From Candidatus Gastranaerophilales bacterium (GTDB lineage Bacteria; Cyanobacteriota; Vampirovibrionia; Gastranaerophilales; Gastranaerophilaceae): a stretch of 64,000 nucleotides of DNA. Made by a program: the position numbers and the translations under genes. The notes under the pieces were generated by a model. That model was not told the origin of the DNA and searched no databases. It saw only the letters and a program-made list of their open reading frames with translations. This document shows positions 1 through 64,000 of the stretch, piece after piece. The stretch covers positions 7,195 through 71,194 of the forward strand of contig CALUQL010000001.1 of assembly GCA_944322895.1 (NCBI GenBank), written 5' to 3'. Position 1 is the first letter of the stretch. Each line of letters opens with the position of its first letter.

Positions 1-122
1 GTATTTACTCCAATGATTGATAAGATAAATATAAGAAAAAATTAATAATGCTACATAATTTACAAAATTGATAAAAACATATAATATATACTTTGTATTT
101 TTTAGTTTGAAAGGAAAACAAA

Positions 123-758
123 ATGAGAGAGAATATGAAAAAATACATAGTTGAATTTATAGGAACCTTTTTTCTTGTGTTAACAGTATTATGCTGTTCA
201 ATTGCAGGACAAAGTTTTGCTCCATTAGCTATTTCAGGAGTACTAGCAACAATGATATATGCTGGCGGACATATTTCTGGTGGCCATTACAACCCTGCAG
301 TATCTTTTGCTTGTTGTATAAGAGGGGTATTGCCTTTCAAACAGTTTATTCCATACACTATTTCCCAAGTATTAGGGGGAATAGTTGCTGTTTTGATTTT
401 TTACCTTTTAATAGGAAAAATTCAATCATTTGAGCCTGTAAACTTTAATTTATTACCATTGTTTATTGCAGAATTGTTATTCACATTTGCACTTTGTTAT
501 GTTGTCCTATTAACTGCTACTAAGAAAGAAACCGCAGGTAATTCATACTTTGGATTGGCAATTGGTCTTACTGTTCTTGTTGGTGCTATTACTGTAGGTG
601 GAATATTCTGTGCCGGTGCATTTAATCCGGCTGTTGCTTTTTCTATCGGTATAGTTAATGCTATATCTTGGAAATTAGTTTGTATAACAATATTGGCAAA
701 CCTTTTAGGTGGTGCTTTGGCTGCATTGAGCTATAAAATCACAAATATCGAATCATAA
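123..758 (+). CDS. MIP-family channel (aquaporin / glycerol-facilitator-like)
   Basis: 211-aa polytopic protein with both MIP NPA boxes (HISGGHYNPAVS and GAFNPAVAF). A strong hairpin terminator follows. Confidence 0.85.
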   Translation: MRENMKKYIVEFIGTFFLVLTVLCCSIAGQSFAPLAISGVLATMIYAGGHISGGHYNPAVSFACCIRGVLPFKQFIPYTISQVLGGIVAVLIFYLLIGKIQSFEPVNFNLLPLFIAELLFTFALCYVVLLTATKKETAGNSYFGLAIGLTVLVGAITVGGIFCAGAFNPAVAFSIGIVNAISWKLVCITILANLLGGALAALSYKITNIES

Positions 759-779
759 AATAAAAAATTAACTGAATAA

Positions 780-812
780 AAAAGACCGTATCTGTATGAT
801 ACGGTCTTTTTT
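780..812. terminator. Bidirectional rho-independent terminator between the MIP gene and leuS
   Basis: Perfect 13-bp stem aaaagaccgtatc (780-792) / gatacggtctttt (798-810) with loop tgtat. It is flanked by an A-run and a T-run, so it can act on both convergent genes. Confidence 0.7.
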
Positions 813-827
813 ATAATATAATTAAAG

Positions 828-3314
828 TTATTTTACTACAATATTAACTAATTTAGCAGGAACAACAATAACTTTCACAATTTGCTTTCCGCTAGTTAAC
901 TCTTTAATTTTTGAACTGTTAAGAGCAATTTCTTCAAGTTCATCCTTAGTTGTTTCAGCATCTACTTCAATTTTATCTTTAACTTTACCGTTAATTTGAA
1001 CAACTAAAGTAATGCTGCTTGTCTTAGCTAAAGACTCATCATAAGTAGGCCATTCAACTTTATGAATTGAATCTTTACCGCCAAGACCTTCATAAATTTC
1101 CTCAGCCATATGCGGAATTACCGGTGCTAATAATTTTAAATATGTAAGAACCGCATAGCTAAATACCATTTTATCTTCATCAGAAAACTCTTTTCTATTA
1201 TTAATATAATCATATAATACATTAGCAAATTCTCTGTATTTTGATATTACTGTATTGAATTGGAACTCATTTGAAATATCTTGAGAAATTTTCTTAATTG
1301 TCATATGAACTTCTCTTACTAGATTGTTATTCTCTTTAGATAAAGAAGTTACATCAGGCAATTTATAATCTAAAATAATATTTTGCTGATTCGAAGAATA
1401 TATTTTCCATAATCTATTTAAGAATTTATAACATCCTTCAACACCTGCATCAGACCAATCAAAATCTCTATTAGGCGGAGAATCGGAAAGAATAAATAAT
1501 CTGGCAGTATCCGCTCCATAGTTTTGGAATATTTCATCAGGATCAACAGTATTACCTTTTGATTTTGACATTTTTGAACCATCTTTCAAAACCATACCCT
1601 GAGTCAAAAGATTTTTAAATGGTTCATCAATATTAATAATGCCCAAATCTCTTAATGCTTTAGTAAAGAACCTTGAATATAACAAGTGTAAAATTGCATG
1701 TTCAATACCGCCAACATATTGGTCAATCGGAGCCCAATAATGAAGAATATCTTTGTCAAAAGGTGCTTTATCATTTCTTGCATCCGTGTAGCGGTAAAAA
1801 TACCAATTTGAACACATAAACGTATCCATAGTATCAGTTTCACGTTCAGCTTTACCACCACAAATAGGACAAGTTGTATATTTAAATGATTCTGATGTCT
1901 TAACAGGAGACATACCTTTTACACTGAAATCAACATCCTCAGGTAATAAAACAGGTAAATCTTTTTCATCAACAGGAACTGTACCACATTTTGGACAATA
2001 TACAATCGGTATTGGAGTTCCCCAATATCTTTGTCTTGAAATCAACCAGTCACGAAGTCTATATTGAACCTTAGCCTCACCAAAACCACCTTTAACAGCT
2101 TTATCAATAATAACTTGCTTTGCTGTTTCATTATCAAGTCCGTTGCAGTCAAGTGAATTAACCAAAACACCTTTTTCTGTATAAGCTTCTTTTAATTCAG
2201 TTATTGGAGCTTCTGGATTTTGGATTACAATCTTCATTGGAAGATTATATTTTTTAGCAAAAGCAAAGTCCCTTTCATCATGAGCAGGAACAGCCATAAC
2301 TGCACCTGTACCATATTCAGCTAAAGCATAATCTGCAGTCCAAATAGGGAACTCTTCACCATTTAACGGATTAATTAAATGAGTTCCTAATGGAACACCT
2401 GTTTTAATTCTTTCTGTAGAAAGTCTTTCTATTTCAGACATTTTTCTAGCATTTTGTCTGTATGCTTCAACTGCTTCTTTATTTTCAGGAGTTGTTAATT
2501 TCTCGATATCTTTATACTCAGGAGCAACAACAAGATATGTAATACCATATGCAGTATCAGGTCTTGTTGTATATACAGGAACTTCAAGTCCTTCAATTTC
2601 TTTAACTTTAAATCTTAAAATGGCACCGGTTGAGCGGTCAATCCAATTTTTTTGCATTGTTTTAACGCTATCCGGCCAACCATCAAGCAATTTTATATCA
2701 TCAAGAAGTTCTTGTGCATAATCAGTAATTTTTAAAAACCATTGAGATAAATACTTCTTTTCAACTTCACCGTCACATCTCCAGCATTTACCATCAATAA
2801 CTTGTTCATTAGCAAGAACAGTTGCACAATTATTACACCAATTAACAGCAGCTTCTTTTTTATATGCTAATCCTTTTTTAAACATTTGAATAAAGAAATA
2901 TTGAGTCCATTTATAATACTCAGGCAGACAAGTTGTAACTTCTCTATCCCAATCAACCATAAGCCCTAAGGACTTTAACTGTTGTTTCATATATGCAATA
3001 TTATCTAAAGTCCATTTTTTTGGATTTGCACCATGTTGAATAGCCGCATTTTCAGCAGGAAGACCAAAACTATCCCAACCCATAGGATGTAAAACATTAA
3101 AACCGTTCATTCTTTTATAACGTGCTATAACATCAGAAATTGTATAATTCCTAACATGTCCCATATGTAATTTCCCGGATGGATATGGAAGCATAGATAA
3201 GATATAATACTTTTCTTTATCTTTATCGTTATATACTTTGTTTAATTTTGTTTCATCCCAATGCTTTTGCCACTTTTTTTCAATTTCTTGCGGATAGTAT
3301 CTATCTTTAATCAC
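828..3314 (-). CDS. leuS: Leucine--tRNA ligase
   Basis: 828 aa. HIGH-type motif PYPSGKLHMGHVRNY, KMSKS motif GSKMSKSKGN and class Ia editing-domain length. Apparent GTG start with AGGAG about 9 nt upstream. Confidence 0.97.
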   Translation of the reverse strand: MIKDRYYPQEIEKKWQKHWDETKLNKVYNDKDKEKYYILSMLPYPSGKLHMGHVRNYTISDVIARYKRMNGFNVLHPMGWDSFGLPAENAAIQHGANPKKWTLDNIAYMKQQLKSLGLMVDWDREVTTCLPEYYKWTQYFFIQMFKKGLAYKKEAAVNWCNNCATVLANEQVIDGKCWRCDGEVEKKYLSQWFLKITDYAQELLDDIKLLDGWPDSVKTMQKNWIDRSTGAILRFKVKEIEGLEVPVYTTRPDTAYGITYLVVAPEYKDIEKLTTPENKEAVEAYRQNARKMSEIERLSTERIKTGVPLGTHLINPLNGEEFPIWTADYALAEYGTGAVMAVPAHDERDFAFAKKYNLPMKIVIQNPEAPITELKEAYTEKGVLVNSLDCNGLDNETAKQVIIDKAVKGGFGEAKVQYRLRDWLISRQRYWGTPIPIVYCPKCGTVPVDEKDLPVLLPEDVDFSVKGMSPVKTSESFKYTTCPICGGKAERETDTMDTFMCSNWYFYRYTDARNDKAPFDKDILHYWAPIDQYVGGIEHAILHLLYSRFFTKALRDLGIINIDEPFKNLLTQGMVLKDGSKMSKSKGNTVDPDEIFQNYGADTARLFILSDSPPNRDFDWSDAGVEGCYKFLNRLWKIYSSNQQNIILDYKLPDVTSLSKENNNLVREVHMTIKKISQDISNEFQFNTVISKYREFANVLYDYINNRKEFSDEDKMVFSYAVLTYLKLLAPVIPHMAEEIYEGLGGKDSIHKVEWPTYDESLAKTSSITLVVQINGKVKDKIEVDAETTKDELEEIALNSSKIKELTSGKQIVKVIVVPAKLVNIVVK

Positions 3315-3482
3315 TTCACTATTCTCCTAACGAATCTTCATAGTATTAATTATAAACTAAACATAAAAATCTATATAAAATTTTTAAGCAAGTATAAAAA
3401 ATATATCTGATTTGAGGATGAAGAGAATTGACCTTACATAAATAATTATTAAATCATTATTGTAAAAGATGGGAGAAATAAA

Positions 3483-3791
3483 ATGAAAAAAATAATTATA
3501 ATTGCAGTTGGTTTATTAATATTAAATATTGGAACAGTCACATTTGCAAATGAATATAATCAATCAACATACTTATTGAGCTATACTTCAGCAAGCTCAC
3601 TTAAATATAAAATAAATTCATTAAACAGACAAATAAAGAATAATGAATATCAAATAAAAAAAATAAAAAGGTCAACATCATTGAGCAATAGTGAGAAAAG
3701 AAGTAAAATAAACAGACTGGAATATAAAAACAGACAATTAAAAAGAAAAATTGTAAAAATAAAACAAGAATATTCTAAAGCTATATCTTAG
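3483..3791 (+). CDS. Small secreted Lys-rich coiled-coil-like protein (hypothetical)
   Basis: N-terminal hydrophobic signal-like segment MKKIIIIAVGLLILNIGTVTFA, then a K/N/Q-rich region. GGGAG lies upstream of the ATG. The 3' end overlaps the convergent GT9 gene by 11 nt. Confidence 0.4.
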   Translation: MKKIIIIAVGLLILNIGTVTFANEYNQSTYLLSYTSASSLKYKINSLNRQIKNNEYQIKKIKRSTSLSNSEKRSKINRLEYKNRQLKRKIVKIKQEYSKAIS

Positions 3792-4770
3792 AAACAATAT
3801 GTTCAAGATTAAAATCAAGACAATCAAGTTTTTCACAAGTAGTTTGTCTCTTATTCCATAAACAAGGTCTACAATTTGCATTGTTTTTAATTGCAATAAA
3901 GTTATCAGATTTTGGAAGTAATGTTTCATCATCCGTAGGACCAAATATTGCAAATGTTTTTGTGTTTGTTGCAACTCCTATATGCATTGGTGCCGAATCA
4001 GAACAAATTAAAATTTCAGATTTTTTTATTAATTCAACTAAATCAAAAATATTTTTAGTTTTCCCAAACATATCGGAAAAATTTGTTAAATCAACATTTT
4101 TTAATTCATTTCTTATTTCTTCAATGCATTCAGAATCATCAGGTCCACCTGCTAAATAAACATTTTTTCCTTTTTTCAATAATTCAATAATTACTTGAGC
4201 CCACATTTTAGGAGAAATTGTTTTTATTATATTTTTTTGAACACTAATTTTACTAACTCCAGGGTGTATAAGTACAGAATTCTTATTTTTTTCAAATTTT
4301 TCAACCTCAATTAACGGGAGTTCAAACTCCAAATTCGTAATTGGCTTAACCAAATCAAAATACATCATAGATGCATACTGTTGTTTATTTAATATAACCG
4401 CGTGAGTTAAAAACTTTTCTGAGAGATTCGATGTTTTATAACCGACTCTGGTCTTTATTCCCGTAAAAAACAATAGCGGTGCAATTAAAGCGTTTCCGCC
4501 TGAAGATATGACTAAATCAAACCCACCAAACAAAGCTTTAAAATAAAGCTTTAGCATTTCAATATATTTATTTTTTGTTTTAATATCAATGCAAAAATAG
4601 GAATCTAAAAGACTAGTAAGCTTTATAAAAGCCTTACTACGACCTTCTAAACATAATGTAATTTTTGCGGATGGAAACTTTTTCTTTAAACTTTGAATTA
4701 CAGGCATAAAAAGAATTTCATCACCAATTCCGCCGAAGTTTATTAACAAAATATTTTTATAATTATTCAT
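3781..4770 (-). CDS. Glycosyltransferase family 9 (heptosyltransferase-like)
   Basis: N-terminal ILLINFGGIGDEILFMPVIQSLKKKFP and C-terminal CSDSAPMHIGVATNTKTFAIFGPTD match the GT9 (WaaC/WaaF-type) pattern. Confidence 0.75.
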   Translation of the reverse strand: MNNYKNILLINFGGIGDEILFMPVIQSLKKKFPSAKITLCLEGRSKAFIKLTSLLDSYFCIDIKTKNKYIEMLKLYFKALFGGFDLVISSGGNALIAPLLFFTGIKTRVGYKTSNLSEKFLTHAVILNKQQYASMMYFDLVKPITNLEFELPLIEVEKFEKNKNSVLIHPGVSKISVQKNIIKTISPKMWAQVIIELLKKGKNVYLAGGPDDSECIEEIRNELKNVDLTNFSDMFGKTKNIFDLVELIKKSEILICSDSAPMHIGVATNTKTFAIFGPTDDETLLPKSDNFIAIKNNANCRPCLWNKRQTTCEKLDCLDFNLEHIVSKI

Positions 4771-4771
4771 A

Positions 4772-5119
4772 TCAGAAAGGTTTTGTTTGATTTAATTTAT
4801 TTCTTAATTCTCTAAAACGAGCAATATCTTCTTGAGCTTTGCCTGTTTCTCTAAACACGACTTGGCTTGAAGGATGAACCATCATAATACAATCGATATG
4901 AATTTCTAAAAAATTATATCTTCTTGGAGGTACATTTGAATTTCTTGCCATTATTTCAGCATTTGTAACAGCTAGAAATCTTTTTTCTTTATCATTCAAT
5001 AAATCTGTAAGTTCTCTATTAGTTTTAGTATATTTTGAAACATGTACAGTACCTTTAATTTCATGGTCTGCAGTTAAAATAATAACCTCTATTGGAACTG
5101 TATCTAATTCTTTTGCCAT
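4772..5119 (-). CDS. Hypothetical protein, co-transcribed upstream of the GT9 gene
   Basis: 115-aa ORF whose stop is 1 nt from the GT9 start. No motif recognised. Confidence 0.45.
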   Translation of the reverse strand: MAKELDTVPIEVIILTADHEIKGTVHVSKYTKTNRELTDLLNDKEKRFLAVTNAEIMARNSNVPPRRYNFLEIHIDCIMMVHPSSQVVFRETGKAQEDIARFRELRNKLNQTKPF

Positions 5120-5259
5120 TTTTCACCTTCTGAACAAACTATAAAATAATTATATTATAAATTTCTTCATAATTCTAGTATTTAATTATGTTTATGCGCA
5201 AATTTTATTTTTAGAGATTTTAATATAAATACATAATGATAAAGAAAGAATAAAGCACG

Positions 5260-5934
5260 ATGAATAATATAAGTTTTAAAGGTTTTTATCAAGTAGCACC
5301 TATACAAAATAAAAAGGTGAATATGAAACTAGCGTCTGCTATGGTAAGTACAATCCCTGATGCAAGTTCTATGAGTTATATGGGAAGTAATTCAATGACT
5401 CTTTTTATTCCAGAAGATAAAGAATTACAATTTGAACAATTAGCTCAAGCATTAAGGGCAAAATCACTTGTATACATTGAAAATATTGGTACTAAAATAC
5501 CGTCTTTGGATTCATTGCTTAAATCAAGGATTAGAGATTTTAATCCATCTGAAGGGGAAGAATATGTTGCATTATCAACAGACGAACTTAAAAAGTTTAT
5601 TGATATGTCAGGAGAAAAAACACAAGATAAAAATTCAAATTATGGATTATTCCAAATTGCATTATTTGATACGAAGATAAATATTCCAGAAATACATGTT
5701 TCAAATCCTGGAGAATCACTAAAAGAACCACAAACATCAAAGCATAAGAAATTTGGTAGAATACAAATCCCTAATAATTCTAAAGATATATTGTATTCAT
5801 TCTTAAAATTAGGATATAAAGAAATTCCGGTTAAATTGTCACAACAAAGCTTAAAAAATCTAAAAAAGATATCAAAAGAAACAGGATTAAACTTAATTTC
5901 CAGAGAACTTGATGTATTATCTTTGGAGAAATAA
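5260..5934 (+). CDS. Hypothetical protein
   Basis: 224-aa ORF with no recognisable motif, divergent from the GT9 operon. Confidence 0.4.
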   Translation: MNNISFKGFYQVAPIQNKKVNMKLASAMVSTIPDASSMSYMGSNSMTLFIPEDKELQFEQLAQALRAKSLVYIENIGTKIPSLDSLLKSRIRDFNPSEGEEYVALSTDELKKFIDMSGEKTQDKNSNYGLFQIALFDTKINIPEIHVSNPGESLKEPQTSKHKKFGRIQIPNNSKDILYSFLKLGYKEIPVKLSQQSLKNLKKISKETGLNLISRELDVLSLEK

Positions 5935-5952
5935 TAAGTATTATCATTGCAT

Positions 5953-6927
5953 CTATACTAGGTTTTTCCTCAACCAATTAGCTACATGTGTAGAGATATT
6001 GGACGAAAAACATAGATTAGGTTGCTCTTGAAAAAACATTAATACTTCTTTTAGATTATCAGAAATTGCCTTTTCGTAATTTTCATTCATCCAGAAAAAC
6101 TCAACGTTTATTTCTACTTTTTCACATTTTAACTTATTACAACGTTTTATAAATTCTTTTGCTTCTTTTATATTGTCATTTATACCTGGAATTATTATAT
6201 ATTTTATTGTTACTTCAGCATTTGGATTTTTTCTTGAAGCATCAATATACTTTTTTAAGTTTTTCCAAACCGCATCATAGCCTTTCACTCTCTTGATTTG
6301 TTCATAAACCTTTTTTGTGCCAGCATCAACAGAAACTTTTAATTTTGTTTTACCGTATTTTAATGCTTGTGTAATATCATTCGAGTATGTTATACCTGCA
6401 CTTAAAAATTCAATCGAGCCCTTTTGTGAAAAAGCAAAGTCAATAAGCCATTTTAGTTCACCTTTTGGATACTCTGCACATTCACCACCACCGATAATAA
6501 AATGACAACCGGATTTAAACATATTTTTATCTTTTAACTGCGTTAATAAGGGTCTTACATCATATGTCTTACGTGTATTTAAGTCTTTTTTTATTTCAGC
6601 CTTACCACCACCAGAAATAATACAATATATACAATCACAACTACATTTTGTTCGATTAGAAACAGAAACATCAATAAATCCCGGAGTTTCATCCCACTCT
6701 TTTTCTGTTAAAGTAGGACAATCTTTACACACTTCAGGATAATTTCCTAATTTACATTGCTCTATATAATTCTTACGATTTTCTATATATTCATCAACAT
6801 CAATCAATTCACCATGATAACTTTCTTTAAATGTAAGCTTCTTGTCAAAAGATGCGCAACAATAAGTCAAATCATCTGAATTAATCACTAGGTGATACAA
6901 AGCCCACTCACAACACTTAAATTTCAT
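5953..6927 (-). CDS. Radical SAM enzyme, clade A1
   Basis: Triad CSCDCIYC. N-terminal Cys module MKFKCC..YCC..CKDC. Also GGGECAEYPKGEL, VSVDAGTKKVYEQIKRV and KYIIIPGINDN. Confidence 0.85.
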   Translation of the reverse strand: MKFKCCEWALYHLVINSDDLTYCCASFDKKLTFKESYHGELIDVDEYIENRKNYIEQCKLGNYPEVCKDCPTLTEKEWDETPGFIDVSVSNRTKCSCDCIYCIISGGGKAEIKKDLNTRKTYDVRPLLTQLKDKNMFKSGCHFIIGGGECAEYPKGELKWLIDFAFSQKGSIEFLSAGITYSNDITQALKYGKTKLKVSVDAGTKKVYEQIKRVKGYDAVWKNLKKYIDASRKNPNAEVTIKYIIIPGINDNIKEAKEFIKRCNKLKCEKVEINVEFFWMNENYEKAISDNLKEVLMFFQEQPNLCFSSNISTHVANWLRKNLV

Positions 6928-7179
6928 CTATAATTACTCTCCAAGATAAATTTTAACATATTATAAATTATTGGTCACATGTCAAATTAAATATTAGATA
7001 TGATTTGCACATTATAATCTTGATAATATTTGAAATTTTGAAGAATTTGAATCCAAAGTCGAATAAAAAATTATAGCACAATCCAACCAAGAATATTTTT
7101 TATTCAGTTCCATAGTATACTTTAGCTTTACTTTAAAAATGTAGTATTATATAATTATTTTGGAACCTATGGGTAGATT

Positions 7180-8211
7180 ATGAATTATAAGAGTTGTGGC
7201 TTTATAAATCACGGAATGGAATTCAGACCGGATAAAGAAATAACTGTGTGCTCTCAAGTTAGTCACATTGGTGGTGGGAACATAGTATTATTAAAAGATT
7301 TCAACCCTAAGGCATTTGATATTGAAACTCTTATTAAGAAAAAGAAGGAAATTGCTGATTGTGTAAAAAATGGGGCTATTTATCCTAATTGCATAGGATG
7401 CACAGACTTAAAAGACTGGAACGAATTACGCGAATTATCAAAAATAAAATTATTGATGATTCAACACTGGACTAAATGTAATTCGAATTGCATATATTGT
7501 TATACTGCAAAAAATAAAAAATATTACAATTCACTAAAACCATATGAAATATCTCCAATACTAAAAAAAATGCTCGAATATAATGTTTTAGATAAAGATG
7601 GAATTGCAAATTTTTCGGGCGGAGAATTTACTTGCTTAAAAGAAGCAAATAAAATTATTGATATATTATCTAAATTAAACTACTTTATTATTGTTAATAG
7701 TTCTGGTGTAGTATATTCTAAAAAGCTGGCTGAAAGACTGACAAAAGGTAATTCTTGCGTCGTAATATCAGTTGATGCAGGTTCAGAGGCTACTCATAAA
7801 CTAGTAAAACAAGTTAAAACTTATAAAAGAGTATGGACAAATATACAAAAATATATAAAAAAACAGTCAAAAGATGATTTGGTAAATGTAAAATATATAA
7901 TTATTCCAGGATATAATGATAGCGAAGAAGAAATAGACATTTTTATAGAAAATTGCATAAATGCAGGAGTTAAAAGTATTGTTCTTGGCATAGATGCAAA
8001 TTATTTTGAACCAAATAGAGAAAATATTTCTGACCATATTTTTAAATTGTTTCATTCTACACGAGAAAAGGTCGAAAAACTAAATATTAAATTTACCATT
8101 GCTAATAGAGCTTTAACTATGTTAACTATTGGGAAATATGCTGATCCTTTTTGGGAAAAATATAGATATGATGATGGCGTATACGCTGATAGATACTTTA
8201 ATAACCTTTAA
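7180..8211 (+). CDS. Radical SAM enzyme, clade A2
   Basis: Triad CNSNCIYC. N-terminal Cys residues (KSC..VC..CIGC). Also FSGGEFTCLKE, ISVDAGSEATHKLVKQV and KYIIIPGYNDSEEE. Confidence 0.85.
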   Translation: MNYKSCGFINHGMEFRPDKEITVCSQVSHIGGGNIVLLKDFNPKAFDIETLIKKKKEIADCVKNGAIYPNCIGCTDLKDWNELRELSKIKLLMIQHWTKCNSNCIYCYTAKNKKYYNSLKPYEISPILKKMLEYNVLDKDGIANFSGGEFTCLKEANKIIDILSKLNYFIIVNSSGVVYSKKLAERLTKGNSCVVISVDAGSEATHKLVKQVKTYKRVWTNIQKYIKKQSKDDLVNVKYIIIPGYNDSEEEIDIFIENCINAGVKSIVLGIDANYFEPNRENISDHIFKLFHSTREKVEKLNIKFTIANRALTMLTIGKYADPFWEKYRYDDGVYADRYFNNL

Positions 8212-8348
8212 TTTTTTATATGTAACTTGTTGTTTTGTTAGATTATCATCTATATTATTAATTTACTGAAAGAATTTTATACATGATTATTTGTTACTTG
8301 TTAATTAAATGCTACAATACATTATTATTAGATGTATAGGTATATAAT

Positions 8349-9362
8349 ATGAGAGCTTGCAATAATTTAAATACTTCGATTTGTTTTAACTATAAAGAGA
8401 TTGGTGTTACCTATTGCACTCTTACAAATGCATCAAACGGCAAGGGATGGCCGAAAATATCAGATGATGTATTTGATGGTGAAAAAATTAATTGGAATAA
8501 GTTTTTTGAAGAACGATCTAAAGAAATATATGCAATTAAAAATTGTTGTGAAAGAGTAGAATGTAAAAACTGCCAACAGATTTGCGATATAGATTTTTCT
8601 GACGATAAAAAAATACATTATATTCTATTGTCCCCCTGGCAAATATGCAATTCTAATTGTATATATTGTCTTGGACACGCGGAAATGATTTCAACAAAGA
8701 CACCGAACTATGAGAAATACTACAAAGAATATGAAGAACCATATGATATGCTATCTATTATAAAAGATATGATTGCTAATAATGTATTAGCAGAGGATGC
8801 AGAGATTGATTTTGCAGGTGGCGAACCCACATTATATCCTAAATTCGACGAAATAATAAATTTCTTTATAGATAATGGTTTTAAAAACATCATTATACAC
8901 ACAAACAATATTCAATACTCAAAAGCAATAGAACGAGGAATAAAAGAAAATGCAATAAGTCTTATGATATCAATCGATGCAGGAACTAAAAAATGCCACG
9001 AAAAAACAAAAGGAGTCAGATCATTTGACAAAGTTTGGCACAATTTTAAAAAATATTCAAAAAAAAGGAATAAAACATACTCTAAACGCCTTTGCACTAA
9101 ATACGTTCTTGTGCCCAATGTAAATGATTCAAAGAAAGAATTAGAAGAATTTATTAAACAATCTAAAAAAAATGGAGCAACTCAAGTAGCATTAAACGTT
9201 TATAACCAACTTCTAAATGAAATGAATTATGAAGACAGTTTATTAAATAATTTAAAAGAGCTTTCTGATTTTTGGATTTCTAAAGCAAAAGAAAATGGTC
9301 TACCTTATATTCTTTTTCCTAATATCGAATATGTATACAAAAAACTAAACCAAAAAACTTAG
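8349..9362 (+). CDS. Radical SAM enzyme, clade A2
   Basis: Triad CNSNCIYC. Also FAGGEPTLYPK, ISIDAGTKKCHEKTKGV and KYVLVPNVNDSKKE. Cys-rich N-terminus (C..C..C..CC..CKNC..C). Confidence 0.85.
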   Translation: MRACNNLNTSICFNYKEIGVTYCTLTNASNGKGWPKISDDVFDGEKINWNKFFEERSKEIYAIKNCCERVECKNCQQICDIDFSDDKKIHYILLSPWQICNSNCIYCLGHAEMISTKTPNYEKYYKEYEEPYDMLSIIKDMIANNVLAEDAEIDFAGGEPTLYPKFDEIINFFIDNGFKNIIIHTNNIQYSKAIERGIKENAISLMISIDAGTKKCHEKTKGVRSFDKVWHNFKKYSKKRNKTYSKRLCTKYVLVPNVNDSKKELEEFIKQSKKNGATQVALNVYNQLLNEMNYEDSLLNNLKELSDFWISKAKENGLPYILFPNIEYVYKKLNQKT

Positions 9363-9365
9363 TAA

Positions 9366-10460
9366 TTATTTATATGTATCATGAGAAAATATTTTAATAT
9401 TGTCTTTTGTTTGTTCTATTTTCATTTTTAATTTTTTACGAGCAAAATATCTAAGTTTATTATTGAAATATTGTTTTATAGTAACAGGTTCTAATTTTCG
9501 AAGATAGTCTGGCAACCAACAGTGCGGAGAATTGAATATAGGATTTTTCATCATTTTTACAAAATCATTATATTTATGATGATTTTGATAAAATACAGCA
9601 TAATCTTCTCTATTCATAATATAATCAGCATACCCGCCAATACAAGCGGAAAATGCAGCACGAGCATCAAGTTTTTCTGCTAATTTAACAAAAGCAGGCA
9701 TATCTCTATAATTATCAGCTGTTATTACAAACATAATTTCAAAATCATTAATTTTACCACTTCTTTTTAGTTCACTTATGTATTTGACATTTTTCATTAC
9801 AACATCAAACTTATCAGTTCTAAATATTCTTTTGTATGTTCTTCTAGTTGCTGCATGAAGTGAAATATGCACTTTAAAAAGTCTATCAAGTAAATTATGT
9901 TTTATTAAATTTTCCTCATTACATTTTATACCATTTGAAATAAAATCTACCTTTATATTTGGATTATTATTCAGAATAGCAGCGACCATTTTTTGAGTAT
10001 GTTTACTATCAAAGAACTCACCTCGGCAATTTACAAACATATATTTAGCTTTTGATGTAATAGGTAAAATATGTGTTTCTAATTTATCCTCCCATCTTTT
10101 ACACTCTTCTGGAGGTAAAGCTTTATATTCATCGCGACAAATAATGCATCGTTGTGCACAAGTATAATCATAACCAATATTTATATACTCTGGATATGGA
10201 GCAATTACTCCTTCAAAGAGAATTTTCTCAGACTTAATACCATTACAATTGTCATAGTTACAATATGAATATTTCTTAGCTAGAACATCTTTTCTGAATT
10301 CTTGAGCTTTCACTCCATTCCATATTTCATCAATATCATCTTCAAAAATATTTCCTATCATATTGAAATTAGAGAAACAAGGATTACAAAAAAAACATTT
10401 TCCATCATTATTCAATTCAAGACAATTCCAAGGATTCTGACAAAACAAATTATTATTCAT
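9366..10460 (-). CDS. Radical SAM enzyme, clade B (N-terminal SPASM-like module)
   Basis: N-terminus FCQNPWNCLELNNDGKCFFCNP..GNIFEDDIDEIWNG..YCNYDNC, then triad CAQRCIIC. Also HISLHAATRRTYKRI and a C-terminal CWLPDYLRKLEP. Confidence 0.85.
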   Translation of the reverse strand: MNNNLFCQNPWNCLELNNDGKCFFCNPCFSNFNMIGNIFEDDIDEIWNGVKAQEFRKDVLAKKYSYCNYDNCNGIKSEKILFEGVIAPYPEYINIGYDYTCAQRCIICRDEYKALPPEECKRWEDKLETHILPITSKAKYMFVNCRGEFFDSKHTQKMVAAILNNNPNIKVDFISNGIKCNEENLIKHNLLDRLFKVHISLHAATRRTYKRIFRTDKFDVVMKNVKYISELKRSGKINDFEIMFVITADNYRDMPAFVKLAEKLDARAAFSACIGGYADYIMNREDYAVFYQNHHKYNDFVKMMKNPIFNSPHCWLPDYLRKLEPVTIKQYFNNKLRYFARKKLKMKIEQTKDNIKIFSHDTYK

Positions 10461-10516
10461 AAATTTATACCCAATTTTAGATTGATTATATCATAATATA
10501 CCTTAATAAATGTTTT

Positions 10517-11500
10517 TTAGCTTCTTATAATATAATTCATAACCTCATCTGGTTCATCAAAATACAATTGATTCTTTTTGCTCAAATCAAAGAATAGATT
10601 AATTAGTTTCTTGTAATTTTGAGGAAGTTCTACTTTTTTCTCAAATAATTCAATAGCATATCTATGTTCTATATGTAGAGAAACTCGTTTTATGCCAATA
10701 TTTACCATTGTTTCTATGAATTTTGTAATTTCTTCTTCTGTATCGTTCATCCCTTTTAAGATAATAAATTTGACATTGATTTCAGGATTATCCTGTTTTG
10801 ATTCTTTTACATATCTTTTTAAGTTTTTTATAACATCATTATATTTGTCAACTTTTTTGATTTTTTTATAAGTTTCACGAGATCCTGAATCTAAGGCCAT
10901 ATTTAAAGAAGCAATTCTATTCTTTAAACATTTACTTATTATTGGCTGATAAATAATATTGTTAGTTGAAAAGTCTATTTTTGATACACCTTCTTTTAAA
11001 AATAATTTTACTAATGGTTCAAACTCCTTTAGAACAGATAGATCTCCACCATGAAACACAATTCTCAAATTATTACGGTTCAAAAGGTTATTTTTATATA
11101 GTCCCTTTATTATTGGTAGAGCGTCGTAGTATTCACTACGCACTTTCCCCTTCGTGATCTTACCTTTCGAATATGTTAGCCTGTCACAATAGAAACATCC
11201 GCAATTACATTGCGTCCAGTTATTTAAATATATAAGTTCAAATTGCTCTGAAAACTTATCATTTTCTCCCTTTTCTTTTTTATATATACAGTTTATACAA
11301 GGGATATTATCATAATTGCCATTTTCTAAGTCAGAAAAGAATTTTTTCTTTTTTTTCTTCAATAACTCAAAATTAAACTCTTTTATATTTCCATTATAAT
11401 TTTCAAAATACACAGGTCCAATATTTCCTAAAACACAACACGATCTTATTGTATCAGGGAAGAAAGTTAAGACGTTATTTAGTTCTGAACAATAATTCAT
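10517..11500 (-). CDS. Radical SAM enzyme, clade A3
   Basis: Triad CNCGCFYC. N-terminus MNYCSELNNVL..SCC..GP.Y..CINC. GGDLSVLKEFE replaces GGEP. Also LDSGSRETYKKIKKV and KFIILKGMNDTEEE. Confidence 0.85.
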   Translation of the reverse strand: MNYCSELNNVLTFFPDTIRSCCVLGNIGPVYFENYNGNIKEFNFELLKKKKKKFFSDLENGNYDNIPCINCIYKKEKGENDKFSEQFELIYLNNWTQCNCGCFYCDRLTYSKGKITKGKVRSEYYDALPIIKGLYKNNLLNRNNLRIVFHGGDLSVLKEFEPLVKLFLKEGVSKIDFSTNNIIYQPIISKCLKNRIASLNMALDSGSRETYKKIKKVDKYNDVIKNLKRYVKESKQDNPEINVKFIILKGMNDTEEEITKFIETMVNIGIKRVSLHIEHRYAIELFEKKVELPQNYKKLINLFFDLSKKNQLYFDEPDEVMNYIIRS

Positions 11501-11740
11501 TTTATTTTATCTGCCTTTTAATATACTTATTAAAACACTATAAACAATTTTATATTATCATGAAAAATAATAGATATTCAGATTTAACCATTTTACAAAT
11601 TTTATAATTAATATCTAAAACTAAAAAAGAATAAAAAGGTACTATATTTTTTATAAAACAAATAATTCCTACGTCCAATTCGTTTGTTTAATAATTAACT
11701 AAAATGAAGTTTATTGAACAAATAAAGAATATAGAATAAT

Positions 11741-12184
11741 CTAAATTGGTTTTAAGATTTTTAATTTATTAATTATTAAGCCTGTGATTTCATCCCAAGC
11801 TTTTTCACTTGGATGACCATCTTTTGGTATTCGATATTCTTGTTTATAAAACATTTCTGGTAGATTTTTCTTAATAATATATCGCTCTTTTCAATATATT
11901 TGACAGTTCATAATCTGATGTTAATTCTTTTTTATCTATAACCGTATGCATATGAACATCCCAATATAATAATTACAGGAGAAGTATATTGCAATCCAAC
12001 AGGATTTCTTTTTTCATAAATTCCGCAACTTTTCTTTCAAATGTATACGGATGATTATCCGATGAAAATTGATTATTCTCTACTGAAGAGTATAAATATT
12101 TATAAACAAAATAATTAAGAGACAATAAAGTAACTATGATTAATATAATATTTATAAGAACTATTATTATATATTTTTTCTCAT
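11741..12184 (-). pseudogene. Decayed copy of the membrane-anchored SGNH-like family
   Basis: On the minus strand, ATG AGA AAA AAT ATA TAA stops after 5 codons. In shifted frames I read a TM segment (KKYIIIIVLINIILIIVTLLSL), then SPVIIILGCSYAYGY, IDKKELTSDYELSNILKRAIY and a C-terminal DGHPSEKAWDEITGLIINKL. These match the intact paralogues, e.g. ILIFGCSFAHGS and DKAHPSEKAWDLL. At least 4 frame changes are needed, 3 of them at A-runs. About half the gene (the middle) is missing. Confidence 0.7.
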
Positions 12185-12232
12185 ATTAATTACTCTTTAT
12201 GTTAAACTATATATTAAATAAGGATATTTAAA

Positions 12233-13165
12233 ATGCAAATTAAAAATATTTTGATTAAATATATAGTATTAATTTTCTTTTCTGTTCTTATACTTATTCT
12301 ATTAAATTATGCCATATATCTTTTTTTGTGTTTCAAGTATAAGTTGAATTTTCAAGAGTTTTGCCCTTTTTACAGAACTAATTTTTCAGTAAGAACGTTT
12401 GTAAAAAAAGAAAAATTTGATCATTATAATACGAAAAATAATAAAGATAAAAGCATTATAATTTTTGGCTGTTCATTCGCAAAAGGACTTGGACTCAATG
12501 AAAATGAAAATTTTGCTGCACTGTTGGCTGATTACACCAAAAGACCTGTTTATAACAGAGCTGTGAATGGTGGTGGTGTTCAATACGCTCAAATGCAGGT
12601 TGAAAGCAATTATATTGATGACATAATAAAAAATACAGATACTGTTATATATGTATTATCATCATTAAAAGATTCTGCCAGATTAAAAGTATATCCTGGA
12701 AAGGTATTCCAACCTTGTTGGATTTTAAACTCATCTATATATCCAAGATATATTTTAAAAGATGACAAGTTATACTTTTATAGATCTCCAATACCTTTCA
12801 TAGAAGGATCTATATTATATCGAATGATAGAAAAGGTCTTAAAGGATAGAGGAAATTCTCGCGAAATAAAAGAAAATGAAATAAACGATTTGTATATAGC
12901 ATTATCTTATTTGGATAAAAGTCTAAAGACTATTAATCCAAAAGTCAAACTATATGTACTACTTTATCACGGTTCTATAAATGAAATAGTTGAGGTCACT
13001 TCAGGTAAAAACCCTTTTGACAACAGTGATATAAAACTTGTACCAATTTCTTCATTTATAGATATAAATTTAAATGATACTAAATATAGAGCAGAAAATT
13101 CTCACCCTACATCAACTGCTTGGAAAGTTATAGTACCGGAATTTGCAAAGAAATTTAATCTATGA
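12233..13165 (+). CDS. Membrane-anchored SGNH/GDSL-like hydrolase or acyltransferase (paralogue)
   Basis: N-terminal TM helix, IIIFGCSFAKGLGL, YNRAVNGGGVQY and C-terminal ENSHPTSTAW. The stop overlaps the next start (ATGA). Confidence 0.55.
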   Translation: MQIKNILIKYIVLIFFSVLILILLNYAIYLFLCFKYKLNFQEFCPFYRTNFSVRTFVKKEKFDHYNTKNNKDKSIIIFGCSFAKGLGLNENENFAALLADYTKRPVYNRAVNGGGVQYAQMQVESNYIDDIIKNTDTVIYVLSSLKDSARLKVYPGKVFQPCWILNSSIYPRYILKDDKLYFYRSPIPFIEGSILYRMIEKVLKDRGNSREIKENEINDLYIALSYLDKSLKTINPKVKLYVLLYHGSINEIVEVTSGKNPFDNSDIKLVPISSFIDINLNDTKYRAENSHPTSTAWKVIVPEFAKKFNL

Positions 13166-14091
13166 AACAAAAAATAAAAGTAATTGTATATAATATAATA
13201 TTATTTTGTGTACTTGCATTTATATTAAATACTGTTTTATATGTGATTCTAGTCTCAAAAGATATATATAATTATGATATTAATTTTAAACATATATGCA
13301 ACAACTATAGAATGTTTATTACACGTGATATATCTTTGCAAGATACATATAATAGACTGATTAAATCTAATAATTATAGGGACATAGAGAATAAAAATAG
13401 CAAAAAAAGAGCAATAGTTCTATTTGGTTGTTCTTTTACATATGGTACAGGTTTGACTCCGGAACAAACTATATCTCATAAACTAGGAGTCAAGACAGGG
13501 CGACCAATATATAATAGAGCTCAAGGCGGATTTGGTATTCAACATATGTTGTATCAATTGTCAAATAAGGAGTTTTACAAAATTGTACCAAATCCAGAGT
13601 ATGTATTATATATTTTTGCTTATCCGCATTATTATAGATTATACCTACCAGAAAGCATATATTCTCCAATCTGCTATACTGTTTTTTACAAAAGTGATAA
13701 GAAGGAAATACTAAAATTAAAAAATAGAAACCATATTTTTGACAAAGTAATTTTTCTTTATCCTATTATTGACAGATTTATCTTTAACAACATTATAAAA
13801 TATGATTTTGTCAAAAAAGAAGCTAACAATTTTTTATTAAAACATTTACTTAAATCTAAACAAGAGTTACAAAAACATTGGGAAAATACAAAATTTATTA
13901 TTTTCTTTTACGATCAACCGTTTTTTTCTGATCAATTATATGAAAAGTTAAGAGAAGAAAATTTTATATTAATTACACCTGAAGATTACAAAATTAATTC
14001 TAGTTTAAAACAATATCAATTAAGTGACAGACATCCAAATGAATTATTTTGGGATTTAGTATTGACAGATATTCTTTCATATATAGAATGA
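13162..14091 (+). CDS. Membrane-anchored SGNH/GDSL-like hydrolase or acyltransferase (paralogue)
   Basis: N-terminal TM helix, IVLFGCSFTYGTGL, YNRAQGGFGIQH and C-terminal SDRHPNELFW. Confidence 0.55.
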   Translation: MKQKIKVIVYNIILFCVLAFILNTVLYVILVSKDIYNYDINFKHICNNYRMFITRDISLQDTYNRLIKSNNYRDIENKNSKKRAIVLFGCSFTYGTGLTPEQTISHKLGVKTGRPIYNRAQGGFGIQHMLYQLSNKEFYKIVPNPEYVLYIFAYPHYYRLYLPESIYSPICYTVFYKSDKKEILKLKNRNHIFDKVIFLYPIIDRFIFNNIIKYDFVKKEANNFLLKHLLKSKQELQKHWENTKFIIFFYDQPFFSDQLYEKLREENFILITPEDYKINSSLKQYQLSDRHPNELFWDLVLTDILSYIE

Positions 14092-14097
14092 AAATAG

Positions 14098-16065
14098 TTG
14101 GGAAATATGAATCTTAAAGAGAAATTATTATCAAACAAAATTCTTTTTGCAAATTTATTTGTATTCTTTATTATATTTGTAATAATAACAGTATTACAAA
14201 TGAATAATTGTAATATACGACATGATTTTTCTATATTTGAATATCATCATGATTTTAAAAAAACTATTTTAGACGGAAGAATACCAGCCAGATATTTAAG
14301 CCTTCTTTTTATTGATTTTATTCCTTCTCTTTTCCACTTAAATCCTAATGATGTTAGATCTACCCTATGTGCTGTTTTTATTGCATTTTCTATACTATTT
14401 TTATGTATTATTTGGGTTAAGAGTTTTTTCATAACAGAAGAGAATAAATCAAGTATTTTATTTAAGATAGAATCTTCATTTCTAGCCATTCTTTCATTTT
14501 TATGTATTTTATTACCAACTGGAATTTTGTATGACATTTCAAAAAATTATTTATTAAATATGAAAGAATTGGTTGTCTTTTTTGAATATAATTTTATAAT
14601 TATATTTTATTTTTTATTTTTCATTTTTCTATTCAATATATTATTCAAAAGAATAACATACAAACAATATTTATACATTCTTATATCTATTAACAGTTTT
14701 TTTTGTGGTATTTGGAGTGAACATATTAATGTTCGGATATTACTATGTCTATTAATTTTAATTTTTATTCTTTATTTTTCTAATAAGAAATTATTAATAA
14801 ACAGACAATTTTATTTGTACTGTTTAATTCCTTTTTTAATAGGAACAACATTCTTTTTTATTTTTTCTGATTATATTCTTACTAATAATATGGTCGCTGG
14901 ACATGAATATAGTTACGCAGATTTTGCGAATTCAATTAAAATAAATTTCAATTCATTTTTTGAAGGCTATGTTAAACATTTATTTATAAATGATATATTT
15001 TTATATATTATATTAATAATTCTTTCAATTTCGCTATACATAATTAAACCTAATTATTATAAAGAAATTATGATTCTTTGTTATATATTATTAATTTCTC
15101 AATTATTAACAAGTTTTATTTATATTCTTTTTGTTAACATTCCAGGTGGATTTATATATTCTAGAGAATCAATGATTATATTCCAAACAATTCAATTAGA
15201 TTTTATTATTTTACTAATGTTAGGTTGTATGTATTGTGGTTCAAAGAATATTATTATAAAATATACAGTTAACTTTTTTATTATAATTTCAATTATTTTT
15301 TATTTTTTCATTTTATTCTCATCTATTAGAAACATAGTTAATTCGTCATATGAAATAAAACATTCCTTATTAAAATTGGATAAAATAACTTTGGTATACA
15401 ATATATTAGGCGATAATGCGATTCTACCATTCTCAATCTTTTTTAATTCAAACACAGGTTGTTCTAGGATATTTATCTTTCAAGATGAATATATAGGTAT
15501 GAACAAAACCGACTTTTATAATGCTGTTAAAAAACAATATTTTGACGCTAATGTAACTGGATATAGTATTTATTTCCGTAATCAATATAATAGAGAAATG
15601 CTAGGTTTTACAATTGTTGATAGTGAAACTGCAGAAAAAGAATATTCAAAACGCTTGTTAATATTGTCTAAATTCTTAGGGGATGTGTCTTATTTAAAAC
15701 TTGAAGATAAGAGCTTACTTTTTACTCCATTATATAAATTCTCTAATATACATTTATCGATTAATGATTTAGATTATATTGAAAAAAATTATGATGATGT
15801 TGATAAATATATTATACTAAAAGCAAAAGCAAATATATTTTTCAAACAAGGAAACTGGGATAAAGCAATTGATTTATATAATAGATATGTCGAAAAATAT
15901 CCTAACGATTATAATTCTTTGCTGAATATAGCTGAAATACAATCATATAATAAGAATTATAATGAAGCTGAAAAAATATATAAATCGCTGATTATGCGCA
16001 ATAAAGATAATATATATTTATCAAATAAACTATCAATATTGACAAACATAAAAGAAAAAAAATAA
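14098..16065 (+). CDS. Large polytopic membrane protein with C-terminal TPR repeats (possible GT-C-type glycosyltransferase or polymerase)
   Basis: 655 aa. It has many hydrophobic segments over roughly the first 420 aa and an acid/His-rich loop after TM1 (HDFSIFEYHHDF). C-terminal TPR-like repeats include KAKANIFFKQGNWDKAIDLYNRYVEKYPNDYNS. The ORF opens with TTG; the ATG at 14107 is an alternative start. The function is not established. Confidence 0.5.
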   Translation: MGNMNLKEKLLSNKILFANLFVFFIIFVIITVLQMNNCNIRHDFSIFEYHHDFKKTILDGRIPARYLSLLFIDFIPSLFHLNPNDVRSTLCAVFIAFSILFLCIIWVKSFFITEENKSSILFKIESSFLAILSFLCILLPTGILYDISKNYLLNMKELVVFFEYNFIIIFYFLFFIFLFNILFKRITYKQYLYILISINSFFCGIWSEHINVRILLCLLILIFILYFSNKKLLINRQFYLYCLIPFLIGTTFFFIFSDYILTNNMVAGHEYSYADFANSIKINFNSFFEGYVKHLFINDIFLYIILIILSISLYIIKPNYYKEIMILCYILLISQLLTSFIYILFVNIPGGFIYSRESMIIFQTIQLDFIILLMLGCMYCGSKNIIIKYTVNFFIIISIIFYFFILFSSIRNIVNSSYEIKHSLLKLDKITLVYNILGDNAILPFSIFFNSNTGCSRIFIFQDEYIGMNKTDFYNAVKKQYFDANVTGYSIYFRNQYNREMLGFTIVDSETAEKEYSKRLLILSKFLGDVSYLKLEDKSLLFTPLYKFSNIHLSINDLDYIEKNYDDVDKYIILKAKANIFFKQGNWDKAIDLYNRYVEKYPNDYNSLLNIAEIQSYNKNYNEAEKIYKSLIMRNKDNIYLSNKLSILTNIKEKK

Positions 16066-16085
16066 AAATTTAAGGAGAATAATAT

Positions 16086-17120
16086 ATGCATAAAACAGTC
16101 TGTCTTCGTCCTTTTTCTGAAATTGAAATTACTGAGAATGGTGATATATACACTTGTTGTCCCAGTTATTTAAAAAATTATACAATTGGGAATTTATTTG
16201 AAGTTTCTTCTTTTGATGAAATATGGTATTCCCAAAAAGCTGAAGATTTACGAAAGAATATAATTGAAGGAAAATATGATTTTTGTAATAAAGAAATTTG
16301 CAATATTAAATCTGAAGCAGAAAATACAACAGTATCAGCCACCCCGGACTATCCTACATTGGTACGTTTTGCGTATGATAAACAATGTAATCTCAAATGT
16401 TGTATTTGTAGAGATAAACTAATAAATTCAGATAATAATGTCATTTCTAAATTTGATTCAATTATTGATTCAATGCTTTTACCTTTATTAAAAAATGCCC
16501 AAATAATGTCAATAACTTCAGCAGGAGAAATTACAGCGAGCCAACATTCACAAAATCTACTTAAAAAGGCAGCAGAATTATATCCAAATTTAAAATTTGA
16601 AATATTAACTAATGCTTTCCTATTTAATGAGGAATTTTGTACACGCCTTGGAATAATTAATAAAATCGATAGGGTAATTGTATCCATGCACGGTATAAAT
16701 AAGTCCACATATGAGAGAATTATGCGTGGTGCAAAATTTGAAATAGTAAAAAAGAATTTGGATTGGTTATTCTCACTAAGAAAACAACATAAAATAAATG
16801 AAGTAAGTATTGTCTTTGTTGTATCATCAATGAATTACAAAGAAATTCCTAATTTTGTTTCCTATTGTTTAGAAAACCAAGCAGTTCCTATTATATGGGA
16901 ATATAGACCTTTTAACAATGTAGAGATGGCAAAAAAATATTCTGAACATGCTGTTTGGGAAAAACAGAATCCGAATTATAATGATTTTATCAAAGTTATT
17001 TCTTATGTTGAAGAAAATTATAAAAATAGTTGCAGAATGCCTGAATTATTTAAAAATTTAGAGCCCATAAGTAAATTTCAAGAGTATATGAATAAAATTA
17101 AATTTTTATTAAAGTTGTAA
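16086..17120 (+). CDS. Radical SAM enzyme, clade B (N-terminal SPASM-like module)
   Basis: N-terminus VCLRPFSEIEITENGDIYTCCP..GNLFEVSSFDEIW..FCNKEIC, then triad CNLKCCIC. Also VSMHGINKSTYERI and a C-terminal CRMPELFKNLEP. GGAG lies upstream. Confidence 0.85.
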   Translation: MHKTVCLRPFSEIEITENGDIYTCCPSYLKNYTIGNLFEVSSFDEIWYSQKAEDLRKNIIEGKYDFCNKEICNIKSEAENTTVSATPDYPTLVRFAYDKQCNLKCCICRDKLINSDNNVISKFDSIIDSMLLPLLKNAQIMSITSAGEITASQHSQNLLKKAAELYPNLKFEILTNAFLFNEEFCTRLGIINKIDRVIVSMHGINKSTYERIMRGAKFEIVKKNLDWLFSLRKQHKINEVSIVFVVSSMNYKEIPNFVSYCLENQAVPIIWEYRPFNNVEMAKKYSEHAVWEKQNPNYNDFIKVISYVEENYKNSCRMPELFKNLEPISKFQEYMNKIKFLLKL

Positions 17121-17121
17121 T

Positions 17122-18153
17122 ATGAAAAAATTAAAAGTTATATTTATAAATATTTTATTCATTTTATTGGCATTTTTTATTCTTGATGTCATTGCATATT
17201 TTATGTTAATGACTGAAAACAAAGATATTTATACCAATATATATAAAAATGCAAATTATTTTAAGTTTTACCTTTCGGCTTTTAACATCATTAAAGCAGA
17301 CTTTGATAATCCAATAAATACAATCAGTAGAATTAGAGTTGCTGTTCAAAAGGACGAAGATTTTGTATATATACGAAAACAAGACAAACATAAAGATTTC
17401 TTTTCTAAAAATTCAATAGCAAATTCTCCAATATTAATTTTTGGATGTTCTTTTGCACATGGTTCTTTATTAAAGCCAGAGCAAACACTTTCATATAAAC
17501 TAGCAAAAGAAACTCATCGCAATATATACAATTTTGCATTACCCGGCGGTGGTTTACAACACATGTTATATATTTTGGATTCAGAACTTGTATTTCACAC
17601 CTTAGAATCTGATAATGCTCCTGAATATGCTTTCTTTATATATATACCGAACCACCTTTTGAGATTAGATAAACTTGTTTTTGATATTATGCAAATGGAT
17701 TTAAATTATACACTTGAATTAAGAGAATCAAACCTTGTTGAAAATCCCTTATATCAGAATATTTTTATAAGAAAAATTTTGTCAACATTTATAGCAAAAA
17801 AATTACTTATAAAAGAACAACCTTCAACAGTTGAGCTAAAATATAAAAGATTTGCTTTGCTTAATGAAATCTTACTTCAGAGTCGAGAAAGATTAAAAAA
17901 ACAATATAAGAACATTAAATTTTGTATAATAAGATACAGAATTGAAGATGATAAAGATGGCGACGAAGCCCTTGAATTTCCTTATATGTGGGAAATATTA
18001 GAAAAAGAAGGTTTTACTATAGTCGATACATCAAAACTTATAGGTCGAAAGTATAAAAATAACTCAGAAGACACAACAATGGACAAAGCACATCCATCAG
18101 AAAAAGCTTGGGATTTACTCTTGCAGCCATTAATAGATTATTTACATTTATAA
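17122..18153 (+). CDS. Membrane-anchored SGNH/GDSL-like hydrolase or acyltransferase (paralogue)
   Basis: N-terminal TM helix, ILIFGCSFAHGSLL, YNFALPGGGLQH and C-terminal DKAHPSEKAW. It starts 1 nt after the clade-B rSAM stop. Confidence 0.55.
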   Translation: MKKLKVIFINILFILLAFFILDVIAYFMLMTENKDIYTNIYKNANYFKFYLSAFNIIKADFDNPINTISRIRVAVQKDEDFVYIRKQDKHKDFFSKNSIANSPILIFGCSFAHGSLLKPEQTLSYKLAKETHRNIYNFALPGGGLQHMLYILDSELVFHTLESDNAPEYAFFIYIPNHLLRLDKLVFDIMQMDLNYTLELRESNLVENPLYQNIFIRKILSTFIAKKLLIKEQPSTVELKYKRFALLNEILLQSRERLKKQYKNIKFCIIRYRIEDDKDGDEALEFPYMWEILEKEGFTIVDTSKLIGRKYKNNSEDTTMDKAHPSEKAWDLLLQPLIDYLHL

Positions 18154-18168
18154 AAGATACGATAGACA

Positions 18169-18471
18169 TTATATATTCTTTTGTAATTCCTGTTGTATTC
18201 TCTTGTATCTATTTACAGTTGGATTAATATGAATTGCTTTTTCTATATCAGATAGAGCCCCATTATAATCATTCAAACTTCTTTTAACTTCACTTCGTGA
18301 CGCATAAAACATGTCATTTGTTGATTCCAGTTCAATTGCATTATTAAATTTAGTTAACGCTTTTTTGAATTGCCCTTTTAACCTTAGTACTTCACCTTCA
18401 ATCGCATATGAAGCTGAATTATTATTTTGATTTTTTTTAAAGTATTTTTCTATAAAATTCATAGAACTCAA
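18169..18471 (-). CDS. Small TPR-repeat protein (paralogue of 22750-23046)
   Basis: 100 aa with two TPR-like units (EGEVLRLKGQFKKALTKFNNAIELESTND and MFYASRSEVKRSLNDYNGALSDIEKAIHINPT). It is a single-gene minus-strand unit between plus-strand operons. Confidence 0.55.
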   Translation of the reverse strand: MSSMNFIEKYFKKNQNNNSASYAIEGEVLRLKGQFKKALTKFNNAIELESTNDMFYASRSEVKRSLNDYNGALSDIEKAIHINPTVNRYKRIQQELQKNI

Positions 18472-18555
18472 ATTCCTTTATACTGATAAGAATATATTAT
18501 AAAAATTAAAGTATAAAATCAAGGCAAATAAAGATTTTACAATTGTAAGGTTTTA

Positions 18556-18564
18556 TGTTAAATT
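18556..18564 (+). promoter_or_regulatory. Candidate extended -10 element (TGtTAAATT) upstream of the 18596 operon
   Basis: TGnTAAATT-type motif about 32 nt upstream of the ATG. A second TATAAT at about 18570-18575 is an alternative. Confidence 0.3.
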
Positions 18565-18595
18565 TTACATATAATTAAGGCAAGGTAGGTTTTAG

Positions 18596-19561
18596 ATGAT
18601 TTATAAATGTTGTGATGCACTTCTTCATAAATTGGCAATTAATCCTGATAACATAAATTTTTGTTGTTCTCCATATGATAATAAATTACAATACTTGAAT
18701 GATTATAAAGGACAACTCATAGATATTGAAGATTATAAGAAAAGACGTTCTTATTACTTAGAAATGTTTAAGAGTGGTAATATTCCTACTCCTTGCCAAA
18801 ATTGTTCTTATGTAGAAGAAAAAGATTGGGATGAACAAATTGGTTTCAAATTTATATCTATTTCATCCAGAACAAAATGTAGCTGTGATTGTTTTTATTG
18901 TGTTCAATCAAAAGGAAATCCTGATGTTAAAAAGATGCTAAATACGCAAGAATGCTATGATGTAAGACCAGTAATAAAAGCATTATATGATGAAAATTTA
19001 ATTTTAAAGGATTGTATATACATTATAGGTGGTGGAGAGCCAACTGAAATAGAAAATGGAGAACTAGAATATTTGGCATATGTTGGACTCATTACAGAGG
19101 CTCATATTGTAATTCTCACAAATGCGATTATTTACAATGAACACGTTGCACAGACTATATCTGTGGCAAGTTCTGAGTTAAAAGTTTCTGTTGATGCAGG
19201 AACAAAAGAAACATTTGAAAAAATCAAAAGAGTTAAAGCTTTTGACACAGTTTGGAAAAATTTGAAAAAATATGTTGATGCAACTAAAAATAATCCTAAA
19301 GGACGTGTACAAATTAAATATATCATCATTCCTGGAATAAATGACAATATAAAAGAAGCTAAAGCCTTTATTGAAAAATGTTTTAAAATTGGTTGTAAAC
19401 ATATTGAAATTGCAATTGAATATGATTGGTATGGGGAAAATAAAGACAAGCCAATATCAGATAATTTAAAAGCAACAATAAAGTATTTTGCATCTTTAAA
19501 ACAAAAAGGGGTATTTTTTGGAGATGCACACGATTGGTTTGAAGAGCAATTATCAAAATAA
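18596..19561 (+). CDS. Radical SAM enzyme, clade A1
   Basis: Triad CSCDCFYC. N-terminus MIYKCC..FCC..CQNC. Also GGGEPTEIENGEL, VSVDAGTKETFEKIKRV and KYIIIPGINDNIKEAK. Confidence 0.85.
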   Translation: MIYKCCDALLHKLAINPDNINFCCSPYDNKLQYLNDYKGQLIDIEDYKKRRSYYLEMFKSGNIPTPCQNCSYVEEKDWDEQIGFKFISISSRTKCSCDCFYCVQSKGNPDVKKMLNTQECYDVRPVIKALYDENLILKDCIYIIGGGEPTEIENGELEYLAYVGLITEAHIVILTNAIIYNEHVAQTISVASSELKVSVDAGTKETFEKIKRVKAFDTVWKNLKKYVDATKNNPKGRVQIKYIIIPGINDNIKEAKAFIEKCFKIGCKHIEIAIEYDWYGENKDKPISDNLKATIKYFASLKQKGVFFGDAHDWFEEQLSK

Positions 19562-19712
19562 TTTTAATAAGTTTTGACTATAGTATAAAGATTATTCTTA
19601 TACATAAAATATTCTTAAAAATTTAATAGTTGTAATCTTATTTGTATTTATAATGTGTGAAATGTATAATCTTTTTATAAATAAAATTACAAATAAAAAT
19701 AGAAAGAATATA

Positions 19713-20741
19713 ATGGTTTACTGTTCAAAGCCGTTTGAAGAATTTGAAATAGATGTTGATGGTAATTGTTACTGTTGCTGTCGTTGGTGGAATAATGCAT
19801 ATTGCTTGGGTAATATTTTTGAACAATCAATTGATGAAATTTGGAATGGTAATGCAGCTCAAGAATTAAGAAATAGCATCTTGGATGGTAGTTATAAATA
19901 CTGCAATACAAAAATTTGTTTAAAAAGTTATAATGAGAATATAAATCACACCCCTATTTTAGATTTTCCTACAGAAATAAGCCTTTGTTATGACTATACT
20001 TGCACTGCACGTTGTGTCTTCTGCAACGATGAAATAAAAAAAATGTCAAAAGATGAGTGTGAAAAATGGAAATATATTGAAGAAACAAAACTTATTCCCT
20101 TATTTCAAAATGCTAAGTTTATTAGATTAAACATGACTGGTGAACTTTTTGTAAGTGAACATTCAAAGAATTTTGTAAAAAACATAGTTAAAAGATATCC
20201 TGATATAAAATTCGAAATTGTCTCTAATGGAATTTATGCTACAAAAGAAAATATTCAGGATCTAGGGATTGAAGATAAAATTGAGTCTATAAAGTTTTCT
20301 TTACCGTCTATGAATAAAAGAACATACAACAAACTTGTAAGAAATGGCAATTTAAACAGTGTATTAGCAAACTTAGATTATATATCAGATCTAAAAAGAA
20401 GTAAAAGAATTCACGATTTTAGACTTAACTTCGTAATTTGTTCTACAAATTATAAAGAAATACCTAGTTATATATACAGAGCCGAATCTTTGGGGGCAAT
20501 TGTTGATTTTATTATGTTAAGTAAAAATGATTCTTCTACTGCTTTTCTAAAAAATTACGAAAAATATAATGTTTTATCTTCAAATCACCCAGATTACAAT
20601 TCTTTTATTAGCATTATTAATTCAAATAAAATAAAAAACTCAAATAATGCTAATATTAATAAGGAACTTTACAAATTAAAAAAAGTTAGCTTAAAAAAGA
20701 GATTATTAAATACAATAAAATTTTATATTTTAAATATATAA
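19713..20741 (+). CDS. Radical SAM enzyme, clade B (N-terminal SPASM-like module)
   Basis: The ORF opens at 19653, but paralogue alignment favours the internal Met: MVYCSKPFEEFEIDVDGNCYCCC..GNIFEQSIDEIWNG..YCNTKIC. Triad CTARCVFC. Also FSLPSMNKRTYNKL. Confidence 0.8.
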   Translation: MVYCSKPFEEFEIDVDGNCYCCCRWWNNAYCLGNIFEQSIDEIWNGNAAQELRNSILDGSYKYCNTKICLKSYNENINHTPILDFPTEISLCYDYTCTARCVFCNDEIKKMSKDECEKWKYIEETKLIPLFQNAKFIRLNMTGELFVSEHSKNFVKNIVKRYPDIKFEIVSNGIYATKENIQDLGIEDKIESIKFSLPSMNKRTYNKLVRNGNLNSVLANLDYISDLKRSKRIHDFRLNFVICSTNYKEIPSYIYRAESLGAIVDFIMLSKNDSSTAFLKNYEKYNVLSSNHPDYNSFISIINSNKIKNSNNANINKELYKLKKVSLKKRLLNTIKFYILNI

Positions 20742-20751
20742 TTGAGGAAAA

Positions 20752-21777
20752 ATGAAGTATAATTGTTGTGAGTTTTTATTACATCAAATAGCATTTTATA
20801 ATGATAAGGTCAGACCTTGCTGTTCTTTTTCCATAGAAAAAAACAATCTTTTCTCCGACATATACGAAGGTGATTTAGGTGGAATAGAAAAATATTTATT
20901 AATAAGAAAAAAATATATAGAAATGTTTAAAAATGGTGAAAAGCCACCTTGTTACAATGGTTGTACTTTATACTCAAATATCACTTCTGATAATGATTCA
21001 TTTAAACTAAATAATCTTATTATTTCACATAGAACATACTGTTCTTTTAGTTGTATATATTGTGAACCATCTACTGGAGATGATAAAAAAAGAAAAGAAA
21101 TTATAAATGCTAAAAAAATATACGATATAAAGCCAATTTTATTAGAACTAAGAAATTGTAATCTTATAGAAAAAGGATGCCGTTTTTTAATTTGTGGTGG
21201 CGAGTGCAGTGAGTATCCCAAAATTGAACTTGCATGGTTATTATACTATTCTATAAGTAATGATTGTTCTCTCTTACTACTTAGTTCAGGCGTTAATTAT
21301 TCTAATGAGATTGCAAGTATATTAAAAATAAATAATTCAGTCCTTAAAATATCAGTTGATGCAGGAACAAAGGATGTCTTTTATAAAATTAAAAGAGTAG
21401 ATGCATACGATAAAGTTTGGAGAAATATAGAAAGATATATTTCTGTAACACAAAAGTATAAAGGCACTAATAGCAGAGTTGAATTAAAATATATAATTAT
21501 TCCAGGCATTAATGATACAATTACAGAGGTTGATGCATTTATAAAAAAATGCAAACAAGCTGAATGTAAGTATGTTCGAATTGATGTTGAACACGCTTGG
21601 ATTGCTCAAAATAAATATAAAAAGGACACTCAAGAATCCGTATCAAAAATTATAAATTATTTCTTTGACAAATTATATAACGATAATGAAATTAAAATTG
21701 ATTTTGAAGGCGTTGAAAAGGATTGGTTGTGGGACTTTGTAAAAAATAAGTATCAAATTGGACAGATTGGAGATTAA
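20752..21777 (+). CDS. Radical SAM enzyme, clade A1
   Basis: Triad CSFSCIYC. N-terminus MKYNCC..PCC..CYNGC. Also CGGECSEYPKIEL, ISVDAGTKDVFYKIKRV and KYIIIPGINDT. Confidence 0.85.
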   Translation: MKYNCCEFLLHQIAFYNDKVRPCCSFSIEKNNLFSDIYEGDLGGIEKYLLIRKKYIEMFKNGEKPPCYNGCTLYSNITSDNDSFKLNNLIISHRTYCSFSCIYCEPSTGDDKKRKEIINAKKIYDIKPILLELRNCNLIEKGCRFLICGGECSEYPKIELAWLLYYSISNDCSLLLLSSGVNYSNEIASILKINNSVLKISVDAGTKDVFYKIKRVDAYDKVWRNIERYISVTQKYKGTNSRVELKYIIIPGINDTITEVDAFIKKCKQAECKYVRIDVEHAWIAQNKYKKDTQESVSKIINYFFDKLYNDNEIKIDFEGVEKDWLWDFVKNKYQIGQIGD

Positions 21778-22742
21778 TGAAATTTAAGTGTTGTGATTAT
21801 CTTTTAAATGAAATAGTGTTTGCACAGTCTTCTGTTATTCCTTGTTGTTGTTCGCCAGTTCATAATTACCAGACACATTTCCTATCTGATTTTAATGGAA
21901 AAGAATTTTCAATTGAAGAATATTTATCTAAACGTGATCATTATATTAACGAATTTAAATCAGGAAAAATTCCTACAAGTTGCACTGGTTGTTACAAAAT
22001 ACAAGAAAAAGAGTGGGATGAGTCATATCTTATAAATAGAATAATAATTACAAATAGAACAAAATGTTCTTGTAATTGTATATATTGTTCTTTAGTTACA
22101 ACAAGCAATCAATCAAAACAGGAGTTAAATACTCGTCAAACATATGATATTGTACCGGTTCTATATGATTTATATAGTAAAAATATTATTCAAGAAGGTT
22201 GTATTATAACTATTGCAGGTGGGGAATGTACTGAATACCCAAAAGGAGAACTAGAATATATATTGTATATGGCAGCATTCCTTAATTGTAAACTTGAAAT
22301 TTTAAGTTCTGGAATGTTTTACTCTAATTCAATTAAAAGAGTTTTAAATGCTAGTTCTTGTGTTTTAAAAATTTCTGTAGATTCAGGACAAAAAAATACT
22401 TTTGAACAAATAAAAAGAGTTAAAGCATATAGACAAACTTGGAAAAATATTAAACAATATATTCAAGATTCATCAAAGAATAATAATTCATTAGTACTAA
22501 TTAAATATATAATTATTCCTGGGATTAATGATAACTTGACAGAAGTAAAGTTCTTTATTGATAAATGCAAAAGAGTTGGATGCAAGAACATAGAACTGGC
22601 TGTTGAATATTTGTGGTTTTATAAAAATAAAAACAATAAACCATCTGATTCAATTAAGGAAACAGTGCTATATATTAAAAAATCAGGACTTTTAATTTCG
22701 TATGAGTCTCAATGTGAAGAATATCTAAATTCCATTTCATAA
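21777..22742 (+). CDS. Radical SAM enzyme, clade A1
   Basis: Triad CSCNCIYC. N-terminus MKFKCC..PCCC..CTGC. Also AGGECTEYPKGEL, ISVDSGQKNTFEQIKRV and KYIIIPGINDN. The start overlaps the preceding stop (TAATG). Confidence 0.85.
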   Translation: MKFKCCDYLLNEIVFAQSSVIPCCCSPVHNYQTHFLSDFNGKEFSIEEYLSKRDHYINEFKSGKIPTSCTGCYKIQEKEWDESYLINRIIITNRTKCSCNCIYCSLVTTSNQSKQELNTRQTYDIVPVLYDLYSKNIIQEGCIITIAGGECTEYPKGELEYILYMAAFLNCKLEILSSGMFYSNSIKRVLNASSCVLKISVDSGQKNTFEQIKRVKAYRQTWKNIKQYIQDSSKNNNSLVLIKYIIIPGINDNLTEVKFFIDKCKRVGCKNIELAVEYLWFYKNKNNKPSDSIKETVLYIKKSGLLISYESQCEEYLNSIS

Positions 22743-22749
22743 AAGAGAA

Positions 22750-23046
22750 TTACTTTAACAAATTAACTAATTCATTCTTTAAAAAAATAGCTTTTTCTAT
22801 ATTTGGATTTATTTCAAGTGCTTTGTTTACATCATTAAGAGCTTCTTTATATTTTCTTAGTTCTTTATAAGCTATTGCTCTGGAGATATAATACATATCA
22901 TTGCTTCCATCTATATTTATAGCAATGTCAAAAAGTTTAATTGACTTTTTATAGTTTCCCAACTTCCTTTCTACTTCGCCATCCAACGCGTAGTATATAG
23001 AGTCTTTATTTTTATTGTTTAAAATTTTTTTAAAAAAGGTAAACAT
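22750..23046 (-). CDS. Small TPR-repeat protein (paralogue of 18169-18471)
   Basis: 98 aa with DGEVERKLGNYKKSIKLFDIAINIDGSND and MYYISRAIAYKELRKYKEALNDVNKALEINPN. It has the same size and placement as the other copy. Confidence 0.55.
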   Translation of the reverse strand: MFTFFKKILNNKNKDSIYYALDGEVERKLGNYKKSIKLFDIAINIDGSNDMYYISRAIAYKELRKYKEALNDVNKALEINPNIEKAIFLKNELVNLLK

Positions 23047-23217
23047 AGATAGATTTTACAATATTTTTTTTTGTTTTTCAAATGTTTATATATTGGATTA
23101 CGTATTATTTAAGATTTGAATTTTGTTTAGTTGTTTGCAATAATAAATATGATTATATTAATATATATAAACCTTATTTTACAAAATTAAAACAATAGAA
23201 AATTGAATAACTAACAA

Positions 23218-24243
23218 ATGTTTGAACTTTTCAGAAAAAGACAAAATTTTAAAAAAAGTATAAATTGCCAATTAGGATATAAACAGCTGTTCTTTTTTGG
23301 AAGAAATGTAGCTTTTTGTTCCAATGGAAATCCTTCACAACAAAGGAAATATCCTATAATTTACAAGAACTTTGATGGAAATATTGATATAAAAGATTTA
23401 TTAAAAAAAATGGATTCTATATGGAAAAAATCTACAAAGGGAATATTCCCAGATGAATGCATTGGTTGCCATCTAATAAAAGAATCTAATTTTTATACTT
23501 CTTCTAAAATAGATTTTATTCAATTCTCGGATTATTGCTTGTGCAATTCCAAGTGTATATATTGTAATTCTTGGCGAACTTCTGTTGTTCAGGAAGATGG
23601 AACTGTCTTGTCTACATATGGAGTTGCAGATTCATATAATATTATCCCTATAATAAAAATGTTCATTAAGAAAAAATTAATAACGAGTGATACAGCTATA
23701 GGTTTTGCAGGTGGAGAGCCAACTGTATATCAATATTTTGAAGAAGCATTACAATTGCTATTAGATTTTGGCACTAAAAATATAAAAATTTATTCTAATC
23801 TTATTAAATTTTCTAATCAAATATCCAGAGGCTTGAAATCAGGTGTTATTGAATTGACTGTATCTATTGATGCAGGCACAAAAGAAATTCATAGACAAAT
23901 TAAGGGAGTAGATAGTTACGACATTGTATATAAAAACTTAAAAAATTATATAGATATTGCTGAAAATAAATTACAAATTGTATCTAAATATGTAATAGTC
24001 CCAGGAATAAATGATACTGAAGAAGAAATTGAAAAATGGATATTAAAGTCAAAAGAAATTGGTCTAAAAAAGTTAGAAATAAATTTAGATGATAGAGTAA
24101 TTGAAAACGGATATACAAAAGAATTAATGAATAAAATAAATAAACTAAATGAATTTTTTATTAACAAATCAAAAGAAAATAGCCTGAAATATGATTTATG
24201 TGCGAATTGTATGTTTGCAACAAGCTATTCTAATAATAATTAA
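23218..24243 (+). CDS. Radical SAM enzyme, clade A2
   Basis: Triad CNSKCIYC. Also FAGGEPTVYQY, VSIDAGTKEIHRQIKGV and KYVIVPGINDTEEE. N-terminal Cys residues NC..FC..CIGC. Confidence 0.85.
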   Translation: MFELFRKRQNFKKSINCQLGYKQLFFFGRNVAFCSNGNPSQQRKYPIIYKNFDGNIDIKDLLKKMDSIWKKSTKGIFPDECIGCHLIKESNFYTSSKIDFIQFSDYCLCNSKCIYCNSWRTSVVQEDGTVLSTYGVADSYNIIPIIKMFIKKKLITSDTAIGFAGGEPTVYQYFEEALQLLLDFGTKNIKIYSNLIKFSNQISRGLKSGVIELTVSIDAGTKEIHRQIKGVDSYDIVYKNLKNYIDIAENKLQIVSKYVIVPGINDTEEEIEKWILKSKEIGLKKLEINLDDRVIENGYTKELMNKINKLNEFFINKSKENSLKYDLCANCMFATSYSNNN

Positions 24244-24261
24244 AGTATTCATATTTAACTA

Positions 24262-25245
24262 TTATCTTAGAAAATTATTAATTGTTTTATAACTTTTGAA
24301 TTTCTCAGCTATTTTAAAATAAAGAGGTAATTTTATATTATATTCTTTTGCAAGTTCTTCTACTATAAAAAACAAAAAATCTATTTCAGAATTTTGCCCG
24401 ATTTTTATATCGTTTAATATAGATGAATATACATTTGCATCATCTCTTTCTTTATACTTTTCAAAATTTGAATAATATTCGTTTAGGAAATCTTCACTAA
24501 TTTCTATATTCATAGCTTTTGCTAATATTAATAGTTCTTCGCATAACTTTTTGAATGTTTCTTCTTTTTCATCTCTGAAGTCATGCGCACAAATATTATA
24601 GTAAATACAAGTGGCCTCAAAAGGAGAACGAGTAATAAGTCGTTCAAAAGCGATTTTTGAGAACTGTTTCTCGCTCATAAGGGTTGTATTCATACCAGCT
24701 TGTGTAAAGTCTTCTTTTATTTGTTCTAGAATATTTTTATCTATTTGATTATATTTATCCGAAAAATTAAATTCGCAATATTCTCTTTGCTGTAAATATT
24801 CAACATTGTTTCTATCGTACCACCTACATTTTCCTACAAAGTTTGAATCCAAAATTAAATTTTTAGGAAACTTTTTATGAAGAGCATATCCTATCCCAAA
24901 TCCATTGGCTATTGAGGTTATTATTGTATTTTTGTGTGAAGCTTTATTTATAATTGCCTGTGTTGAGAGAATATCAGGGGTTCTTACACAAAGTATTATA
25001 ACATCTGCTTTTTCGTTATATTCTTTTTCAGTCCTTATTTTTATGTTGTATGTTTTTTCTCCTTTGACAGTAGAAATAAGCTTTACACCTTTTCTTTTTC
25101 TTGCATATTCTATAATGTCTTGATATTTAGATATTAAAGTTACGTCTTTCTTTGCCGAATTTAAAAAGCATGCAAATGTTGCACCCGTAGAACCTGCACC
25201 TATAATTAAATATTTTAATTTCTTTTTTTTAGAAAAGAAAAACAT
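24262..25245 (-). CDS. Ketopantoate-reductase (ApbA/PanE) family NAD(P)-dependent oxidoreductase
   Basis: N-terminal Rossmann motif KYLIIGAGSTGATFACFL. The segment ADVIILCVRTPD..TIITSIANGFG has spacing typical of the ApbA/PanE family. Confidence 0.5.
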   Translation of the reverse strand: MFFFSKKKKLKYLIIGAGSTGATFACFLNSAKKDVTLISKYQDIIEYARKRKGVKLISTVKGEKTYNIKIRTEKEYNEKADVIILCVRTPDILSTQAIINKASHKNTIITSIANGFGIGYALHKKFPKNLILDSNFVGKCRWYDRNNVEYLQQREYCEFNFSDKYNQIDKNILEQIKEDFTQAGMNTTLMSEKQFSKIAFERLITRSPFEATCIYYNICAHDFRDEKEETFKKLCEELLILAKAMNIEISEDFLNEYYSNFEKYKERDDANVYSSILNDIKIGQNSEIDFLFFIVEELAKEYNIKLPLYFKIAEKFKSYKTINNFLR

Positions 25246-25248
25246 AGC

Positions 25249-26235
25249 CTAATATATCCCTTCATTCATTATTGCAAGAGATGTTTCATTCTTTTTCAGA
25301 TTTAGACCAAGTAGTTTACACTTTTCCTCTGTATAAGAAAATAATTCATAATTATAATTTTCGACTTTTTTACCTTTTTTGGTATGAATTCCCCAACAAA
25401 ACTCCATACTTATTTCAACTTGTTTTATACCGATATTTACTGAATCATTGAGCCATTTATCAATTTCTTCTTTATTGTTATTAAACCCCTCTAATATTAT
25501 ATACTTAGAAATAACCCTTGATATATTATTTTGATTGTTCTTACATTTACCTGCAGCAATGACATATTTTTTTAAATTATTTAGAACTTGCTTGTATTTA
25601 TCTCTCTTTTTTATTTTCTTGTATGTTTCAGGACAGCCACTACATATTGCAATAGACAATCCTGCTTTTCCATTCCTTAAAGCTTTTGCCAATTCGTTAG
25701 AAAACCTAATGCCTGAAGTTTCACACCAAATGTTCTCTACATTATTTTTAAGAAATAGATTTATTAGTTTAGGAAATTCTTTTAAAACACCAAGTTCACC
25801 ACCACCAAAATTAACAAATAAATTATTTCTGTCAATTTCATTTAGCTTATATAGCTCTTTTATTGTCTTATATATAACTGGATTGCCTTCCTTAATTTTA
25901 TCAGAGAACTCTCCCTTAGTTTCATCTCTATATGAACAATAATAACATCCACAATTACAATGATACCAGTAATATAGGTCTATACGCTTTATTTTCTCTT
26001 GTTCATCATATTTTCCCACTTTATATATACAATTTTCACAGCCAGCAGGTAAAATACCTTCTTTCAAGTTATCAATTATTTTTTTTCTTGTTGATAATAT
26101 TTTTAATGCTAAATCTTTTGGTTGTTCTTCATAGAAAGAAATAATTTCCCCTAATTGTAATGTGGTACAAAATCTTATATTTTTTTGATGAAAACTAAGC
26201 CCGTGTTTTAGATTATAACAATATTTTTCAGACAT
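25249..26235 (-). CDS. Radical SAM enzyme, clade A3
   Basis: Triad CNCGCYYC. Also FGGGELGVLKEFP and KYIILEGFNNNKEE. N-terminal Cys residues YC..FC..CENC. The gene lies 3 nt upstream of the KPR-family gene. Confidence 0.8.
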   Translation of the reverse strand: MSEKYCYNLKHGLSFHQKNIRFCTTLQLGEIISFYEEQPKDLALKILSTRKKIIDNLKEGILPAGCENCIYKVGKYDEQEKIKRIDLYYWYHCNCGCYYCSYRDETKGEFSDKIKEGNPVIYKTIKELYKLNEIDRNNLFVNFGGGELGVLKEFPKLINLFLKNNVENIWCETSGIRFSNELAKALRNGKAGLSIAICSGCPETYKKIKKRDKYKQVLNNLKKYVIAAGKCKNNQNNISRVISKYIILEGFNNNKEEIDKWLNDSVNIGIKQVEISMEFCWGIHTKKGKKVENYNYELFSYTEEKCKLLGLNLKKNETSLAIMNEGIY

Positions 26236-26340
26236 TTTATTTTCTCTTTTATATAAATTATTTTATAATGATTTTATTTTTCACTTCCTATAATATCATA
26301 AATCTTCTTTTATTCTTGATTTTTTTATTTTTATGTTTTA

Positions 26341-26349
26341 TGTTAGATT
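26341..26349 (+). promoter_or_regulatory. Candidate extended -10 element (TGtTAGATT) upstream of gmd
   Basis: TGn-type motif 21 nt upstream of the ATG. AAGGTGA SD-like sequence at about 26353. Confidence 0.3.
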
Positions 26350-26369
26350 TGTAAGGTGAAAGTATTGGT

Positions 26370-27389
26370 ATGAAAAAAGCTTTAATTACAGGAGTAACGG
26401 GGCAAGACGGAAGCTATCTTTCTGAGTTCTTGTTAGAAAAAGGATATGAAGTATACGGTTTTGTTAGGATGTCTTCACTTGATTCTTTTTCAAGACTAAA
26501 AAATGTTGTTAATAATCCTAACTTCCATATTATCTATGGAGATATAACAGATGAAAGCAGTTTATATAGAGCAGTTCAGTTGTCTACTCCAAATGAAATT
26601 TATAATCTTGCAGCACAATCTCACGTTGGATTGTCTTCCTGTTTTTCTGAATATACAGCAAACGTCAATGCATTAGGTGTTTTAAGATTAATTAATGTTG
26701 TTAATAATTTAAAAATACAAAATAAAGTAAAAATTTATCAAGCCCTTACTTCAGATATTTTTGGAAATATAGAAGATAGCATTTTAAATGAACAATCACA
26801 AATCAAACCAATAAATCCATACGCTTGTGCTAAAGCATATGCGTATATGCTTACAAAAAGTTATAGAGAACAAGGTATGTTTATCGTGAACGGCATCGCC
26901 TTTGCACATGAATCAGAAAGAAGACCTGATAAGTTTGTAACAAGGAAAATTACAAAAGCAGCAGTCCGTATAAAACTCGGGAAACAGGATAAATTATCTC
27001 TTGGGAACCTTGAAGTTCGACGTGATTGGGGACACGCAAAGGATTTTGTTAGAGGAATGTATCTTGCAATGCAACAAGAAAAACCTGATGATTACGTTTT
27101 TGCTACAGGAATTACAACAAGTTTAAAAGAATTTTGCTCAAAAGTATTTGCAAAATTAGATATCAATCTTGAATTTAAAGGTGAAGGAGAAAATGAGAAA
27201 GCGTATGACGCTCAATCAGGGAATTTAATAATTGATATCGATTCACAATTTACACGTAAAAATGAAAAACTGAATCCGCTTGGTGATTACTCAAAAGCAG
27301 AAAGAATTCTAGGATGGAAACCATATTACACTATTGATGACATAATAGAAGAAATGATTAAACGTGATTTAATTGAAGAAACAAAATAA
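26370..27389 (+). CDS. gmd: GDP-mannose 4,6-dehydratase
   Basis: N-terminus KKALITGVTGQDGSYLSEFLLEKGYEVYGFVR, a YxxxK motif (YACAKAYAY) and RRDWGHAKDFV. Length of 339 aa is typical for Gmd. Confidence 0.88.
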   Translation: MKKALITGVTGQDGSYLSEFLLEKGYEVYGFVRMSSLDSFSRLKNVVNNPNFHIIYGDITDESSLYRAVQLSTPNEIYNLAAQSHVGLSSCFSEYTANVNALGVLRLINVVNNLKIQNKVKIYQALTSDIFGNIEDSILNEQSQIKPINPYACAKAYAYMLTKSYREQGMFIVNGIAFAHESERRPDKFVTRKITKAAVRIKLGKQDKLSLGNLEVRRDWGHAKDFVRGMYLAMQQEKPDDYVFATGITTSLKEFCSKVFAKLDINLEFKGEGENEKAYDAQSGNLIIDIDSQFTRKNEKLNPLGDYSKAERILGWKPYYTIDDIIEEMIKRDLIEETK

Positions 27390-27440
27390 ATACAAAATCT
27401 AATATAATTGTGTTTTATATTCGCTTTTCTCTATTAAGTT

Positions 27441-28430
27441 TTATTGTTTTAATGCGTAGTTGTCAACAATATATTGTGTTTTGCTCCACAATCTAAGATT
27501 AAGCCCCTTTTCATTACATAAATTTTTGAAACAAAGATATAATTCACCATAATGTTTTGGCAATGGTTTTTCGTCTAAATTAGTAAACATAACATATTTA
27601 TTGTCTATCATAAATTCAATATTTCTAACTCCAATTAAGGACATTAAGTTTACAAATTTTGTTACTTCTTCAATATTATCGTTAAAATGTTCAATAACAA
27701 TATACTTAACAACAACTCCTTCAGGATGCTTACTTTTAACGTACTTTTTCAAATTTTCTACAGAATCCTTAAATTTATCAACTCTTTTCAGTTTGTAATA
27801 AATTTCGGGGGTAGCACAATCTAAAGCAGTGGTATATGTACATATATTTCCATCTAACAATTTTTTTATAATTGGCTGATATTTAATATTATTTGATAAA
27901 ATGTAAAAACTTCCGACTCCTTGTTTTAAAAACTCTTTTACAATTGGTTCAAATTCTTTAAGAACAGATATATCCCCACCTTGAATACTAGCCATCAAAT
28001 TTTTTCTATCAAGTAATTCATTTTTATACAATTGTTTTAACAGAGGTAAAAAGTCATAATATTCACTTTTTTCAGGTTTATATGTAATTTTACCTTTTGA
28101 ATCAAGCATTCTTGCACAATATATACATCCGCAATTGCATTGTGTCCAATGGCTTATATTCAAAGTAGAAAAAGTAGAGGAAATTTTATCTTCCTGAGTT
28201 CTTTCTCGAAGAAAGAAACAACCTTTACAAGGCGATTTTTCTATATTTTCTTCTGTTAAAAGTTCAAATGCATCATTTTTTACTTTCTTAAATTCGTCCC
28301 AGTCTATTTTTTGTCCTCTATATGCTTCATAATATACAGGTCCAATCTGACCTGAACAGCAAGACATTATACGATCATGAAAACAAGATAAAACATTATT
28401 TAATTCATCACAAAAATATTTCTTACCCAT
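27441..28430 (-). CDS. Radical SAM enzyme, clade A3
   Basis: Triad CNCGCIYC. N-terminus YFCDELNNVL..SCC..GPVY..CKGC. Also IQGGDISVLKEFE, LDCATPEIYYKLKRV and KYIVIEHFNDNIEE. Confidence 0.85.
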   Translation of the reverse strand: MGKKYFCDELNNVLSCFHDRIMSCCSGQIGPVYYEAYRGQKIDWDEFKKVKNDAFELLTEENIEKSPCKGCFFLRERTQEDKISSTFSTLNISHWTQCNCGCIYCARMLDSKGKITYKPEKSEYYDFLPLLKQLYKNELLDRKNLMASIQGGDISVLKEFEPIVKEFLKQGVGSFYILSNNIKYQPIIKKLLDGNICTYTTALDCATPEIYYKLKRVDKFKDSVENLKKYVKSKHPEGVVVKYIVIEHFNDNIEEVTKFVNLMSLIGVRNIEFMIDNKYVMFTNLDEKPLPKHYGELYLCFKNLCNEKGLNLRLWSKTQYIVDNYALKQ

Positions 28431-28438
28431 TATATAAC

Positions 28439-29440
28439 CTATAAATTCAAGACTAATGCCCGATCATAAAATTCAAATGCAATATTATCTTTTTCACATC
28501 TGTTTCTTATATATTTTAATAATTCTTTCACGTACTCAGGTACTTTACCTGATTGTCTTACAAACCATTTTTCTTCAATATCAGCGATTAAATATTTAAC
28601 ACCAAGTTCTTTAGTGCATAAATTATACCACTTATCAATTTCTTCTTTTGTATCATTTACATTTGGAATAATAATATATTTCACACCTAATGCATTTGGC
28701 CTTGATTCAATTGCTGCTTTTGCATATTCCTTTATTGTTTTACAGGTATCCTTAAATTTATCAACCTTTTTGACTTTTTTAAAGACTTCTCTTGAACCAG
28801 CATCTAAGGAAATAACTATTCTAATATCAATATTTTCATTTTTTAAAACTTTAAGAACCATTTTGCTAGTCTTAATACCATTAGTATATAAGGCAAAATG
28901 TCTATTCCCGTATCTAGCAAATAAATTTATAATATCATCAAATTTTTTGAGAATGGTAGGTTCACCCATCGCAAAAGAGACATGGGCATTAGGTTCTTTT
29001 TTTAAATTATATATTTTTTTGTCTAAAAGTTCTTTAAAAAGAGGAAATATATCATAACCTTTTATTGTTCTGTGCTCTAAAATTTCTTGATATGAAAAAC
29101 AATATATACAATTTGCATTACATTCATTAGAATGCCCTATCCATATCATATCTATATAATTATCAAAATCAGATTGAAATTGTTCGGGAGAATTTTCATC
29201 AAACTCCTCTATCCAATGACAACCTCTACAAAACGGTGGTATATCACCATTTCTCATATCTTTAACAAGTTTATTTTTTATTTCAAAAACCTTGTTCCAA
29301 TCAACCTTATCTTTTGGACCATTATATGGAATTATATAGTTATTATTTCTTTCATTTGGAGAATGTATAGAAAGATGACAATGTCTAAAACAATCGTAAT
29401 GAATGTAAAGCCCATGAGCCAAATATCTGCATCTATACAT
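28439..29440 (-). CDS. Radical SAM enzyme, clade A2
   Basis: Triad CNANCIYC. Also FAMGEPTILKK, ISLDAGSREVFKKVKKV and KYIIIPNVNDTKEE. N-terminal Cys residues C..C..C..CRGC. Confidence 0.85.
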   Translation of the reverse strand: MYRCRYLAHGLYIHYDCFRHCHLSIHSPNERNNNYIIPYNGPKDKVDWNKVFEIKNKLVKDMRNGDIPPFCRGCHWIEEFDENSPEQFQSDFDNYIDMIWIGHSNECNANCIYCFSYQEILEHRTIKGYDIFPLFKELLDKKIYNLKKEPNAHVSFAMGEPTILKKFDDIINLFARYGNRHFALYTNGIKTSKMVLKVLKNENIDIRIVISLDAGSREVFKKVKKVDKFKDTCKTIKEYAKAAIESRPNALGVKYIIIPNVNDTKEEIDKWYNLCTKELGVKYLIADIEEKWFVRQSGKVPEYVKELLKYIRNRCEKDNIAFEFYDRALVLNL

Positions 29441-29513
29441 TTTTATACACCTCTGTATTTTATCTCGCAGATATTATATCATAATTGTATATTATATTGG
29501 TATTGAGTTAAAT

Positions 29514-31079
29514 ATGAATAGCATTTTAGCAAATAAGAGATTATTATTTTTATTGAATTTTATAACAATTTCTGTGATGTTTTTATTTTTAATGTCCCGT
29601 TTAAAATATGCAGTTGTTGTTAATGATGACATGAATGATATAATTACTCAAAAATTTTATATTCCTCATTCACGTTTTATTACAGGTTGTATATCTCAGT
29701 TATTTGTAAAAATAATACCAATACTTTTTGGTATTAATTTTCAGAATTTTGCTATTATTTCTGAGGGAATATTAAAAACTTTATTTTTTATTTCTTTGGT
29801 TTATATTAGTAATCTTAATAAGTATTTCCAAAATAAAATTCTTGGGCTTTGTGTAAATATTTTTAATTGGTTTGTTATATTTTCGATATTATTTAAATGT
29901 GATTTTGTATGGTGTTTTGATACTTTAGAATGGTTTTTTGGATATATTGTACCTGTTGTCTTTTACTTTTTGTTTTGGTATAAGTTTAAGGTCTTTTATT
30001 TAGCAGAAACTCCATATAATTTTCAAAAAAAAGATTACTTTATTCTTTTTATATTGTCAGCGTTAATCGTAACTGCAAATGAAGAAGTTAATTTTGCTTT
30101 TTTTATTTTATTAATAATAGTTATATTTGAAAATCTTTTTTTATTTTTTAAATATAAAAAAATAAACGCAGCAGTTAAACCCGCATTTGTTTCAATATCT
30201 TTTATGTCTGTTTTTATGTTCTTTGTTTATTCTTCATATGGTATTTATCATTTATGGAATGGTTATAATCTATCACTTGGTTTAAACATAACAAAAAATA
30301 CATTTTTTGAATTTATTTCTCTTTTTGCTAAATATATTATTTATGACAATATTGTTTTTATTTTAATGTTTGTTTTATCTATTATAATCATATTAAACTC
30401 AAAAGAAAATAAAATAAAAAACCATAAAGTAGTCAAATATGCTCTATATTCTGTAATAGGATTTATTATTTTCCTTTTTGCAACAATATTGTTACCGCAA
30501 AATTGTTATGTTTCAGTTAATCCCAATTATAAATTTTGGTTTCTGCATAATGGTTTATTATCAACATTTGATATTTGTTTATATTTTATAACTTTGTATT
30601 TAGTTGCTCATATTTTATCAATGAAAATAAATAATAAGATTTGTTATGGCTTTTTATGTATTTTTATAATTTGTTCTTTAATGCATATAAATGGCAATTT
30701 TGGAAGAATACTTTGTATGCATTCTTATAAGGCAACAAAGACATTAATGTATATTGTGGATAAAATTTCATTATTTTATATTAAAAAAGGTCAGGATATT
30801 ATATTACCAAAGTCTTTGCCGTTTTATATAATTCCGGATATTTTTCCCCGTATACTTGCAGAAAATCGTGACTTGAATACATTATTTTATGAAAAGGATA
30901 GAGCTAGGTATTTGATATATGTAGAACATAATTATAAAGTTAATGTTATGAGTAAGGTTACTTTTTTGCCATATAAAGAAGCAATGCAAAAATATAAAGA
31001 ACTGGGTGGTAACTTTTCTGAAGAAGAATTGGAGAAACTTGATTTTTCAAAAATTAAAGAAAGTTTGAATGAAAATTAA
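29514..31079 (+). CDS. Large polytopic membrane protein (possible GT-C-type glycosyltransferase or polymerase)
   Basis: 521 aa with hydrophobic segments nearly throughout and an acidic loop right after TM1 (VVNDDMNDII). The soluble C-terminal tail is about 100 aa. The function is not established. Confidence 0.5.
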   Translation: MNSILANKRLLFLLNFITISVMFLFLMSRLKYAVVVNDDMNDIITQKFYIPHSRFITGCISQLFVKIIPILFGINFQNFAIISEGILKTLFFISLVYISNLNKYFQNKILGLCVNIFNWFVIFSILFKCDFVWCFDTLEWFFGYIVPVVFYFLFWYKFKVFYLAETPYNFQKKDYFILFILSALIVTANEEVNFAFFILLIIVIFENLFLFFKYKKINAAVKPAFVSISFMSVFMFFVYSSYGIYHLWNGYNLSLGLNITKNTFFEFISLFAKYIIYDNIVFILMFVLSIIIILNSKENKIKNHKVVKYALYSVIGFIIFLFATILLPQNCYVSVNPNYKFWFLHNGLLSTFDICLYFITLYLVAHILSMKINNKICYGFLCIFIICSLMHINGNFGRILCMHSYKATKTLMYIVDKISLFYIKKGQDIILPKSLPFYIIPDIFPRILAENRDLNTLFYEKDRARYLIYVEHNYKVNVMSKVTFLPYKEAMQKYKELGGNFSEEELEKLDFSKIKESLNEN

Positions 31080-31099
31080 ATGAGTGATAACATCTTTAT

Positions 31100-32533
31100 A
31101 TGAAATACAAAAGTTGTAGATTATTAGAACATGGAATATATTTTTACTTAGACCCTGGAACTCAGCATTTAGTCGCCGGGCATTGTTGTAATACTGACAA
31201 TTTAGATTTTAAAGATAGATTATATTTATATTTTGATTTAAAAAATGAAAAACTTGATTGGGAATATATTTTCGAAGAAAAAAAGAAATTAAGAGAAAAT
31301 GCAAAAAAAGGAATATATCCTTCTCAATGCGAAGGTTGTTTTGAGTTGCAAGAAAGAAATTGGGATGAAGAAGATTACATCAATCACTTAACGGCCGGTC
31401 ATATAATGAAATGTAACTCAAGATGTTTGTACTGTCCAACAGGAAGAATTCCTGAATGGCATAATAAAGAACAAGATATTGATATCAAACCAATTATTAA
31501 TGAGTTACTAGAGAAAAAACTATTAAAATTTAACGGTTCATTAAGATTCGTTGGTGGAGAACCTACATTAATGAAAGAATTTGATTGGCTGGTAGATTTA
31601 TTTTCAAAAAATAATGTACCAGAAATTTATGTACCCACGTCTGGGATAAGACTATCTAAAAGTTTATGCAATGCATTAGAAAAAGTTGATAATGCAGCAA
31701 TAGTTACAAGTATTGATTCCGGAACAAAAGAAACATTTGAAGAAATAAAAGGAACAAAATTTTATAATGTTGTTCTTAGAAATATGAAAACATATCTTAA
31801 TCATTCAAAAGAAAGAAACTTTGTTATTTCCAAATTTATTTTATTTACAAACTATAATGACAGTTCTAATGAAGTAGAAGAATGGCTCTATAATTGTAAA
31901 AAGCTGGGACTTGTTGAAGTTCAATTTGATTCGGAACATAGTGTTTCATCTTCTGAACAATGCGAAAACAAAAAATACGTAAATAGAACGTTAAAAATGC
32001 TTAAATATGTTGAAATGATTGCTAAAAAATACAATATAAAAGTTACTTCTTTTCTTGCTTTTATGAATAGAGCGCTTAGAATATACGAACAGCAAATTGC
32101 ATTTTATAATGAAAACAAAGATAAATATATTGATTTATATATAGATAAACAAAATAAAGACATTGAAACAAATCAGTATTACTCAAATTTATATATCAAT
32201 ATTTATGACATTTCACTCAAAGAAATAAAAGAGAAACTTGAAGAATTAGTACAAAAAGAAAAATTTGCTCCAAAAAGAAAAGCATTTATTAAAATAACAA
32301 AAAGAATAGATAATGAATTAAAAGAAAAACTAATGTTTATCCTTCGTCTTGGATTTGATTTTGAGATCATAATAGAAAATTTTGAGGATGATAATATTAT
32401 TGAAGAAATTATAAAGACAAGTTATTCAACAATAACCTACAATCAAAACAAGAAAATTAGAAGTTTTTTCAAAAGAATTCAAATACAAAACAAATATAAA
32501 AAAATAGAAAAACTAAGCAAGCTCAATTTTTAA
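31100..32533 (+). CDS. Radical SAM enzyme, clade A2, with a C-terminal extension of about 150 aa
   Basis: Triad CNSRCLYC. Also FVGGEPTLMKE and SIDSGTKETFEEIKG. The extra K/E/I/N-rich C-terminal region (from about residue 330) is absent from all paralogues. Confidence 0.85.
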   Translation: MKYKSCRLLEHGIYFYLDPGTQHLVAGHCCNTDNLDFKDRLYLYFDLKNEKLDWEYIFEEKKKLRENAKKGIYPSQCEGCFELQERNWDEEDYINHLTAGHIMKCNSRCLYCPTGRIPEWHNKEQDIDIKPIINELLEKKLLKFNGSLRFVGGEPTLMKEFDWLVDLFSKNNVPEIYVPTSGIRLSKSLCNALEKVDNAAIVTSIDSGTKETFEEIKGTKFYNVVLRNMKTYLNHSKERNFVISKFILFTNYNDSSNEVEEWLYNCKKLGLVEVQFDSEHSVSSSEQCENKKYVNRTLKMLKYVEMIAKKYNIKVTSFLAFMNRALRIYEQQIAFYNENKDKYIDLYIDKQNKDIETNQYYSNLYINIYDISLKEIKEKLEELVQKEKFAPKRKAFIKITKRIDNELKEKLMFILRLGFDFEIIIENFEDDNIIEEIIKTSYSTITYNQNKKIRSFFKRIQIQNKYKKIEKLSKLNF

Positions 32534-32542
32534 TAAAAGTTT

Positions 32543-33589
32543 TCAGTTCTTTTTCCCAAATAAAAAATGAAATTCTGATTTCAACCTTGTTATAATTGAT
32601 ATTTTTCTGCAATTATAAACTTTATTTTCAACAATAGCATCAGCCCAAGGCTCAGGTTGAAGTTCAAAATTATATTTTTTAGCTTGTTCTTCAAAGTATT
32701 TATATGCCTTTATAACAGAAGCTTCAATCACTTGATTTTTGGTTGTACTCATTTTACTCTCAACATGGTTAACTGCTCTTGCAACAGTTTTTACACCTAT
32801 TTTTTTGCATAAATCAAAGAATAAATCTATTTCCTGTTTATTGTCATTAACATTTGGAAAAATAATATATTTAACTTTTATTCTGTTTGAATTTAAGCCG
32901 GTATCACTTATATAGCGTTTTATTGTTTGAGTAACTTCTTCAAATTTATCAACTCTTTTTATTCTTTTATATGTCTCTTTTGACCCGCAATCAATAGATA
33001 TACATATAGTATTATTCTTTTCAGCCTTAAGCATTTCACCAATTATTGGTTCATATTTTATTCCGTTTGATAGAACCTCAATTCTGCATTTTTTAGCTAA
33101 AAGTAATTTCAATATTTGAGGAAATTCTTTAAGCATTGTAGGTTCTCCACCCATAAATGCAATAAAAGTCTCTTCTGTTATTCTTTCTTCATCAATTAAT
33201 TTTTCAACGATAGGGTATGCATCGTAATCATCACTTTTCTTGACTTCTTCATAAAAATCTGAATGAACAGAACAATAAAAACAAGCAGCATTACAATGTT
33301 TCCAATTAAAAATAGTTATTTTGTGAATTTTTCCGTCAAACTCTTTCCAATCTTTTTGTTCTAATAATGGACACAATTTGCAACGTTCAGGAATAATACC
33401 AATCTTCATATTGTTTATTATCTCAATACGTCGTTTTTCATTCTTGTCAAAAGCATTTTCTTCTTTATAAGAAATATATTCAGGACCTTCCCAAACCTCA
33501 TTACAATACTTAAAACCACTAAAACTAAGATCAATACTCCCTAAGATATGATTACAACACTTATATTCCATTTTTACCTTTGAATTCAA
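32543..33589 (-). CDS. Radical SAM enzyme, clade A2
   Basis: Triad CNAACFYC. Also FMGGEPTMLKE, ISIDCGSKETYKRIKRV and KYIIFPNVNDNKQE. N-terminal Cys residues KCC..YC..CKLC. Confidence 0.85.
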   Translation of the reverse strand: MNSKVKMEYKCCNHILGSIDLSFSGFKYCNEVWEGPEYISYKEENAFDKNEKRRIEIINNMKIGIIPERCKLCPLLEQKDWKEFDGKIHKITIFNWKHCNAACFYCSVHSDFYEEVKKSDDYDAYPIVEKLIDEERITEETFIAFMGGEPTMLKEFPQILKLLLAKKCRIEVLSNGIKYEPIIGEMLKAEKNNTICISIDCGSKETYKRIKRVDKFEEVTQTIKRYISDTGLNSNRIKVKYIIFPNVNDNKQEIDLFFDLCKKIGVKTVARAVNHVESKMSTTKNQVIEASVIKAYKYFEEQAKKYNFELQPEPWADAIVENKVYNCRKISIITRLKSEFHFLFGKKN

Positions 33590-33659
33590 TATAATAAACT
33601 ATAGCTATTATATCAGAATGAACATAATTATGATATATTTTTAATGGAGGCGAACACAA

Positions 33660-34667
33660 TTGCAAAAAACAGATAGTATATGCACATTCCCTTTTGAATC
33701 AGCACAAATAAGTATGCAAGGTGATGTATATGTTTGTTGTCCGCCGTGGTGTAATTCTTATTCTTTGGGCAATATATATCAAGAGTCTTTCGACAAAATT
33801 TGGAATGGAGAAAGAGCTAAAGAATTTAGAAAACAATTTATAACCGGAAATTATAATATCTGTAATTTAGATTTATGTGTAAAAGACTGTACACATAATG
33901 TTATTGTTGCAGAAATAGTTGAAAAACCGAAAACATTTATTTTCTGCTATGATGCAACTTGCAATGTTAAATGTATATTTTGTAGAAGCTGTCATCAAAA
34001 ACAAGATTTAACATATTTTAACGAAAATATGGATAATATAATAACAGACATGTTGGAAAACGCAGAAAATGTAGTACTTTCTGGTGTTGGTGAAGCACTT
34101 GCAAGTCCTCATTCAAGGAAATTAATAAAAAAAATTTCTGAAAGATTTCCAAAAGTAAAATTTTCCTTAATTTCAAATGGTATACTTTGTGACAAAGAAA
34201 ATTTAGAGGAACTTGGTATCATTGATAGACTCTTATCAATAACAGTATCATTACATGCTGTCAAACAAAAAACTTACGAAAAATTGGTTGTTGGTGGAAA
34301 TTACAAAAAAGTAATGGAAAATCTTGAATTTTTATCTAAACTAAAAAAAACAGGGAAATTGGATAAATTTATATTAAACTTTGTAGTTAATGCATATAAT
34401 TATAAAGAAATGGTTCCATATATAGAAATGGCAGAAAAACTGGGTGCAACAGTTGGATTTCTTGAACTTTTAGAATTAGAGACAAACAAAGATATATATA
34501 AAAAGTTGAATATTTTCGATGAGAAACATCCAAAATATAACGATTTTGTAAAAGTATTAAGAAACCCAATATTTAACTCAGGAGTTTGTACAATAAATGA
34601 TTGTATGAAAAACCTAAAACCTATTAGTTTTATTAAATCTTTGAAATATAAATTTTCTAATCTATAA
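33660..34667 (+). CDS. Radical SAM enzyme, clade B (N-terminal SPASM-like module)
   Basis: Probable TTG start with GGAGG 9 nt upstream. N-terminus ICTFPFESAQISMQGDVYVCCPP..GNIYQESFDKIWNGERAKEFRKQF..ICNLDLC. Triad CNVKCIFC. Also VSLHAVKQKTYEKL and a C-terminal CTINDCMKNLKP. Confidence 0.85.
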   Translation: MQKTDSICTFPFESAQISMQGDVYVCCPPWCNSYSLGNIYQESFDKIWNGERAKEFRKQFITGNYNICNLDLCVKDCTHNVIVAEIVEKPKTFIFCYDATCNVKCIFCRSCHQKQDLTYFNENMDNIITDMLENAENVVLSGVGEALASPHSRKLIKKISERFPKVKFSLISNGILCDKENLEELGIIDRLLSITVSLHAVKQKTYEKLVVGGNYKKVMENLEFLSKLKKTGKLDKFILNFVVNAYNYKEMVPYIEMAEKLGATVGFLELLELETNKDIYKKLNIFDEKHPKYNDFVKVLRNPIFNSGVCTINDCMKNLKPISFIKSLKYKFSNL

Positions 34668-34698
34668 TTAAAATATAAAAAATTTAAGAGGAAAAATA

Positions 34699-35682
34699 AT
34701 GGGATATTTATCTTGCGAATTTGTTGAAAATGGAATGTGTTTCATAAGAGATGCTGCAGTATTATGTAGCTATTCAATGTGTATGAAATTTGAAGCTATA
34801 AAAATTATAGAAGATTATAAAGGTGAGCTATTTGATTGGGATAAAATAAGACAAATAAAGCAAGAATATAGAGATAGATTTGCAAAAGGAGATATTCCTA
34901 AAATATGTGAAGGTTGTCCTAGTCTTCAGGTAAAAGATTGGGATGGTTCTATGCAATTAAAATATATCCTTATAAATCACTGGGAGAATTGCCAATTAGA
35001 TTGCATTTATTGTCATACACATGACCAAAAAAAATTTTTAAATTCACTAAAACCGTGGAAAATCTTGCCAGTACTGCAAGATGCATTAAAACAGAATATG
35101 CTAAGCTATAATGGGAATGTTAATATTACAGGTGGAGAACCAACAATACTAAAAGAATTTCCAGATTTGATGAAATTCTTTTTAGAGAAAACAAATATCT
35201 TTATTATGATAAATTCAGCTGCTGTTGACTATTCAAAATGGATAAGAAAAGGACTTGAAAAAAAGAGAGCTGCAGTCACTATTTCACTTGATTCTGGAAC
35301 AAGAGAAACATATAAACTTATAAAAAATGTTGATTATTTTAAAAAAGTAATAAACAATATTAAAAAATATAAAAAAGGTTTAGATCCAATTGCTGCTAGT
35401 TTAATTGGAATCAAATATATTTTTATTCCAGGATACAACGATACATTAGAAGAAGTAACTGCTTGGCTAAAAATTGTTGAAGATTTAGGACTAACGAATA
35501 TCCAATTAGAATTAGAACATCATTGGTATGAAAAGAATAAATATTGTCCTGAAAATGTAAAAGAATATATTAAAATCATAGTAGATTATGCACATGAACA
35601 TAAGTGCAACCTTTCATATAGAGAAATTTTAACTACATGTGGCTATACAGAATGTATTAGATATATAGATAATGGTAGATAA
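34699..35682 (+). CDS. Radical SAM enzyme, clade A2
   Basis: Triad CQLDCIYC. Also ITGGEPTILKE, ISLDSGTRETYKLIKNV and KYIFIPGYNDTLEE. N-terminal Cys residues SC..C..LC..CEGC. Confidence 0.85.
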   Translation: MGYLSCEFVENGMCFIRDAAVLCSYSMCMKFEAIKIIEDYKGELFDWDKIRQIKQEYRDRFAKGDIPKICEGCPSLQVKDWDGSMQLKYILINHWENCQLDCIYCHTHDQKKFLNSLKPWKILPVLQDALKQNMLSYNGNVNITGGEPTILKEFPDLMKFFLEKTNIFIMINSAAVDYSKWIRKGLEKKRAAVTISLDSGTRETYKLIKNVDYFKKVINNIKKYKKGLDPIAASLIGIKYIFIPGYNDTLEEVTAWLKIVEDLGLTNIQLELEHHWYEKNKYCPENVKEYIKIIVDYAHEHKCNLSYREILTTCGYTECIRYIDNGR

Positions 35683-36725
35683 TGTCAAAAAATAAGAACA
35701 TATATTGTCCAAACCCATATATTTTAGCTGAAATAATGCCTTATGGAGAGGTATATCCTTGTTCTTGCGGTTGGATTAGAGGATATTCTTTCGGAAATAT
35801 TTTTGAACAAACTTTCGATGAAATATGGAATGGAGAACGTGCAAAAGAATTTCGAAGAAAACTTTATAATAATGATTTTTCATTATGTCCGGGATGTCAA
35901 AATTTGGAAATTTTGCAAGAGACTAAAGATGATGAACCAAGGTTAATTTCATCTCCCCCTGAAAGAATATTATTAGGCTTAGATGAATTTTGCGATGTAA
36001 AATGTATATTTTGTCGTGGAGAAAATTATAAAGTAAATACAAATCTAATACCTAAAGACAAAGAAGATAAACTAATCGAAATATTAACACCTTGGCTTGA
36101 ACACGCGAAATATGTCAAAACAAATGCAGTGGGTGAAGTATTTGCTAGTAAAATTTCAAGAGATTTAATAAAAGAAATAGCAGAAAGATTTCCAAACATT
36201 AAATTTGAAATTATAACAAATGGCATACAATGTACAAAAGCGAATATAGAAAACCTTAACTTAACGGATAAGATTTCTATGATGACGGTATCATTACATG
36301 CATACAGTGAAAATATATATAACAAGATTGTTAAAGGTGGAAATTATAAAAAAGTAATAGAAAATATTATGTATTTATCCTCCTTAAAAAAGAGCGGCAA
36401 AATAGAACGTTTTGAGCTTCATTTTACTGTTACAAGTATCAATTATAGAGAAATACCGCAAATTATAAAATTTTGTAGACAAATTGATGCAAAGGTAAGA
36501 TTTCTGGGGTTAGATTGTTCTAGAGATCTAGAAAAACTTTATAATAAAATTAATATTCAAAATGAAAATCATCCTGATTATAACAAATTAGTAAAGCTTG
36601 TACATTCAAATGATTTTATAACAGCTAAAGATGTGATAGTTCAAGGTTATGACTATTTTATAAGTCTTAAACAAAATTCACTGTATAATAAATTATTAAA
36701 CTTATTTTTCAAGAAAACAAATTAA
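35682..36725 (+). CDS. Radical SAM enzyme, clade B (N-terminal SPASM-like module)
   Basis: The start overlaps the preceding stop (TAATG). N-terminus YCPNPYILAEIMPYGEVYPCSC..GNIFEQTFDEIWNGERAKEFRRK..LCPGC. Triad CDVKCIFC. Also VSLHAYSENIYNKI. Confidence 0.85.
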   Translation: MSKNKNIYCPNPYILAEIMPYGEVYPCSCGWIRGYSFGNIFEQTFDEIWNGERAKEFRRKLYNNDFSLCPGCQNLEILQETKDDEPRLISSPPERILLGLDEFCDVKCIFCRGENYKVNTNLIPKDKEDKLIEILTPWLEHAKYVKTNAVGEVFASKISRDLIKEIAERFPNIKFEIITNGIQCTKANIENLNLTDKISMMTVSLHAYSENIYNKIVKGGNYKKVIENIMYLSSLKKSGKIERFELHFTVTSINYREIPQIIKFCRQIDAKVRFLGLDCSRDLEKLYNKINIQNENHPDYNKLVKLVHSNDFITAKDVIVQGYDYFISLKQNSLYNKLLNLFFKKTN

Positions 36726-37693
36726 AATTTGTTCAGTTTATCTACTAAAACGGGTAAAATAAGATTCCAATAATATTCATTTGGATGAAAACCACTATCA
36801 ATATTGTATTTTTCTATATTTTCTGGTGTATTCAACATAACATCAATTCCTGTAATTTGTGGAATGTCAATTACGGAATATTTTTCCTTTAAAGCAATAT
36901 CGAAGTTATCACTTGAAAATTTTACAATAATAAATTTTGAGTTAGGATACAACTCCTTAATTTTAGATTGAATAGTCGATAAATATAATAAAAAATAATC
37001 TTTAGCTTTATTTTCTAGAATTTTTGAGAATCTATTTTTTATGCAAAAACGTATTTCATCATGTACAAGTGCATAGAACCAAGTATTTTGTATTAACAAA
37101 TTTTTTTGAAGTAATAGTTTACCATTTCTTTTTTCATAAAAAACAAATTGCGGTTCTTTCATTGTAGTTGTACATTTCATGAACATTCTTCGCAAATGAT
37201 CTGGATTATAAAAATATATAAAATATTCAGGTTCCTCTTTTATATATTCTGTTATATCGAATCTTTGCAAAATATATAATATTTGGTTTAATCCACCAGC
37301 AGGAACAGCTAGATTGTATACTTTGCATCCAAGTTTTTCAGACAATTTATACGAAATGGTTTGATGGTCTTTAAGATTATAACCGTATGCCATCGAACAA
37401 CCAAAAACAACAATACTTTTATAAGGTATATTTTTCGATGATGAAAAAATTTGAAACGTTTTAAATTTCAATGGATGAGAATCAAGAAAACGTCTTTCTA
37501 TATCATTTTTATCGCAACAGTAATTATACAACCAAAAATTTGAATCTTTACAAGGGTATCGTTTTAATAATATTTTGTAACTCAAAAACTCTATTATAAA
37601 TAAAAAAATAATTAAAAAAGATATATTAATTAAAATAATATTTAATAATTTTCTTGGTGATTTATTCTTGATGAAGTCCATAACCATCAACAT
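36722..37693 (-). CDS. Membrane-anchored SGNH/GDSL-like hydrolase or acyltransferase (paralogue)
   Basis: N-terminal TM helix, IVVFGCSMAYGYNL, YNLAVPAGGLNQ and C-terminal DSGFHPNEYYW. The 5' end overlaps the upstream rSAM gene by 32 nt (less if an internal Met is used). Confidence 0.55.
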   Translation of the reverse strand: MLMVMDFIKNKSPRKLLNIILINISFLIIFLFIIEFLSYKILLKRYPCKDSNFWLYNYCCDKNDIERRFLDSHPLKFKTFQIFSSSKNIPYKSIVVFGCSMAYGYNLKDHQTISYKLSEKLGCKVYNLAVPAGGLNQILYILQRFDITEYIKEEPEYFIYFYNPDHLRRMFMKCTTTMKEPQFVFYEKRNGKLLLQKNLLIQNTWFYALVHDEIRFCIKNRFSKILENKAKDYFLLYLSTIQSKIKELYPNSKFIIVKFSSDNFDIALKEKYSVIDIPQITGIDVMLNTPENIEKYNIDSGFHPNEYYWNLILPVLVDKLNKF

Positions 37694-38651
37694 TGAGTCC
37701 TTTTATTTCTCTATATTGAGTTGCAACACCATAAAACTGAATATCTATTCCTCTTTGTTTTGTGGAATCAATGATATATTGATATATTTCATCTACTTTG
37801 CCAGGGATATTATGTTTATTGCGCTCAAACCAATCCGCTTCAAAGTCCATTATAACTTGCTGTATTCCAATTTTTTCTGTTTCATCAAGCCATTTATCAA
37901 TATCTTCTTTTGAATCATTAATATTAGGTATAACTATATATTTTGAACGGACCATTTTTTTGTTACAACCTTGTGCTTTAACATACTTTTTTAATGTATC
38001 TACGACTTTGTTATATGCATCAACTTGTTTAATCTGTTTAAACTTTTCTCTATCACCGCAATCAACACTAACAGTAACAGACATAGTATCAGTTTTCAAA
38101 CCTTTTAATACAGATCTAACAGGTTTTATAGCATTAGTATGAACCATTATAAGTTTTTCGCCTTTTTTTATAAAGAAATTTGTAATATCATCAAACTCTC
38201 TTAAACTTGCAGGTTCACCACCAGAATATGCCAATTCTCCATTATAATCAATCATACCCATTTTATCTAATTCTTTGATTATTGGCATAATTTTATAGCG
38301 TTTCTTTGGCTTTACAAAATCACTTTGAAGCCTATAACAATATGAACAATTACAATTACACTCAGACCAATGCGCAATTTGTATCCATTTAAATTTTTGA
38401 TTATCATCCCAGTCTTGTTCTTGTAATCCAAAGCACCCAACACAATGTGAATCAGTTATACCATTTTTCTGATTTGCTCTAATTATTTTAATTTTTTCAA
38501 TTAGCTCATTCCAATCTAATTTTTCACCATAATAATCTTTTTTTAGAAATAAAGGTTCCGGTGTATTAGATCCCATAAAACAGCATAACTTAATACTATT
38601 ATACTCAAACCTAAGTCCATTTTGGATATTAGAGCAGCTTATATACTTCAA
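37662..38651 (-). CDS. Radical SAM enzyme, clade A2
   Basis: Triad CNCNCSYC. Also YSGGEPASLRE, VSVDCGDREKFKQIKQV and KYIVIPNINDSKED. N-terminal Cys residues SC..LCC..CVGC. Confidence 0.85.
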   Translation of the reverse strand: MKYISCSNIQNGLRFEYNSIKLCCFMGSNTPEPLFLKKDYYGEKLDWNELIEKIKIIRANQKNGITDSHCVGCFGLQEQDWDDNQKFKWIQIAHWSECNCNCSYCYRLQSDFVKPKKRYKIMPIIKELDKMGMIDYNGELAYSGGEPASLREFDDITNFFIKKGEKLIMVHTNAIKPVRSVLKGLKTDTMSVTVSVDCGDREKFKQIKQVDAYNKVVDTLKKYVKAQGCNKKMVRSKYIVIPNINDSKEDIDKWLDETEKIGIQQVIMDFEADWFERNKHNIPGKVDEIYQYIIDSTKQRGIDIQFYGVATQYREIKGLNVDGYGLHQE

Positions 38652-38764
38652 TTAACATCTCCTTTTAAGAAAATTTTATCATGATTATATTTTATTCGAA
38701 AATATTTTACATTATTGATTTATCAATTAACTAACTATATTCTTTTATACAGGAGAATATTCAG

Positions 38765-39730
38765 ATGAAAAGACGTGATTTTATATGTGGACTTTCTTGT
38801 TTATTAGCAGGTTTTTGCCTTGGTAATTTTGTAGATTTAAAAAATAAAAAAAATAAAATTAATTATAATAAGCAAAAGGAAAGAGGTATTGAATTATGTA
38901 GTATAGGAATTGCCATATCATCCCATTGTAATCTAAATTGTAAAGGCTGTGATGTATATGCACCACTTGCAAAAAAAGAATTTGTTACTTATGAACAATT
39001 TGTAAAAGATATGAACAAATTAAAAAAAATTGCTCCAGATCGAGAATATAACACTTTTTTTATAGGAGGTGAACCTTTATTAAATCCAGAACTTACTAAA
39101 ATAATTAACAAAACCAAAGAATTATTTCCAAACGCACAAAAATCAATCCTTACAAATGGCATTTTGATAGAGAAAATGGAAGAAAACTTTTTCAAAGCAA
39201 TTAAGGAATCAAATGTTTCTTTTGGAATTACTAAATACCCAATCAATATTAATTTTGAAAATATAGAAAGAATTCTGCAGAAATATGGTATTGAAATACT
39301 TTATGATCCTGTAAAATCAGACAAAATTTATGATGTAAATACAAAGCAAGCGTTATATAATAATCCTGACAATAGAAATGGCTTTGTATGGAGCCAAAAC
39401 ATATTGGATTTATCAGGAAATCAGAATTGGGTAGAGAAACGTTTTACATGTCCACATCGAGGAATTGTGACTTATGCCAGAGGCAATATTTACTATTGTT
39501 ATATTCATGCATATATAAATGCTTTTATTAACTATTTTAAGGTAAATATCCCTATTACAAAAGATGACTATATAAAAATTGCAGATGTAAAAAGCATAGA
39601 AGAAATCGATGACTTTTTATCAAAACCAAAACCATTGTGTAGATTTTGCAAGCAATGTCACAATACTTGTTATGGTGATGAACCTATAGAATGGAATTTT
39701 TCTGAAAGAAAAATAACAGAATGGACATAA
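38765..39730 (+). CDS. Radical SAM enzyme with Tat-signal-like N-terminus and C-terminal Cys-rich (twitch/SPASM-like) region
   Basis: AGGAG lies upstream. N-terminus MKRRDFICGLSCLLAGFCLG. Triad CNLNCKGC at about residue 55. Also FIGGEPLLNPE and a C-terminal C..C..C..CRFCKQCHNTC. The architecture differs from clades A and B. Confidence 0.8.
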   Translation: MKRRDFICGLSCLLAGFCLGNFVDLKNKKNKINYNKQKERGIELCSIGIAISSHCNLNCKGCDVYAPLAKKEFVTYEQFVKDMNKLKKIAPDREYNTFFIGGEPLLNPELTKIINKTKELFPNAQKSILTNGILIEKMEENFFKAIKESNVSFGITKYPININFENIERILQKYGIEILYDPVKSDKIYDVNTKQALYNNPDNRNGFVWSQNILDLSGNQNWVEKRFTCPHRGIVTYARGNIYYCYIHAYINAFINYFKVNIPITKDDYIKIADVKSIEEIDDFLSKPKPLCRFCKQCHNTCYGDEPIEWNFSERKITEWT

Positions 39731-39761
39731 TTTTGCCATAATATATTACTTATAATAAAAT

Positions 39762-40787
39762 TTGTATATGAGTAAATTTTGTAAACATCCGTTCCATACA
39801 ATACAAATACAAAATACAGGAGATGTATATTGTTGCTGTTGTTATTGGACAAATTTTTATTCTTTCGGGAATATTTTTGAAAAGTCCTTTGATGAAATCT
39901 GGAATGGAGAAAAAGCAAAAGAATTTAGAAAACAATTTATCGAAAATAATTACAAATACTGCAATTTAGAAGTTTGTGATCCTTTTTTACATGAATTCGA
40001 ACCTGATTATACAGCAGATTATCCAAAGAAAGTAGAATTTAGTTATGATAGAAGATGTAATGTACGCTGCATTTTTTGTAGAAATGAAAAAAATAAAGAA
40101 GAAGAAGAATACAACAGACAAAAAGAAAAAAGAATAGAAGAAAATTTTGACAAAATTTTTACTCCAATTATTCAGAAAGCAGAGGTAGTTGAACTAAATT
40201 CAGCCGGAGAGTTATTTGCAAGTAAACATTCTATTGAAATTGTAAAAAAAATTATAAAAATTAATCTAAATATAGAATTCAACATAATTTCGAATGGAAT
40301 TTTATTTACAAAAGAAAATATAGACGCAATTGGTTTAGATAAGCATCTTAACACCGTTATAATTTCAATGCACGCAACAACGGAAAAAACATATAATAAA
40401 CTTGTTGAAAATGGCAATTTTAAAGCCTTAATGAAAAATGTAAAATATCTCTCAGAACTGAAAAAAGAAGGTTCTATAAGAAATCTACAATTAAATTTTG
40501 TTGTAACAGCAATTAATTATAAAGAAATGAAAGATTTTGTAAGACTAGCAAGAGAACTAGACGCAAAAGCATTTTTCATAAACTATCATAGACAAATTGA
40601 TTCTGACGAACTTATGAACAGATTAGATATTTCACTTACATCGCATCCACAATACAATAAATTAGTAAAAATGTTAAAAAATCCAATATTCAAGGAAGAA
40701 TGCTGTGTTCTTAATGATTATCTGAAAGAATTAAAACCAAACAAAAAAAAGTTAACAAATATATTAAAAGACTTATTTAAAAAATGA
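39762..40787 (+). CDS. Radical SAM enzyme, clade B (N-terminal SPASM-like module)
   Basis: N-terminus FCKHPFHTIQIQNTGDVYCCCC..GNIFEKSFDEIWNGEKAKEFRKQF..YCNLEVC. Triad CNVRCIFC. Also ISMHATTEKTYNKL and a C-terminal CCVLNDYLKELKP. Confidence 0.85.
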   Translation: MYMSKFCKHPFHTIQIQNTGDVYCCCCYWTNFYSFGNIFEKSFDEIWNGEKAKEFRKQFIENNYKYCNLEVCDPFLHEFEPDYTADYPKKVEFSYDRRCNVRCIFCRNEKNKEEEEYNRQKEKRIEENFDKIFTPIIQKAEVVELNSAGELFASKHSIEIVKKIIKINLNIEFNIISNGILFTKENIDAIGLDKHLNTVIISMHATTEKTYNKLVENGNFKALMKNVKYLSELKKEGSIRNLQLNFVVTAINYKEMKDFVRLARELDAKAFFINYHRQIDSDELMNRLDISLTSHPQYNKLVKMLKNPIFKEECCVLNDYLKELKPNKKKLTNILKDLFKK

Positions 40788-41765
40788 ACCTTTATCCAAT
40801 ATTTCTTTTATATACTCCCAAATATGAGGTTCAATATTATTTTCTTTGCAATAATTTTTATAAAAATCGAACAAATCATAATAATATTTAGGAATTATAA
40901 ATTCTCCGTTTTGTAGGAATTCGTTGTCACATTGATCTATCATCAACTCAGAAGTCTTAATTCCTATAACCTTCATTAAATCAATGTATTTTCTAAGTTC
41001 TTCGATATTATCATTTACACCTCTAACCAAAATATACTTTAATCTAAGAAGTATAGGCAGTTTAGAATATTTTTTCAAATTTTCAACAACATCATCAAAT
41101 TTATCAACTATTTTAATTTTTTTAAATGTTTCTCTGCTTCCTGAATCTATCGAAATATTTATATCAACAAAAGTCTTATCACATATTTCTTCGACAATTG
41201 GTAAATACATAATTCCATTTGTAGCTATTTCAATACGCTTAACACCATTCTTAATAAAAATATCAACTAAATTTTCAAATTCATCAAGAACAGACACATT
41301 ACCGCCCTGAAAATGAACATCAAGTTCTTGTTTATCTATCAAATCCTTCTTATAAAGTTCTTTTATAATTGGAAGTAAATCATAATAATCACTCTTTTTA
41401 GGTTTTAATACAATTTTCCTATTAGATAGATATTGTTCACAACAATAAATACAACTGCAATCACATTGTTTAAAATGTTTTACAATTATCAAATTTGTCT
41501 TTGGCGGTTTAGCTAATTGACTAAAAATAAGAGGCTTTGGATTCTTCTGTTCTTTTAAATCAAAACAACCTTCACACTCTGTTGGAATAATACCTTTATC
41601 TAACATTTTGATTAAAGAATTTCTTTTCTTTAATACTTCTTTAACTTTTTCTGGAGAAGGTATATCACAAGAAGGACCAGTTCTTGTAGCACAACAATAG
41701 AATACTTTCAGTGCATCAAAGTTTAAAGTTTCATTTAATCTTTTACAATAATATCTTTTTTTCAT
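40773..41765 (-). CDS. Radical SAM enzyme, clade A3
   Basis: Triad CDCSCIYC. N-terminus YYCKRLNETL..YCC..GP..CEGC. Also FQGGNVSVLDEFE, ISIDSGSRETFKKIKIV and KYILVRGVNDNIEE. A 15-nt convergent overlap with 39762-40787. Confidence 0.85.
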   Translation of the reverse strand: MKKRYYCKRLNETLNFDALKVFYCCATRTGPSCDIPSPEKVKEVLKKRNSLIKMLDKGIIPTECEGCFDLKEQKNPKPLIFSQLAKPPKTNLIIVKHFKQCDCSCIYCCEQYLSNRKIVLKPKKSDYYDLLPIIKELYKKDLIDKQELDVHFQGGNVSVLDEFENLVDIFIKNGVKRIEIATNGIMYLPIVEEICDKTFVDINISIDSGSRETFKKIKIVDKFDDVVENLKKYSKLPILLRLKYILVRGVNDNIEELRKYIDLMKVIGIKTSELMIDQCDNEFLQNGEFIIPKYYYDLFDFYKNYCKENNIEPHIWEYIKEILDKGSFFK

Positions 41766-41820
41766 ACAATAATTATACTAAATTTCTTAAATTATAATAA
41801 TATAGTAAAGAAAGTAATTT

Positions 41821-42816
41821 ATGAATTTTTTTGATGTATTTAAAAATAAAAAATCATACATGTGCCCGTTATTAAATAATCATTTGCATTTTTCGTGTAG
41901 AAATGCATTAGAACCTTGTTGCAGTGCTAATATTGGACCTGCTTTTGTAAAAGAACTCTCCAAAAAAGATTCCATAAAAAACTTTGTTGAAACAAAAAAG
42001 AAATACATTAAATTATTAAAGGATGGTAAAATTCCAGAAGAATGCAAGAATTGTGTTCATATAACTACATACAAAAAAACAAACGATTTTCGCATTAATA
42101 AAATAACACTAAATCACTATACACAATGTAATTGTGCTTGTATATATTGCACTCAAGGTAATAGAACAATAGAAAAAATAAAAGAGGATGCAAATAAACC
42201 TGTTTTATTTGATGTTCTTAAATTTATAAATGAATTATATGATAATGATCTAGTTGATAGAGAAAAGCTTTATATTGATTTTCAAGGTGGGAATATTTCT
42301 TGTCTAAAGAATCACGAAGAAATAATAAATACATTTCTCAATCGCGGAGTAGGAACAATCTATATTCCGACAAACAATATTGTTTATATGCCAATTATTG
42401 AAGAATTATTAAAATGTAAAAAAGGAGAACTCTGTACTGCACTTGACTCCGGTTGCAGAGAAACATATTTAAAAATAAAACAAGTAGATAAATTTGATAA
42501 ATCTGTTGAAAATATAAAAAGATATATAGCTTCAGCCGGTAATGATTCAATAATAATAAAATATATAATAGTAAATGGCTATAATGACAATATTGAAGAA
42601 TTTAAAATGTTTATGAATAAAATGATTGAATTAAATGTTAAAATCATAGTATTAGACATTGACTATCGAGACATTATTGATGGGGCATTCAAAATTCCAA
42701 AAAACTACTATGACATTTTAAACTATGCAAAAGAAACCTGCAAAATTAATAATATTGATTTAGGAATTCCTCCCTATACTAAACAAGTCTTTGACAGAGG
42801 ATATTCTTGCAAATAA
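41821..42816 (+). CDS. Radical SAM enzyme, clade A3
   Basis: Triad CNCACIYC. N-terminus MCPLLNNHL..PCC..GPAF..CKNC. Also FQGGNISCLKNHE, LDSGCRETYLKIKQV and KYIIVNGYNDNIEE. Confidence 0.85.
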   Translation: MNFFDVFKNKKSYMCPLLNNHLHFSCRNALEPCCSANIGPAFVKELSKKDSIKNFVETKKKYIKLLKDGKIPEECKNCVHITTYKKTNDFRINKITLNHYTQCNCACIYCTQGNRTIEKIKEDANKPVLFDVLKFINELYDNDLVDREKLYIDFQGGNISCLKNHEEIINTFLNRGVGTIYIPTNNIVYMPIIEELLKCKKGELCTALDSGCRETYLKIKQVDKFDKSVENIKRYIASAGNDSIIIKYIIVNGYNDNIEEFKMFMNKMIELNVKIIVLDIDYRDIIDGAFKIPKNYYDILNYAKETCKINNIDLGIPPYTKQVFDRGYSCK

Positions 42817-44199
42817 TTACCACAACTTAAACAAATGATAATTTATCATTGCCTTTAATATATATCTAGTTTGAGAAACAGGAATATCATTTAGTAAATT
42901 CCATAAACGTTTGGGTCTAAAATAAAATTTCCAGTATACTTTTTGTATTGTCCTTAAAATATCTTCTTCCGTCAAATTATCAGGAAGCCAATCAGGCTTT
43001 GATATAAATGAATGTTCATAATTTAGTTGATACTTTTCTTTTAATTTTTTTGATAAATCAGAACCTGGAAGAAGTCTCAAAGCAAAGAATCCTGCTCTAT
43101 CAAGCTTACTATTTACAGCATAATTAATTGTTTTTTGAATTGTTTCTCTTGTTTCACCGGGAAGACCAAATATGAAATTTCCTTGAGTAATCATGCCTGC
43201 TTCATGAGCAAGATTTATTGCAAAATCAATTTGTTCAATTGTCTCACCTTTCCTAATATTTTTCAGAATTTGATTATCAGCAGACTCAATACCAAAATCT
43301 ATTAGGTAGCAACCTGATTTTTTCATCAAAGCCAAAACTTCTTTATCAACCTTATCAGCTCTAACACCATTTGGTGTAGACCAAGGTACTTTGATATTAT
43401 TTTCTATCAGTGCATTACAAAGTTCAATAATATAATCTCTTTTCAATGTTAAATTATCATCAGTAAATTGAAGTTCTTTTATTCCCAAATGTTCTATTTG
43501 ATATTTAACTTCTTCGATAACATTTGAAACAGAACGTTGTCTTATACCTTTGTAGAAATTATTTGAAGAACAAAAAGTACATCTGCTTGGACAACCTCTT
43601 GAAGTCATAATAATACCAATTGGATTTCCTCGAGCTATAACAGCGTGAGGGGAATGTGGATATGTAATTGGAGGCAATTGTTCCCAATCAGGCATTGGTA
43701 TTGTATCTAAATCCATTACAGTTTCGGCTTTAAGAATTGGTTCACCATTAATTTGCGTTTCGTCATCTTTTAATGATTCTAAATCATAAACTCCTTGTAT
43801 ATTTTTATGATTAAGGTTATTTTCACATATTCGTTTTAAAGGAATTTCACCTTCACCGCAAACTACAAAATCAGCTCGACTATCCTTTAAAGTAGTATAA
43901 GGAAGAAAAGTTGGATGAACTCCACCTATATTTACTTTAAAACCTTCTTTCTTCAATGCTCTTGATATATCAACAGTTTGTTTATAGAATGCAGTTAAAC
44001 AGTGTATTCCAATTAAATCAGGATTATATTCTTTTGCCATTTTAACAACATCATTAACACTTAAATTGTCTCTCAAGGCATCAATAATTTTGGTTTCTAC
44101 ATTGCAATATTTTTTTATATATGAAGATAAATACAAAACCCCTAAAGGCGGTGCCATAACATAAGTATCGAAATTAGGAACAATAAATAATATCTTCAA
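42817..44199 (-). CDS. B12-binding-domain radical SAM enzyme (class B rSAM, methyltransferase-like)
   Basis: 460 aa. N-terminal Rossmann-like B12-binding-type region (MKILFIVPNF..PPLGVLYLSSY..DLIGIHCLT), then TSRGCPSRCTFCSS. The architecture is typical of the B12-binding/rSAM family. Confidence 0.75.
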   Translation of the reverse strand: MKILFIVPNFDTYVMAPPLGVLYLSSYIKKYCNVETKIIDALRDNLSVNDVVKMAKEYNPDLIGIHCLTAFYKQTVDISRALKKEGFKVNIGGVHPTFLPYTTLKDSRADFVVCGEGEIPLKRICENNLNHKNIQGVYDLESLKDDETQINGEPILKAETVMDLDTIPMPDWEQLPPITYPHSPHAVIARGNPIGIIMTSRGCPSRCTFCSSNNFYKGIRQRSVSNVIEEVKYQIEHLGIKELQFTDDNLTLKRDYIIELCNALIENNIKVPWSTPNGVRADKVDKEVLALMKKSGCYLIDFGIESADNQILKNIRKGETIEQIDFAINLAHEAGMITQGNFIFGLPGETRETIQKTINYAVNSKLDRAGFFALRLLPGSDLSKKLKEKYQLNYEHSFISKPDWLPDNLTEEDILRTIQKVYWKFYFRPKRLWNLLNDIPVSQTRYILKAMINYHLFKLW

Positions 44200-44286
44200 A
44201 ATTAGTAATCCACTTCAAGAATATTTTTTAATCATACAATATATTATATAATAATTAGGTAAATATAAAATAAGATAATAATTAAT

Positions 44287-44718
44287 ATGATTAAAACTTT
44301 TTATCACAAAGAAGAACAAATAGCCTTAGTTATAAAAAATAATTACCATAATGAAGGCATAAAATTTTTCACAGAAGACGATTCTGCTCAGCAGATTGCA
44401 TATATGAGTCATCCTAAAGATACAATAATAAAAGCCCATGTTCATAATAGAGTCAAGCGAACGGTATATGATACTCAAGAGGTATTAATTATAAAAAAAG
44501 GCAAGCTAAGATTAGACTTATACTTTCAAGATAAGGAATACATAGAAAGTACAATTTTAGAAGCAGGAGATATTGTTTTTCTTCCACACGGCGGGCATGG
44601 TTTAAAATGTTTGGAAGATGTAAGTATGATAGAAGTAAAACAAGGACCATATCTTGGAGTTAATGACAAAGTTCGATTCCCAGAAATATCAGATGACAAG
44701 GTAGTTATAAATGAATAA
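44287..44718 (+). CDS. Cupin-fold protein (WxcM/FdtA/WbuC-like; probable sugar-nucleotide isomerase or epimerase)
   Basis: 143 aa. Cupin motif 1-like AHVHNRVKRTVYDTQEVLIIKKG and motif 2-like GDIVFLPHGGHG. It overlaps the start of the DegT-type aminotransferase. Confidence 0.5.
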   Translation: MIKTFYHKEEQIALVIKNNYHNEGIKFFTEDDSAQQIAYMSHPKDTIIKAHVHNRVKRTVYDTQEVLIIKKGKLRLDLYFQDKEYIESTILEAGDIVFLPHGGHGLKCLEDVSMIEVKQGPYLGVNDKVRFPEISDDKVVINE

Positions 44719-45835
44719 ATTTATTCCTGTTTTTTCACCGGATTTAAACGGAAATGAAAAATTATACTTAAATGAATGTATAGAAACTGGTTGGCTTGGC
44801 TCAAACGGTCCTTTTGTAAAAAGACTTGAACAAGAATTTGCTAAATTCTGCAACCAAGAATACGGAAGTTGTGTTACAAATGGATCTGCAGCCTTAGATG
44901 TTGCGATAAGAGCGATGAAAGATGTTTATAAATGGGAAGATTTTTCAGAAGTTATCATACCCTCTTTTAACATTATTTCGGCAGCACAAAGCTGTATATA
45001 TAACAAATTAAAACCTGTTTTTGCAGATGCAGAAATAAATACTTGGAATGTTGACACATCAAAAATAGAAGAACTAATCACAAATAAAACAAAAGCAATA
45101 GTAATTGTACATATATATGGACTTCCATCTGATGTTGAAGAGATTATAAAGATAGCCCAAAAGCATAATTTAAAAATAATAGAAGATGCAGCACAAGCTC
45201 ATGGTCAAGAATATAAAGGCAGAAAGTGCGGAAGTTTTGGATATGTTGCTACTTTTTCATTTTTTACAAATAAACACATTGCTTGTGGTGAAGGAGGTAT
45301 CGTTCTTACTTCAGATAAAGAATTAATAGATAAAATCAATTATTATAAAAATTTATGTTTTACAAAAGATAAATTTATACATACAGACCTCGGTTGGAAT
45401 TGTAGAATGTCAAATTTACAAGCAGCAGTAGCCTATGCTCAATTTGAAAAATTAGATAAAACTATTGAAAAGAAAAAATATATAGGAAAAAAATATCATA
45501 ATTTATTAAAAGAAATTCCTGCAGAACTTTCTGTAGAGAAAACAAATTATGCGCAAAATCATTATTGGATTTTTGGCGTAGTTATAAATAAAGAATTAAA
45601 ATTAACAGCAAAGGAAGCAATAGAAAAACTTGCGAAAGAGAATATAGAAACAAGACCATTTTTCTACCCAATGCACAAACAGCCTGTTTTTAACGAACTT
45701 GGAATTTTAGATAATATAAAAAGACCCGTCTCTGAATTTTTATATGATAAAGGCTTTTATATTCCAACAGGCTTAAACCTTACAGATGAAGAGTTAGAAT
45801 ATATTGCAGAAAAGGTAAGAAACTTATTTGCCTAA
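44711..45835 (+). CDS. DegT/DnrJ/EryC1/StrS-family sugar aminotransferase (PLP-dependent)
   Basis: N-terminus PVFSPDLNGNEKLYLNECIETGWLG. PLP-lysine region FSFFTNKHIACGEGG. Length is 374 aa. Confidence 0.85.
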   Translation: MNKFIPVFSPDLNGNEKLYLNECIETGWLGSNGPFVKRLEQEFAKFCNQEYGSCVTNGSAALDVAIRAMKDVYKWEDFSEVIIPSFNIISAAQSCIYNKLKPVFADAEINTWNVDTSKIEELITNKTKAIVIVHIYGLPSDVEEIIKIAQKHNLKIIEDAAQAHGQEYKGRKCGSFGYVATFSFFTNKHIACGEGGIVLTSDKELIDKINYYKNLCFTKDKFIHTDLGWNCRMSNLQAAVAYAQFEKLDKTIEKKKYIGKKYHNLLKEIPAELSVEKTNYAQNHYWIFGVVINKELKLTAKEAIEKLAKENIETRPFFYPMHKQPVFNELGILDNIKRPVSEFLYDKGFYIPTGLNLTDEELEYIAEKVRNLFA

Positions 45836-46525
45836 TTTAATTCTTAATACAGAGATAAGAGCCTCTATTATTATATGCGAACTCATTTTAGACTTTCCTT
45901 TTTTTCTTTCTTCAAAAAGTATAGGAAACTCTTTTACAATACACCCTGCTTTTACAGCTTTATATTTCATTTCGGCTTGAAAAATATAACCTTTTACTTT
46001 AATAGAATCCAAATTTATTTTATATAAAGCATCTTTAGTGTATGTATTAAATCCTTCAGTCCAATCTTTTATGTTATCCCCCAAAATAAAATCGGCATAA
46101 ATATTACCGCCAATAGAAATAAAATTTCTAAACCAATGTTTTTCGGTTGTATTTCCATCTTTTGCATAGCGAGAACCGCAAGCAATATCGACACCCGATT
46201 CTATTAGTTTAACAGCGTCTTTAATATATATCGGTTTATGAGAAAAATCTGCATCAATAGAGGTAAATAAATCAAAACCTTTAGAAAGTCCCCACTTAAA
46301 ACCGTTTATATATGCATTTGCCAATCCTGATTTTTCGCTTTGCTCAAGTATAAATAAATTAGGATTATTTTCCATTAATTGTTTAACTTTTTGACCAGTT
46401 CCGTCAGGAGATGAATCATCCACAACTAAAATACTAATTTCAGGATACAAACCAAACAATTCATTTATCATATCCTCAATATTTTCTATTTCATTATAAG
46501 TCGGAATAACAACCAAATGTTTCAT
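45824..46525 (-). CDS. GT2 polyprenol-phosphate glycosyltransferase (DPM1/ArnC-like)
   Basis: VVIPTYNEIENIEDMINEL..ILVVDDSSPDGT plus a 233-aa size, typical of dolichyl/undecaprenyl-phosphate sugar synthases. Confidence 0.75.
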   Translation of the reverse strand: MKHLVVIPTYNEIENIEDMINELFGLYPEISILVVDDSSPDGTGQKVKQLMENNPNLFILEQSEKSGLANAYINGFKWGLSKGFDLFTSIDADFSHKPIYIKDAVKLIESGVDIACGSRYAKDGNTTEKHWFRNFISIGGNIYADFILGDNIKDWTEGFNTYTKDALYKINLDSIKVKGYIFQAEMKYKAVKAGCIVKEFPILFEERKKGKSKMSSHIIIEALISVLRIKLGK

Positions 46526-46600
46526 TTATAAACCGCTCTCCATAACCAAAACCAAACTATAGCTATTTTATTATAAAACACATTATTAATAAATAATTAA

Positions 46601-47011
46601 CTATTTATAGCTGCCGACTTTCCTTCCATATTTGTCGTATTCAGTAATTCTGCCTGAAGAATCTTTTTTAAAAGAGCCTGTTTTACGTCCATATTCATCG
46701 TACTTAGTTGTTACACCGTTTGAATTTGTTTTGTAACTACCTATTTTACGGCCATACTCATCATAAGAATTATAACCGGTCGATGTTTTTTTAAAACTGC
46801 CTGTTTTTCTGCCATATTCGTCGTAAGCGTTATACCCCGATGAAGTTTTTTTGTAAGACCCTGTTTTAGAGCCATATTTATCGTAAGAATTATAACCTGA
46901 TGATGTTTCTTTATAAGAACCTGTCTTGCGCCCGTAACTATCATAAGAATTAACTGCAAAAGCGCAACCTGTGAAAAATAATAAAACAAACAAAGTAAAA
47001 AGATTTTTCAT
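46601..47011 (-). CDS. Lipoprotein composed of YD-repeat-like tandem repeats
   Basis: Signal peptide with lipobox (LLFFTGC). The rest of the protein is about 5.5 copies of a 20-22-aa unit, (S/A)YD(S/K/E)YGRKTGS(Y/F)KKTSSGYN. Confidence 0.6.
   Translation of the reverse strand: MKNLFTLFVLLFFTGCAFAVNSYDSYGRKTGSYKETSSGYNSYDKYGSKTGSYKKTSSGYNAYDEYGRKTGSFKKTSTGYNSYDEYGRKIGSYKTNSNGVTTKYDEYGRKTGSFKKDSSGRITEYDKYGRKVGSYK
46604..46948 (-). repeat. In-frame tandem repeat with period about 60-66 nt inside the lipoprotein gene
   Basis: Peptide units SYDSYGRKTGSYKETSSGYN, SYDKYGSKTGSYKKTSSGYN, AYDEYGRKTGSFKKTSTGYN, SYDEYGRKIGSYKTNSNGVTTK, YDEYGRKTGSFKKDSSGRITE and YDKYGRKVGSYK. Confidence 0.8.
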
Positions 47012-47096
47012 ACAACACCTTTCATACTTATTATAACGATTATAAAGAATAAAAGTTTTTCCTGCAATTCTAAGGCAGGATTGAAAAAATATTTTA

Positions 47097-47105
47097 TGCT
47101 AAAAT
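47097..47105 (+). promoter_or_regulatory. Candidate extended -10 promoter (TGcTAAAAT) for the SDR gene; possibly leaderless
   Basis: TGcTAAAAT ends 6 nt before the ATG at 47112 and there is no SD sequence. A transcript starting about 7 nt downstream would begin at or next to the start codon. Confidence 0.3.
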
Positions 47106-47111
47106 TTTGAT

Positions 47112-47837
47112 ATGAAAGAGTTTGAAAATAAAGTAATTATAGTAACAGGCGGAGCTTCTGGGATAGGAAAATCCATCTGTGAAGAATTTAATAAAGCGAA
47201 TGCAAAAGTTGTAATTATAGATAAAAAAGAGCCCGATATCCCCTGCGATTTTTTCTATAAAGGCGATATAACAGAAAAAGATGTAATAATTGATTTCACT
47301 CAAAAAGTCATAGAAAAATACAAAAATGTTGATTTTATTATAAACAACGCAGGATTATCAAAAGGCGGACTTCTTTCTTGCGATTTAGATGATTTTCTAT
47401 ACGTGCAGAAACTAAGCCTGTTTGCGCCATTTGCCCTAGTGAAGCTATTTTTAAATAACCTAAACGATAATGCAGTAATTATAAATATTTCCTCAACAAG
47501 GGCATTTCAATCGCAAGCAGATTGGGAAAGCTATTCAGCAGCAAAAGGCGGAATAATTTCATTAACTCATGCAATGGCAGTAACCTTGAAAGGAAAAGCA
47601 AGAGTCAACTCAATTTCTCCGGGGTGGATTGATACAATAGGCTATAATTTTTCGCCCTCAGATATTACACAGCACCCGTCTAATTGCATAGGCGAGCCTG
47701 TTGATATTGCAAACGCTGTTTTGTTCTTATGTTCAAACAAATCAAAATTTATAACAGGTGAAAACATCGTAATTGATGGCGGAATGAGTAAATTAATGGT
47801 TTATCATAATGATGAAGGTTGGACTTATTCAAACTAA
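47112..47837 (+). CDS. Short-chain dehydrogenase/reductase (SDR) family oxidoreductase
   Basis: VIIVTGGASGIGKSI (TGxxxGxG), NNAG and YSAAK (YxxxK). Confidence 0.8.
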   Translation: MKEFENKVIIVTGGASGIGKSICEEFNKANAKVVIIDKKEPDIPCDFFYKGDITEKDVIIDFTQKVIEKYKNVDFIINNAGLSKGGLLSCDLDDFLYVQKLSLFAPFALVKLFLNNLNDNAVIINISSTRAFQSQADWESYSAAKGGIISLTHAMAVTLKGKARVNSISPGWIDTIGYNFSPSDITQHPSNCIGEPVDIANAVLFLCSNKSKFITGENIVIDGGMSKLMVYHNDEGWTYSN

Positions 47838-47855
47838 ATAATAAGGCAAAAGGAA

Positions 47856-48689
47856 ATGACAAAGTTTGATTTACATATACATAGCAACTGTTCAGACGGT
47901 AGCGACACAGTAGACGAATTAGCAGAGAAAATAAAAAAAGCCGAAATAGAAATTTTTGCACTAACAGACCACGACACAGTGGAAGGCTGTAAACTAATGT
48001 CTGAAAAATTTGAAAAAGGATTTATAAAAGGCATAGAGCTAACCTGTCTTTTAGAAGATATAAAATGCCATATTTTAGGCTACGGCATAGATATTGAAAA
48101 CCCCAAACTAAAAGCTCTGATTGAAAAAGGTAAAATTTTAAGACGTAAGAAACTTGAAACCCGAATTCACTACCTAAAAGATACTTGGGATTTTGAATTT
48201 ACAAAAGAAGAACTGGATTGGCTGTATTCAAGAAAGAGCGTAGTAAAAACACATTTGGCAAATATTTTGGTTAAAAGAGGGCTTGCCGAAAATAACATTG
48301 CCGCAATGGAAAAATATTTAAACGGATGTAAAACAGGCAATACAAGATTTGACGGTAAAGAAGCAATAGAAACAATACAACAAGCAGGCGGAATAGCAGT
48401 TTGGGCTCACCCTTTGGGCGGAGAAGGTGAAAAACATCTTGCTTTCGATGCTTTTATTCCCAAACTTGAAAAAATGCTTAAATATAATATTCAAGGTCTG
48501 GAATGTTATTACTCTCGCTATAATAAGGAAGAAATAAAATTCCTTACAGACTGCGCTGAAAAATATAACCTGTACACAACGGGCGGAAGCGACTACCACG
48601 GAACAAATAAAAATATTCCGTTAACTAAACTAAATACAGATAATACCCCCGTTGAACTTGAAGTATTGAATTTTCCTAAAATATATTAG
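47856..48689 (+). CDS. PHP-domain metal-dependent phosphoesterase (TrpH/YciV-like)
   Basis: FDLHIHSNCSDGSDT, FALTDHDT, WAHP and GGSDYHG motifs. Confidence 0.75.
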   Translation: MTKFDLHIHSNCSDGSDTVDELAEKIKKAEIEIFALTDHDTVEGCKLMSEKFEKGFIKGIELTCLLEDIKCHILGYGIDIENPKLKALIEKGKILRRKKLETRIHYLKDTWDFEFTKEELDWLYSRKSVVKTHLANILVKRGLAENNIAAMEKYLNGCKTGNTRFDGKEAIETIQQAGGIAVWAHPLGGEGEKHLAFDAFIPKLEKMLKYNIQGLECYYSRYNKEEIKFLTDCAEKYNLYTTGGSDYHGTNKNIPLTKLNTDNTPVELEVLNFPKIY

Positions 48690-49129
48690 TTATTCTCTTT
48701 TAAGAAACTCAAAACCTCATCAACATGACCTTTAACTTTTACTTTTCGCCATTCTTTTTGAATGTTGCCATTTTCGTCCAAAATAAAAGTAGAGCGTTCA
48801 ATGCCCATATATTTTTTGCCATACATAGATTTTTCTTTCCAAACGGCAAATTTTTCAGCTAAGGTATGCTCAGTGTCAGATAACAGAATAAAATTCAAAC
48901 TTTGTTTTTCTCTAAACTTTAAATGACTCTTAATGCTGTCAGGACTAACGCCAATAACAACAGCATAATTAATTAGCCTGTTAAAACTGTCTCTAAAATC
49001 GCAAGCTTCTTGAGTGCAACCCGCAGTATTATCCTTAGGATAGAAATATAAAACAACCCTCTTACCTAAAAACTCATCTAAATTATATGTTTGCTCAACC
49101 CCGTTTTCATTAATTCCTAATATACTCAT
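48686..49129 (-). CDS. bcp: Thiol peroxidase / peroxiredoxin Bcp
   Basis: VVLYFYPKDNTAGCTQEACDFRD (peroxidatic Cys context of the Bcp/PrxQ family). Length is 147 aa. Confidence 0.85.
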   Translation of the reverse strand: MSILGINENGVEQTYNLDEFLGKRVVLYFYPKDNTAGCTQEACDFRDSFNRLINYAVVIGVSPDSIKSHLKFREKQSLNFILLSDTEHTLAEKFAVWKEKSMYGKKYMGIERSTFILDENGNIQKEWRKVKVKGHVDEVLSFLKENN

Positions 49130-49260
49130 TTCGTTTCCTTTTAACTAATTATCTTATTTTATAAAATAACGTATACAATATTATGTATATAATTTCAAGT
49201 GAATAACTTAACTATTTAAATTTATAGAAGCATTTACAAACTTCCCAAAGTCATTATTTA

Positions 49261-49269
49261 TGCTAATAT
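49261..49269 (+). promoter_or_regulatory. Candidate extended -10 promoter (TGcTAATAT) for the methyltransferase operon
   Basis: TGnTAATAT lies 25 nt upstream of the ATG at 49294, with a GAGGG SD in between. Confidence 0.4.
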
Positions 49270-49293
49270 TGAATATAATAGTGAGGGTTAGTT

Positions 49294-51354
49294 ATGGAAA
49301 AGATTATTGCTGAAATCAAACGACTTAGTTTGTTTAATCAAGAAGAGCAACAAAGATTAATAGATAAATTAAGTAAAAATGATAAGGGAAAAACTATTGT
49401 TGAATGTTTGGTTCGAAAAACTGACATAATATTAACCCCAGAAGAAGCTGTAAGGCAACTATTTTTAGATAGATTAATAAATGAATACAAATATCCTGTA
49501 TCTAGGATTAAATTAGAACATGCTATTCATTTCGGTCGTGAAGTAAAGCGAGCAGATATTGTAATTTTTGAAAAAGAACGCCCTACTACAGAATACATAA
49601 TTATTGAACTAAAGAAATCAAAAGAAAAAGATGGTAAAGAACAATTACGAAGTTATTGTAATGCAACTGGTGCAACAATGTCTGTATGGACTAATGGAAC
49701 TCAAATAACATTTTTTAATAGAAAAGACCCTAATTATTTTGAAGAAATTCCAAATATTCCAACAGAAAGCCAATCGTTAAAAGATATTTTAGACGAACCT
49801 TTTACATTAAAAGACTTAATTATAAAAGATAAAATTCTAAAAGAAGGAAAATCTTTAAGACAAATTATTGAAAATATGGAAGATGAAGTTCTTGCAAATG
49901 CTGGTGTAGATGTATTTGAAGAGTGTTTCAAACTTATTTTTACAAAGTTATACGATGAAAGTTTAAGTAAAAAAGATAAAGAAATTATAACCTATGATGT
50001 TGACAGAAATTGTGAATGTGAATCATTGGCAGATTTAGAATATAAAGAATACATAGAATTGGTAAAAGAAGTTAATGATAAAAAATTTAGACAACTTGAA
50101 TTTAGAAATAAAGGCGAAACCGATTTAGAACTGAAAAAGAAAATTCAAAAACTTTTTGATGGTGCTAAAACAAAATGGAAAGGTGTTTTCACTGAAGATG
50201 CAAAAATAAACCTTTCTCCATCGCATTTATCAGTTTGTGTTTCTAGTATTCAAGATATTAAATTATTTAATTCAAATCTTCAAATCATAGATGAGGCATT
50301 TGAATATCTAATTAATAAATCTTCTAAAGGTGAAAAAGGGCAATATTTTACTCCACGCCACGTAATTGATATGTGTGTAAAAATGTTGAATCCGCAAAAA
50401 GGTGAATATATGATAGATACCGCCTCTGGGTCTTGCGGATTCCCTGTTCATACAATCTTCAAAATTACTGGTAAATTATTCTCAAATGCTGATATTCCAG
50501 ATGAAGAAAAAGAGAATGTTTTAAAGATTTTTGGTATTGATTTTGATGAGAAAGCTGTTCGTGTTGCAAGAACTTTAAACTTAATTGCAGGAGATGGTAA
50601 TACAAATGTTTTACATTTAAATACTCTTGATTATGATAGATGGAAAAATACGATAGAATCTCTTGAATGGTATGATACATACGGGGAAGGTATAAAAAGA
50701 TTAAAGAAACTACAAAAAGATAAAGAATCTTATAAGGAATTTAATTTTGATATATTGATGGCAAATCCACCTTTTGCAGGTGATATAAAGGAACAAACTA
50801 TTCTTGCAAAATATGATTTAGCTTTTAAAGATGAAGAAAAAAATAAGATGAAATCTAAAGTTGGTAGAGATATTTTATTTATCGAAAGAAACTTAGATTT
50901 TGTACGACCTGGTGGAAGGCTTGCAATAGTACTACCACAGGGAAGATTTAATAATACATCTGATAAAGATATAAGAGAGTATATTGCACAAAAAGCAAGA
51001 ATTCTTGCAGTAGTAGGTTTGGATGTAAATACATTCAAACCTCACACAGGAACAAAAACAAGTGTGATTTTTTTACAAAAATGGAATGACGACGACAGTG
51101 AACCTAAATACTATTGTCCAAAAGTAGAAGACTATCCTATCTTTTTTGCAGTATCTGAAAAAAGCGGGAAAGATAACTCTGGAGAATATATTTATACAAA
51201 AGATGAAAATGGTCGGTTAAAGCTTGATAAGCATGGACATTTTGTGCTGGAACATGACCTTCACAATCACAATGGAGACTTGCCAGATGGTATAGCAGAA
51301 GCATTTATTGATTTTGCAAAATCTGAAAAACTTTCTTTCTGGAGTGAAGAGTAA
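49294..51354 (+). CDS. N6-adenine DNA methyltransferase (gamma-class, HsdM-like) fused to an N-terminal HsdR_N-type PD-(D/E)xK nuclease-like domain
   Basis: N-terminal block EEAVRQLFLDRLINEYKYP..KRADIVIFEK..EYIIIELKK (D..ExK). SAM motif IDTASGSCGF and catalytic motif MANPPFAG. Confidence 0.8.
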   Translation: MEKIIAEIKRLSLFNQEEQQRLIDKLSKNDKGKTIVECLVRKTDIILTPEEAVRQLFLDRLINEYKYPVSRIKLEHAIHFGREVKRADIVIFEKERPTTEYIIIELKKSKEKDGKEQLRSYCNATGATMSVWTNGTQITFFNRKDPNYFEEIPNIPTESQSLKDILDEPFTLKDLIIKDKILKEGKSLRQIIENMEDEVLANAGVDVFEECFKLIFTKLYDESLSKKDKEIITYDVDRNCECESLADLEYKEYIELVKEVNDKKFRQLEFRNKGETDLELKKKIQKLFDGAKTKWKGVFTEDAKINLSPSHLSVCVSSIQDIKLFNSNLQIIDEAFEYLINKSSKGEKGQYFTPRHVIDMCVKMLNPQKGEYMIDTASGSCGFPVHTIFKITGKLFSNADIPDEEKENVLKIFGIDFDEKAVRVARTLNLIAGDGNTNVLHLNTLDYDRWKNTIESLEWYDTYGEGIKRLKKLQKDKESYKEFNFDILMANPPFAGDIKEQTILAKYDLAFKDEEKNKMKSKVGRDILFIERNLDFVRPGGRLAIVLPQGRFNNTSDKDIREYIAQKARILAVVGLDVNTFKPHTGTKTSVIFLQKWNDDDSEPKYYCPKVEDYPIFFAVSEKSGKDNSGEYIYTKDENGRLKLDKHGHFVLEHDLHNHNGDLPDGIAEAFIDFAKSEKLSFWSEE

Positions 51355-52766
51355 TGAGATTTACTATTGAACAATTATCAAATATAAAAGCAAGATTCGA
51401 TTCAAGAATAGATGCTGAATTTTATCAACCTTTATATAAAGAAATGGATAAATTATTAAAAAAGAAAAATCCTAAAGCATTATCGGAATTGGCTATAAAA
51501 ATTACAGATGGAACACATTTTACTCCGTCATACAAATCATTGGGTACTCCCTTTTTGTCCGCTATTAACGTAAAAGAAAATTTCTTAGATATTAATTGTG
51601 GATTTCAATTTATATCCAAAGAAGAACATCAAATATTATATAAAAGATGTGCACCAGTTGCTGGAGATATTTTGCTGAGAAAAGTAGGAGTAGGTCCACG
51701 TTATGCAACTGTGATACCAAAAGATATTTTTGAATTTAGTCTTTTTGTAAGTGTAGCACTTTTAAAAATAACAAATATTAATTCATACTATTTATCTACA
51801 TTTATAAATTCAAAATATGGACAACTTCAATTACTAAGATTTAATAAGGGGATAAGCCAGCCTGATTTACATTTGGAAGACATTGCTACTTTACAAGTGC
51901 CAATACTTAGTATTTATTTTCAAAATAACATAGAAACAATTATAGAAAAAAGCAATAAATATGAAAAAATGGCAAAAAATTATTTAGATAGTTCAAATGT
52001 AATATTGGCAAAAGAATTGCGTCTTGAAGATATTAAATTATATAAAGAACTTACGTTTTCAATTAAAAATTATTCTGATGTTAAAGACGCAAATCGCTTT
52101 GATGCAGAATATTTCCAGCCTAAATATGATGAAACTATTAAATCAATAAAAAATTATTTTAATGGATATGCTAAATTAAAAAATATAGCAAAAATAAAAG
52201 ATGTTAATTTTATACCAAAATCTAAAGAAGAATATAAATATATTGAATTAGCTAATATTGCAAAAAGTGGAGAAATTAATGATTGTACATTAGATTTCGG
52301 TGAAAATTTACCAACTAGAGCTAGACGAATTGTTTCAACTGGTGATGTGCTAGTTTCCTCTATTGAGGGTTCATTAGATAGTGTTGCATTAATAACCAGT
52401 GACAATAATAACTCTCTTTGTTCAACAGGTTTTTATGTTATAACTTCAAATTCTATTAATTCAGAAACATTATTTTGTTTAATGAAATCTGAATTTATAC
52501 AAATGCAGTTAAAAAGAGGCTGTAGTGGAACTATTTTAACTGCAATAAACAAAGATGAGTTTGAAAGTATAATCTTGCCAAGAATAAATGATAATGTACA
52601 AATTCAAATTAAAGAAAATATACAAGAAATGTATAAATTAAAACGTCAATCCAAACAACTTTTAGAAATAGCAAAAAGAGGGGTCGAAATTGCAATAGAG
52701 CAAGATGAAGATATTGCAACAAATTGGATTAATCAAGAATTGCAAAAAATAGGAGTTGAATTATAA
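51354..52766 (+). CDS. hsdS: Restriction-modification specificity subunit (HsdS-like, two target-recognition domains)
   Basis: Internal duplication is visible: RIDAEFYQPLYKE at the N-terminus and RFDAEYFQPKYDE mid-protein, each followed by a variable region and a helical spacer. The start overlaps the methyltransferase stop (TAATG). Confidence 0.8.
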   Translation: MRFTIEQLSNIKARFDSRIDAEFYQPLYKEMDKLLKKKNPKALSELAIKITDGTHFTPSYKSLGTPFLSAINVKENFLDINCGFQFISKEEHQILYKRCAPVAGDILLRKVGVGPRYATVIPKDIFEFSLFVSVALLKITNINSYYLSTFINSKYGQLQLLRFNKGISQPDLHLEDIATLQVPILSIYFQNNIETIIEKSNKYEKMAKNYLDSSNVILAKELRLEDIKLYKELTFSIKNYSDVKDANRFDAEYFQPKYDETIKSIKNYFNGYAKLKNIAKIKDVNFIPKSKEEYKYIELANIAKSGEINDCTLDFGENLPTRARRIVSTGDVLVSSIEGSLDSVALITSDNNNSLCSTGFYVITSNSINSETLFCLMKSEFIQMQLKRGCSGTILTAINKDEFESIILPRINDNVQIQIKENIQEMYKLKRQSKQLLEIAKRGVEIAIEQDEDIATNWINQELQKIGVEL

Positions 52767-53356
52767 TGCCAGAATACAAAAAAGAATGGATGCAAAAAGC
52801 AAATATAGATTATTTTTCTCCCTTTGTATCATTGTGGCTTGGCTTTAATTCTTGGTTTCGTTCTCATTATTGTGAAATAGAACCTAAAAATGATAGAAAT
52901 TTTATTAATACTCTAAAGACAGATACTTCTGCTCGTAACAAAATTTTGGGAAATTTTAAAAATTTAATGTCAGAAGACAAAATAAAAGAAAATATCAGAT
53001 TTAAATCAGATCTAGAATCTTTAATTTACTCTTTAAATCGAGTTGATTTAAGAAACCCTGATCAAAGTAAATATAAACAAGTTATAAAATTCGAAACAGC
53101 ACTAATTGATTATGCTCGTAAAGATGACAATTCAGCATACATAAATCTTTTAAAAGAAAAAGGTGATAGAAATAAAATTCAACTAGATGAAAAATATGTT
53201 TTAGACGACTTAAATATATTATGTGCTGGATTAATTGAAATTCTATATCAAATTAGATGTTTACTAATTCATGGTAATTTAGAACCTGAAGAAGAAAATC
53301 ACGAAGTAATAAAATATTGTTATTTTATATTGTATGCATTAATGGATGAATCGTAA
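52766..53356 (+). CDS. Putative HEPN-domain protein, translationally coupled to hsdS
   Basis: 196 aa. C-terminal helix carries an Rx4H motif (YQIRCLLIHGNL). The start overlaps the hsdS stop (TAATG), with AGGAG 10 nt upstream. Confidence 0.45.
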   Translation: MPEYKKEWMQKANIDYFSPFVSLWLGFNSWFRSHYCEIEPKNDRNFINTLKTDTSARNKILGNFKNLMSEDKIKENIRFKSDLESLIYSLNRVDLRNPDQSKYKQVIKFETALIDYARKDDNSAYINLLKEKGDRNKIQLDEKYVLDDLNILCAGLIEILYQIRCLLIHGNLEPEEENHEVIKYCYFILYALMDES

Positions 53357-53427
53357 AAATTAATTATTTAAATTGATAATAAGGAAAATGAAAAATTTGT
53401 TTTCTAAAATTATGTTAAAGATTTTTC

Positions 53428-53436
53428 TGCTATAAT
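53428..53436 (+). promoter_or_regulatory. Candidate extended -10 promoter (TGcTATAAT) for the second HEPN gene
   Basis: Consensus TGnTATAAT lies 54 nt upstream of the ATG at 53490. Confidence 0.45.
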
Positions 53437-53489
53437 TGTCGTATATTAAATTATCAATTAAATTTAAAAAAGTAATATGTAGGTAGTAA

Positions 53490-54176
53490 ATGACAAGCAT
53501 AAATCGAGTAATAATAAATATAAAAAGTGCAGCGAATATTTTAGTAGCAAATATAAATAATAATTATACAGGTCCTTGGGATAATAATTTCGTTAAATCT
53601 ATTTGTTTGAATATTAATGAATTAGCTTTTGATATTAGAAATAAAAATCCTCAATTGTACAGTGATTTACAAAATATTAAATCTAATTTATTTTTTGGAG
53701 CAAACTTTATCAATGTATACACTTTAGGACGACTTGTTCAACTATTGCGAAGCTATGATTATTTGAGTACAAACGATTTTTGGCAATTTGCACACCCAAG
53801 AATAATTGAACTATCTAAAAATAAATTTGAGGATGGATATTTTTCGGATGCCGTACAAACGGCGTTTGTTGAAATATGTTCAATAGTTCGTAAGTATAGA
53901 GAAGAACAAAAGCTACCTGAAATAAAAGGTGATAAAGATATGCTTTACAACACATTTTCAACTTTAAAAGTTTTACAATTTACAGATTCATCAACTACAA
54001 GTTTAAAAAATATCCAAGAAGGATATGAGAAAATCTTTCCTGGTATCATTCAGGCAATACGAAATCCAAATGCCCATAGTAATATCAAAATGGAAAAAGC
54101 AGATGCTGCAAGAAAAATAATGATTGCAAGCGATTTAATGTTTATGTTAGATATTGCTTTAAACCATGAAAATTGA
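53490..54176 (+). CDS. HEPN-superfamily protein, C-terminal domain resembling the Ymh / TIGR02391-type family
   Basis: HPRIIELSKNKFEDGYFSDAVQTAFVEICSIVRKY and GIIQAIRNPNAHSNIKMEKADAARKIMIASDLMFMLD (RNPxAH = Rx4H). The N-terminal region of about 100 aa is unassigned. Confidence 0.55.
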   Translation: MTSINRVIINIKSAANILVANINNNYTGPWDNNFVKSICLNINELAFDIRNKNPQLYSDLQNIKSNLFFGANFINVYTLGRLVQLLRSYDYLSTNDFWQFAHPRIIELSKNKFEDGYFSDAVQTAFVEICSIVRKYREEQKLPEIKGDKDMLYNTFSTLKVLQFTDSSTTSLKNIQEGYEKIFPGIIQAIRNPNAHSNIKMEKADAARKIMIASDLMFMLDIALNHEN

Positions 54177-54913
54177 CAAATAGCTTCATTAATTTCATCT
54201 TTCGTAATTCGTGGTCTTTCTAGTGAATATAATATTGAGTTCTTAAAATATGTATTATAATAACGTATAGTCCACATTATTTTTTGTTTTACTTTTTTAT
54301 TATTTTTATATGTTCTAAGCATTTCTAAAAGATTATCTTTAAATGTTACATAATCAAAAGTGTCACAAAATTGAAAAACATTTAAAAATAATTCATTGTT
54401 TCTATCCTGCATAAGATAGCAATAACTATGGGGTTCAGAAACTTTTATTCTTACAAGTATTCTTGGAACTTTTGCTTTTTCTTCTTCTAATTGAACTGCT
54501 TCAACAAGACCTTTTCCATAAACAATAATCTTGTTATGAAAAAATTCTCCTTCAACAATAGCACCACGCATTAAATAGCCATAACGCAATATCTCATTAT
54601 AAATATTTGCTACTATATTAAATAATACAGCTATTTTGCTGTCTCTTTGTTCGTCAATTTCTTTTAATTCAATAGCAAGTAATATATTATCCGAAAATAT
54701 TTTTACAAATATTTCTTCTTTTTTTTTAAAAAGCCCACCACCTGCTTCTGAAATAGAATCCTCCATAAACATATTCAAGTGATTTAAGAAACTAAAATCA
54801 TCATCATTACAAATTATTTGTTTTACACCAAGTATATCCAAATATGCTATTAAGTATCTTGTTGCTTTATAATTAGTTTTCGGATATGAACATTCACCAC
54901 ATCGAAGAGTCAT
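54050..54913 (-). CDS. Palm-domain, class III nucleotidyl-cyclase-like protein with hydrophobic C-terminal tail (hypothetical)
   Basis: Motif order is YLIAYLDILGVKQ, then VKIFSDNILLAI, then MRGAIVEGEFF..VYGKGLVEAVQLEEEKAKVPRILV. This mimics the cyclase pattern xDIxGF .. GD .. RxGxxxG .. GxxVNxAxRLE. The last 42 codons overlap the convergent gene 53490-54176. Confidence 0.35.
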   Translation of the reverse strand: MTLRCGECSYPKTNYKATRYLIAYLDILGVKQIICNDDDFSFLNHLNMFMEDSISEAGGGLFKKKEEIFVKIFSDNILLAIELKEIDEQRDSKIAVLFNIVANIYNEILRYGYLMRGAIVEGEFFHNKIIVYGKGLVEAVQLEEEKAKVPRILVRIKVSEPHSYCYLMQDRNNELFLNVFQFCDTFDYVTFKDNLLEMLRTYKNNKKVKQKIMWTIRYYNTYFKNSILYSLERPRITKDEINEAICQFSWFKAISNINIKSLAIIIFLAASAFSILILLWAFGFRIA

Positions 54914-55252
54914 TTTTTCCCTTTCTATTTTATTGTAATTATATCAATAAGTTATTAACCTATATAGTTTTTATTACAATACAGATTAAATTTCTTTTCA
55001 AAATAATGTAAATATAAAAATATATTCAATAATATTTTCAAGAAGAAGAAATGTTTATTTTCTAAAATATTTTTTAATAGTGGAATATTTTATTATTACA
55101 TAATTATGATATCATATTATCTTTTTTACATTTTTATTCTTATTTACAGAGATTATTTTTAAGTTTACAGCACAATATTTATTTAAAAAACATCAATTAC
55201 ATTATATTGTAATTAAACATAACAAAATAAATCCACCTAAAAAATTGCAAAA

Positions 55253-55279
55253 TAAAAAAGGACCCGTGATGAAGTCCTT
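55253..55279 (-). terminator. Rho-independent terminator downstream of tRNA-Val
   Basis: On the minus strand: AAGGAC-ttcatcacgg-GTCCTT followed by TTTTATTTT. Confidence 0.55.
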
Positions 55280-55288
55280 GTGTTTAAA

Positions 55289-55364
55289 TGGTGGGCGTTA
55301 AGAGACTTGAACTCCTGACATCCTCCTTGTAAGGGAGGCGCTCTACCAACTGAGCTAAACGCCC
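55289..55364 (-). tRNA. tRNA-Val (anticodon UAC), CCA encoded
   Basis: The reverse complement folds by hand into a cloverleaf. Acceptor GGGCGTT/AACGCCC, D stem GCTC/GAGC, anticodon stem CCTCC/GGAGG with loop CTTACAA, T stem AGGAG/CTCTT with loop TTCAAGT, then a 3' ACCA. Length is 76 nt. Confidence 0.93.
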
Positions 55365-55373
55365 TCAGCAATT

Positions 55374-55404
55374 ATTATATTACCTGCTAAAAAAATTAAG
55401 TCAA
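55374..55404 (-). promoter_or_regulatory. Sigma70-type promoter for tRNA-Val with an A-rich UP-like element
   Basis: On the minus strand: TTGACT (55404-55399), a 16-nt spacer, then TAATATAAT. This ends a few nt before the tRNA 5' end. An A-rich tract lies upstream at 55405-55445. Confidence 0.5.
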
Positions 55405-55473
55405 GCACTATTTTTATTTTTCTTTTTATTTTTTATTTTTATCCTCTTTGTTCTTAAGTTCTGTTTTTTCTTA

Positions 55474-55482
55474 TGCTAAAAT
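55474..55482 (+). promoter_or_regulatory. Candidate extended -10 promoter (TGcTAAAAT) for the nitroreductase gene
   Basis: TGnTAAAAT lies 26 nt upstream of the ATG at 55508, with an AAAGGAG SD in between. Confidence 0.45.
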
Positions 55483-55507
55483 ATTATGGTTAGTTAAAGG
55501 AGTCATT

Positions 55508-56389
55508 ATGCAAGATATTATGTTTAAAGTTGATGAATCTAAATGTATTCATTGCGGGCTTTGTGTTAAAGATTGTATTGCTGCAGTTCTAGAAATGGAT
55601 GAAAATAATACACCAAAAGCTTCTGCACCTCAAAGATGTATTAAATGTCAGCATTGTTTAGCTATTTGTCCTGTCGGGGCTATTTCTATTTTGGGCAAAA
55701 ATCCTGATGATTCTGAAAAAATTTATGCTCAAAATCCTGATATGATTTTAAATTTAATTAAATCTCGCAGAAGTGACAGGCAATATAAAAATGAAAATCT
55801 TAACCCTGAAATAATGAATAAACTTAAAGATATGTTATCTTGGGTACCTACAGGTTGTAATGTACACAAGCTTCATTTCTCTTTTATTGACGATGTTGAA
55901 GTTATGAATGAATTCAGAACTTATGTAAACAATAAAATCATTTCAGCTTTAACTAAAAAACCTATAAAAATTATTATTGAAAAATTTTCAGGATATTTAA
56001 AATTCTTCTTAAAGGGTGATGATGTTATTTTTAGAGGTGCTCCTCATATGTTGGTTGTTTCTAACGCTGTTAATGCACCTTGCTCAAAAGAAGATGCAGA
56101 TATTGCTATTAGCTATTTTGAACTTTATGCTCAAAGTTTAGGCGTAGGCACTTGCTGGTGTGGTTTTGCCGATACTTGCATGAAAGTTTTTCCTGAATTA
56201 TGTGAATATATGGAAATTCCTGAAGGTTATAAACCTGAATATGCTATATTGTTTGGTCCTAAAGCAGTTAATTATTCAAGAACCATTCAGCCTGAAAAAT
56301 CACCTGTTGTAAGTGCTAAAAAAATCGGATTTGAAAAACTTACCGCAGGAAAAACCATAAAAAGATATTTTTGGAATTTCTTTAGATAG
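55508..56389 (+). CDS. Ferredoxin-domain (2x[4Fe-4S]) nitroreductase-family protein
   Basis: CIHCGLCVKDC and CIKCQHCLAICP, followed by nitroreductase-type RRSDRQYK. The ORF opens at 55448 (TTG), but the ATG at 55508 has a good SD. Confidence 0.75.
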   Translation: MQDIMFKVDESKCIHCGLCVKDCIAAVLEMDENNTPKASAPQRCIKCQHCLAICPVGAISILGKNPDDSEKIYAQNPDMILNLIKSRRSDRQYKNENLNPEIMNKLKDMLSWVPTGCNVHKLHFSFIDDVEVMNEFRTYVNNKIISALTKKPIKIIIEKFSGYLKFFLKGDDVIFRGAPHMLVVSNAVNAPCSKEDADIAISYFELYAQSLGVGTCWCGFADTCMKVFPELCEYMEIPEGYKPEYAILFGPKAVNYSRTIQPEKSPVVSAKKIGFEKLTAGKTIKRYFWNFFR

Positions 56390-56429
56390 ATTTATGATAA
56401 AATTATTGAAGTTATAACCGGAGAACGCT

Positions 56430-56912
56430 ATGAGAGAAGAACTGCTTACTTTAATTGAAAAAAACAGCAAAATAGGACTTAAAGAACTTTCTGTATTATT
56501 AGGCGTAGACGAAGCCAGTGTACTTCAAGAACTTGAAGCGCTTGAAAAAGAAGGTGTTATTTGCGGTTATCATACTTTAATTGATTGGGAAAAAACTTCT
56601 ATTGAAAAAGTTACCGCTTTGATTGAAGTTAGAGTTACTCCTCAACGAGGACAAGGGTTTGACAGCATTGCCGAACGCATATACAATTATCCTGAAGTTC
56701 GTGCTGCTTACCTTATTTCAGGCGGTTATGATTTACTTATTATCTTAGAAGAAAAATCACTAAGAGAAATTGCAAACTTTGTATCTGATAAACTTTCTAC
56801 TTTAGATAGTGTTTTAAGTACTGCGACTCACTTTGTATTAAAAAAATACAAATATCACGGCACAATAATATCTAAAAAACACGAAGATGAAAGAGAGATT
56901 GTTACACCATGA
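56430..56912 (+). CDS. Lrp/AsnC-family transcriptional regulator
   Basis: 160 aa with an N-terminal HTH (LIEKNSKIGLKELSVLLGVDEASVLQELEALEKEGVI) and a C-terminal RAM-like domain. The stop overlaps the downstream aminotransferase start. Confidence 0.8.
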   Translation: MREELLTLIEKNSKIGLKELSVLLGVDEASVLQELEALEKEGVICGYHTLIDWEKTSIEKVTALIEVRVTPQRGQGFDSIAERIYNYPEVRAAYLISGGYDLLIILEEKSLREIANFVSDKLSTLDSVLSTATHFVLKKYKYHGTIISKKHEDEREIVTP

Positions 56913-58084
56913 CAAAAGAACTCTCAAAAAAAGTTATAGCAATTAAACCATCAGGAATAAGAAAATTTTTTGACCTTGTTAGCGAAATGCAAGATGTTAT
57001 TTCTTTAGGCGTTGGTGAACCTGATTTTGATACTCCTTGGCATATTCGTGATGAAGGTATTTATGCCCTTGAAAAAGGCAGAACTTTCTACACTTCTAAC
57101 TCAGGTTTAAAAGCTCTAAGACAAGAAATTTCGAATTATATAAAAAGAACTCAAAATATTTTATATAATCCAGATAACGAAATAATTGTTACTGTTGGCG
57201 GTTCTGAAGCTATTGATATCGGTATTAGAGCTTTAGTAAATGATGGCGACGAAGTTATTATTCCTCAACCGTCTTATGTTTCTTATGAACCTTGTGCCTT
57301 ACTTGCAAATGCAAAACCGGTTATTATAAATCTTAAAGCAGAAAATGAATTCAGACTGACAAGTGATGAACTTTTAAATGCTATAACAGAAAAAACAAAA
57401 ATACTTATATTGCCATTTCCGAATAATCCGACAGGTTCAATTATGGATAAAGACGATTTAGAAAAAATTGCAAAAGTCATCATTGAAAAAGATATTTATG
57501 TTATGTCCGATGAAATATATTCTGAACTTTCATATAAAGATAAACATGTATCTATAGCATCACTTCCGCAAATGAAAGAAAGAACAATTCTTATCAACGG
57601 ATTTTCAAAAGCTTATGCTATGACAGGTTGGAGACTTGGTTACGCCTGTGCTCCTAAAGAAATAATCAAGCAAATGACAAAAATTCATCAATATGCAATT
57701 ATGTGTGCACCTACAACAAGCCAATATGCAGCAGTTGAAGCTTTAAAAAACGGTGATAATGATGTTGCAATGATGCGTCAATCTTACAATCAAAGAAGAA
57801 GATTTTTGTTAAATGCATTCAAAGAAATGAATTTACCTTGTTTTGAACCATTTGGAGCATTCTATGTATTCCCTTGTATAAAAGAATTTGGGATGACAAG
57901 TGAAGAATTTGCAACAAGATTATTACAGGAAGAAAAAGTTGCAGCTATACCCGGTAATGCTTTCGGAGATAGCGGAGAAGGATATTTGAGAATTTCTTAT
58001 GCTTATTCTTTAGATAATCTGAAAAAAGCAATGGAGCGTTTAAGCCGTTTTGTGAAAAAACTTAGAGAAGAAAAATCTAAATAA
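56909..58084 (+). CDS. Class I/II PLP-dependent aminotransferase (aspartate/aromatic-type)
   Basis: GVGEPDFDTP, the PLP-lysine region NGFSKAYAMTGWRLGY, and LRISYA near the C-terminus. Confidence 0.88.
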   Translation: MTKELSKKVIAIKPSGIRKFFDLVSEMQDVISLGVGEPDFDTPWHIRDEGIYALEKGRTFYTSNSGLKALRQEISNYIKRTQNILYNPDNEIIVTVGGSEAIDIGIRALVNDGDEVIIPQPSYVSYEPCALLANAKPVIINLKAENEFRLTSDELLNAITEKTKILILPFPNNPTGSIMDKDDLEKIAKVIIEKDIYVMSDEIYSELSYKDKHVSIASLPQMKERTILINGFSKAYAMTGWRLGYACAPKEIIKQMTKIHQYAIMCAPTTSQYAAVEALKNGDNDVAMMRQSYNQRRRFLLNAFKEMNLPCFEPFGAFYVFPCIKEFGMTSEEFATRLLQEEKVAAIPGNAFGDSGEGYLRISYAYSLDNLKKAMERLSRFVKKLREEKSK

Positions 58085-58472
58085 TTTTGGTTAAATGATT
58101 ACCTGCCTGAACCCCTAGAGAAACAGCAAACAAACAAGTAATAACGCTTAAAAGAATATACATAAAAGCTTGTAATAATTCACCTTGCTTAATTAGATTA
58201 TATGTTTCTAAAGAGAATGTTGAAAACGTTGTAAGTCCGCCGCAGAAACCAACACTTACCGCGAATTTAATATAATCAGGTATATCCGCTTTATTAATAA
58301 AAACAGTATAAGCAAGCCCTAATATAAAACTGCCTATAATATTAACAAATATTGTTGAACAAAATATTCCGTATGCATTTAAGAATGTAAGCTTTTTAAA
58401 GAATATATTGGATAAAAACCTTAAAACTGAACCAATACCGCCACCTACAAATATAAATATTAAATTCAACAT
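58077..58472 (-). CDS. crcB: Fluoride ion channel CrcB
   Basis: 131 aa with four hydrophobic segments, FVGGGIGSVLRF and GFCGGLTTFSTF motifs. Confidence 0.85.
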   Translation of the reverse strand: MLNLIFIFVGGGIGSVLRFLSNIFFKKLTFLNAYGIFCSTIFVNIIGSFILGLAYTVFINKADIPDYIKFAVSVGFCGGLTTFSTFSLETYNLIKQGELLQAFMYILLSVITCLFAVSLGVQAGNHLTKII

Positions 58473-58481
58473 AATTAACCT

Positions 58482-59321
58482 TTATACAACACTAACTAAA
58501 AACAAATAATAATATACAGCAGGGGCTGAAAATAAAAAAGCATCCATTCTATCCAAAATACCACCATACCCCATAAATAAATTACCGCTGTGTTTTATAT
58601 CTAAATCTCTTTTAAAACTCGATATTGTTAAATCACCTAATTGAGAAAATATAGATATTACAATTCCTAAAAATAAGCATTTTATAATTGATAAATCAAT
58701 AAACTTTACAAGTAAAAAACAAGGCAGACAAGTAAAAATCAAATTAAAAAATGAACCAGATATTGTTTTATCAGGGCTTATTTCTGAAGAAAGCTTATAT
58801 TTATTAAATTTAGGTCCAAGAATTGATGCAGCATAATCTCCCATTAAGACTGCAGCAAAATATACACAAATCACATACCAAGCTGAATTTTCATTAAAAT
58901 AATATGTTAATTTGATTATATATAATCCGCAAAAAATAAGTAAAATTGCGGCAATAGTTGATAATGAAGTCATAATATATGGCTTTTTATTACGTAAAAC
59001 AGTAAGAACAAAAGAAAAAACAACACCCCCTATTAAAATCGGAGTTATTATTGAATGATCTTCAATTCCTTTTGTAAAAGAGAAAACATATGCACATAAT
59101 ATTCCTACTATTTCCGGTAAAAATTTATGAGGATAAATATCTTTATTTTTCATCATTTTTCTATATTCCATCATTGTGATTATTATGAAAAATGCTGAAA
59201 CTAAAAAAAGTATTCTTCCTGAAAAATAAAAAGCAATTAAAATTAATGCCAAAAGTAAAAAGCCCAAAAAGTATCTTAAATATTTGTTATTCATATTTTT
59301 TCTCCATAAAAATTCTAACAT
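58482..59321 (-). CDS. cdsA: Phosphatidate cytidylyltransferase (CDP-diglyceride synthase)
   Basis: Polytopic protein with the C-terminal signature SSFKRDLDIKHSGNLFMGYGGILDRMDAF. An alternative start at 59294 (MNNKYL) is possible. Confidence 0.8.
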   Translation of the reverse strand: MLEFLWRKNMNNKYLRYFLGFLLLALILIAFYFSGRILFLVSAFFIIITMMEYRKMMKNKDIYPHKFLPEIVGILCAYVFSFTKGIEDHSIITPILIGGVVFSFVLTVLRNKKPYIMTSLSTIAAILLIFCGLYIIKLTYYFNENSAWYVICVYFAAVLMGDYAASILGPKFNKYKLSSEISPDKTISGSFFNLIFTCLPCFLLVKFIDLSIIKCLFLGIVISIFSQLGDLTISSFKRDLDIKHSGNLFMGYGGILDRMDAFLFSAPAVYYYLFLVSVV

Positions 59322-59368
59322 ATTGCAAAAAATATGTTAAACAATTAATAATGGTATATAATAAAATA

Positions 59369-60808
59369 ATGAAAAAAATAATGCTCATATATCCTCCCGG
59401 GGAAATTTATCAAAGAAGTGAAGACAGATGTCAAATAAACATTAATGCCTCTGTTTCAAATTCAATAAGAGCTTGTAATGATTTAGGTTATATATCTGCC
59501 ATTCTGAAGCAGGAAAATTATAATATTTTTCTTAAAGATTATCCTGCTGAAAATTTGACAATAGAAACTTTTTTCAATGACATTAAAAATGAAAATCCGG
59601 ATGTTGTTTTTATAAGCACTACAAATGGCAGTATATTATATGATTTAGATATAGTAAAAGAAATAAAATCGATTAAAAAAGATACAATTATAATACTAAA
59701 AGGAGCTCTATTTTTTAATCCTGAGCAAGATTTCTATAAAGAATTAGACTTAAATGATGTCGATTATCTTATTGGTGGTGAAAGTGAATTTATTATTTTA
59801 CCATTGTTGAATGCCCATTTTAATGATTTTTCTTTACTTGATAATATTCAAGGTATTTCATATAAACAAAATGGCTATTGGAAAACAAATAAATTAACCG
59901 AATTTTGCCAAAATTTAGATAGTATTCCTTTCCCAGACAGAGAAATAATGAAAAATGAACTATATATAAATCCTGCAACAAATAACCCAATTGCAACAAT
60001 TTCAACATCAAGAGGATGTCCATCTTCTTGCATATATTGCGTTTCGCCAATAATATCAGGAAAAGAAGTCAGGTTTAGAAGTCCAAAATCGGTTCTTGAA
60101 GAGCTAAAAGAATGCTATTTTAAATATAATATCAAAGAATTTTTCTTTAAATCAGACACATTTACAATTAATAAAAAATGGGTAATGGAACTCTGTGATT
60201 ATATTACAAATTCTGATTTATCGGGAAAAATCAATTGGGTAGCGAATTCTAAGGTTAATACTCTTGATGAAGAAATGCTATCACAGATGAAAGCAGCAGG
60301 TTGCACTTTAATAGCATTAGGAATCGAATCAGGAAACGAAGAATCTTTAAAAAGAATGAAAAAAGGTACAACCATTGCACAAAATATTGCAACTGTTAAA
60401 TTAATAAAAAAGTACGGGTTAAAAATCTTTGGATTTTACCTCATTGGTTTTCCTTGGGAAAATATTAAACATATTTCTGATACAGAAAAATTAATCTTTG
60501 CACTTGATACAGACTTTATTGAGATTTCTATAGCAACACCATTCAAAGGCAGTGAATTGTATAATATGGTTTTTGAAAAAACAGACGATAAAAAAAATAT
60601 TCTTGGAAAAGACTCATTTAAAAATATAACAACAGGAACCGATTTTCTTTCAAAAGAAGAACTTGAAACTATCAGAAAAAGAATAATATTAAAATATCAT
60701 CTAAGACCATCATTTATATTAAAAAAGCTTTTTGATAAAGAAATTAAACTCTGTGTTCTAAAAAACTATATAAAGTATGGAATGAGATTAATAAAGAATA
60801 TATTTTAA
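59369..60808 (+). CDS. B12-binding-domain radical SAM enzyme
   Basis: MKKIMLIYPPGE..DVVFISTT (B12-binding-like region), then TSRGCPSSCIYCVS. The track ORF opens at 59192 but would overlap cdsA; ATG 59351 or 59369 is more plausible. Confidence 0.75.
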   Translation: MKKIMLIYPPGEIYQRSEDRCQININASVSNSIRACNDLGYISAILKQENYNIFLKDYPAENLTIETFFNDIKNENPDVVFISTTNGSILYDLDIVKEIKSIKKDTIIILKGALFFNPEQDFYKELDLNDVDYLIGGESEFIILPLLNAHFNDFSLLDNIQGISYKQNGYWKTNKLTEFCQNLDSIPFPDREIMKNELYINPATNNPIATISTSRGCPSSCIYCVSPIISGKEVRFRSPKSVLEELKECYFKYNIKEFFFKSDTFTINKKWVMELCDYITNSDLSGKINWVANSKVNTLDEEMLSQMKAAGCTLIALGIESGNEESLKRMKKGTTIAQNIATVKLIKKYGLKIFGFYLIGFPWENIKHISDTEKLIFALDTDFIEISIATPFKGSELYNMVFEKTDDKKNILGKDSFKNITTGTDFLSKEELETIRKRIILKYHLRPSFILKKLFDKEIKLCVLKNYIKYGMRLIKNIF

Positions 60809-61431
60809 TCCTTTGTTATAACAAAAATGGCTTCTTCTGCAAATAAATTTGAAAATTTACTGTATCTGAAATCTTTTCTTATTTTAGCTCTGGTTGTATA
60901 AATACACTCTTTTATATTTATGTTATTAATTTTTGAATATTCAAAGAAATCTTTTATAGTTAATAAATGAATATTAGGCGTATTATACCATTCAAAAGGC
61001 AAAACTTTTGATTTTGGCATATTCCCAGTAAAAAAGAAATTAAACCTTACACGCCAATATGCAAAATTCGGAAAACTTACAATGCATTTTTTACCCACAC
61101 GCAACATTTCTTCCATAACATAATGCGGATTCTGCGTCGATTGCAGAGTCTGATTTAATATAACATAATCATAATATTTATCAGGAATTTGTTTTAATCC
61201 TTCATCAATATCACCTTGAATTACAGATAAACCTTTTTCTAAACATTGAATAACTTCGGTCTGAGAAATTTCAATACCATTTCCTTTTATATTTTTTTTC
61301 TCTTTTAATAATTTAAGTAATTGACCGTTACCGCAACCCAAATCAAGTACTCTTGAACCTTCTTCAATCATTTTTTCAATTAGAGAATAATTCAAATGAA
61401 GTCCTTTCGATGTATCATAATGGTTATTCAT
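60805..61431 (-). CDS. metW: Methionine biosynthesis protein MetW
   Basis: SAM-methyltransferase-fold motif [15 protein letters not shown], a 208-aa size, and a position immediately downstream of and overlapping metX. Confidence 0.8.
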
Positions 61432-62593
61432 TTGTATCTCCTTGTAAATGTGTATTTAAAAAACTTTTTATTATCTTTGATTGAACTTCATACTCAAGCA
61501 AGAAAGCATCATGCCCGCAAGGCGACTTAATTTCACAATAAGAAACATCTTTTCCCAATTGCATTAAAGTATTAACAACTTCTTTTGATTGAGAAGAAGG
61601 AAATAACCAATCAGAATCAAAAGAAATAACCAAAAACTTTGCATCAGTATTTTTAAATGCTTCTTTTAATGAACCGTATTTATCTGCAGGATCAAAATAA
61701 TCAACTGCTTTTGTTATATAAAGATAACTATTAGCATCAAATCTATCTACAAAAATTTGACCTTGGTGCTGCAAATAACTTTCTACCTGAAAATCGATAT
61801 CAAAATTAAAGTCATAATGATTTTTATTTTGAAGTCTTCTTCCAAACTTATTATACATAGCTTCTTCACAAAGATAAGTTATATGTCCCACCATTCTAGC
61901 ATTAGAAAGTCCTCTATCGGGTTTATTTTCTTTATCGTAATAATCACCGTTATTCCAATTGGGGTCAGAGATTATAGAATTTCTACCAACAGCATTAAAT
62001 GCTATTGCTTGAGGAGACAATCTTGAAGTTGTAGCTATTAATATAGTTGATGTCACATAATCGGGATAGGAAATTGCAAACTGCATAGCTTGCATTCCAC
62101 CCATTGAACCACCTGCAACTGCATAAAGTTTTTTGATACCAATAAAATCAAGTAATTTCTTTTTTACATGAACAGTATCTTCAATCGTAAACACAGGAAA
62201 ACTTAATCCGTATGGTTTTCCCGTTTCAGGATTAATGCTTGATGGTCCCGTAGTACCGCTACATCCACCTAATATATTAGTACAAACAACAAAATACTTA
62301 TTCGTATCGAAAGCCTTATCTGGTCCAATCATACTATCCCACCAGCCAGGCTTTTTATCATTTTCACTATGATATCCGGCCGCGTGAGCATCACCTGTTA
62401 ATGCATGAATTACTAGTATTACATTTGTACCATCTTCGTTTAATTTACCATATGTTTCATAAGCAACAGTAATTGGGCCGAATTCAACACCACTTTCAAA
62501 TTTTATTTTTTCATCAATTGTAAAAAACTTAGTTTCAACAAGTCCTACATTATTTTTGTCAATTTGCATTTTTATTCCTTTATGAACGGGCAA
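61424..62593 (-). CDS. metX: Homoserine O-acetyltransferase
   Basis: Alpha/beta-hydrolase nucleophile elbow [19 protein letters not shown], and a C-terminal GHDAFLLE. Confidence 0.9.
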
Positions 62594-63863
62594 TTTTTAT
62601 TGCATTTTCAATATCTTCAATTATGTCATCAATATTTTCAAGACCAATCGAAGCCCGCATAAAGTCATTTGTAATACCTGCTTTGATTTTCTGCTCTTCA
62701 GAAAGTTGTCTGTGGGTACTTCCTGCCGGATAAGTTATAATAGAGCGAACATCACCTAAATTGGTTGCGTGAATAAACAATTTTAATGCTTCAATAAATT
62801 TTGTACCATCACCATCTACACCAAAACCGATTAGTGATGAAGCACCTTTTTTCAGATACTTCTGTGCCAAATCATAATCTTTACTGCTTTTTAATAATGG
62901 ATAATTAACAAAATTTATATGAGGATGTTTTTCTAAATATTGAGCAAGTTTTAATGCATTTTCGCAGTGTCTGTCCATTCTTACGTGAAGAGTTTCTAAT
63001 CCTAATTGAGTTAAATATGCATTAAAAGGACTTTGGCAGCAGCCTAAATCTCTTATCAAATGTGTTCTTGCTTTGACAATAAAAGCAGCTTCACCAAATA
63101 CTTTGTTATAAATTACACCGTGGTAACTTTCATCAGGAGTAGTGAACATCTTGAACTTATCATTTTGTGCCCAATCAAATTTTCCAGAATCTACAATTAC
63201 TCCCCCCATTGCATTACCGTGTCCAGATAAATATTTTGTAGTAGAATGAACAACAATATCAGCTCCAAAATCTATTGGTTTACATAAATATGGAGTCGGA
63301 ACCGTATTATCTACAACTAACGGTATTCCGTGTTTATGGGCAATTTTAGCCAAAGCTTCAATATCTGCTACTTTTATACTCGGGTTTCCTAATGTTTCTA
63401 TAAATATACATTTGGTTTTATCTGTAATTGCTTTCTCATAGTCTTGCAAATCATCAGAATTTATAAATTTAACATTTATCCCCATTTGCTTAAATGTTTT
63501 TGCAAATAAGTTATAAGTACCACCATATATTTTATCGGATGTTATTATTTCATCACCTGCACCTGCAAAATTTAACATTGTAATTAATACTGCAGATTGA
63601 CCTGATGAAGTTAATAAAGCTCCAACACCGCCTTCTAGTGCTGCTATTCTTTTTTCTACAATATCCCAAGATGGATTTGATAATCTTGTATAAATATCAC
63701 CAGGAACCTTTAAATCAAACAAATCGACAGCATGCTGAACACTATCAAAACTATATGCTGTATTTGCATATATTGGTGTTGATACTGCATGATTTTGTTT
63801 TTGTAAATCAATAAATCCACGTACGGCAAGTGTTTCAAACTTCATTTTAAATCCTCTTTGCAT
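62580..63863 (-). CDS. metY: O-acetylhomoserine sulfhydrylase (PLP-dependent, Cys/Met metabolism family)
   Basis: [16 protein letters not shown] (PLP-lysine motif) and the family-typical N-terminus FETLAVRG. An alternative start at 63845 (MKFETL) is possible. Confidence 0.85.
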
Positions 63864-63899
63864 TTTATTACTTTTTTTATTATAGACTAATTTTCAAAT

Positions 63900-63927
63900 A
63901 AAAAAAATAGCGGCTTTTAACCACTAT
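63900..63927 (-). terminator. Rho-independent terminator of the upstream (partial) gene
   Basis: On the minus strand: ATAGTGG-ttaaaag-CCGCTAT followed by T7. The stem includes the stop codon of the partial ORF. Confidence 0.5.
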
Positions 63928-64000
63928 TTCTTTTCATTAATAAGATTTGTAATAATTGCACCGATTAACAAAGTTATTGCACCAATCATAAAAGCATATT
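63924..64000 (-). CDS. 3' end of a hydrophobic (membrane?) protein, truncated by the window edge
   Basis: The minus-strand frame reads ..YAFMIGAITLLIGAIITNLINEKK*. Only 25 codons are visible. Confidence 0.3.
   Translation of the reverse strand, partial: YAFMIGAITLLIGAIITNLINEKK

Follow-up and report, generated by a model that had tools for sequence, protein, structure and literature searches.

Loci in which radical-SAM (rSAM) genes lie amid sugar genes occur in other bacteria. On plasmid pBHWA1 of Brachyspira hyodysenteriae, seven rSAM genes are interspersed with Gmd, rfb and glycosyltransferase genes (PMC4267127). In Paracoccus, a protein with the architecture of one of the families described below (Family B) is encoded beside genes for a GT25 enzyme, a second glycosyltransferase and a nucleotide-sugar dehydrogenase. 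Both loci are analogous to the array reported here.

The window (the whole stretch of 64,000 nucleotides that was analysed) comes from a gut metagenome-assembled genome of the Gastranaerophilales (Melainabacteria), an uncultured, non-photosynthetic relative of the cyanobacteria. A scan for open reading frames and motifs found exactly 24 ORFs of 321–477 aa between 5,953 and 44,199, each with one CxxxCxxC motif, which with a 460-aa B12-type member make 25 rSAM genes. This is the count given in a preliminary description of the DNA, and the motifs it quoted (CSCDCIYC, CNSNCIYC twice, CAQRCIIC, CNCGCFYC, CNLKCCIC and CNVKCIFC) are found at the genes to which it assigned them. The ORF lengths sum to 26,058 of 38,247 nt, or 68% of the span, in agreement with its estimate of about 26.0 kb in 38.2 kb, or two-thirds. 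All 25 proteins match PF04055 at E ≤ 0.01 in a Pfam profile search, and its claim that they belong to the rSAM superfamily therefore stands.

The same description proposed a single architecture with roughly half of residues identical within a clade, and here it needs correction. The array consists of 17 members of Family A, six of Family B (9366–10460, 16086–17120, 19653–20741, 33660–34667, 35682–36725 and 39762–40787), one unrelated, SPASM-like rSAM singleton and one class B (B12-binding) enzyme. Families A and B belong to one superfamily with an N-terminal twitch domain. Identity among paralogues within a family is 23–48%, and values of 39–48% are confined to the subclade 5953/18596/20752/21777. 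As for the proposed flanking genes, GT9, DegT and GT2 are confirmed by Pfam, but gmd sits inside the array, and the proposed cupin (44287–44718) has no Pfam match and only weak PDB matches, to the CooA β-barrel and vicilin. The features are as follows, with the evidence in brackets.

3781–4770, minus: GT9 (heptosyltransferase-family) glycosyltransferase, left flank (PF01075, 79 bits)
5953–6927, minus: Family A rSAM, 324 aa, in a subclade with 18596/20752/21777 (CSCDCIYC at aa 95; PF04055, 42 bits; Family A HMM); orthologues in loci L011 and L017 are 76–80% identical
7180–8211, plus: Family A rSAM, 343 aa (motif, PF04055, Family A HMM)
8349–9362, plus: Family A rSAM, 337 aa (motif, Family A HMM); orthologues are 67–87% identical across many loci and often adjoin Gmd
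9366–10460, minus: Family B rSAM, 364 aa, with N-terminal SPASM/twitch (PF13186 match)
10517–11500, minus: Family A rSAM, 327 aa (motif, Family A HMM)
11741–11854, minus: 37-aa remnant of an SGNH-like paralogue, in a 732-nt gap (comparison of the C-terminal GHPSEKAW motif)
12233–13165, plus: TM-anchored SGNH-like protein, paralogue 1, 310 aa (paralogy; F-G-C, Y-N and H-P..W motifs)
13162–14091, plus: TM-anchored SGNH-like protein, paralogue 2, 309 aa (paralogy); three of five assemblies have a truncated form of 255 aa
14098–16065, plus: 10-TM membrane protein with C-terminal TPR, 655 aa, “MEM” (TM scan; TPR Pfam matches)
16086–17120, plus: Family B rSAM, 344 aa (motif, Pfam)
17122–18153, plus: TM-anchored SGNH-like protein, paralogue 3, 343 aa (paralogy; weak NF047474 match)
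18169–18462, minus: small TPR protein, 97 aa, paralogue of 22750–23046
18596–19561, plus: Family A rSAM, 321 aa (motif, Family A HMM)
19653–20741, plus: Family B rSAM, 362 aa (motif, family comparison)
20752–21777, plus: Family A rSAM, 341 aa (motif, Family A HMM)
21777–22742, plus: Family A rSAM, 321 aa (motif, Family A HMM); its start overlaps the stop of the preceding gene by 1 nt
22750–23046, minus: small TPR protein, 98 aa
23218–24243, plus: Family A rSAM, 341 aa (motif, Family A HMM)
24262–25245, minus: ApbA/PanE-like NAD(P)H ketoreductase, 327 aa (PF02558 and PF08546)
25249–26235, minus: Family A rSAM, 328 aa, partner of the ApbA-like reductase (motif, Family A HMM)
26370–27389, plus: GDP-mannose 4,6-dehydratase (Gmd), inside the array (PF16363, 379 bits)
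27441–28430, minus: Family A rSAM, 329 aa, core (orthologues 72–91% identical; dN/dS 0.04–0.08)
28439–29440, minus: Family A rSAM, 333 aa, core (orthologues 75–94% identical; dN/dS 0.04–0.05)
29514–31079, plus: 10-TM membrane protein, 521 aa, MEM family (TM scan; iterated HMM)
31100–32533, plus: Family A rSAM, 477 aa, core, with a C-terminal extension of about 140 aa (orthologues of 452–516 aa, 60–91% identical; dN/dS 0.07–0.09)
32543–33589, minus: Family A rSAM, 348 aa, core, the member modelled with AF2 (pLDDT 88.7)
33660–34667, plus: Family B rSAM, 335 aa, core (fused to TM and SGNH-like parts in three species)
34699–35682, plus: Family A rSAM, 327 aa, the most conserved member (orthologues 83–97% identical; dN/dS 0.01–0.02)
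35682–36725, plus: Family B rSAM, 347 aa, core; its start overlaps the stop of 34699–35682
36722–37693, minus: TM-anchored SGNH-like protein, paralogue 4, 323 aa (paralogy); overlaps the upstream gene 37662–38651 by 32 nt
37662–38651, minus: Family A rSAM, 329 aa, core (orthologue conservation, dN/dS)
38765–39730, plus: singleton rSAM, 321 aa, in neither family (motif at aa 55, Cys-rich tail)
39762–40787, plus: Family B rSAM, 341 aa, core (orthologue conservation, dN/dS)
40773–41765, minus: Family A rSAM, 330 aa, core (orthologue conservation, dN/dS)
41821–42816, plus: Family A rSAM, 331 aa, core (orthologue conservation, dN/dS)
42817–44199, minus: class B (B12-binding) rSAM, 460 aa, with CPSRCTFC (PF02310 and PF04055)
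44287–44718, plus: 143-aa protein, the putative cupin of the preliminary description
44711–45835, plus: DegT/DnrJ/EryC1-family sugar aminotransferase (PF01041, 334 bits)
45824–46525, minus: GT2 polyprenyl-phosphate sugar synthase (DPMS/GtrB/ArnC-like), 233 aa (PF00535; PDB 5mlz)
49294–51354: restriction-modification gene, 5 kb from the array

An hhalign comparison matches Family A to Family B over the whole length, N-terminal Cys domain included (probability 97.5%, E = 7e-12). The Cys residues of this domain are invariant or almost so, and the two families are homologous throughout. The four-Cys twitch/SPASM-like domain has been moved ahead of the rSAM barrel, and is a circular permutation of the usual C-terminal one. 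In the AF2 model of the Family A member 32543–33589, an N-terminal β-hairpin-plus-helix module precedes the barrel. The N_Twi_rSAM model aligns across the full length of 9366–10460, at 30 bits against a cut-off of 170 bits. The singleton, which has its CxxxCxxC at residue 55 followed by a Cys-rich C-terminal tail, starts with a conserved, Tat-like MKRRDF(I/L)CG sequence.

The array recurs in at least five independent assemblies and in 26 GTDB species. The exact protein encoded by 5953–6927 is present on 11 contigs of independent ENA and Logan assemblies, and it has the same neighbours at the six places compared. DNA repeats in the region do not exceed about 79% identity over 40–230 nt, and all fall within conserved coding motifs. 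Orthologues of the core paralogues are 65–97% identical in about 20 species, compared to 23–48% for paralogues, and dN/dS of orthologue pairs is 0.01–0.12. The core paralogues are thus individually conserved, non-redundant genes under strong purifying selection. An assembly artefact or a recent duplication was considered, and is ruled out by the independent assemblies, the repeat search and the comparison of orthologue with paralogue identities. About 11 rSAM genes make up a syntenic core, whose order is kept in the species mapped. The suggestion of an old, maintained expansion is therefore upheld.

The locus is a chromosomal radical-SAM island that is conserved throughout the order Gastranaerophilales, and 23 of its enzymes form one old, lineage-expanded superfamily, divided into Families A and B. 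A Family A profile search gave 1,329 clusters at E ≤ 1e-30. Related 21-kb loci contain 6–19 Family A and B genes each; orthologues of 32543–33589 were found in 26 GTDB species, and the singleton in just four of 26 loci. Gaps within the core are at most 113 nt and hold no small ORF, and there is no RRE, protease or exporter, which speaks against a RiPP system.

The co-evolving parts of the island are the SGNH-like ecto-proteins, the 10-TM family, the ApbA-like reductase, Gmd, DegT and the DPMS-like GT2. The SGNH-like proteins share F-G-C, Y-N and H-P..W motifs, in which the conserved residue is Cys and not the canonical Ser. Profile searches gave no Pfam or PDB sequence match for them, apart from a weak match of 17122–18153 to NF047474 (GDSL/SGNH esterase family, E = 9e-4); they are assigned as SGNH-like by motif only. 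Their N-terminal charge pattern predicts an N-in, C-out topology, with the domain facing outwards. They are linked to Family B: the stop of 16086–17120 lies 1 nt before the start of 17122–18153, and orthologues of 33660–34667 are fused to a TM segment and an SGNH-like domain in three species (L016 6449–8377, L017 8002–9933 and L029 427–2370; also protein P0152).

The membrane proteins 14098–16065 and 29514–31079 belong to the same MEM family, as found with an iterated HMM. The family has no Pfam or PDB sequence match apart from the TPR part of 14098–16065; TPR modules recur in 18169–18462 and 22750–23046. An invariant Asp39 is found in the first loop following TM1 of 29514–31079. The AF2 model of this protein is poor (pLDDT 57) and Foldseek gave nothing significant (E-values exceed 0.1), with the top TM-scores to the GT-C enzymes AftA, STT3 and ArnT; an hhalign comparison of the family with E. 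coli ArnT was negative. The MEM family is possibly GT-C. The ApbA-like gene lies 3 nt downstream of Family A 25249–26235, and an ApbA–Family A fusion (P0308) has an rSAM half 51% identical to it; the fusion is orthologous to this paralogue. Tandem A–A fusions of the 5953/18596/20752/21777 subclade also exist (P0241).

None of the array rSAMs reaches a curated NCBIfam cut-off. The best PDB sequence matches are generic rSAM cores (E about 1e-7), with no close solved homologue, and Foldseek with the 32543–33589 model likewise returned generic cores: BlsE, SkfB, SuiB, PFL-AE and DesII. The sugar-acting BlsE is top and DesII ranks 13th and 15th. Among the structural and sequence neighbours of the rSAM core, similar scores are also reached by SkfB and SuiB, which mature peptides, and by the lipid enzyme GDGT-MAS. 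Literature searches found no characterised pathway needing this many rSAM enzymes, as had been supposed.

We suggest, tentatively and at somewhat less than even confidence, that the island encodes a multi-step radical pathway for tailoring an envelope glycoconjugate, the functional links being guilt by association. The suggestion is made because of Gmd, DegT, the DPMS-like GT2, the membrane and ecto-enzyme partners and the analogous Brachyspira and Paracoccus sugar loci. A Gmd orthologue adjoins the rSAM core in the gene maps of L009, L010, L021 and L025, and is also present in L008, L012 and L030. The GT2 matches dolichol-P-mannose synthase over residues 1–229 (PDB 5mlz, E = 4e-28), and more weakly GtrB and ArnC. 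DegT and the polyprenyl-phosphate sugar synthase lie at the array edge both here and in L009, where the genes run B12-rSAM, DegT, MEM, SGNH-like, GT2. There are only two classical glycosyltransferases near the array, and Wzx, Wzy, an ABC exporter and an initiating transferase were not seen in the window. L011 is essentially all rSAM, and unrelated housekeeping genes come after the core in L023, L026 and L031, so that sugar genes need not adjoin it. The glycan or envelope role proposed earlier thus retains its genomic associations, but these are circumstantial, with the core lying among housekeeping genes in some species. To our knowledge, a series of more than 20 radical steps, one after another, on a single scaffold the size of a sugar is without precedent, and this counts against a glycoconjugate product.

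Other readings were weighed. The rSAMs could be a toolbox for cross-linking, epimerising or otherwise modifying one or more ribosomal peptides, or exported or surface proteins, whose genes lie elsewhere, with TPR proteins as substrate adaptors, and MEM and SGNH-like proteins processing the protein after export. SPASM/twitch domains are typical of such maturases, the nearest curated or solved proteins by score include SkfB, SuiB, CteB, MftC, PqqE, HxsC and a tungsten-enzyme maturase, TPR modules recur, and some species lack obligatory small-molecule pathway genes beside the core. The similarity is however to the generic core and cluster-binding motifs only, at scores far under the family cut-offs; there is no precursor-like small ORF within or adjoining the conserved core, Pfam searches found no RRE/PqqD domain, leader peptidase or ABC exporter, and the ApbA fusion and co-conservation of Gmd point to small-molecule keto or sugar chemistry. 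We consider protein maturation unlikely, and a lipid product slightly more so. On this reading, unactivated carbons of a lipid in the membrane or envelope (lipid A acyl chains, polyprenyl or hopanoid-like lipids, or membrane-spanning lipids) would be functionalised by the rSAMs, a task that falls to O2-dependent enzymes in aerobes. Anaerobes usually rely on rSAMs for C–H chemistry on lipids, the partners are membrane-anchored or polytopic, and a GT9 transferase of the LPS-core type is on the flank. There are weak matches to tetraether synthase Tes/GDGT-MAS, and the class B rSAM is nearest to HpnJ and a “lipid biosynthesis B12-rSAM” family. These matches are far under their cut-offs (Tes at most 38 against 450 bits; HpnJ, the best NCBIfam match, 195 against 577 bits, followed by BchE and then a P-methyltransferase family), the island has no fatty-acid, isoprenoid or lipid A genes, and Gmd, DegT and the GT2 favour sugars.

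An exported, diffusible secondary metabolite or novel cofactor (a nucleoside, aminocyclitol or deazapurine-like compound) made in many radical steps is doubtful in our view. Two structural neighbours (BlsE and DesII) and a weak sequence match (BtrN) belong to antibiotic and aminoglycoside pathways, and Family A proteins are fused to a MATE-type exporter domain (P0314) and to a methyltransferase domain (P0248). Such clusters are usually patchy between species, whereas the island keeps a syntenic, highly conserved core throughout an order whose genomes are small, and no regulator, resistance gene or scaffold-forming enzyme (NRPS, PKS or cyclase) is present in the window. The same conservation, order-wide and with every copy under strong purifying selection, leaves an anti-phage island of viperin-like rSAMs making chain-terminating nucleotides close to refuted, such islands being highly variable. 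Weak pVip matches occur in 17 of 25 proteins (best E = 1e-16), the viperin_w_prok model matches 16 (best E = 1e-13), and a restriction-modification gene is nearby; but the viperin score is about 41 against a curated cut-off of 180 bits, the matches span the generic core only, and viperins lack an N-terminal twitch domain.

If the product is an envelope glycoconjugate, each rSAM would cleave SAM at its CxxxCxxC cluster and abstract hydrogen from an unactivated C–H, and the N-terminal auxiliary cluster would take or return an electron, as it does in BtrN and BlsE, which are twitch enzymes, and in DesII, a related sugar enzyme. The paralogues would work sequentially, each at its own position, on a single cytoplasmic scaffold, by oxidation, epimerisation, deoxygenation or C–C bond formation. 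The scaffold would most likely be GDP-6-deoxyhexose-derived or an amino sugar, or a polyprenyl-phosphate-linked form of these. A keto intermediate from the 25249-type enzyme could be reduced by the ApbA-like reductase, and GT2 would load the product on polyprenyl phosphate for flipping across the membrane. After this it would be attached to an envelope acceptor by the variable MEM proteins, which have 10 TM segments, are possibly GT-C and in some cases carry TPR, and it would be finished by the Cys/His SGNH-like ecto-enzymes. The conserved rSAM core may thus make an unusual building block, while the variable modules (MEM, SGNH-like and additional rSAM) would diversify the site and manner of its display.

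The Family B N-terminus (mostly profile positions 3–67, up to 3–94) aligns with the C-terminal SPASM region, at about aa 234–329, of non-permuted Brachyspira rSAMs. In the Brachyspira rSAMs the SPASM domain is at the C-terminus, whereas in Family B it is N-terminal.

The array between 5,953 and 44,199 had been described in the preliminary description as 24 open reading frames of 321-477 aa, each with one CxxxCxxC triad, plus a 460-aa B12-type member, together covering about two thirds of the span. An ORF listing and motif search reproduced these features: all 25 radical SAM (rSAM) ORFs carry the triad exactly once, and their summed length of 26,058 nt is 68% of the 38,247-nt span, or 26 kb of the 64-kb window. 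Membership of the superfamily is clear, with PF04055 matched by 25/25 proteins at E ≤ 0.01 (best 4e-28). The 460-aa protein (42817-44199, minus strand) matches both PF02310 (B12-binding, 3e-17) and PF04055, and is thus a class B (cobalamin-dependent) rSAM, although in NCBIfam it falls below the cut-off of every named subfamily (HpnJ, 195 vs 577 bits). The suggestion that the paralogues share one architecture did not hold. All-against-all BLAST and clustering divide the genes into four groups:

Family A: 17 members, pairwise identity 23-48%
Family B: 6 members, pairwise identity 29-44%
38765-39730 (+): singleton rSAM, 1 member, unrelated to A or B
42817-44199 (-): class-B (B12) rSAM, 1 member, unrelated to A or B

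The genome as a whole holds 24 rSAMs with an N-terminal twitch domain, including one beside recJ, together with one unrelated singleton and two B12-type rSAMs. The gene beside recJ is an 18th member of Family A (17283-18287 in L001, another assembly of the same locus; 334 aa, with a Family A profile score of 323 bits), which stands outside the island, about 3 kb left of the window start, between a holin-like gene and recJ. Unrelated genes surround the second B12-binding rSAM, a 538-aa protein with CPSSCIYC at aa 276, which is encoded at 59192-60808 (plus strand), 15 kb right of the island. The singleton has a conserved twin-arginine-like N-terminus, MKRRDF(I/L)CG(A/L)S.L(L/I)AGF, and orthologues in three related loci (L007 3855-4820, L010 4746-5711 and L031 5711-6673); a Tat-type signal or anchor would be odd on a SAM-dependent enzyme, because SAM and reductant are cytoplasmic. 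The Family A protein 31100-32533 (+) has a Lys/Glu-rich C-terminal extension of about 140 aa, which is kept in all its orthologues (452-516 aa).

In Families A and B the CxxxCxxC motif is found about 95-117 residues from the N-terminus, with a Cys-rich module ahead of it. In Family A this module has the pattern C...CC...CxxC, with four cysteines invariant or nearly so. In Family B it is recognized by PF13186 (SPASM) in 6/6 members (best 4e-15), a model that no Family A protein matches. The two families align end to end, including the N-terminal module (hhalign probability 97.5%, E = 7e-12). The SPASM/twitch domain occupies residues 1 to about 95, ahead of CxxxCxxC, instead of its usual position C-terminal to the rSAM core. 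Conventional rSAM/SPASM proteins encoded on a Brachyspira plasmid match the Family B profile in two pieces: their N-terminal half corresponds to the core of the profile, and their C-terminal SPASM region to its N-terminal module. It follows from this split that the module is a circularly permuted twitch/SPASM domain. The AlphaFold2 model of the Family A protein 32543-33589 (pLDDT 88.7) has an N-terminal β-hairpin-plus-helix module ahead of a barrel, in which strands alternate with helices after CxxxCxxC, and which matches rSAM barrels in Foldseek. The permuted domain provides a natural experiment in the repositioning of auxiliary-cluster domains.

The same domain order, with a Cys-rich twitch/SPASM-like domain before the rSAM barrel, is found in one curated NCBIfam family, NF033640 (N_Twi_rSAM, twitch domain-containing radical SAM protein). 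Its model is matched by 13/25 array proteins at E ≤ 0.01 (best 8e-17), and one Family B member spans model positions 2-370 of 398. The array proteins nevertheless lie outside NF033640, because they score only 21-52 bits (best per-protein scores 52, 30 and 21) against a curated cut-off of 170. To our knowledge NF033640 is functionally uncharacterized, and we know of no report of tandem arrays of more than 20 of its members. Membership of any other named rSAM family was likewise rejected, all NCBIfam scores being far under cut-off. PDB sequence searches and Foldseek fold searches returned no close solved homologue, only generic rSAM cores (BlsE, SkfB, SuiB, GDGT-MAS, PFL-AE, TYW1, DesII and MoaA; TM-scores around 0.45, E about 1e-7 to 1e-10).

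An array of this kind could be an assembly collapse or a recent duplication. Both were rejected: near-identical DNA repeats are absent (none in the array region exceeds about 79% identity), the locus occurs in independent assemblies, and orthologues are present in 26 species. The protein 5953-6927 has an exact match on 11 contigs from independent assemblies, with identical neighbours at the places shown. Named homologues come from metagenome-assembled genomes of Candidatus Gastranaerophilales or "Cyanobacteria bacterium SIG29", and among GTDB representatives Candidatus Avigastranaerophilus faecigallinarum is the nearest (92% identity). GTDB genomes were scanned with the orthologue alignment of a single paralogue, and loci of up to 21 kb around the 32543-33589 orthologue in the 26 GTDB species contain up to 19 Family A and B genes. 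On a larger scale, the Family A profile finds 1,329 clusters (50% identity) at E ≤ 1e-30 among 1.84 billion representatives.

Every paralogue in the right-hand half of the array has an orthologue in about 20 species that is 65-97% identical, whereas paralogues within the window are only 23-48% identical to each other, and dN/dS for true orthologue pairs is 0.01-0.12. This bears out the earlier proposal of an old, maintained expansion. Gene maps show a syntenic core in the order A41821, A40773, B39762, A37662, B35682, A34699, B33660, A32543, A31100, A28439, A27441 (family letter and start coordinate), often followed by Gmd and A8349. From the identities, dN/dS and synteny we infer that the duplications are older than the radiation of these species, and that each copy has been kept for its own function. 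Such a pattern agrees with a system of several steps or several targets, and disagrees with redundancy or with the rSAMs themselves undergoing antigenic variation. What varies between species around the core is the number of extra rSAM paralogues, of SGNH-like genes (up to four free-standing and one fused in a 21-kb locus) and of MEM genes (up to three per locus), the last two being the membrane-associated families described below.

In the window the SGNH-like family has four members (12233, 13162, 17122 and 36722), all paralogues of about 310-340 aa with a TM anchor. Their motifs F-G-C, Y-N and H-P..W recall SGNH blocks I, III and V, and the conserved positions are a G-C-(S/G/A) block, Gly114, Y-N137 and H324-P325. 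In block I, Cys109 is present in 18/20 sequences and Ser110 in only 10/20, whereas canonical SGNH proteins have Ser (GDS). Pfam and PDB profile searches with the family were empty, and NCBIfam gave a single weak GDSL match (E = 9e-4). The protein 13162-14091 varies at strain level: it has 309 aa in the window and in L003 and L005, and is called as 255 aa, 93% identical, in three further assemblies of this locus (L001, L002 and L004). A 732-nt gap (11501-12232) contains a 37-aa ORF, 11741-11854 (-), ending in "...DGHPSEKAWDEITGLIINKL". This is the SGNH-like C-terminal H-P..W motif, and the ORF is therefore a decayed extra paralogue; it is annotated as a gene in four of the related assemblies too.

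The MEM family, whose members may be GT-C glycosyltransferases, comprises 14098-16065, which also carries TPR repeats, and 29514-31079. A TM scan gives about 10 TM segments in each, and Asp39, directly after TM1, is invariant. Pfam and PDB profile searches were again empty, and an hhalign comparison with E. coli ArnT was negative. A homologue search yielded only 4 sequences, and the AlphaFold2 model has pLDDT 57.5. Foldseek found nothing for it at E < 0.1, the highest TM-scores (0.21-0.27) being to AftA, STT3 and ArnT. Two small paralogues (18169-18462 and 22750-23046, both minus strand; 97-98 aa, 40% mutual identity) contain little beyond TPR repeats. They are wedged among rSAM genes of the opposite strand, and could be adaptors.

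Fusions provide concrete pairings for biochemistry, namely rSAM with TM helix and ecto-enzyme, rSAM with ketoreductase, and rSAM with rSAM. In three rabbit-gut species the B33660 orthologue is joined via a TM helix to an SGNH-like domain, and in the window the stop of B16086 is 1 nt ahead of the SGNH-like gene 17122. In P0308, from a 14-member cluster, an ApbA-type ketoreductase is fused to a Family A domain that shares 51% identity with 25249-26235; in the window it is precisely this paralogue that adjoins the ApbA-like gene 24262-25245. Tandem A-A fusions occur in P0241 and P0001. The wider set of fused Family A relatives (P0241-P0243, P0001, P0246, P0248 and P0314) includes tandem A-A proteins (643-653 aa) as well as longer ones (948-993 aa) in which two rSAM domains are present. 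A Methyltransf_23 domain is added in P0248, and in P0314 Family A is fused to MatE. Read-through in gene calling may account for some of these forms.

Among the sugar genes, Gmd had been counted as a flank gene and in fact sits inside the array, while the cupin assigned to 44287-44718 could not be confirmed. DegT and GT2 are at the right edge and GT9 on the left flank. The GT2 protein (45824-46525) matches PF00535 and, over its full length (residues 1-229), the Pyrococcus DPMS structure 5mlz (E = 4e-28), with weaker matches to GtrB and ArnC, which identifies it as a polyprenyl-phosphate glycosyltransferase. In a related locus (L009) the gene order is B12-rSAM, DegT, MEM, SGNH-like, GT2. Further right is a restriction-modification module (49294-53356, plus strand). 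It begins with a protein of 686 aa that combines HSDR_N, N6_Mtase and Eco57I-type methylase domains; two ORFs without a Pfam assignment, of 470 aa and 196 aa, come next. The single Rfam match in the whole window is a tRNA gene (55292-55364, minus strand; 73 bits), and no riboswitch, including the SAM and cobalamin types, was found before the rSAM genes at the Rfam gathering threshold.

Taken together, the evidence supports a multi-rSAM system that is real, ancient and non-redundant, and whose product arrives at the outer face of the cytoplasmic membrane. We propose tentatively, and at somewhat less than an even chance, that it works by stepwise radical tailoring of a sugar-type building block, which is the most economical mechanism. 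The rSAMs would act on a nucleotide sugar or on a sugar linked to polyprenyl phosphate, with the N-terminal auxiliary cluster serving the redox step in the manner of BtrN. A keto intermediate would pass to the ApbA-like reductase for reduction. Once the product is on a lipid carrier, the MEM and SGNH-like proteins would install or finish it. Against sugar tailoring, the core lies among housekeeping genes in some species, classical polysaccharide export and polymerization genes are absent from the window, and we know of no precedent for a single small scaffold that undergoes more than 20 radical reactions. A bolder version, possible but rather doubtful, is an assembly line of just such length. 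Here the permuted twitch-rSAMs, from two families not classified before, would each carry out a distinct and possibly new C-H functionalization of a single scaffold. The resulting envelope molecule, heavily rearranged, would be a hallmark of gut Melainabacteria. On the far side of the membrane it would be received by Cys/His ecto-enzymes and by membrane transferases with TPR repeats, both belonging to new families.

The array might instead mature proteins or peptides encoded elsewhere, which we regard as unlikely. Neither a precursor ORF nor a protease or exporter was found, and the Pfam matches include no RRE/PqqD domain; gaps within the core are all ≤113 nt and hold no small ORF, and the ORFs in larger gaps are TPR proteins or a gene remnant. 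A RiPP cluster is accordingly disfavoured, and scores against RiPP-type rSAM/SPASM families are low (SkfB 42 vs a cut-off of 300 bits, MftC ≤55 vs 265, PqqE ≤24 vs 381, AlbA 30 vs 850). Tailoring of a lipid is distinctly unlikely, given that every match to a lipid family is far under cut-off. For a secondary metabolite or cofactor the core is too conserved and a scaffold enzyme is absent, leaving this a slim prospect. The least probable reading by far is viperin-like defence: the best array score against prokaryotic viperin (NF038283) is about 41 bits with a curated cut-off of 180, and PADLOC pVip matches are weak (best 1e-16). These scores, together with the order-wide synteny, led us to reject a defence island.

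Several aspects of the locus are already known, namely the superfamily of the enzymes, the permuted architecture (for which NF033640 is a curated precedent) and the existence of multi-rSAM sugar loci in Brachyspira. Families A and B, the scale of the array, its order-wide conservation copy by copy and the co-expanded partner families that lack a Pfam model appear to be undescribed in the literature searched. This search covered radical SAM enzymes in Gastranaerophilales, Melainabacteria or Vampirovibrionia, N-terminal twitch domains and rSAMs in O-antigen loci, and its only relevant item was a paper on the Brachyspira plasmid (PMC4267127). "Impossible" anaerobic chemistry comes mainly from radical SAM enzymes, whose new reaction types tend to be discovered enzyme by enzyme. 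Because about two dozen diverged and individually conserved enzymes, none in a curated family, are collected in one locus, candidate new reactions can be sought here in a dense and clearly bounded set. Strong purifying selection on every core copy across the order implies that the product should be central to the biology of the Gastranaerophilales, which are widespread, uncultured gut relatives of cyanobacteria. Should it be a surface glycoconjugate, the product is also what the immune system of the host encounters.

Three kinds of known system can be compared with the array. At the level of single enzymes, BlsE is the top structural match of the Family A model, with DesII 13th and 15th (Foldseek E 8e-10 to 4e-7), and BlsE and BtrN are also among the PDB sequence matches. 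The substrates of BlsE, DesII and BtrN are sugars, cyclitols or nucleosides, from which a hydrogen is abstracted before oxidation, deamination or decarboxylation, and BtrN has one auxiliary [4Fe-4S] cluster, held in its twitch domain. The likeness is confined to the generic barrel (TM-scores 0.43-0.48, identity 13-16%). In these enzymes the twitch or auxiliary domain is C-terminal, in contrast to the N-terminal position in the window families, and they are encoded by single genes of antibiotic pathways and not by an array.

Arn/Gtr/PMT-type systems, which serve polyprenyl-phosphate sugar modification and combine an aminotransferase, a GT2 and a GT-C enzyme, share with the window a DegT-family aminotransferase (ArnB is a member of the DegT family) and a DPMS/GtrB/ArnC-like GT2. 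The polytopic membrane proteins of the window, some of which bear TPR repeats, have an invariant Asp in their first outer loop, and the aminotransferase, GT2 and membrane genes are contiguous in L009. Sequence similarity of the MEM family to ArnT, or to entries of Pfam or the PDB, could not be detected, however, and the window contains no flippase or formyltransferase. Arn/Gtr/PMT-type systems contain no rSAM enzymes, unlike the window.

Relatives on plasmids were sought by tblastn, and in this search Family A had no match. A Paracoccus plasmid encodes an rSAM with the Family B architecture, whose neighbours are a GT25 gene, a further glycosyltransferase and a nucleotide-sugar dehydrogenase. 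Brachyspira hyodysenteriae, which like the host of the window is an anaerobic gut bacterium of low GC content, has plasmid pBHWA1. The seven rSAM genes of pBHWA1, which include five paralogues in tandem, are located among Gmd, rfbABCD, rfbF and glycosyltransferase genes. As in the window, several paralogous rSAM/SPASM genes are thus found in a sugar locus with GDP-mannose 4,6-dehydratase. The plasmid proteins are homologous to Family B (HMM E 1e-20 to 1e-24), although identity is only about 25%, and they have the core followed by a C-terminal SPASM domain, whereas the window families are circularly permuted. The plasmid is about 36 kb, its rSAM block varies between strains, and some of its genes correlate with virulence (PMC4267127). 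The island described here has 24-25 rSAM genes compared to 7 on pBHWA1 and, in contrast to the plasmid-borne and strain-variable Brachyspira block, is chromosomal, order-wide and syntenic.

What the first reader, a model, noticed from the sequence alone, without database searches (positions are those of the whole stretch)
9366..40787. Clade B: a SPASM/twitch-like Cys-rich module placed N-terminal to the radical-SAM core (apparent domain-order permutation)
Six ORFs open with a strongly conserved block of about 70 aa and only then reach the rSAM triad: 9366-10460(-), 16086-17120(+), 19713-20741(+), 33660-34667(+), 35682-36725(+) and 39762-40787(+). An example is FCKHPFHTIQIQNTGDVYCCCC..YSFGNIFEKSFDEIWNGEKAKEFRKQF..YCNLEVC. 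The pattern is C-x2-P-(F/W/Y)..(I/L)-x3-G-x-(V/I/C)-(Y/F)-x-C(C) .. GN(I/L)(F/Y)..(F/I)DEIWNG. That is the signature normally found at the start of the C-terminal SPASM/twitch auxiliary Fe-S domain of anSME/AlbA/PqqE-type enzymes. Here it precedes the SAM-cluster motif. Four of the six also keep a lone Cys near the C-terminus in C-x-(L/M/I)-(P/N)-(D/E)-x3-(K/N/E)-L-(E/K)-P. That Cys could complete an auxiliary cluster across the termini. The core also deviates from canon: S(L/M)HA..TY replaces the usual SxDG, and GE(L/I/V)(F/T)xS replaces GGEP.
Basis: partly seen in the sequence, partly recalled or inferred. Interest (0 to 1): 0.8.

Follow-up and report, generated by a model that had tools for sequence, protein, structure and literature searches.

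The report
Radical SAM enzymes with N-terminal twitch domain
Six paralogous radical-SAM enzymes in a gut Melainabacteria (Gastranaerophilales) surface-sugar gene island carry their auxiliary iron-sulfur "twitch" domain in front of the catalytic core instead of behind it; the reversed layout is real, but it is widespread in public sequence data, already catalogued, and has never been studied at the bench.

Summary
All six ORFs exist. Each opens with a 65-70 aa Cys block that scores above Pfam's SPASM threshold at residues ~4-72. The CX3CX2C radical-SAM motif follows at residues ~97-111.

The block is a single-cluster twitch domain. It has C-x12-G-x4-C, then two Cys after a helix. Its best sequence and predicted-fold match in the PDB is the C-terminal twitch domain of BtrN. 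Against BtrN and canonical-order relatives the two halves align in swapped order, so the proteins look circularly permuted.

It is not rare or undescribed:
- NCBIfam NF033640 ("twitch domain-containing radical SAM protein") has the same order. Our proteins score far below its cutoff.
- A profile of the block finds 827 protein clusters at E<=1e-10. Almost every full-length top hit has twitch before core.
- Members occur in Cyanobacteria, anammox Planctomycetota, Patescibacteria and Desulfobacteraceae.

The C-terminal Cys is subclade-specific (26% family-wide), and four invariant N-terminal Cys already suffice for one cluster.

Polysaccharide gene context in three phyla, plus methyltransferase fusions, point to glycan modification. 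No member has been characterised.

The parts
9366..10460 (-). Clade B gene 1 (364 aa): N-terminal twitch domain followed by radical-SAM core
   Evidence: ORF. Pfam SPASM at residues 7-72 (37.4 bits) and Radical_SAM at 101-253.
10245..10442 (-). Twitch segment of gene 1 (C7...G20-x4-C25...C67-x4-C72)
10137..10160 (-). CX3CX2C SAM-cluster motif of gene 1 (CAQRCIIC, aa 101-108)
16086..17120 (+). Clade B gene 2 (344 aa)
   Evidence: Pfam SPASM at 6-68 (38.2 bits) and Radical_SAM at 101-241. NF033640 scores 56 bits.
16101..16301 (+). Twitch segment of gene 2 (C6...C24/C25...C67, C72)
16386..16409 (+). CX3CX2C motif of gene 2 (CNLKCCIC)
19713..20741 (+). Clade B gene 3 (342 aa from the ATG at 19713; the mechanical ORF starts at 19653)
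   Evidence: Pfam SPASM at 4-65 (43.7 bits).
19722..19919 (+). Twitch segment of gene 3 (C4...C22/C23...C64, C69)
20001..20024 (+). CX3CX2C motif of gene 3 (CTARCVFC)
33660..34667 (+). Clade B gene 4 (335 aa, TTG start)
   Evidence: Pfam SPASM at 8-69 (50.5 bits) and Radical_SAM at 100-243 (45.4 bits). The same 335-aa gene call appears on public contigs.
33681..33890 (+). Twitch segment of gene 4 (C8...C26/C27...C68, C73, plus extra C77)
33960..33983 (+). CX3CX2C motif of gene 4 (CNVKCIFC)
35682..36725 (+). Clade B gene 5 (347 aa). Its start overlaps the stop of the upstream clade A gene by 1 nt.
   Evidence: Pfam SPASM at 9-73 (56.2 bits).
35706..35897 (+). Twitch segment of gene 5 (C9...C27...C69-x2-C72, a CPGC variant)
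35991..36014 (+). CX3CX2C motif of gene 5 (CDVKCIFC)
39762..40787 (+). Clade B gene 6 (341 aa; public gene calls start at the ATG at 39768). This is the protein modelled with AlphaFold2.
   Evidence: Pfam SPASM at 7-68 (51.2 bits), Radical_SAM at 97-262 (45.8 bits), NF033640 at 61 bits. Full-length model: pLDDT 89.8, pTM 0.86.
39780..39977 (+). Twitch segment of gene 6 (C7...C24-C27...C67, C72)
   Evidence: The model of this domain alone finds BtrN as its best PDB match.
40056..40079 (+). CX3CX2C motif of gene 6 (CNVRCIFC)

Best explanation
The six genes encode two-cluster radical-SAM enzymes. Their auxiliary [4Fe-4S] site sits in a twitch domain (a truncated SPASM domain) encoded before the partial TIM-barrel core rather than after it. 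That makes them look like natural circular permutants of BtrN-type twitch enzymes.

Shown here:
- the identity of the domain;
- its position in the protein;
- the swapped-order alignment to canonical enzymes;
- the conservation of four candidate ligand Cys: C7 before the hairpin, C25 after G-x4, and C67 and C72 after the helix;
- the wide distribution of the layout.

Inferred:
- The core binds the SAM cluster through CX3CX2C and produces the 5'-deoxyadenosyl radical, which abstracts a hydrogen atom from a carbohydrate substrate.
- The fully ligated twitch cluster then accepts or relays an electron, as has been suggested for BtrN.
- The most likely outcome is oxidation of a sugar CH-OH to a ketone. 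Epimerisation is an alternative, with the nearly invariant extra Cys (C26) as a possible hydrogen donor.
- The substrate class is a sugar nucleotide or a growing surface polysaccharide.
- The many paralogs (6 clade B and 17 clade A in one island) diversify the glycan.
For: Domain identity: Pfam SPASM scores above its gathering score at residues 4-73 in all six proteins. The N-terminal block maps to C-terminal positions (~250-390) of many curated SPASM models, including anSME, DynA, NirJ, TIGR04311 and TIGR04133.

PDB match by sequence: a family profile finds BtrN as the best hit (E 1e-13). Query residues 4-86 align to BtrN 166-246 (the twitch domain) and query 92-212 to BtrN 8-132.

PDB match by fold: the AlphaFold2 model of the N-domain alone (pLDDT 83) has BtrN 4m7s as its best hit (TM 0.63, rmsd 3.4 A). 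Eleven of its 12 hits are SPASM/twitch enzymes. The full-length model (pLDDT 89.8) shows a hairpin at 13-23, helices at 43-60 and then a (beta/alpha)6 core. This matches the published twitch layout (PMC6231123).

Permutation: BLASTP against canonical-order relatives aligns query 7-70 to residues 337-401 (38% identity) and query 84-289 to residues 67-269.

Cys conservation: C7, C25, C67, C72, C99, C103 and C106 are 99-100% conserved in 80 diverse representatives.

Distribution.

Glycan role:
- The window island has GT9, GDP-mannose 4,6-dehydratase, DegT aminotransferase, GT2, SDR and predicted SGNH-like proteins (SGNH assignment by motif inspection).
- Homologs in Gloeothece PCC 7424 and Ca. 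Brocadia lie inside GT2/GT4 clusters with methyltransferases. The PCC 7424 cluster also holds Wzm/Wzt (Wzt_C) ABC-transporter genes and a sulfotransferase.
- Some homologs are fused to class-I or FkbM methyltransferases.
- BtrN, the closest solved relative, acts on an aminocyclitol.
Against: - No member has been purified, so cluster content is inferred only.
I could not measure whether the four Cys converge, or the distance to the SAM cluster.
- The sequence-order-dependent Foldseek search with the whole model returns NifB, viperin, DesII and MoaA cores, not BtrN, in its top 50.
- The substrate assignment rests only on gene neighbourhood and fusions.
- The chemistry (oxidation versus epimerisation or something else) is an analogy, not a result.
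Confidence: 0.6

Rival explanations
1. The proteins are RiPP (peptide) maturases, like most studied SPASM/twitch enzymes, and act on small precursor peptides encoded nearby.
For: Most characterised SPASM/twitch enzymes modify peptides (PMC6231123 and PMC10114670, listed). NCBIfam gives weak hits to sactipeptide and other peptide maturases.
Against: No RiPP recognition-element (RRE) domain was detected. The four large intergenic gaps I inspected hold only two 97-98 aa TPR-like ORFs and a gene remnant, with no Cys- or Gly-rich precursor-like peptides. The context is glycan genes in three phyla. All hits to peptide maturases are far below their cutoffs.
Confidence: 0.1
2. One reading: the C-terminal Cys reaches back to the N-terminal domain and supplies a ligand, or helps form a second auxiliary cluster.
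For: In a circular permutant the two termini should lie close to each other. The Cys is kept in 33 of 38 close homologs. The close subclade also carries extra, partly conserved Cys at positions 76, 94, 109 and 182.
Against: Only 21 of 80 diverse family representatives have this Cys; Val or Ile usually replaces it. Two of the six window paralogs lack it. Four N-domain Cys conserved at 99-100% already reproduce BtrN's full ligation pattern. There is no CX2CX5CX3C motif for a second cluster.
Confidence: 0.1
3. The N-terminal Cys block is a structural zinc ribbon or knuckle rather than an Fe-S twitch domain.
For: Four Cys in two pairs could bind Zn. Metal identity cannot be read from sequence.
Against: The block scores above threshold on Pfam SPASM in all six proteins. 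It matches the BtrN twitch domain by sequence profile and by predicted fold, and 11 of 12 Foldseek hits are SPASM/twitch enzymes with no zinc fingers among them. The diagnostic C-x12-G-x4-C motif is invariant.
Confidence: 0.05
4. The proteins are antiviral viperin-like (pVip) radical-SAM enzymes expanded as a defence island.
For: Foldseek ranks viperins high for the core. One clade B protein hits a PADLOC pVip model at 43.5 bits. NCBIfam viperin_w_prok gives 38-51 bits.
Against: The scores are far below the cutoff (180 bits) and cover only the generic core. Five of six clade B proteins give no pVip hit. None of the pVip or viperin matches extends into the N-terminal domain, and to my knowledge viperins carry no auxiliary-cluster domain. 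The neighbourhood is glycan biosynthesis. A restriction-modification (RM)-like gene (49294-51354) lies outside the island.
Confidence: 0.03

Closest known systems
BtrN (2-deoxy-scyllo-inosamine dehydrogenase, butirosin pathway; PDB 4M7S/4M7T), the founding twitch-domain radical-SAM enzyme
   Same: It is the best PDB match by sequence profile for both halves, and the best fold match for the N-domain model. It shares the twitch layout: one Cys before the hairpin, G-x4-C after it, and two Cys after the helix, giving a fully ligated single auxiliary cluster. Its substrate is carbohydrate-like, which fits the glycan context here.
   Different: The domain order is reversed: the twitch domain is at 166-246 in BtrN and at 4-86 here. 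Here the last two Cys are spaced C-x4-C, whereas BtrN has C-x2-C. The model predicts six core strands; from memory BtrN has an abridged barrel. Identity is low (about 22-24% in the twitch domain). Substrate-binding residues were not compared. These proteins are not BtrN orthologs.
NCBIfam NF033640 N_Twi_rSAM, 'twitch domain-containing radical SAM protein' (subfamily model)
   Same: It has the same architecture. Model positions ~2-70 are the twitch domain; they match the C-terminal twitch of canonical-order proteins L075 and L076. Positions ~100-330 are the radical-SAM core. Four of the six window proteins align to it end to end (for example residues 4-349 to model positions 2-370).
   Different: Scores are 21-61 bits against a curated cutoff of 170. 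None of 80 diverse relatives reaches E<=1e-30 on this or any other NCBIfam model. This is therefore a sister family with no model of its own. I found no paper describing NF033640 or any characterised member.
Canonical-order radical SAM-then-twitch/SPASM relatives (L075 Myxococcales 410 aa, L076 Desulfobulbales 520 aa; NCBIfam TIGR04317 and TIGR04311-like cores)
   Same: The twitch motif is strikingly similar (GN(I/L)..SFDEIWNG.(K/A)A, 37-38% identity) and the core is homologous at 20-28% identity. They share the same best-scoring NCBIfam core models.
   Different: In these relatives the twitch domain follows the core after a ~65-aa bridge. In clade B it precedes the core, and the bridge-like segment becomes the C-terminal tail.
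Other enzymes with C-terminal SPASM domains (anSME, PqqE, SuiB, CteB)
   Same: They share the first half of the SPASM motif (CX9-15GX4C) and the hairpin-helix fold.
   Different: Those enzymes carry a second cluster motif (CX2CX5CX3C...C) that is absent here. Their domain is C-terminal. anSME, PqqE, SuiB and CteB all act on peptides or proteins.

Membership tests
Twitch domain (truncated SPASM; definition in PMC6231123 and the Goldman/Drennan BtrN work it cites) | CX9-15GX4C motif at the start of the domain | tested here: met
   C7-x12-G20-x4-C25 is invariant in the six paralogs. In 80 diverse relatives C7 and C25 are kept in 80/80 and G20 in 77/80.
Twitch domain (truncated SPASM; definition in PMC6231123 and the Goldman/Drennan BtrN work it cites) | Beta-hairpin followed by helix alpha2', with further Cys ligands after the helix | tested here: met
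   AlphaFold2 models show strands at 13-17 and 21-23 and helices at 43-47 and 50-60, followed by C67 and C72. The best PDB fold match is the BtrN twitch domain (TM 0.63). This rests on predicted, not experimental, structure.
Twitch domain (truncated SPASM; definition in PMC6231123 and the Goldman/Drennan BtrN work it cites) | Only one auxiliary cluster: no CX2CX5CX3C...C segment | tested here: met
   The Cys census finds only C7, C25, C26, C67 and C72 conserved before the core.
Twitch domain (truncated SPASM; definition in PMC6231123 and the Goldman/Drennan BtrN work it cites) | Position as a C-terminal extension of the radical-SAM core | tested here: not met
   The domain lies at residues 4-73 and CX3CX2C at 97-111. 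Reviews define SPASM/twitch as C-terminal extensions (PMC9012708).
Twitch domain (truncated SPASM; definition in PMC6231123 and the Goldman/Drennan BtrN work it cites) | Binds an Fe-S cluster | not testable with these tools
   This needs anaerobic purification, Fe/S analysis, and EPR or Mossbauer spectroscopy.
Pfam PF13186 SPASM | Score at or above the gathering threshold (21.5 bits) | tested here: met
   37.4, 38.2, 43.7, 50.5, 56.2 and 51.2 bits.
Radical SAM superfamily (PF04055) | CX3CX2C motif, glycine-rich SAM-binding motif and partial TIM-barrel core | tested here: met
   CX3CX2C is present in all six. The xGE motif is kept. The model shows a (beta/alpha)6 core, and Foldseek E is 1e-9 to 1e-7 against NifB, viperin, DesII and MoaA. 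The Pfam score exceeds the gathering score (29.5) in 3 of 6 proteins; the others score 29.4, 24.5 and 18.4.
NCBIfam NF033640 N_Twi_rSAM | N-terminal twitch then radical-SAM core, aligned over the full model | tested here: met
   Four of the six align across nearly the whole model (protein residues 3-7 to 320-349 against model positions 2-4 to 340-370 of 398); for the other two only the twitch stretch (model 2-62) is reported as the best stretch.
NCBIfam NF033640 N_Twi_rSAM | Whole-protein score at or above the curated cutoff (170 bits) | tested here: not met
   30.0, 56.3, 21.2, 52.1, 51.4 and 61.3 bits. None of 80 relatives reaches E<=1e-30.
BtrN (DOIA dehydrogenase) | Orthology: same domain order, substrate-binding residues and butirosin-type gene context | tested here: not met
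   The order is reversed. There is no aminoglycoside cluster in the window. Substrate-binding residues were not compared.
Prokaryotic viperin (pVip; NF038283 / PADLOC PDLC02903) | Score at or above the family cutoff (180 bits) | tested here: not met
   38-51 bits on NF038283. PADLOC pVip hits 1 of 6 clade B proteins, on the core only.

The most novel reading that the evidence does not exclude
The N-terminal-twitch radical-SAM proteins are a large and biochemically untouched class of carbohydrate-modifying radical enzymes. They act on O-antigen-like or capsular polysaccharides, possibly at the chain terminus together with the methyltransferases they are fused to or sit beside.

In gut Gastranaerophilales they would have expanded, together with a second clade (clade A) whose N-terminal 4-Cys domain may also be a cryptic twitch domain, into arrays of about 25 genes. 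These arrays would generate combinatorial surface-glycan diversity by radical chemistry. The permuted layout would show that the twitch module is an autonomous, position-independent electron-transfer cassette.
Probability: 0.25. Interest if true: 0.75.

Novelty: new member of a known kind. Interest (0 to 1): 0.45.

Why it matters
Reviews define SPASM and twitch domains as C-terminal extensions of the radical-SAM core, and every solved SPASM/twitch match found here (BtrN, anSME, PqqE, SuiB, CteB, TigE, SkfB) has that order. A large natural family with the domain in front offers three things.

1. It is a ready-made circular-permutation experiment on how the auxiliary cluster is positioned relative to the active site.
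2. It warns annotation and genome-mining pipelines that look for SPASM after the core, such as RiPP mining tools, that they may miss or misread these proteins.
3. Its conserved placement in polysaccharide gene clusters of cyanobacteria, anammox bacteria and gut Melainabacteria points to unexplored radical chemistry on bacterial surface glycans. The Melainabacteria are a poorly understood group of the animal gut that devote an unusual share of one locus to these enzymes.

The novelty is limited. The layout is already in NCBIfam, and the Pfam domain order has been visible in public annotations for years.

Tried and rejected
- Foldseek with the whole model did not show the permutation. It aligns in sequence order and returned only core matches (NifB, viperin, DesII, MoaA). 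I therefore modelled the N-domain alone.
- I wanted Cys-Cys and cluster-cluster distances from the AlphaFold2 model, but coordinates are not exposed.
- Five literature searches found no paper on this layout. The terms were 'N-terminal twitch', 'N-terminal SPASM', 'circular permutation' or 'permuted' with SPASM, and 'twitch domain-containing radical SAM'. Searches for Gastranaerophilales or Melainabacteria with 'radical SAM' found nothing on these arrays.
- I tested whether relatives are true NF033640 members. None is, so I could not examine real members of that model.
- I looked for RiPP precursor peptides in the four large intergenic gaps and found none convincing.
- I tested a defence (pVip) reading with PADLOC and rejected it.
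- I tested whether clade A's N-terminal Cys domain is also a twitch domain. hhalign gives 29% probability. There is no Pfam or PDB hit. The HMM scores 8.4 bits against the BtrN twitch, a score that 2 of 500 shuffles reach. This is suggestive and unresolved.
- I tested whether 38765-39730 has a canonical C-terminal twitch domain. There is only a faint hairpin-like match (1.5 bits).

Full report
**What is in the window**

The window is 27% G+C. It matches metagenome-assembled genomes of Candidatus Gastranaerophilales, the non-photosynthetic gut Melainabacteria (Vampirovibrionia). Orthologs of the first clade B gene are 72-88% identical in seven such genomes, and identical proteins occur on several gut metagenome contigs.

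Between about 5950 and 44200 lies an island with 25 radical-SAM genes:
- 17 'clade A' genes
- the 6 'clade B' genes of the finding
- one different radical-SAM gene (38765-39730)
- one B12-binding radical-SAM gene (42817-44199)

Interspersed with and flanking these are:
- a GT9 heptosyltransferase-like gene
- GDP-mannose 4,6-dehydratase
- a ketopantoate-reductase-like oxidoreductase
- a DegT-type aminotransferase
- a GT2 glycosyltransferase
- an SDR
- two large polytopic membrane proteins, one with TPR repeats
- four membrane-anchored paralogs with SGNH-like motifs (my reading of the motifs; Pfam finds nothing)

**Check of the observation**

All six ORFs are at the stated coordinates. The alignment confirms the quoted pattern. 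Invariant residues are C7, P10, G20, C25, G36, N37, D44, I46, W47, A52, R56 and C67. C72 is present in 5 of 6; the sixth has CPGC. C101-x3-C105-x2-C108 follows.

Pfam places SPASM (PF13186) at residues 4-73 in all six with 37-56 bits (gathering score 21.5). Radical_SAM (PF04055) comes after it. A local HMM of the block finds exactly these six in the window.

**What the N-terminal block is**

The published definition (PMC6231123) says SPASM domains carry CX9-15GX4C-gap-CX2CX5CX3C-gap-C and bind two clusters. A twitch domain is the truncated version with one cluster. It is built from a beta-hairpin and helix alpha2'. In BtrN it has one Cys before the hairpin, one after it and two after the helix, giving a fully ligated [4Fe-4S].

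Clade B has C7-x12-G20-x4-C25, then C67-x4-C72, and no CX2CX5CX3C segment. It is therefore a twitch domain, not a full SPASM domain.

Sequence evidence. A profile of 38 family members searched against all PDB sequences finds BtrN first (E 1e-13). The two halves match in swapped order: query 4-86 to BtrN 166-246 (the twitch domain), and query 92-212 to BtrN 8-132 (the core). Many curated canonical families show the same pattern. The N-terminal block maps to profile positions ~250-390 of anSME, DynA, NirJ, TIGR04311 and TIGR04133, while the core maps to positions ~1-190.

Predicted-structure evidence. The AlphaFold2 model of the 39762 protein is confident (pLDDT 89.8, pTM 0.86). It shows a hairpin at 13-23, helices at 43-60, a less confident linker, and then a (beta/alpha)6 core plus a helical C-terminal tail. 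A model of residues 1-85 alone (pLDDT 83) was searched against the PDB. It returns BtrN first (4m7s: TM 0.63, rmsd 3.4 A, probability 1.00), then anSME, PqqE, TigE, SuiB and CteB. Eleven of the 12 hits are SPASM/twitch enzymes. The E-values are weak (0.04) because the domain is small.

**Is it a permutation?**

Two relatives with canonical order turned up in the genome scan: a Myxococcales protein (L075, 410 aa) and a Desulfobulbales protein (L076, 520 aa). BLASTP gives two significant segments in swapped order. Clade B residues 7-70 align to L075 337-401 (38% identity, including SFDEIWNGEKA). Clade B residues 84-289 align to L075 67-269 (28% identity). L076 gives the same picture.

By eye, the ~50-aa C-terminal tail of clade B looks like the bridge that leads from the core into the twitch domain in the canonical proteins; I did not test this. 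The relation is that of a circular permutation.

Tandem fusions also exist in metagenomes, for example P0123 (twitch-core-twitch-core-methyltransferase). Proteins like these are the kind of intermediate from which either order could arise by truncation. That last step is conjecture.

**How common the layout is, and whether it is known**

NCBIfam already has a model named for this layout, NF033640 N_Twi_rSAM, 'twitch domain-containing radical SAM protein'. Four of the six window proteins align to it end to end, but they score only 21-61 bits against a cutoff of 170. The model's positions 5-70 match the C-terminal twitch domains of L075 and L076, which confirms that its own twitch domain is N-terminal.

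A profile of the six N-terminal blocks was searched against 1.84 billion representative proteins.
- 10,985 hits at E<=1e-3
- 827 hits at E<=1e-10
- 150 best hits listed

Of the best 150, all but two of those longer than about 200 aa have CX3CX2C 5-90 residues downstream of the block. The rest are mostly short fragments. Some carry extra N-terminal domains or are fusions.

In 71 loci from GTDB species representatives, 171 of 175 detected domains are N-terminal. A second branch was seeded with the 362-aa L073 protein. It has 958 homologs, and each of the 120 listed has SPASM first in its precomputed Pfam string (15 have no Radical_SAM hit on record). It includes Gloeothece citriformis PCC 7424, Candidatus Brocadia and Scalindua, Patescibacteria and Desulfobacteraceae. 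These are annotated merely as 'radical SAM' or 'SPASM domain-containing' proteins.

None of 80 diverse representatives reaches E<=1e-30 on any NCBIfam model. The family is catalogued only at the level of architecture. Five literature searches found no paper on an N-terminal twitch or SPASM domain, and reviews still call these domains C-terminal extensions (PMC9012708). The layout is therefore common and known to curators, but I found no experimental study of it.

Across 80 diverse relatives, C7, C25, C67, C72 and the SAM-cluster triad are 99-100% conserved, and C26 is 94% conserved.

| Set | C-terminal Cys present |
|---|---|
| Window paralogs | 4 of 6 |
| Close Gastranaerophilales subclade | 33 of 38 |
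| Diverse family representatives | 21 of 80 (usually Val or Ile instead) |

The C-terminal Cys is therefore not a general ligand, and four N-domain Cys already reproduce BtrN's ligation. Whether it lies near the site could not be measured, because coordinates are not exposed.

The core 'deviations' are ordinary:
- The Gly of the GE motif is kept in 79 of 80, followed by E or D, and then Pro in 29 of 80.
- The His of S-x-H-A is H in 41, D in 22, P in 10 and N in 6 of 80.
- BtrN itself has YGEP.

**Likely function**

Established: the proteins have a radical-SAM core with an intact CX3CX2C motif and a twitch domain with four conserved Cys.

Inferred from the family: SAM is cleaved to the 5'-deoxyadenosyl radical, which abstracts a hydrogen atom from the substrate. 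The fully ligated auxiliary cluster handles an electron, as suggested for BtrN and anSME.

The substrate class is inferred from context.
- The window island is full of sugar-nucleotide and glycosyltransferase genes.
- The PCC 7424 homolog lies between GT2/GT4 glycosyltransferases, a Wzm/Wzt ABC exporter with a Wzt_C domain, two methyltransferases and a sulfotransferase.
- The Brocadia homolog is embedded in GT2/GT4 and methyltransferase genes.
- Several relatives are fused to class-I or FkbM-type methyltransferases.
- In Gastranaerophilales, 93 of 158 clade B genes have a clade A gene within 400 bp. One pair in the window overlaps by one base (34699-35682 and 35682-36725), which suggests they are expressed and act together.

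My best guess is radical oxidation or epimerisation of a sugar in a surface polysaccharide pathway. From memory, the twitch enzyme NeoN is a precedent for radical sugar epimerisation with a Cys hydrogen donor, which could give C26 a role. The exact chemistry is open. I consider RiPP maturation, a zinc site, a composite cluster with the C-terminal Cys, and a viperin-like defence role less likely, for the reasons given under the rival explanations.

**Verdict**

This is an unmodelled sister family within an already catalogued architecture (N-terminal twitch plus radical-SAM core). It is widespread and uncharacterised.

Its value lies in being a natural circular permutant of a well-studied cofactor domain, and in its consistent link to polysaccharide loci. 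The extreme paralog array in Gastranaerophilales, together with clade A's unrecognised N-terminal 4-Cys domain, may be the more unusual feature of this window.

Noticed in passing
window 5953-42816 (17 genes, e.g. 7180-8211, 18596-19561, 31100-32533): Clade A is a set of 17 paralogous radical-SAM genes (24-33% identical to the first). Each has an N-terminal ~90-aa domain with invariant C6, C24 and C74 and near-invariant C71 (C-x17-C...C-x2-C) before CX3CX2C. Neither Pfam nor any NCBIfam model recognises this domain. The Cys spacing resembles the BtrN twitch ligands as I recall them (C169, C188, C232, C235). Similarity to twitch is weak: hhalign gives 29% probability, and the HMM scores 8.4 bits against the BtrN twitch, which 2 of 500 shuffles reach. 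It may be a second, more diverged N-terminal twitch family.
   Followed up: partly
window 5953-44199; also L008-L074: There are 25 radical-SAM genes within about 38 kb. Similar arrays, with several clade A and clade B genes per 20 kb, recur in most Gastranaerophilales genomes fetched. I found no paper describing this expansion.
   Followed up: partly
window 12233-13165, 13162-14091, 17122-18153 (+), 36722-37693 (-); remnant near 11744-11854 (-): Four paralogs of 309-343 aa have an N-terminal membrane helix and SGNH-like motifs (FGCSF...G.GL, and D/S-x-HP-S/N-E..W near the C-terminus). Pfam gives no hit. A 37-aa ORF in the 11501-12232 gap (KDGHPSEKAWDEI...) looks like a decayed C-terminal fragment of a fifth copy. 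They may be glycan O-acyl transferases or esterases.
   Followed up: partly
window 18169-18471 (-) and about 22750-23046 (-): Two paralogous small ORFs of 97-100 aa lie in the larger intergenic gaps of the island. Their sequence looks like TPR repeats. Function unknown.
   Followed up: no
window 38765-39730 (+): This is a different radical-SAM protein. It has a hydrophobic N-terminus, CX3CX2C at about residue 54, and a Cys-rich C-terminus (CPHRG...G-x4-C...CRFCKQCHNTC) that looks like a canonical-order twitch/SPASM tail. Pfam does not call it, and the clade B twitch HMM gives only 1.5 bits.
   Followed up: partly
window 14098-16065 (+) and 29514-31079 (+): These are large polytopic membrane proteins (655 and 521 aa) with no Pfam family. 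The first ends in TPR repeats. They may be GT-C-type glycosyltransferases or polymerases of the glycan pathway.
   Followed up: no
window 42817-44199 (-) and 59192-60808 (+): Two B12-binding radical-SAM genes. The first resembles HpnJ, BchE and P-methyltransferases (up to 195 bits, below cutoffs) and sits at the edge of the island next to DegT and GT2 genes.
   Followed up: no
P0123, P0121, P0148, P0208, P0209, P0212 (metagenome representatives): Multidomain relatives exist: twitch-core-twitch-core-methyltransferase (1188 aa), twitch-spacer-twitch-core (571 aa), and twitch-core fused to class-I or FkbM methyltransferases. They are possible evolutionary intermediates of the permutation and give functional hints.
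   Followed up: partly
L022, L026, L040, L042, L065, L066, L070: These contigs are labelled 'uncultured Muribaculaceae' and carry clade A and clade B genes. Their G+C is 27-36%, like Gastranaerophilales. They are probably mis-binned rather than horizontally transferred.
   Followed up: partly
window 49294-52766 (+): An HSDR_N plus N6_Mtase/Eco57I-type restriction-modification gene (686 aa) is followed by a 470-aa gene of unknown function. Both lie just outside the glycan island.
   Followed up: no
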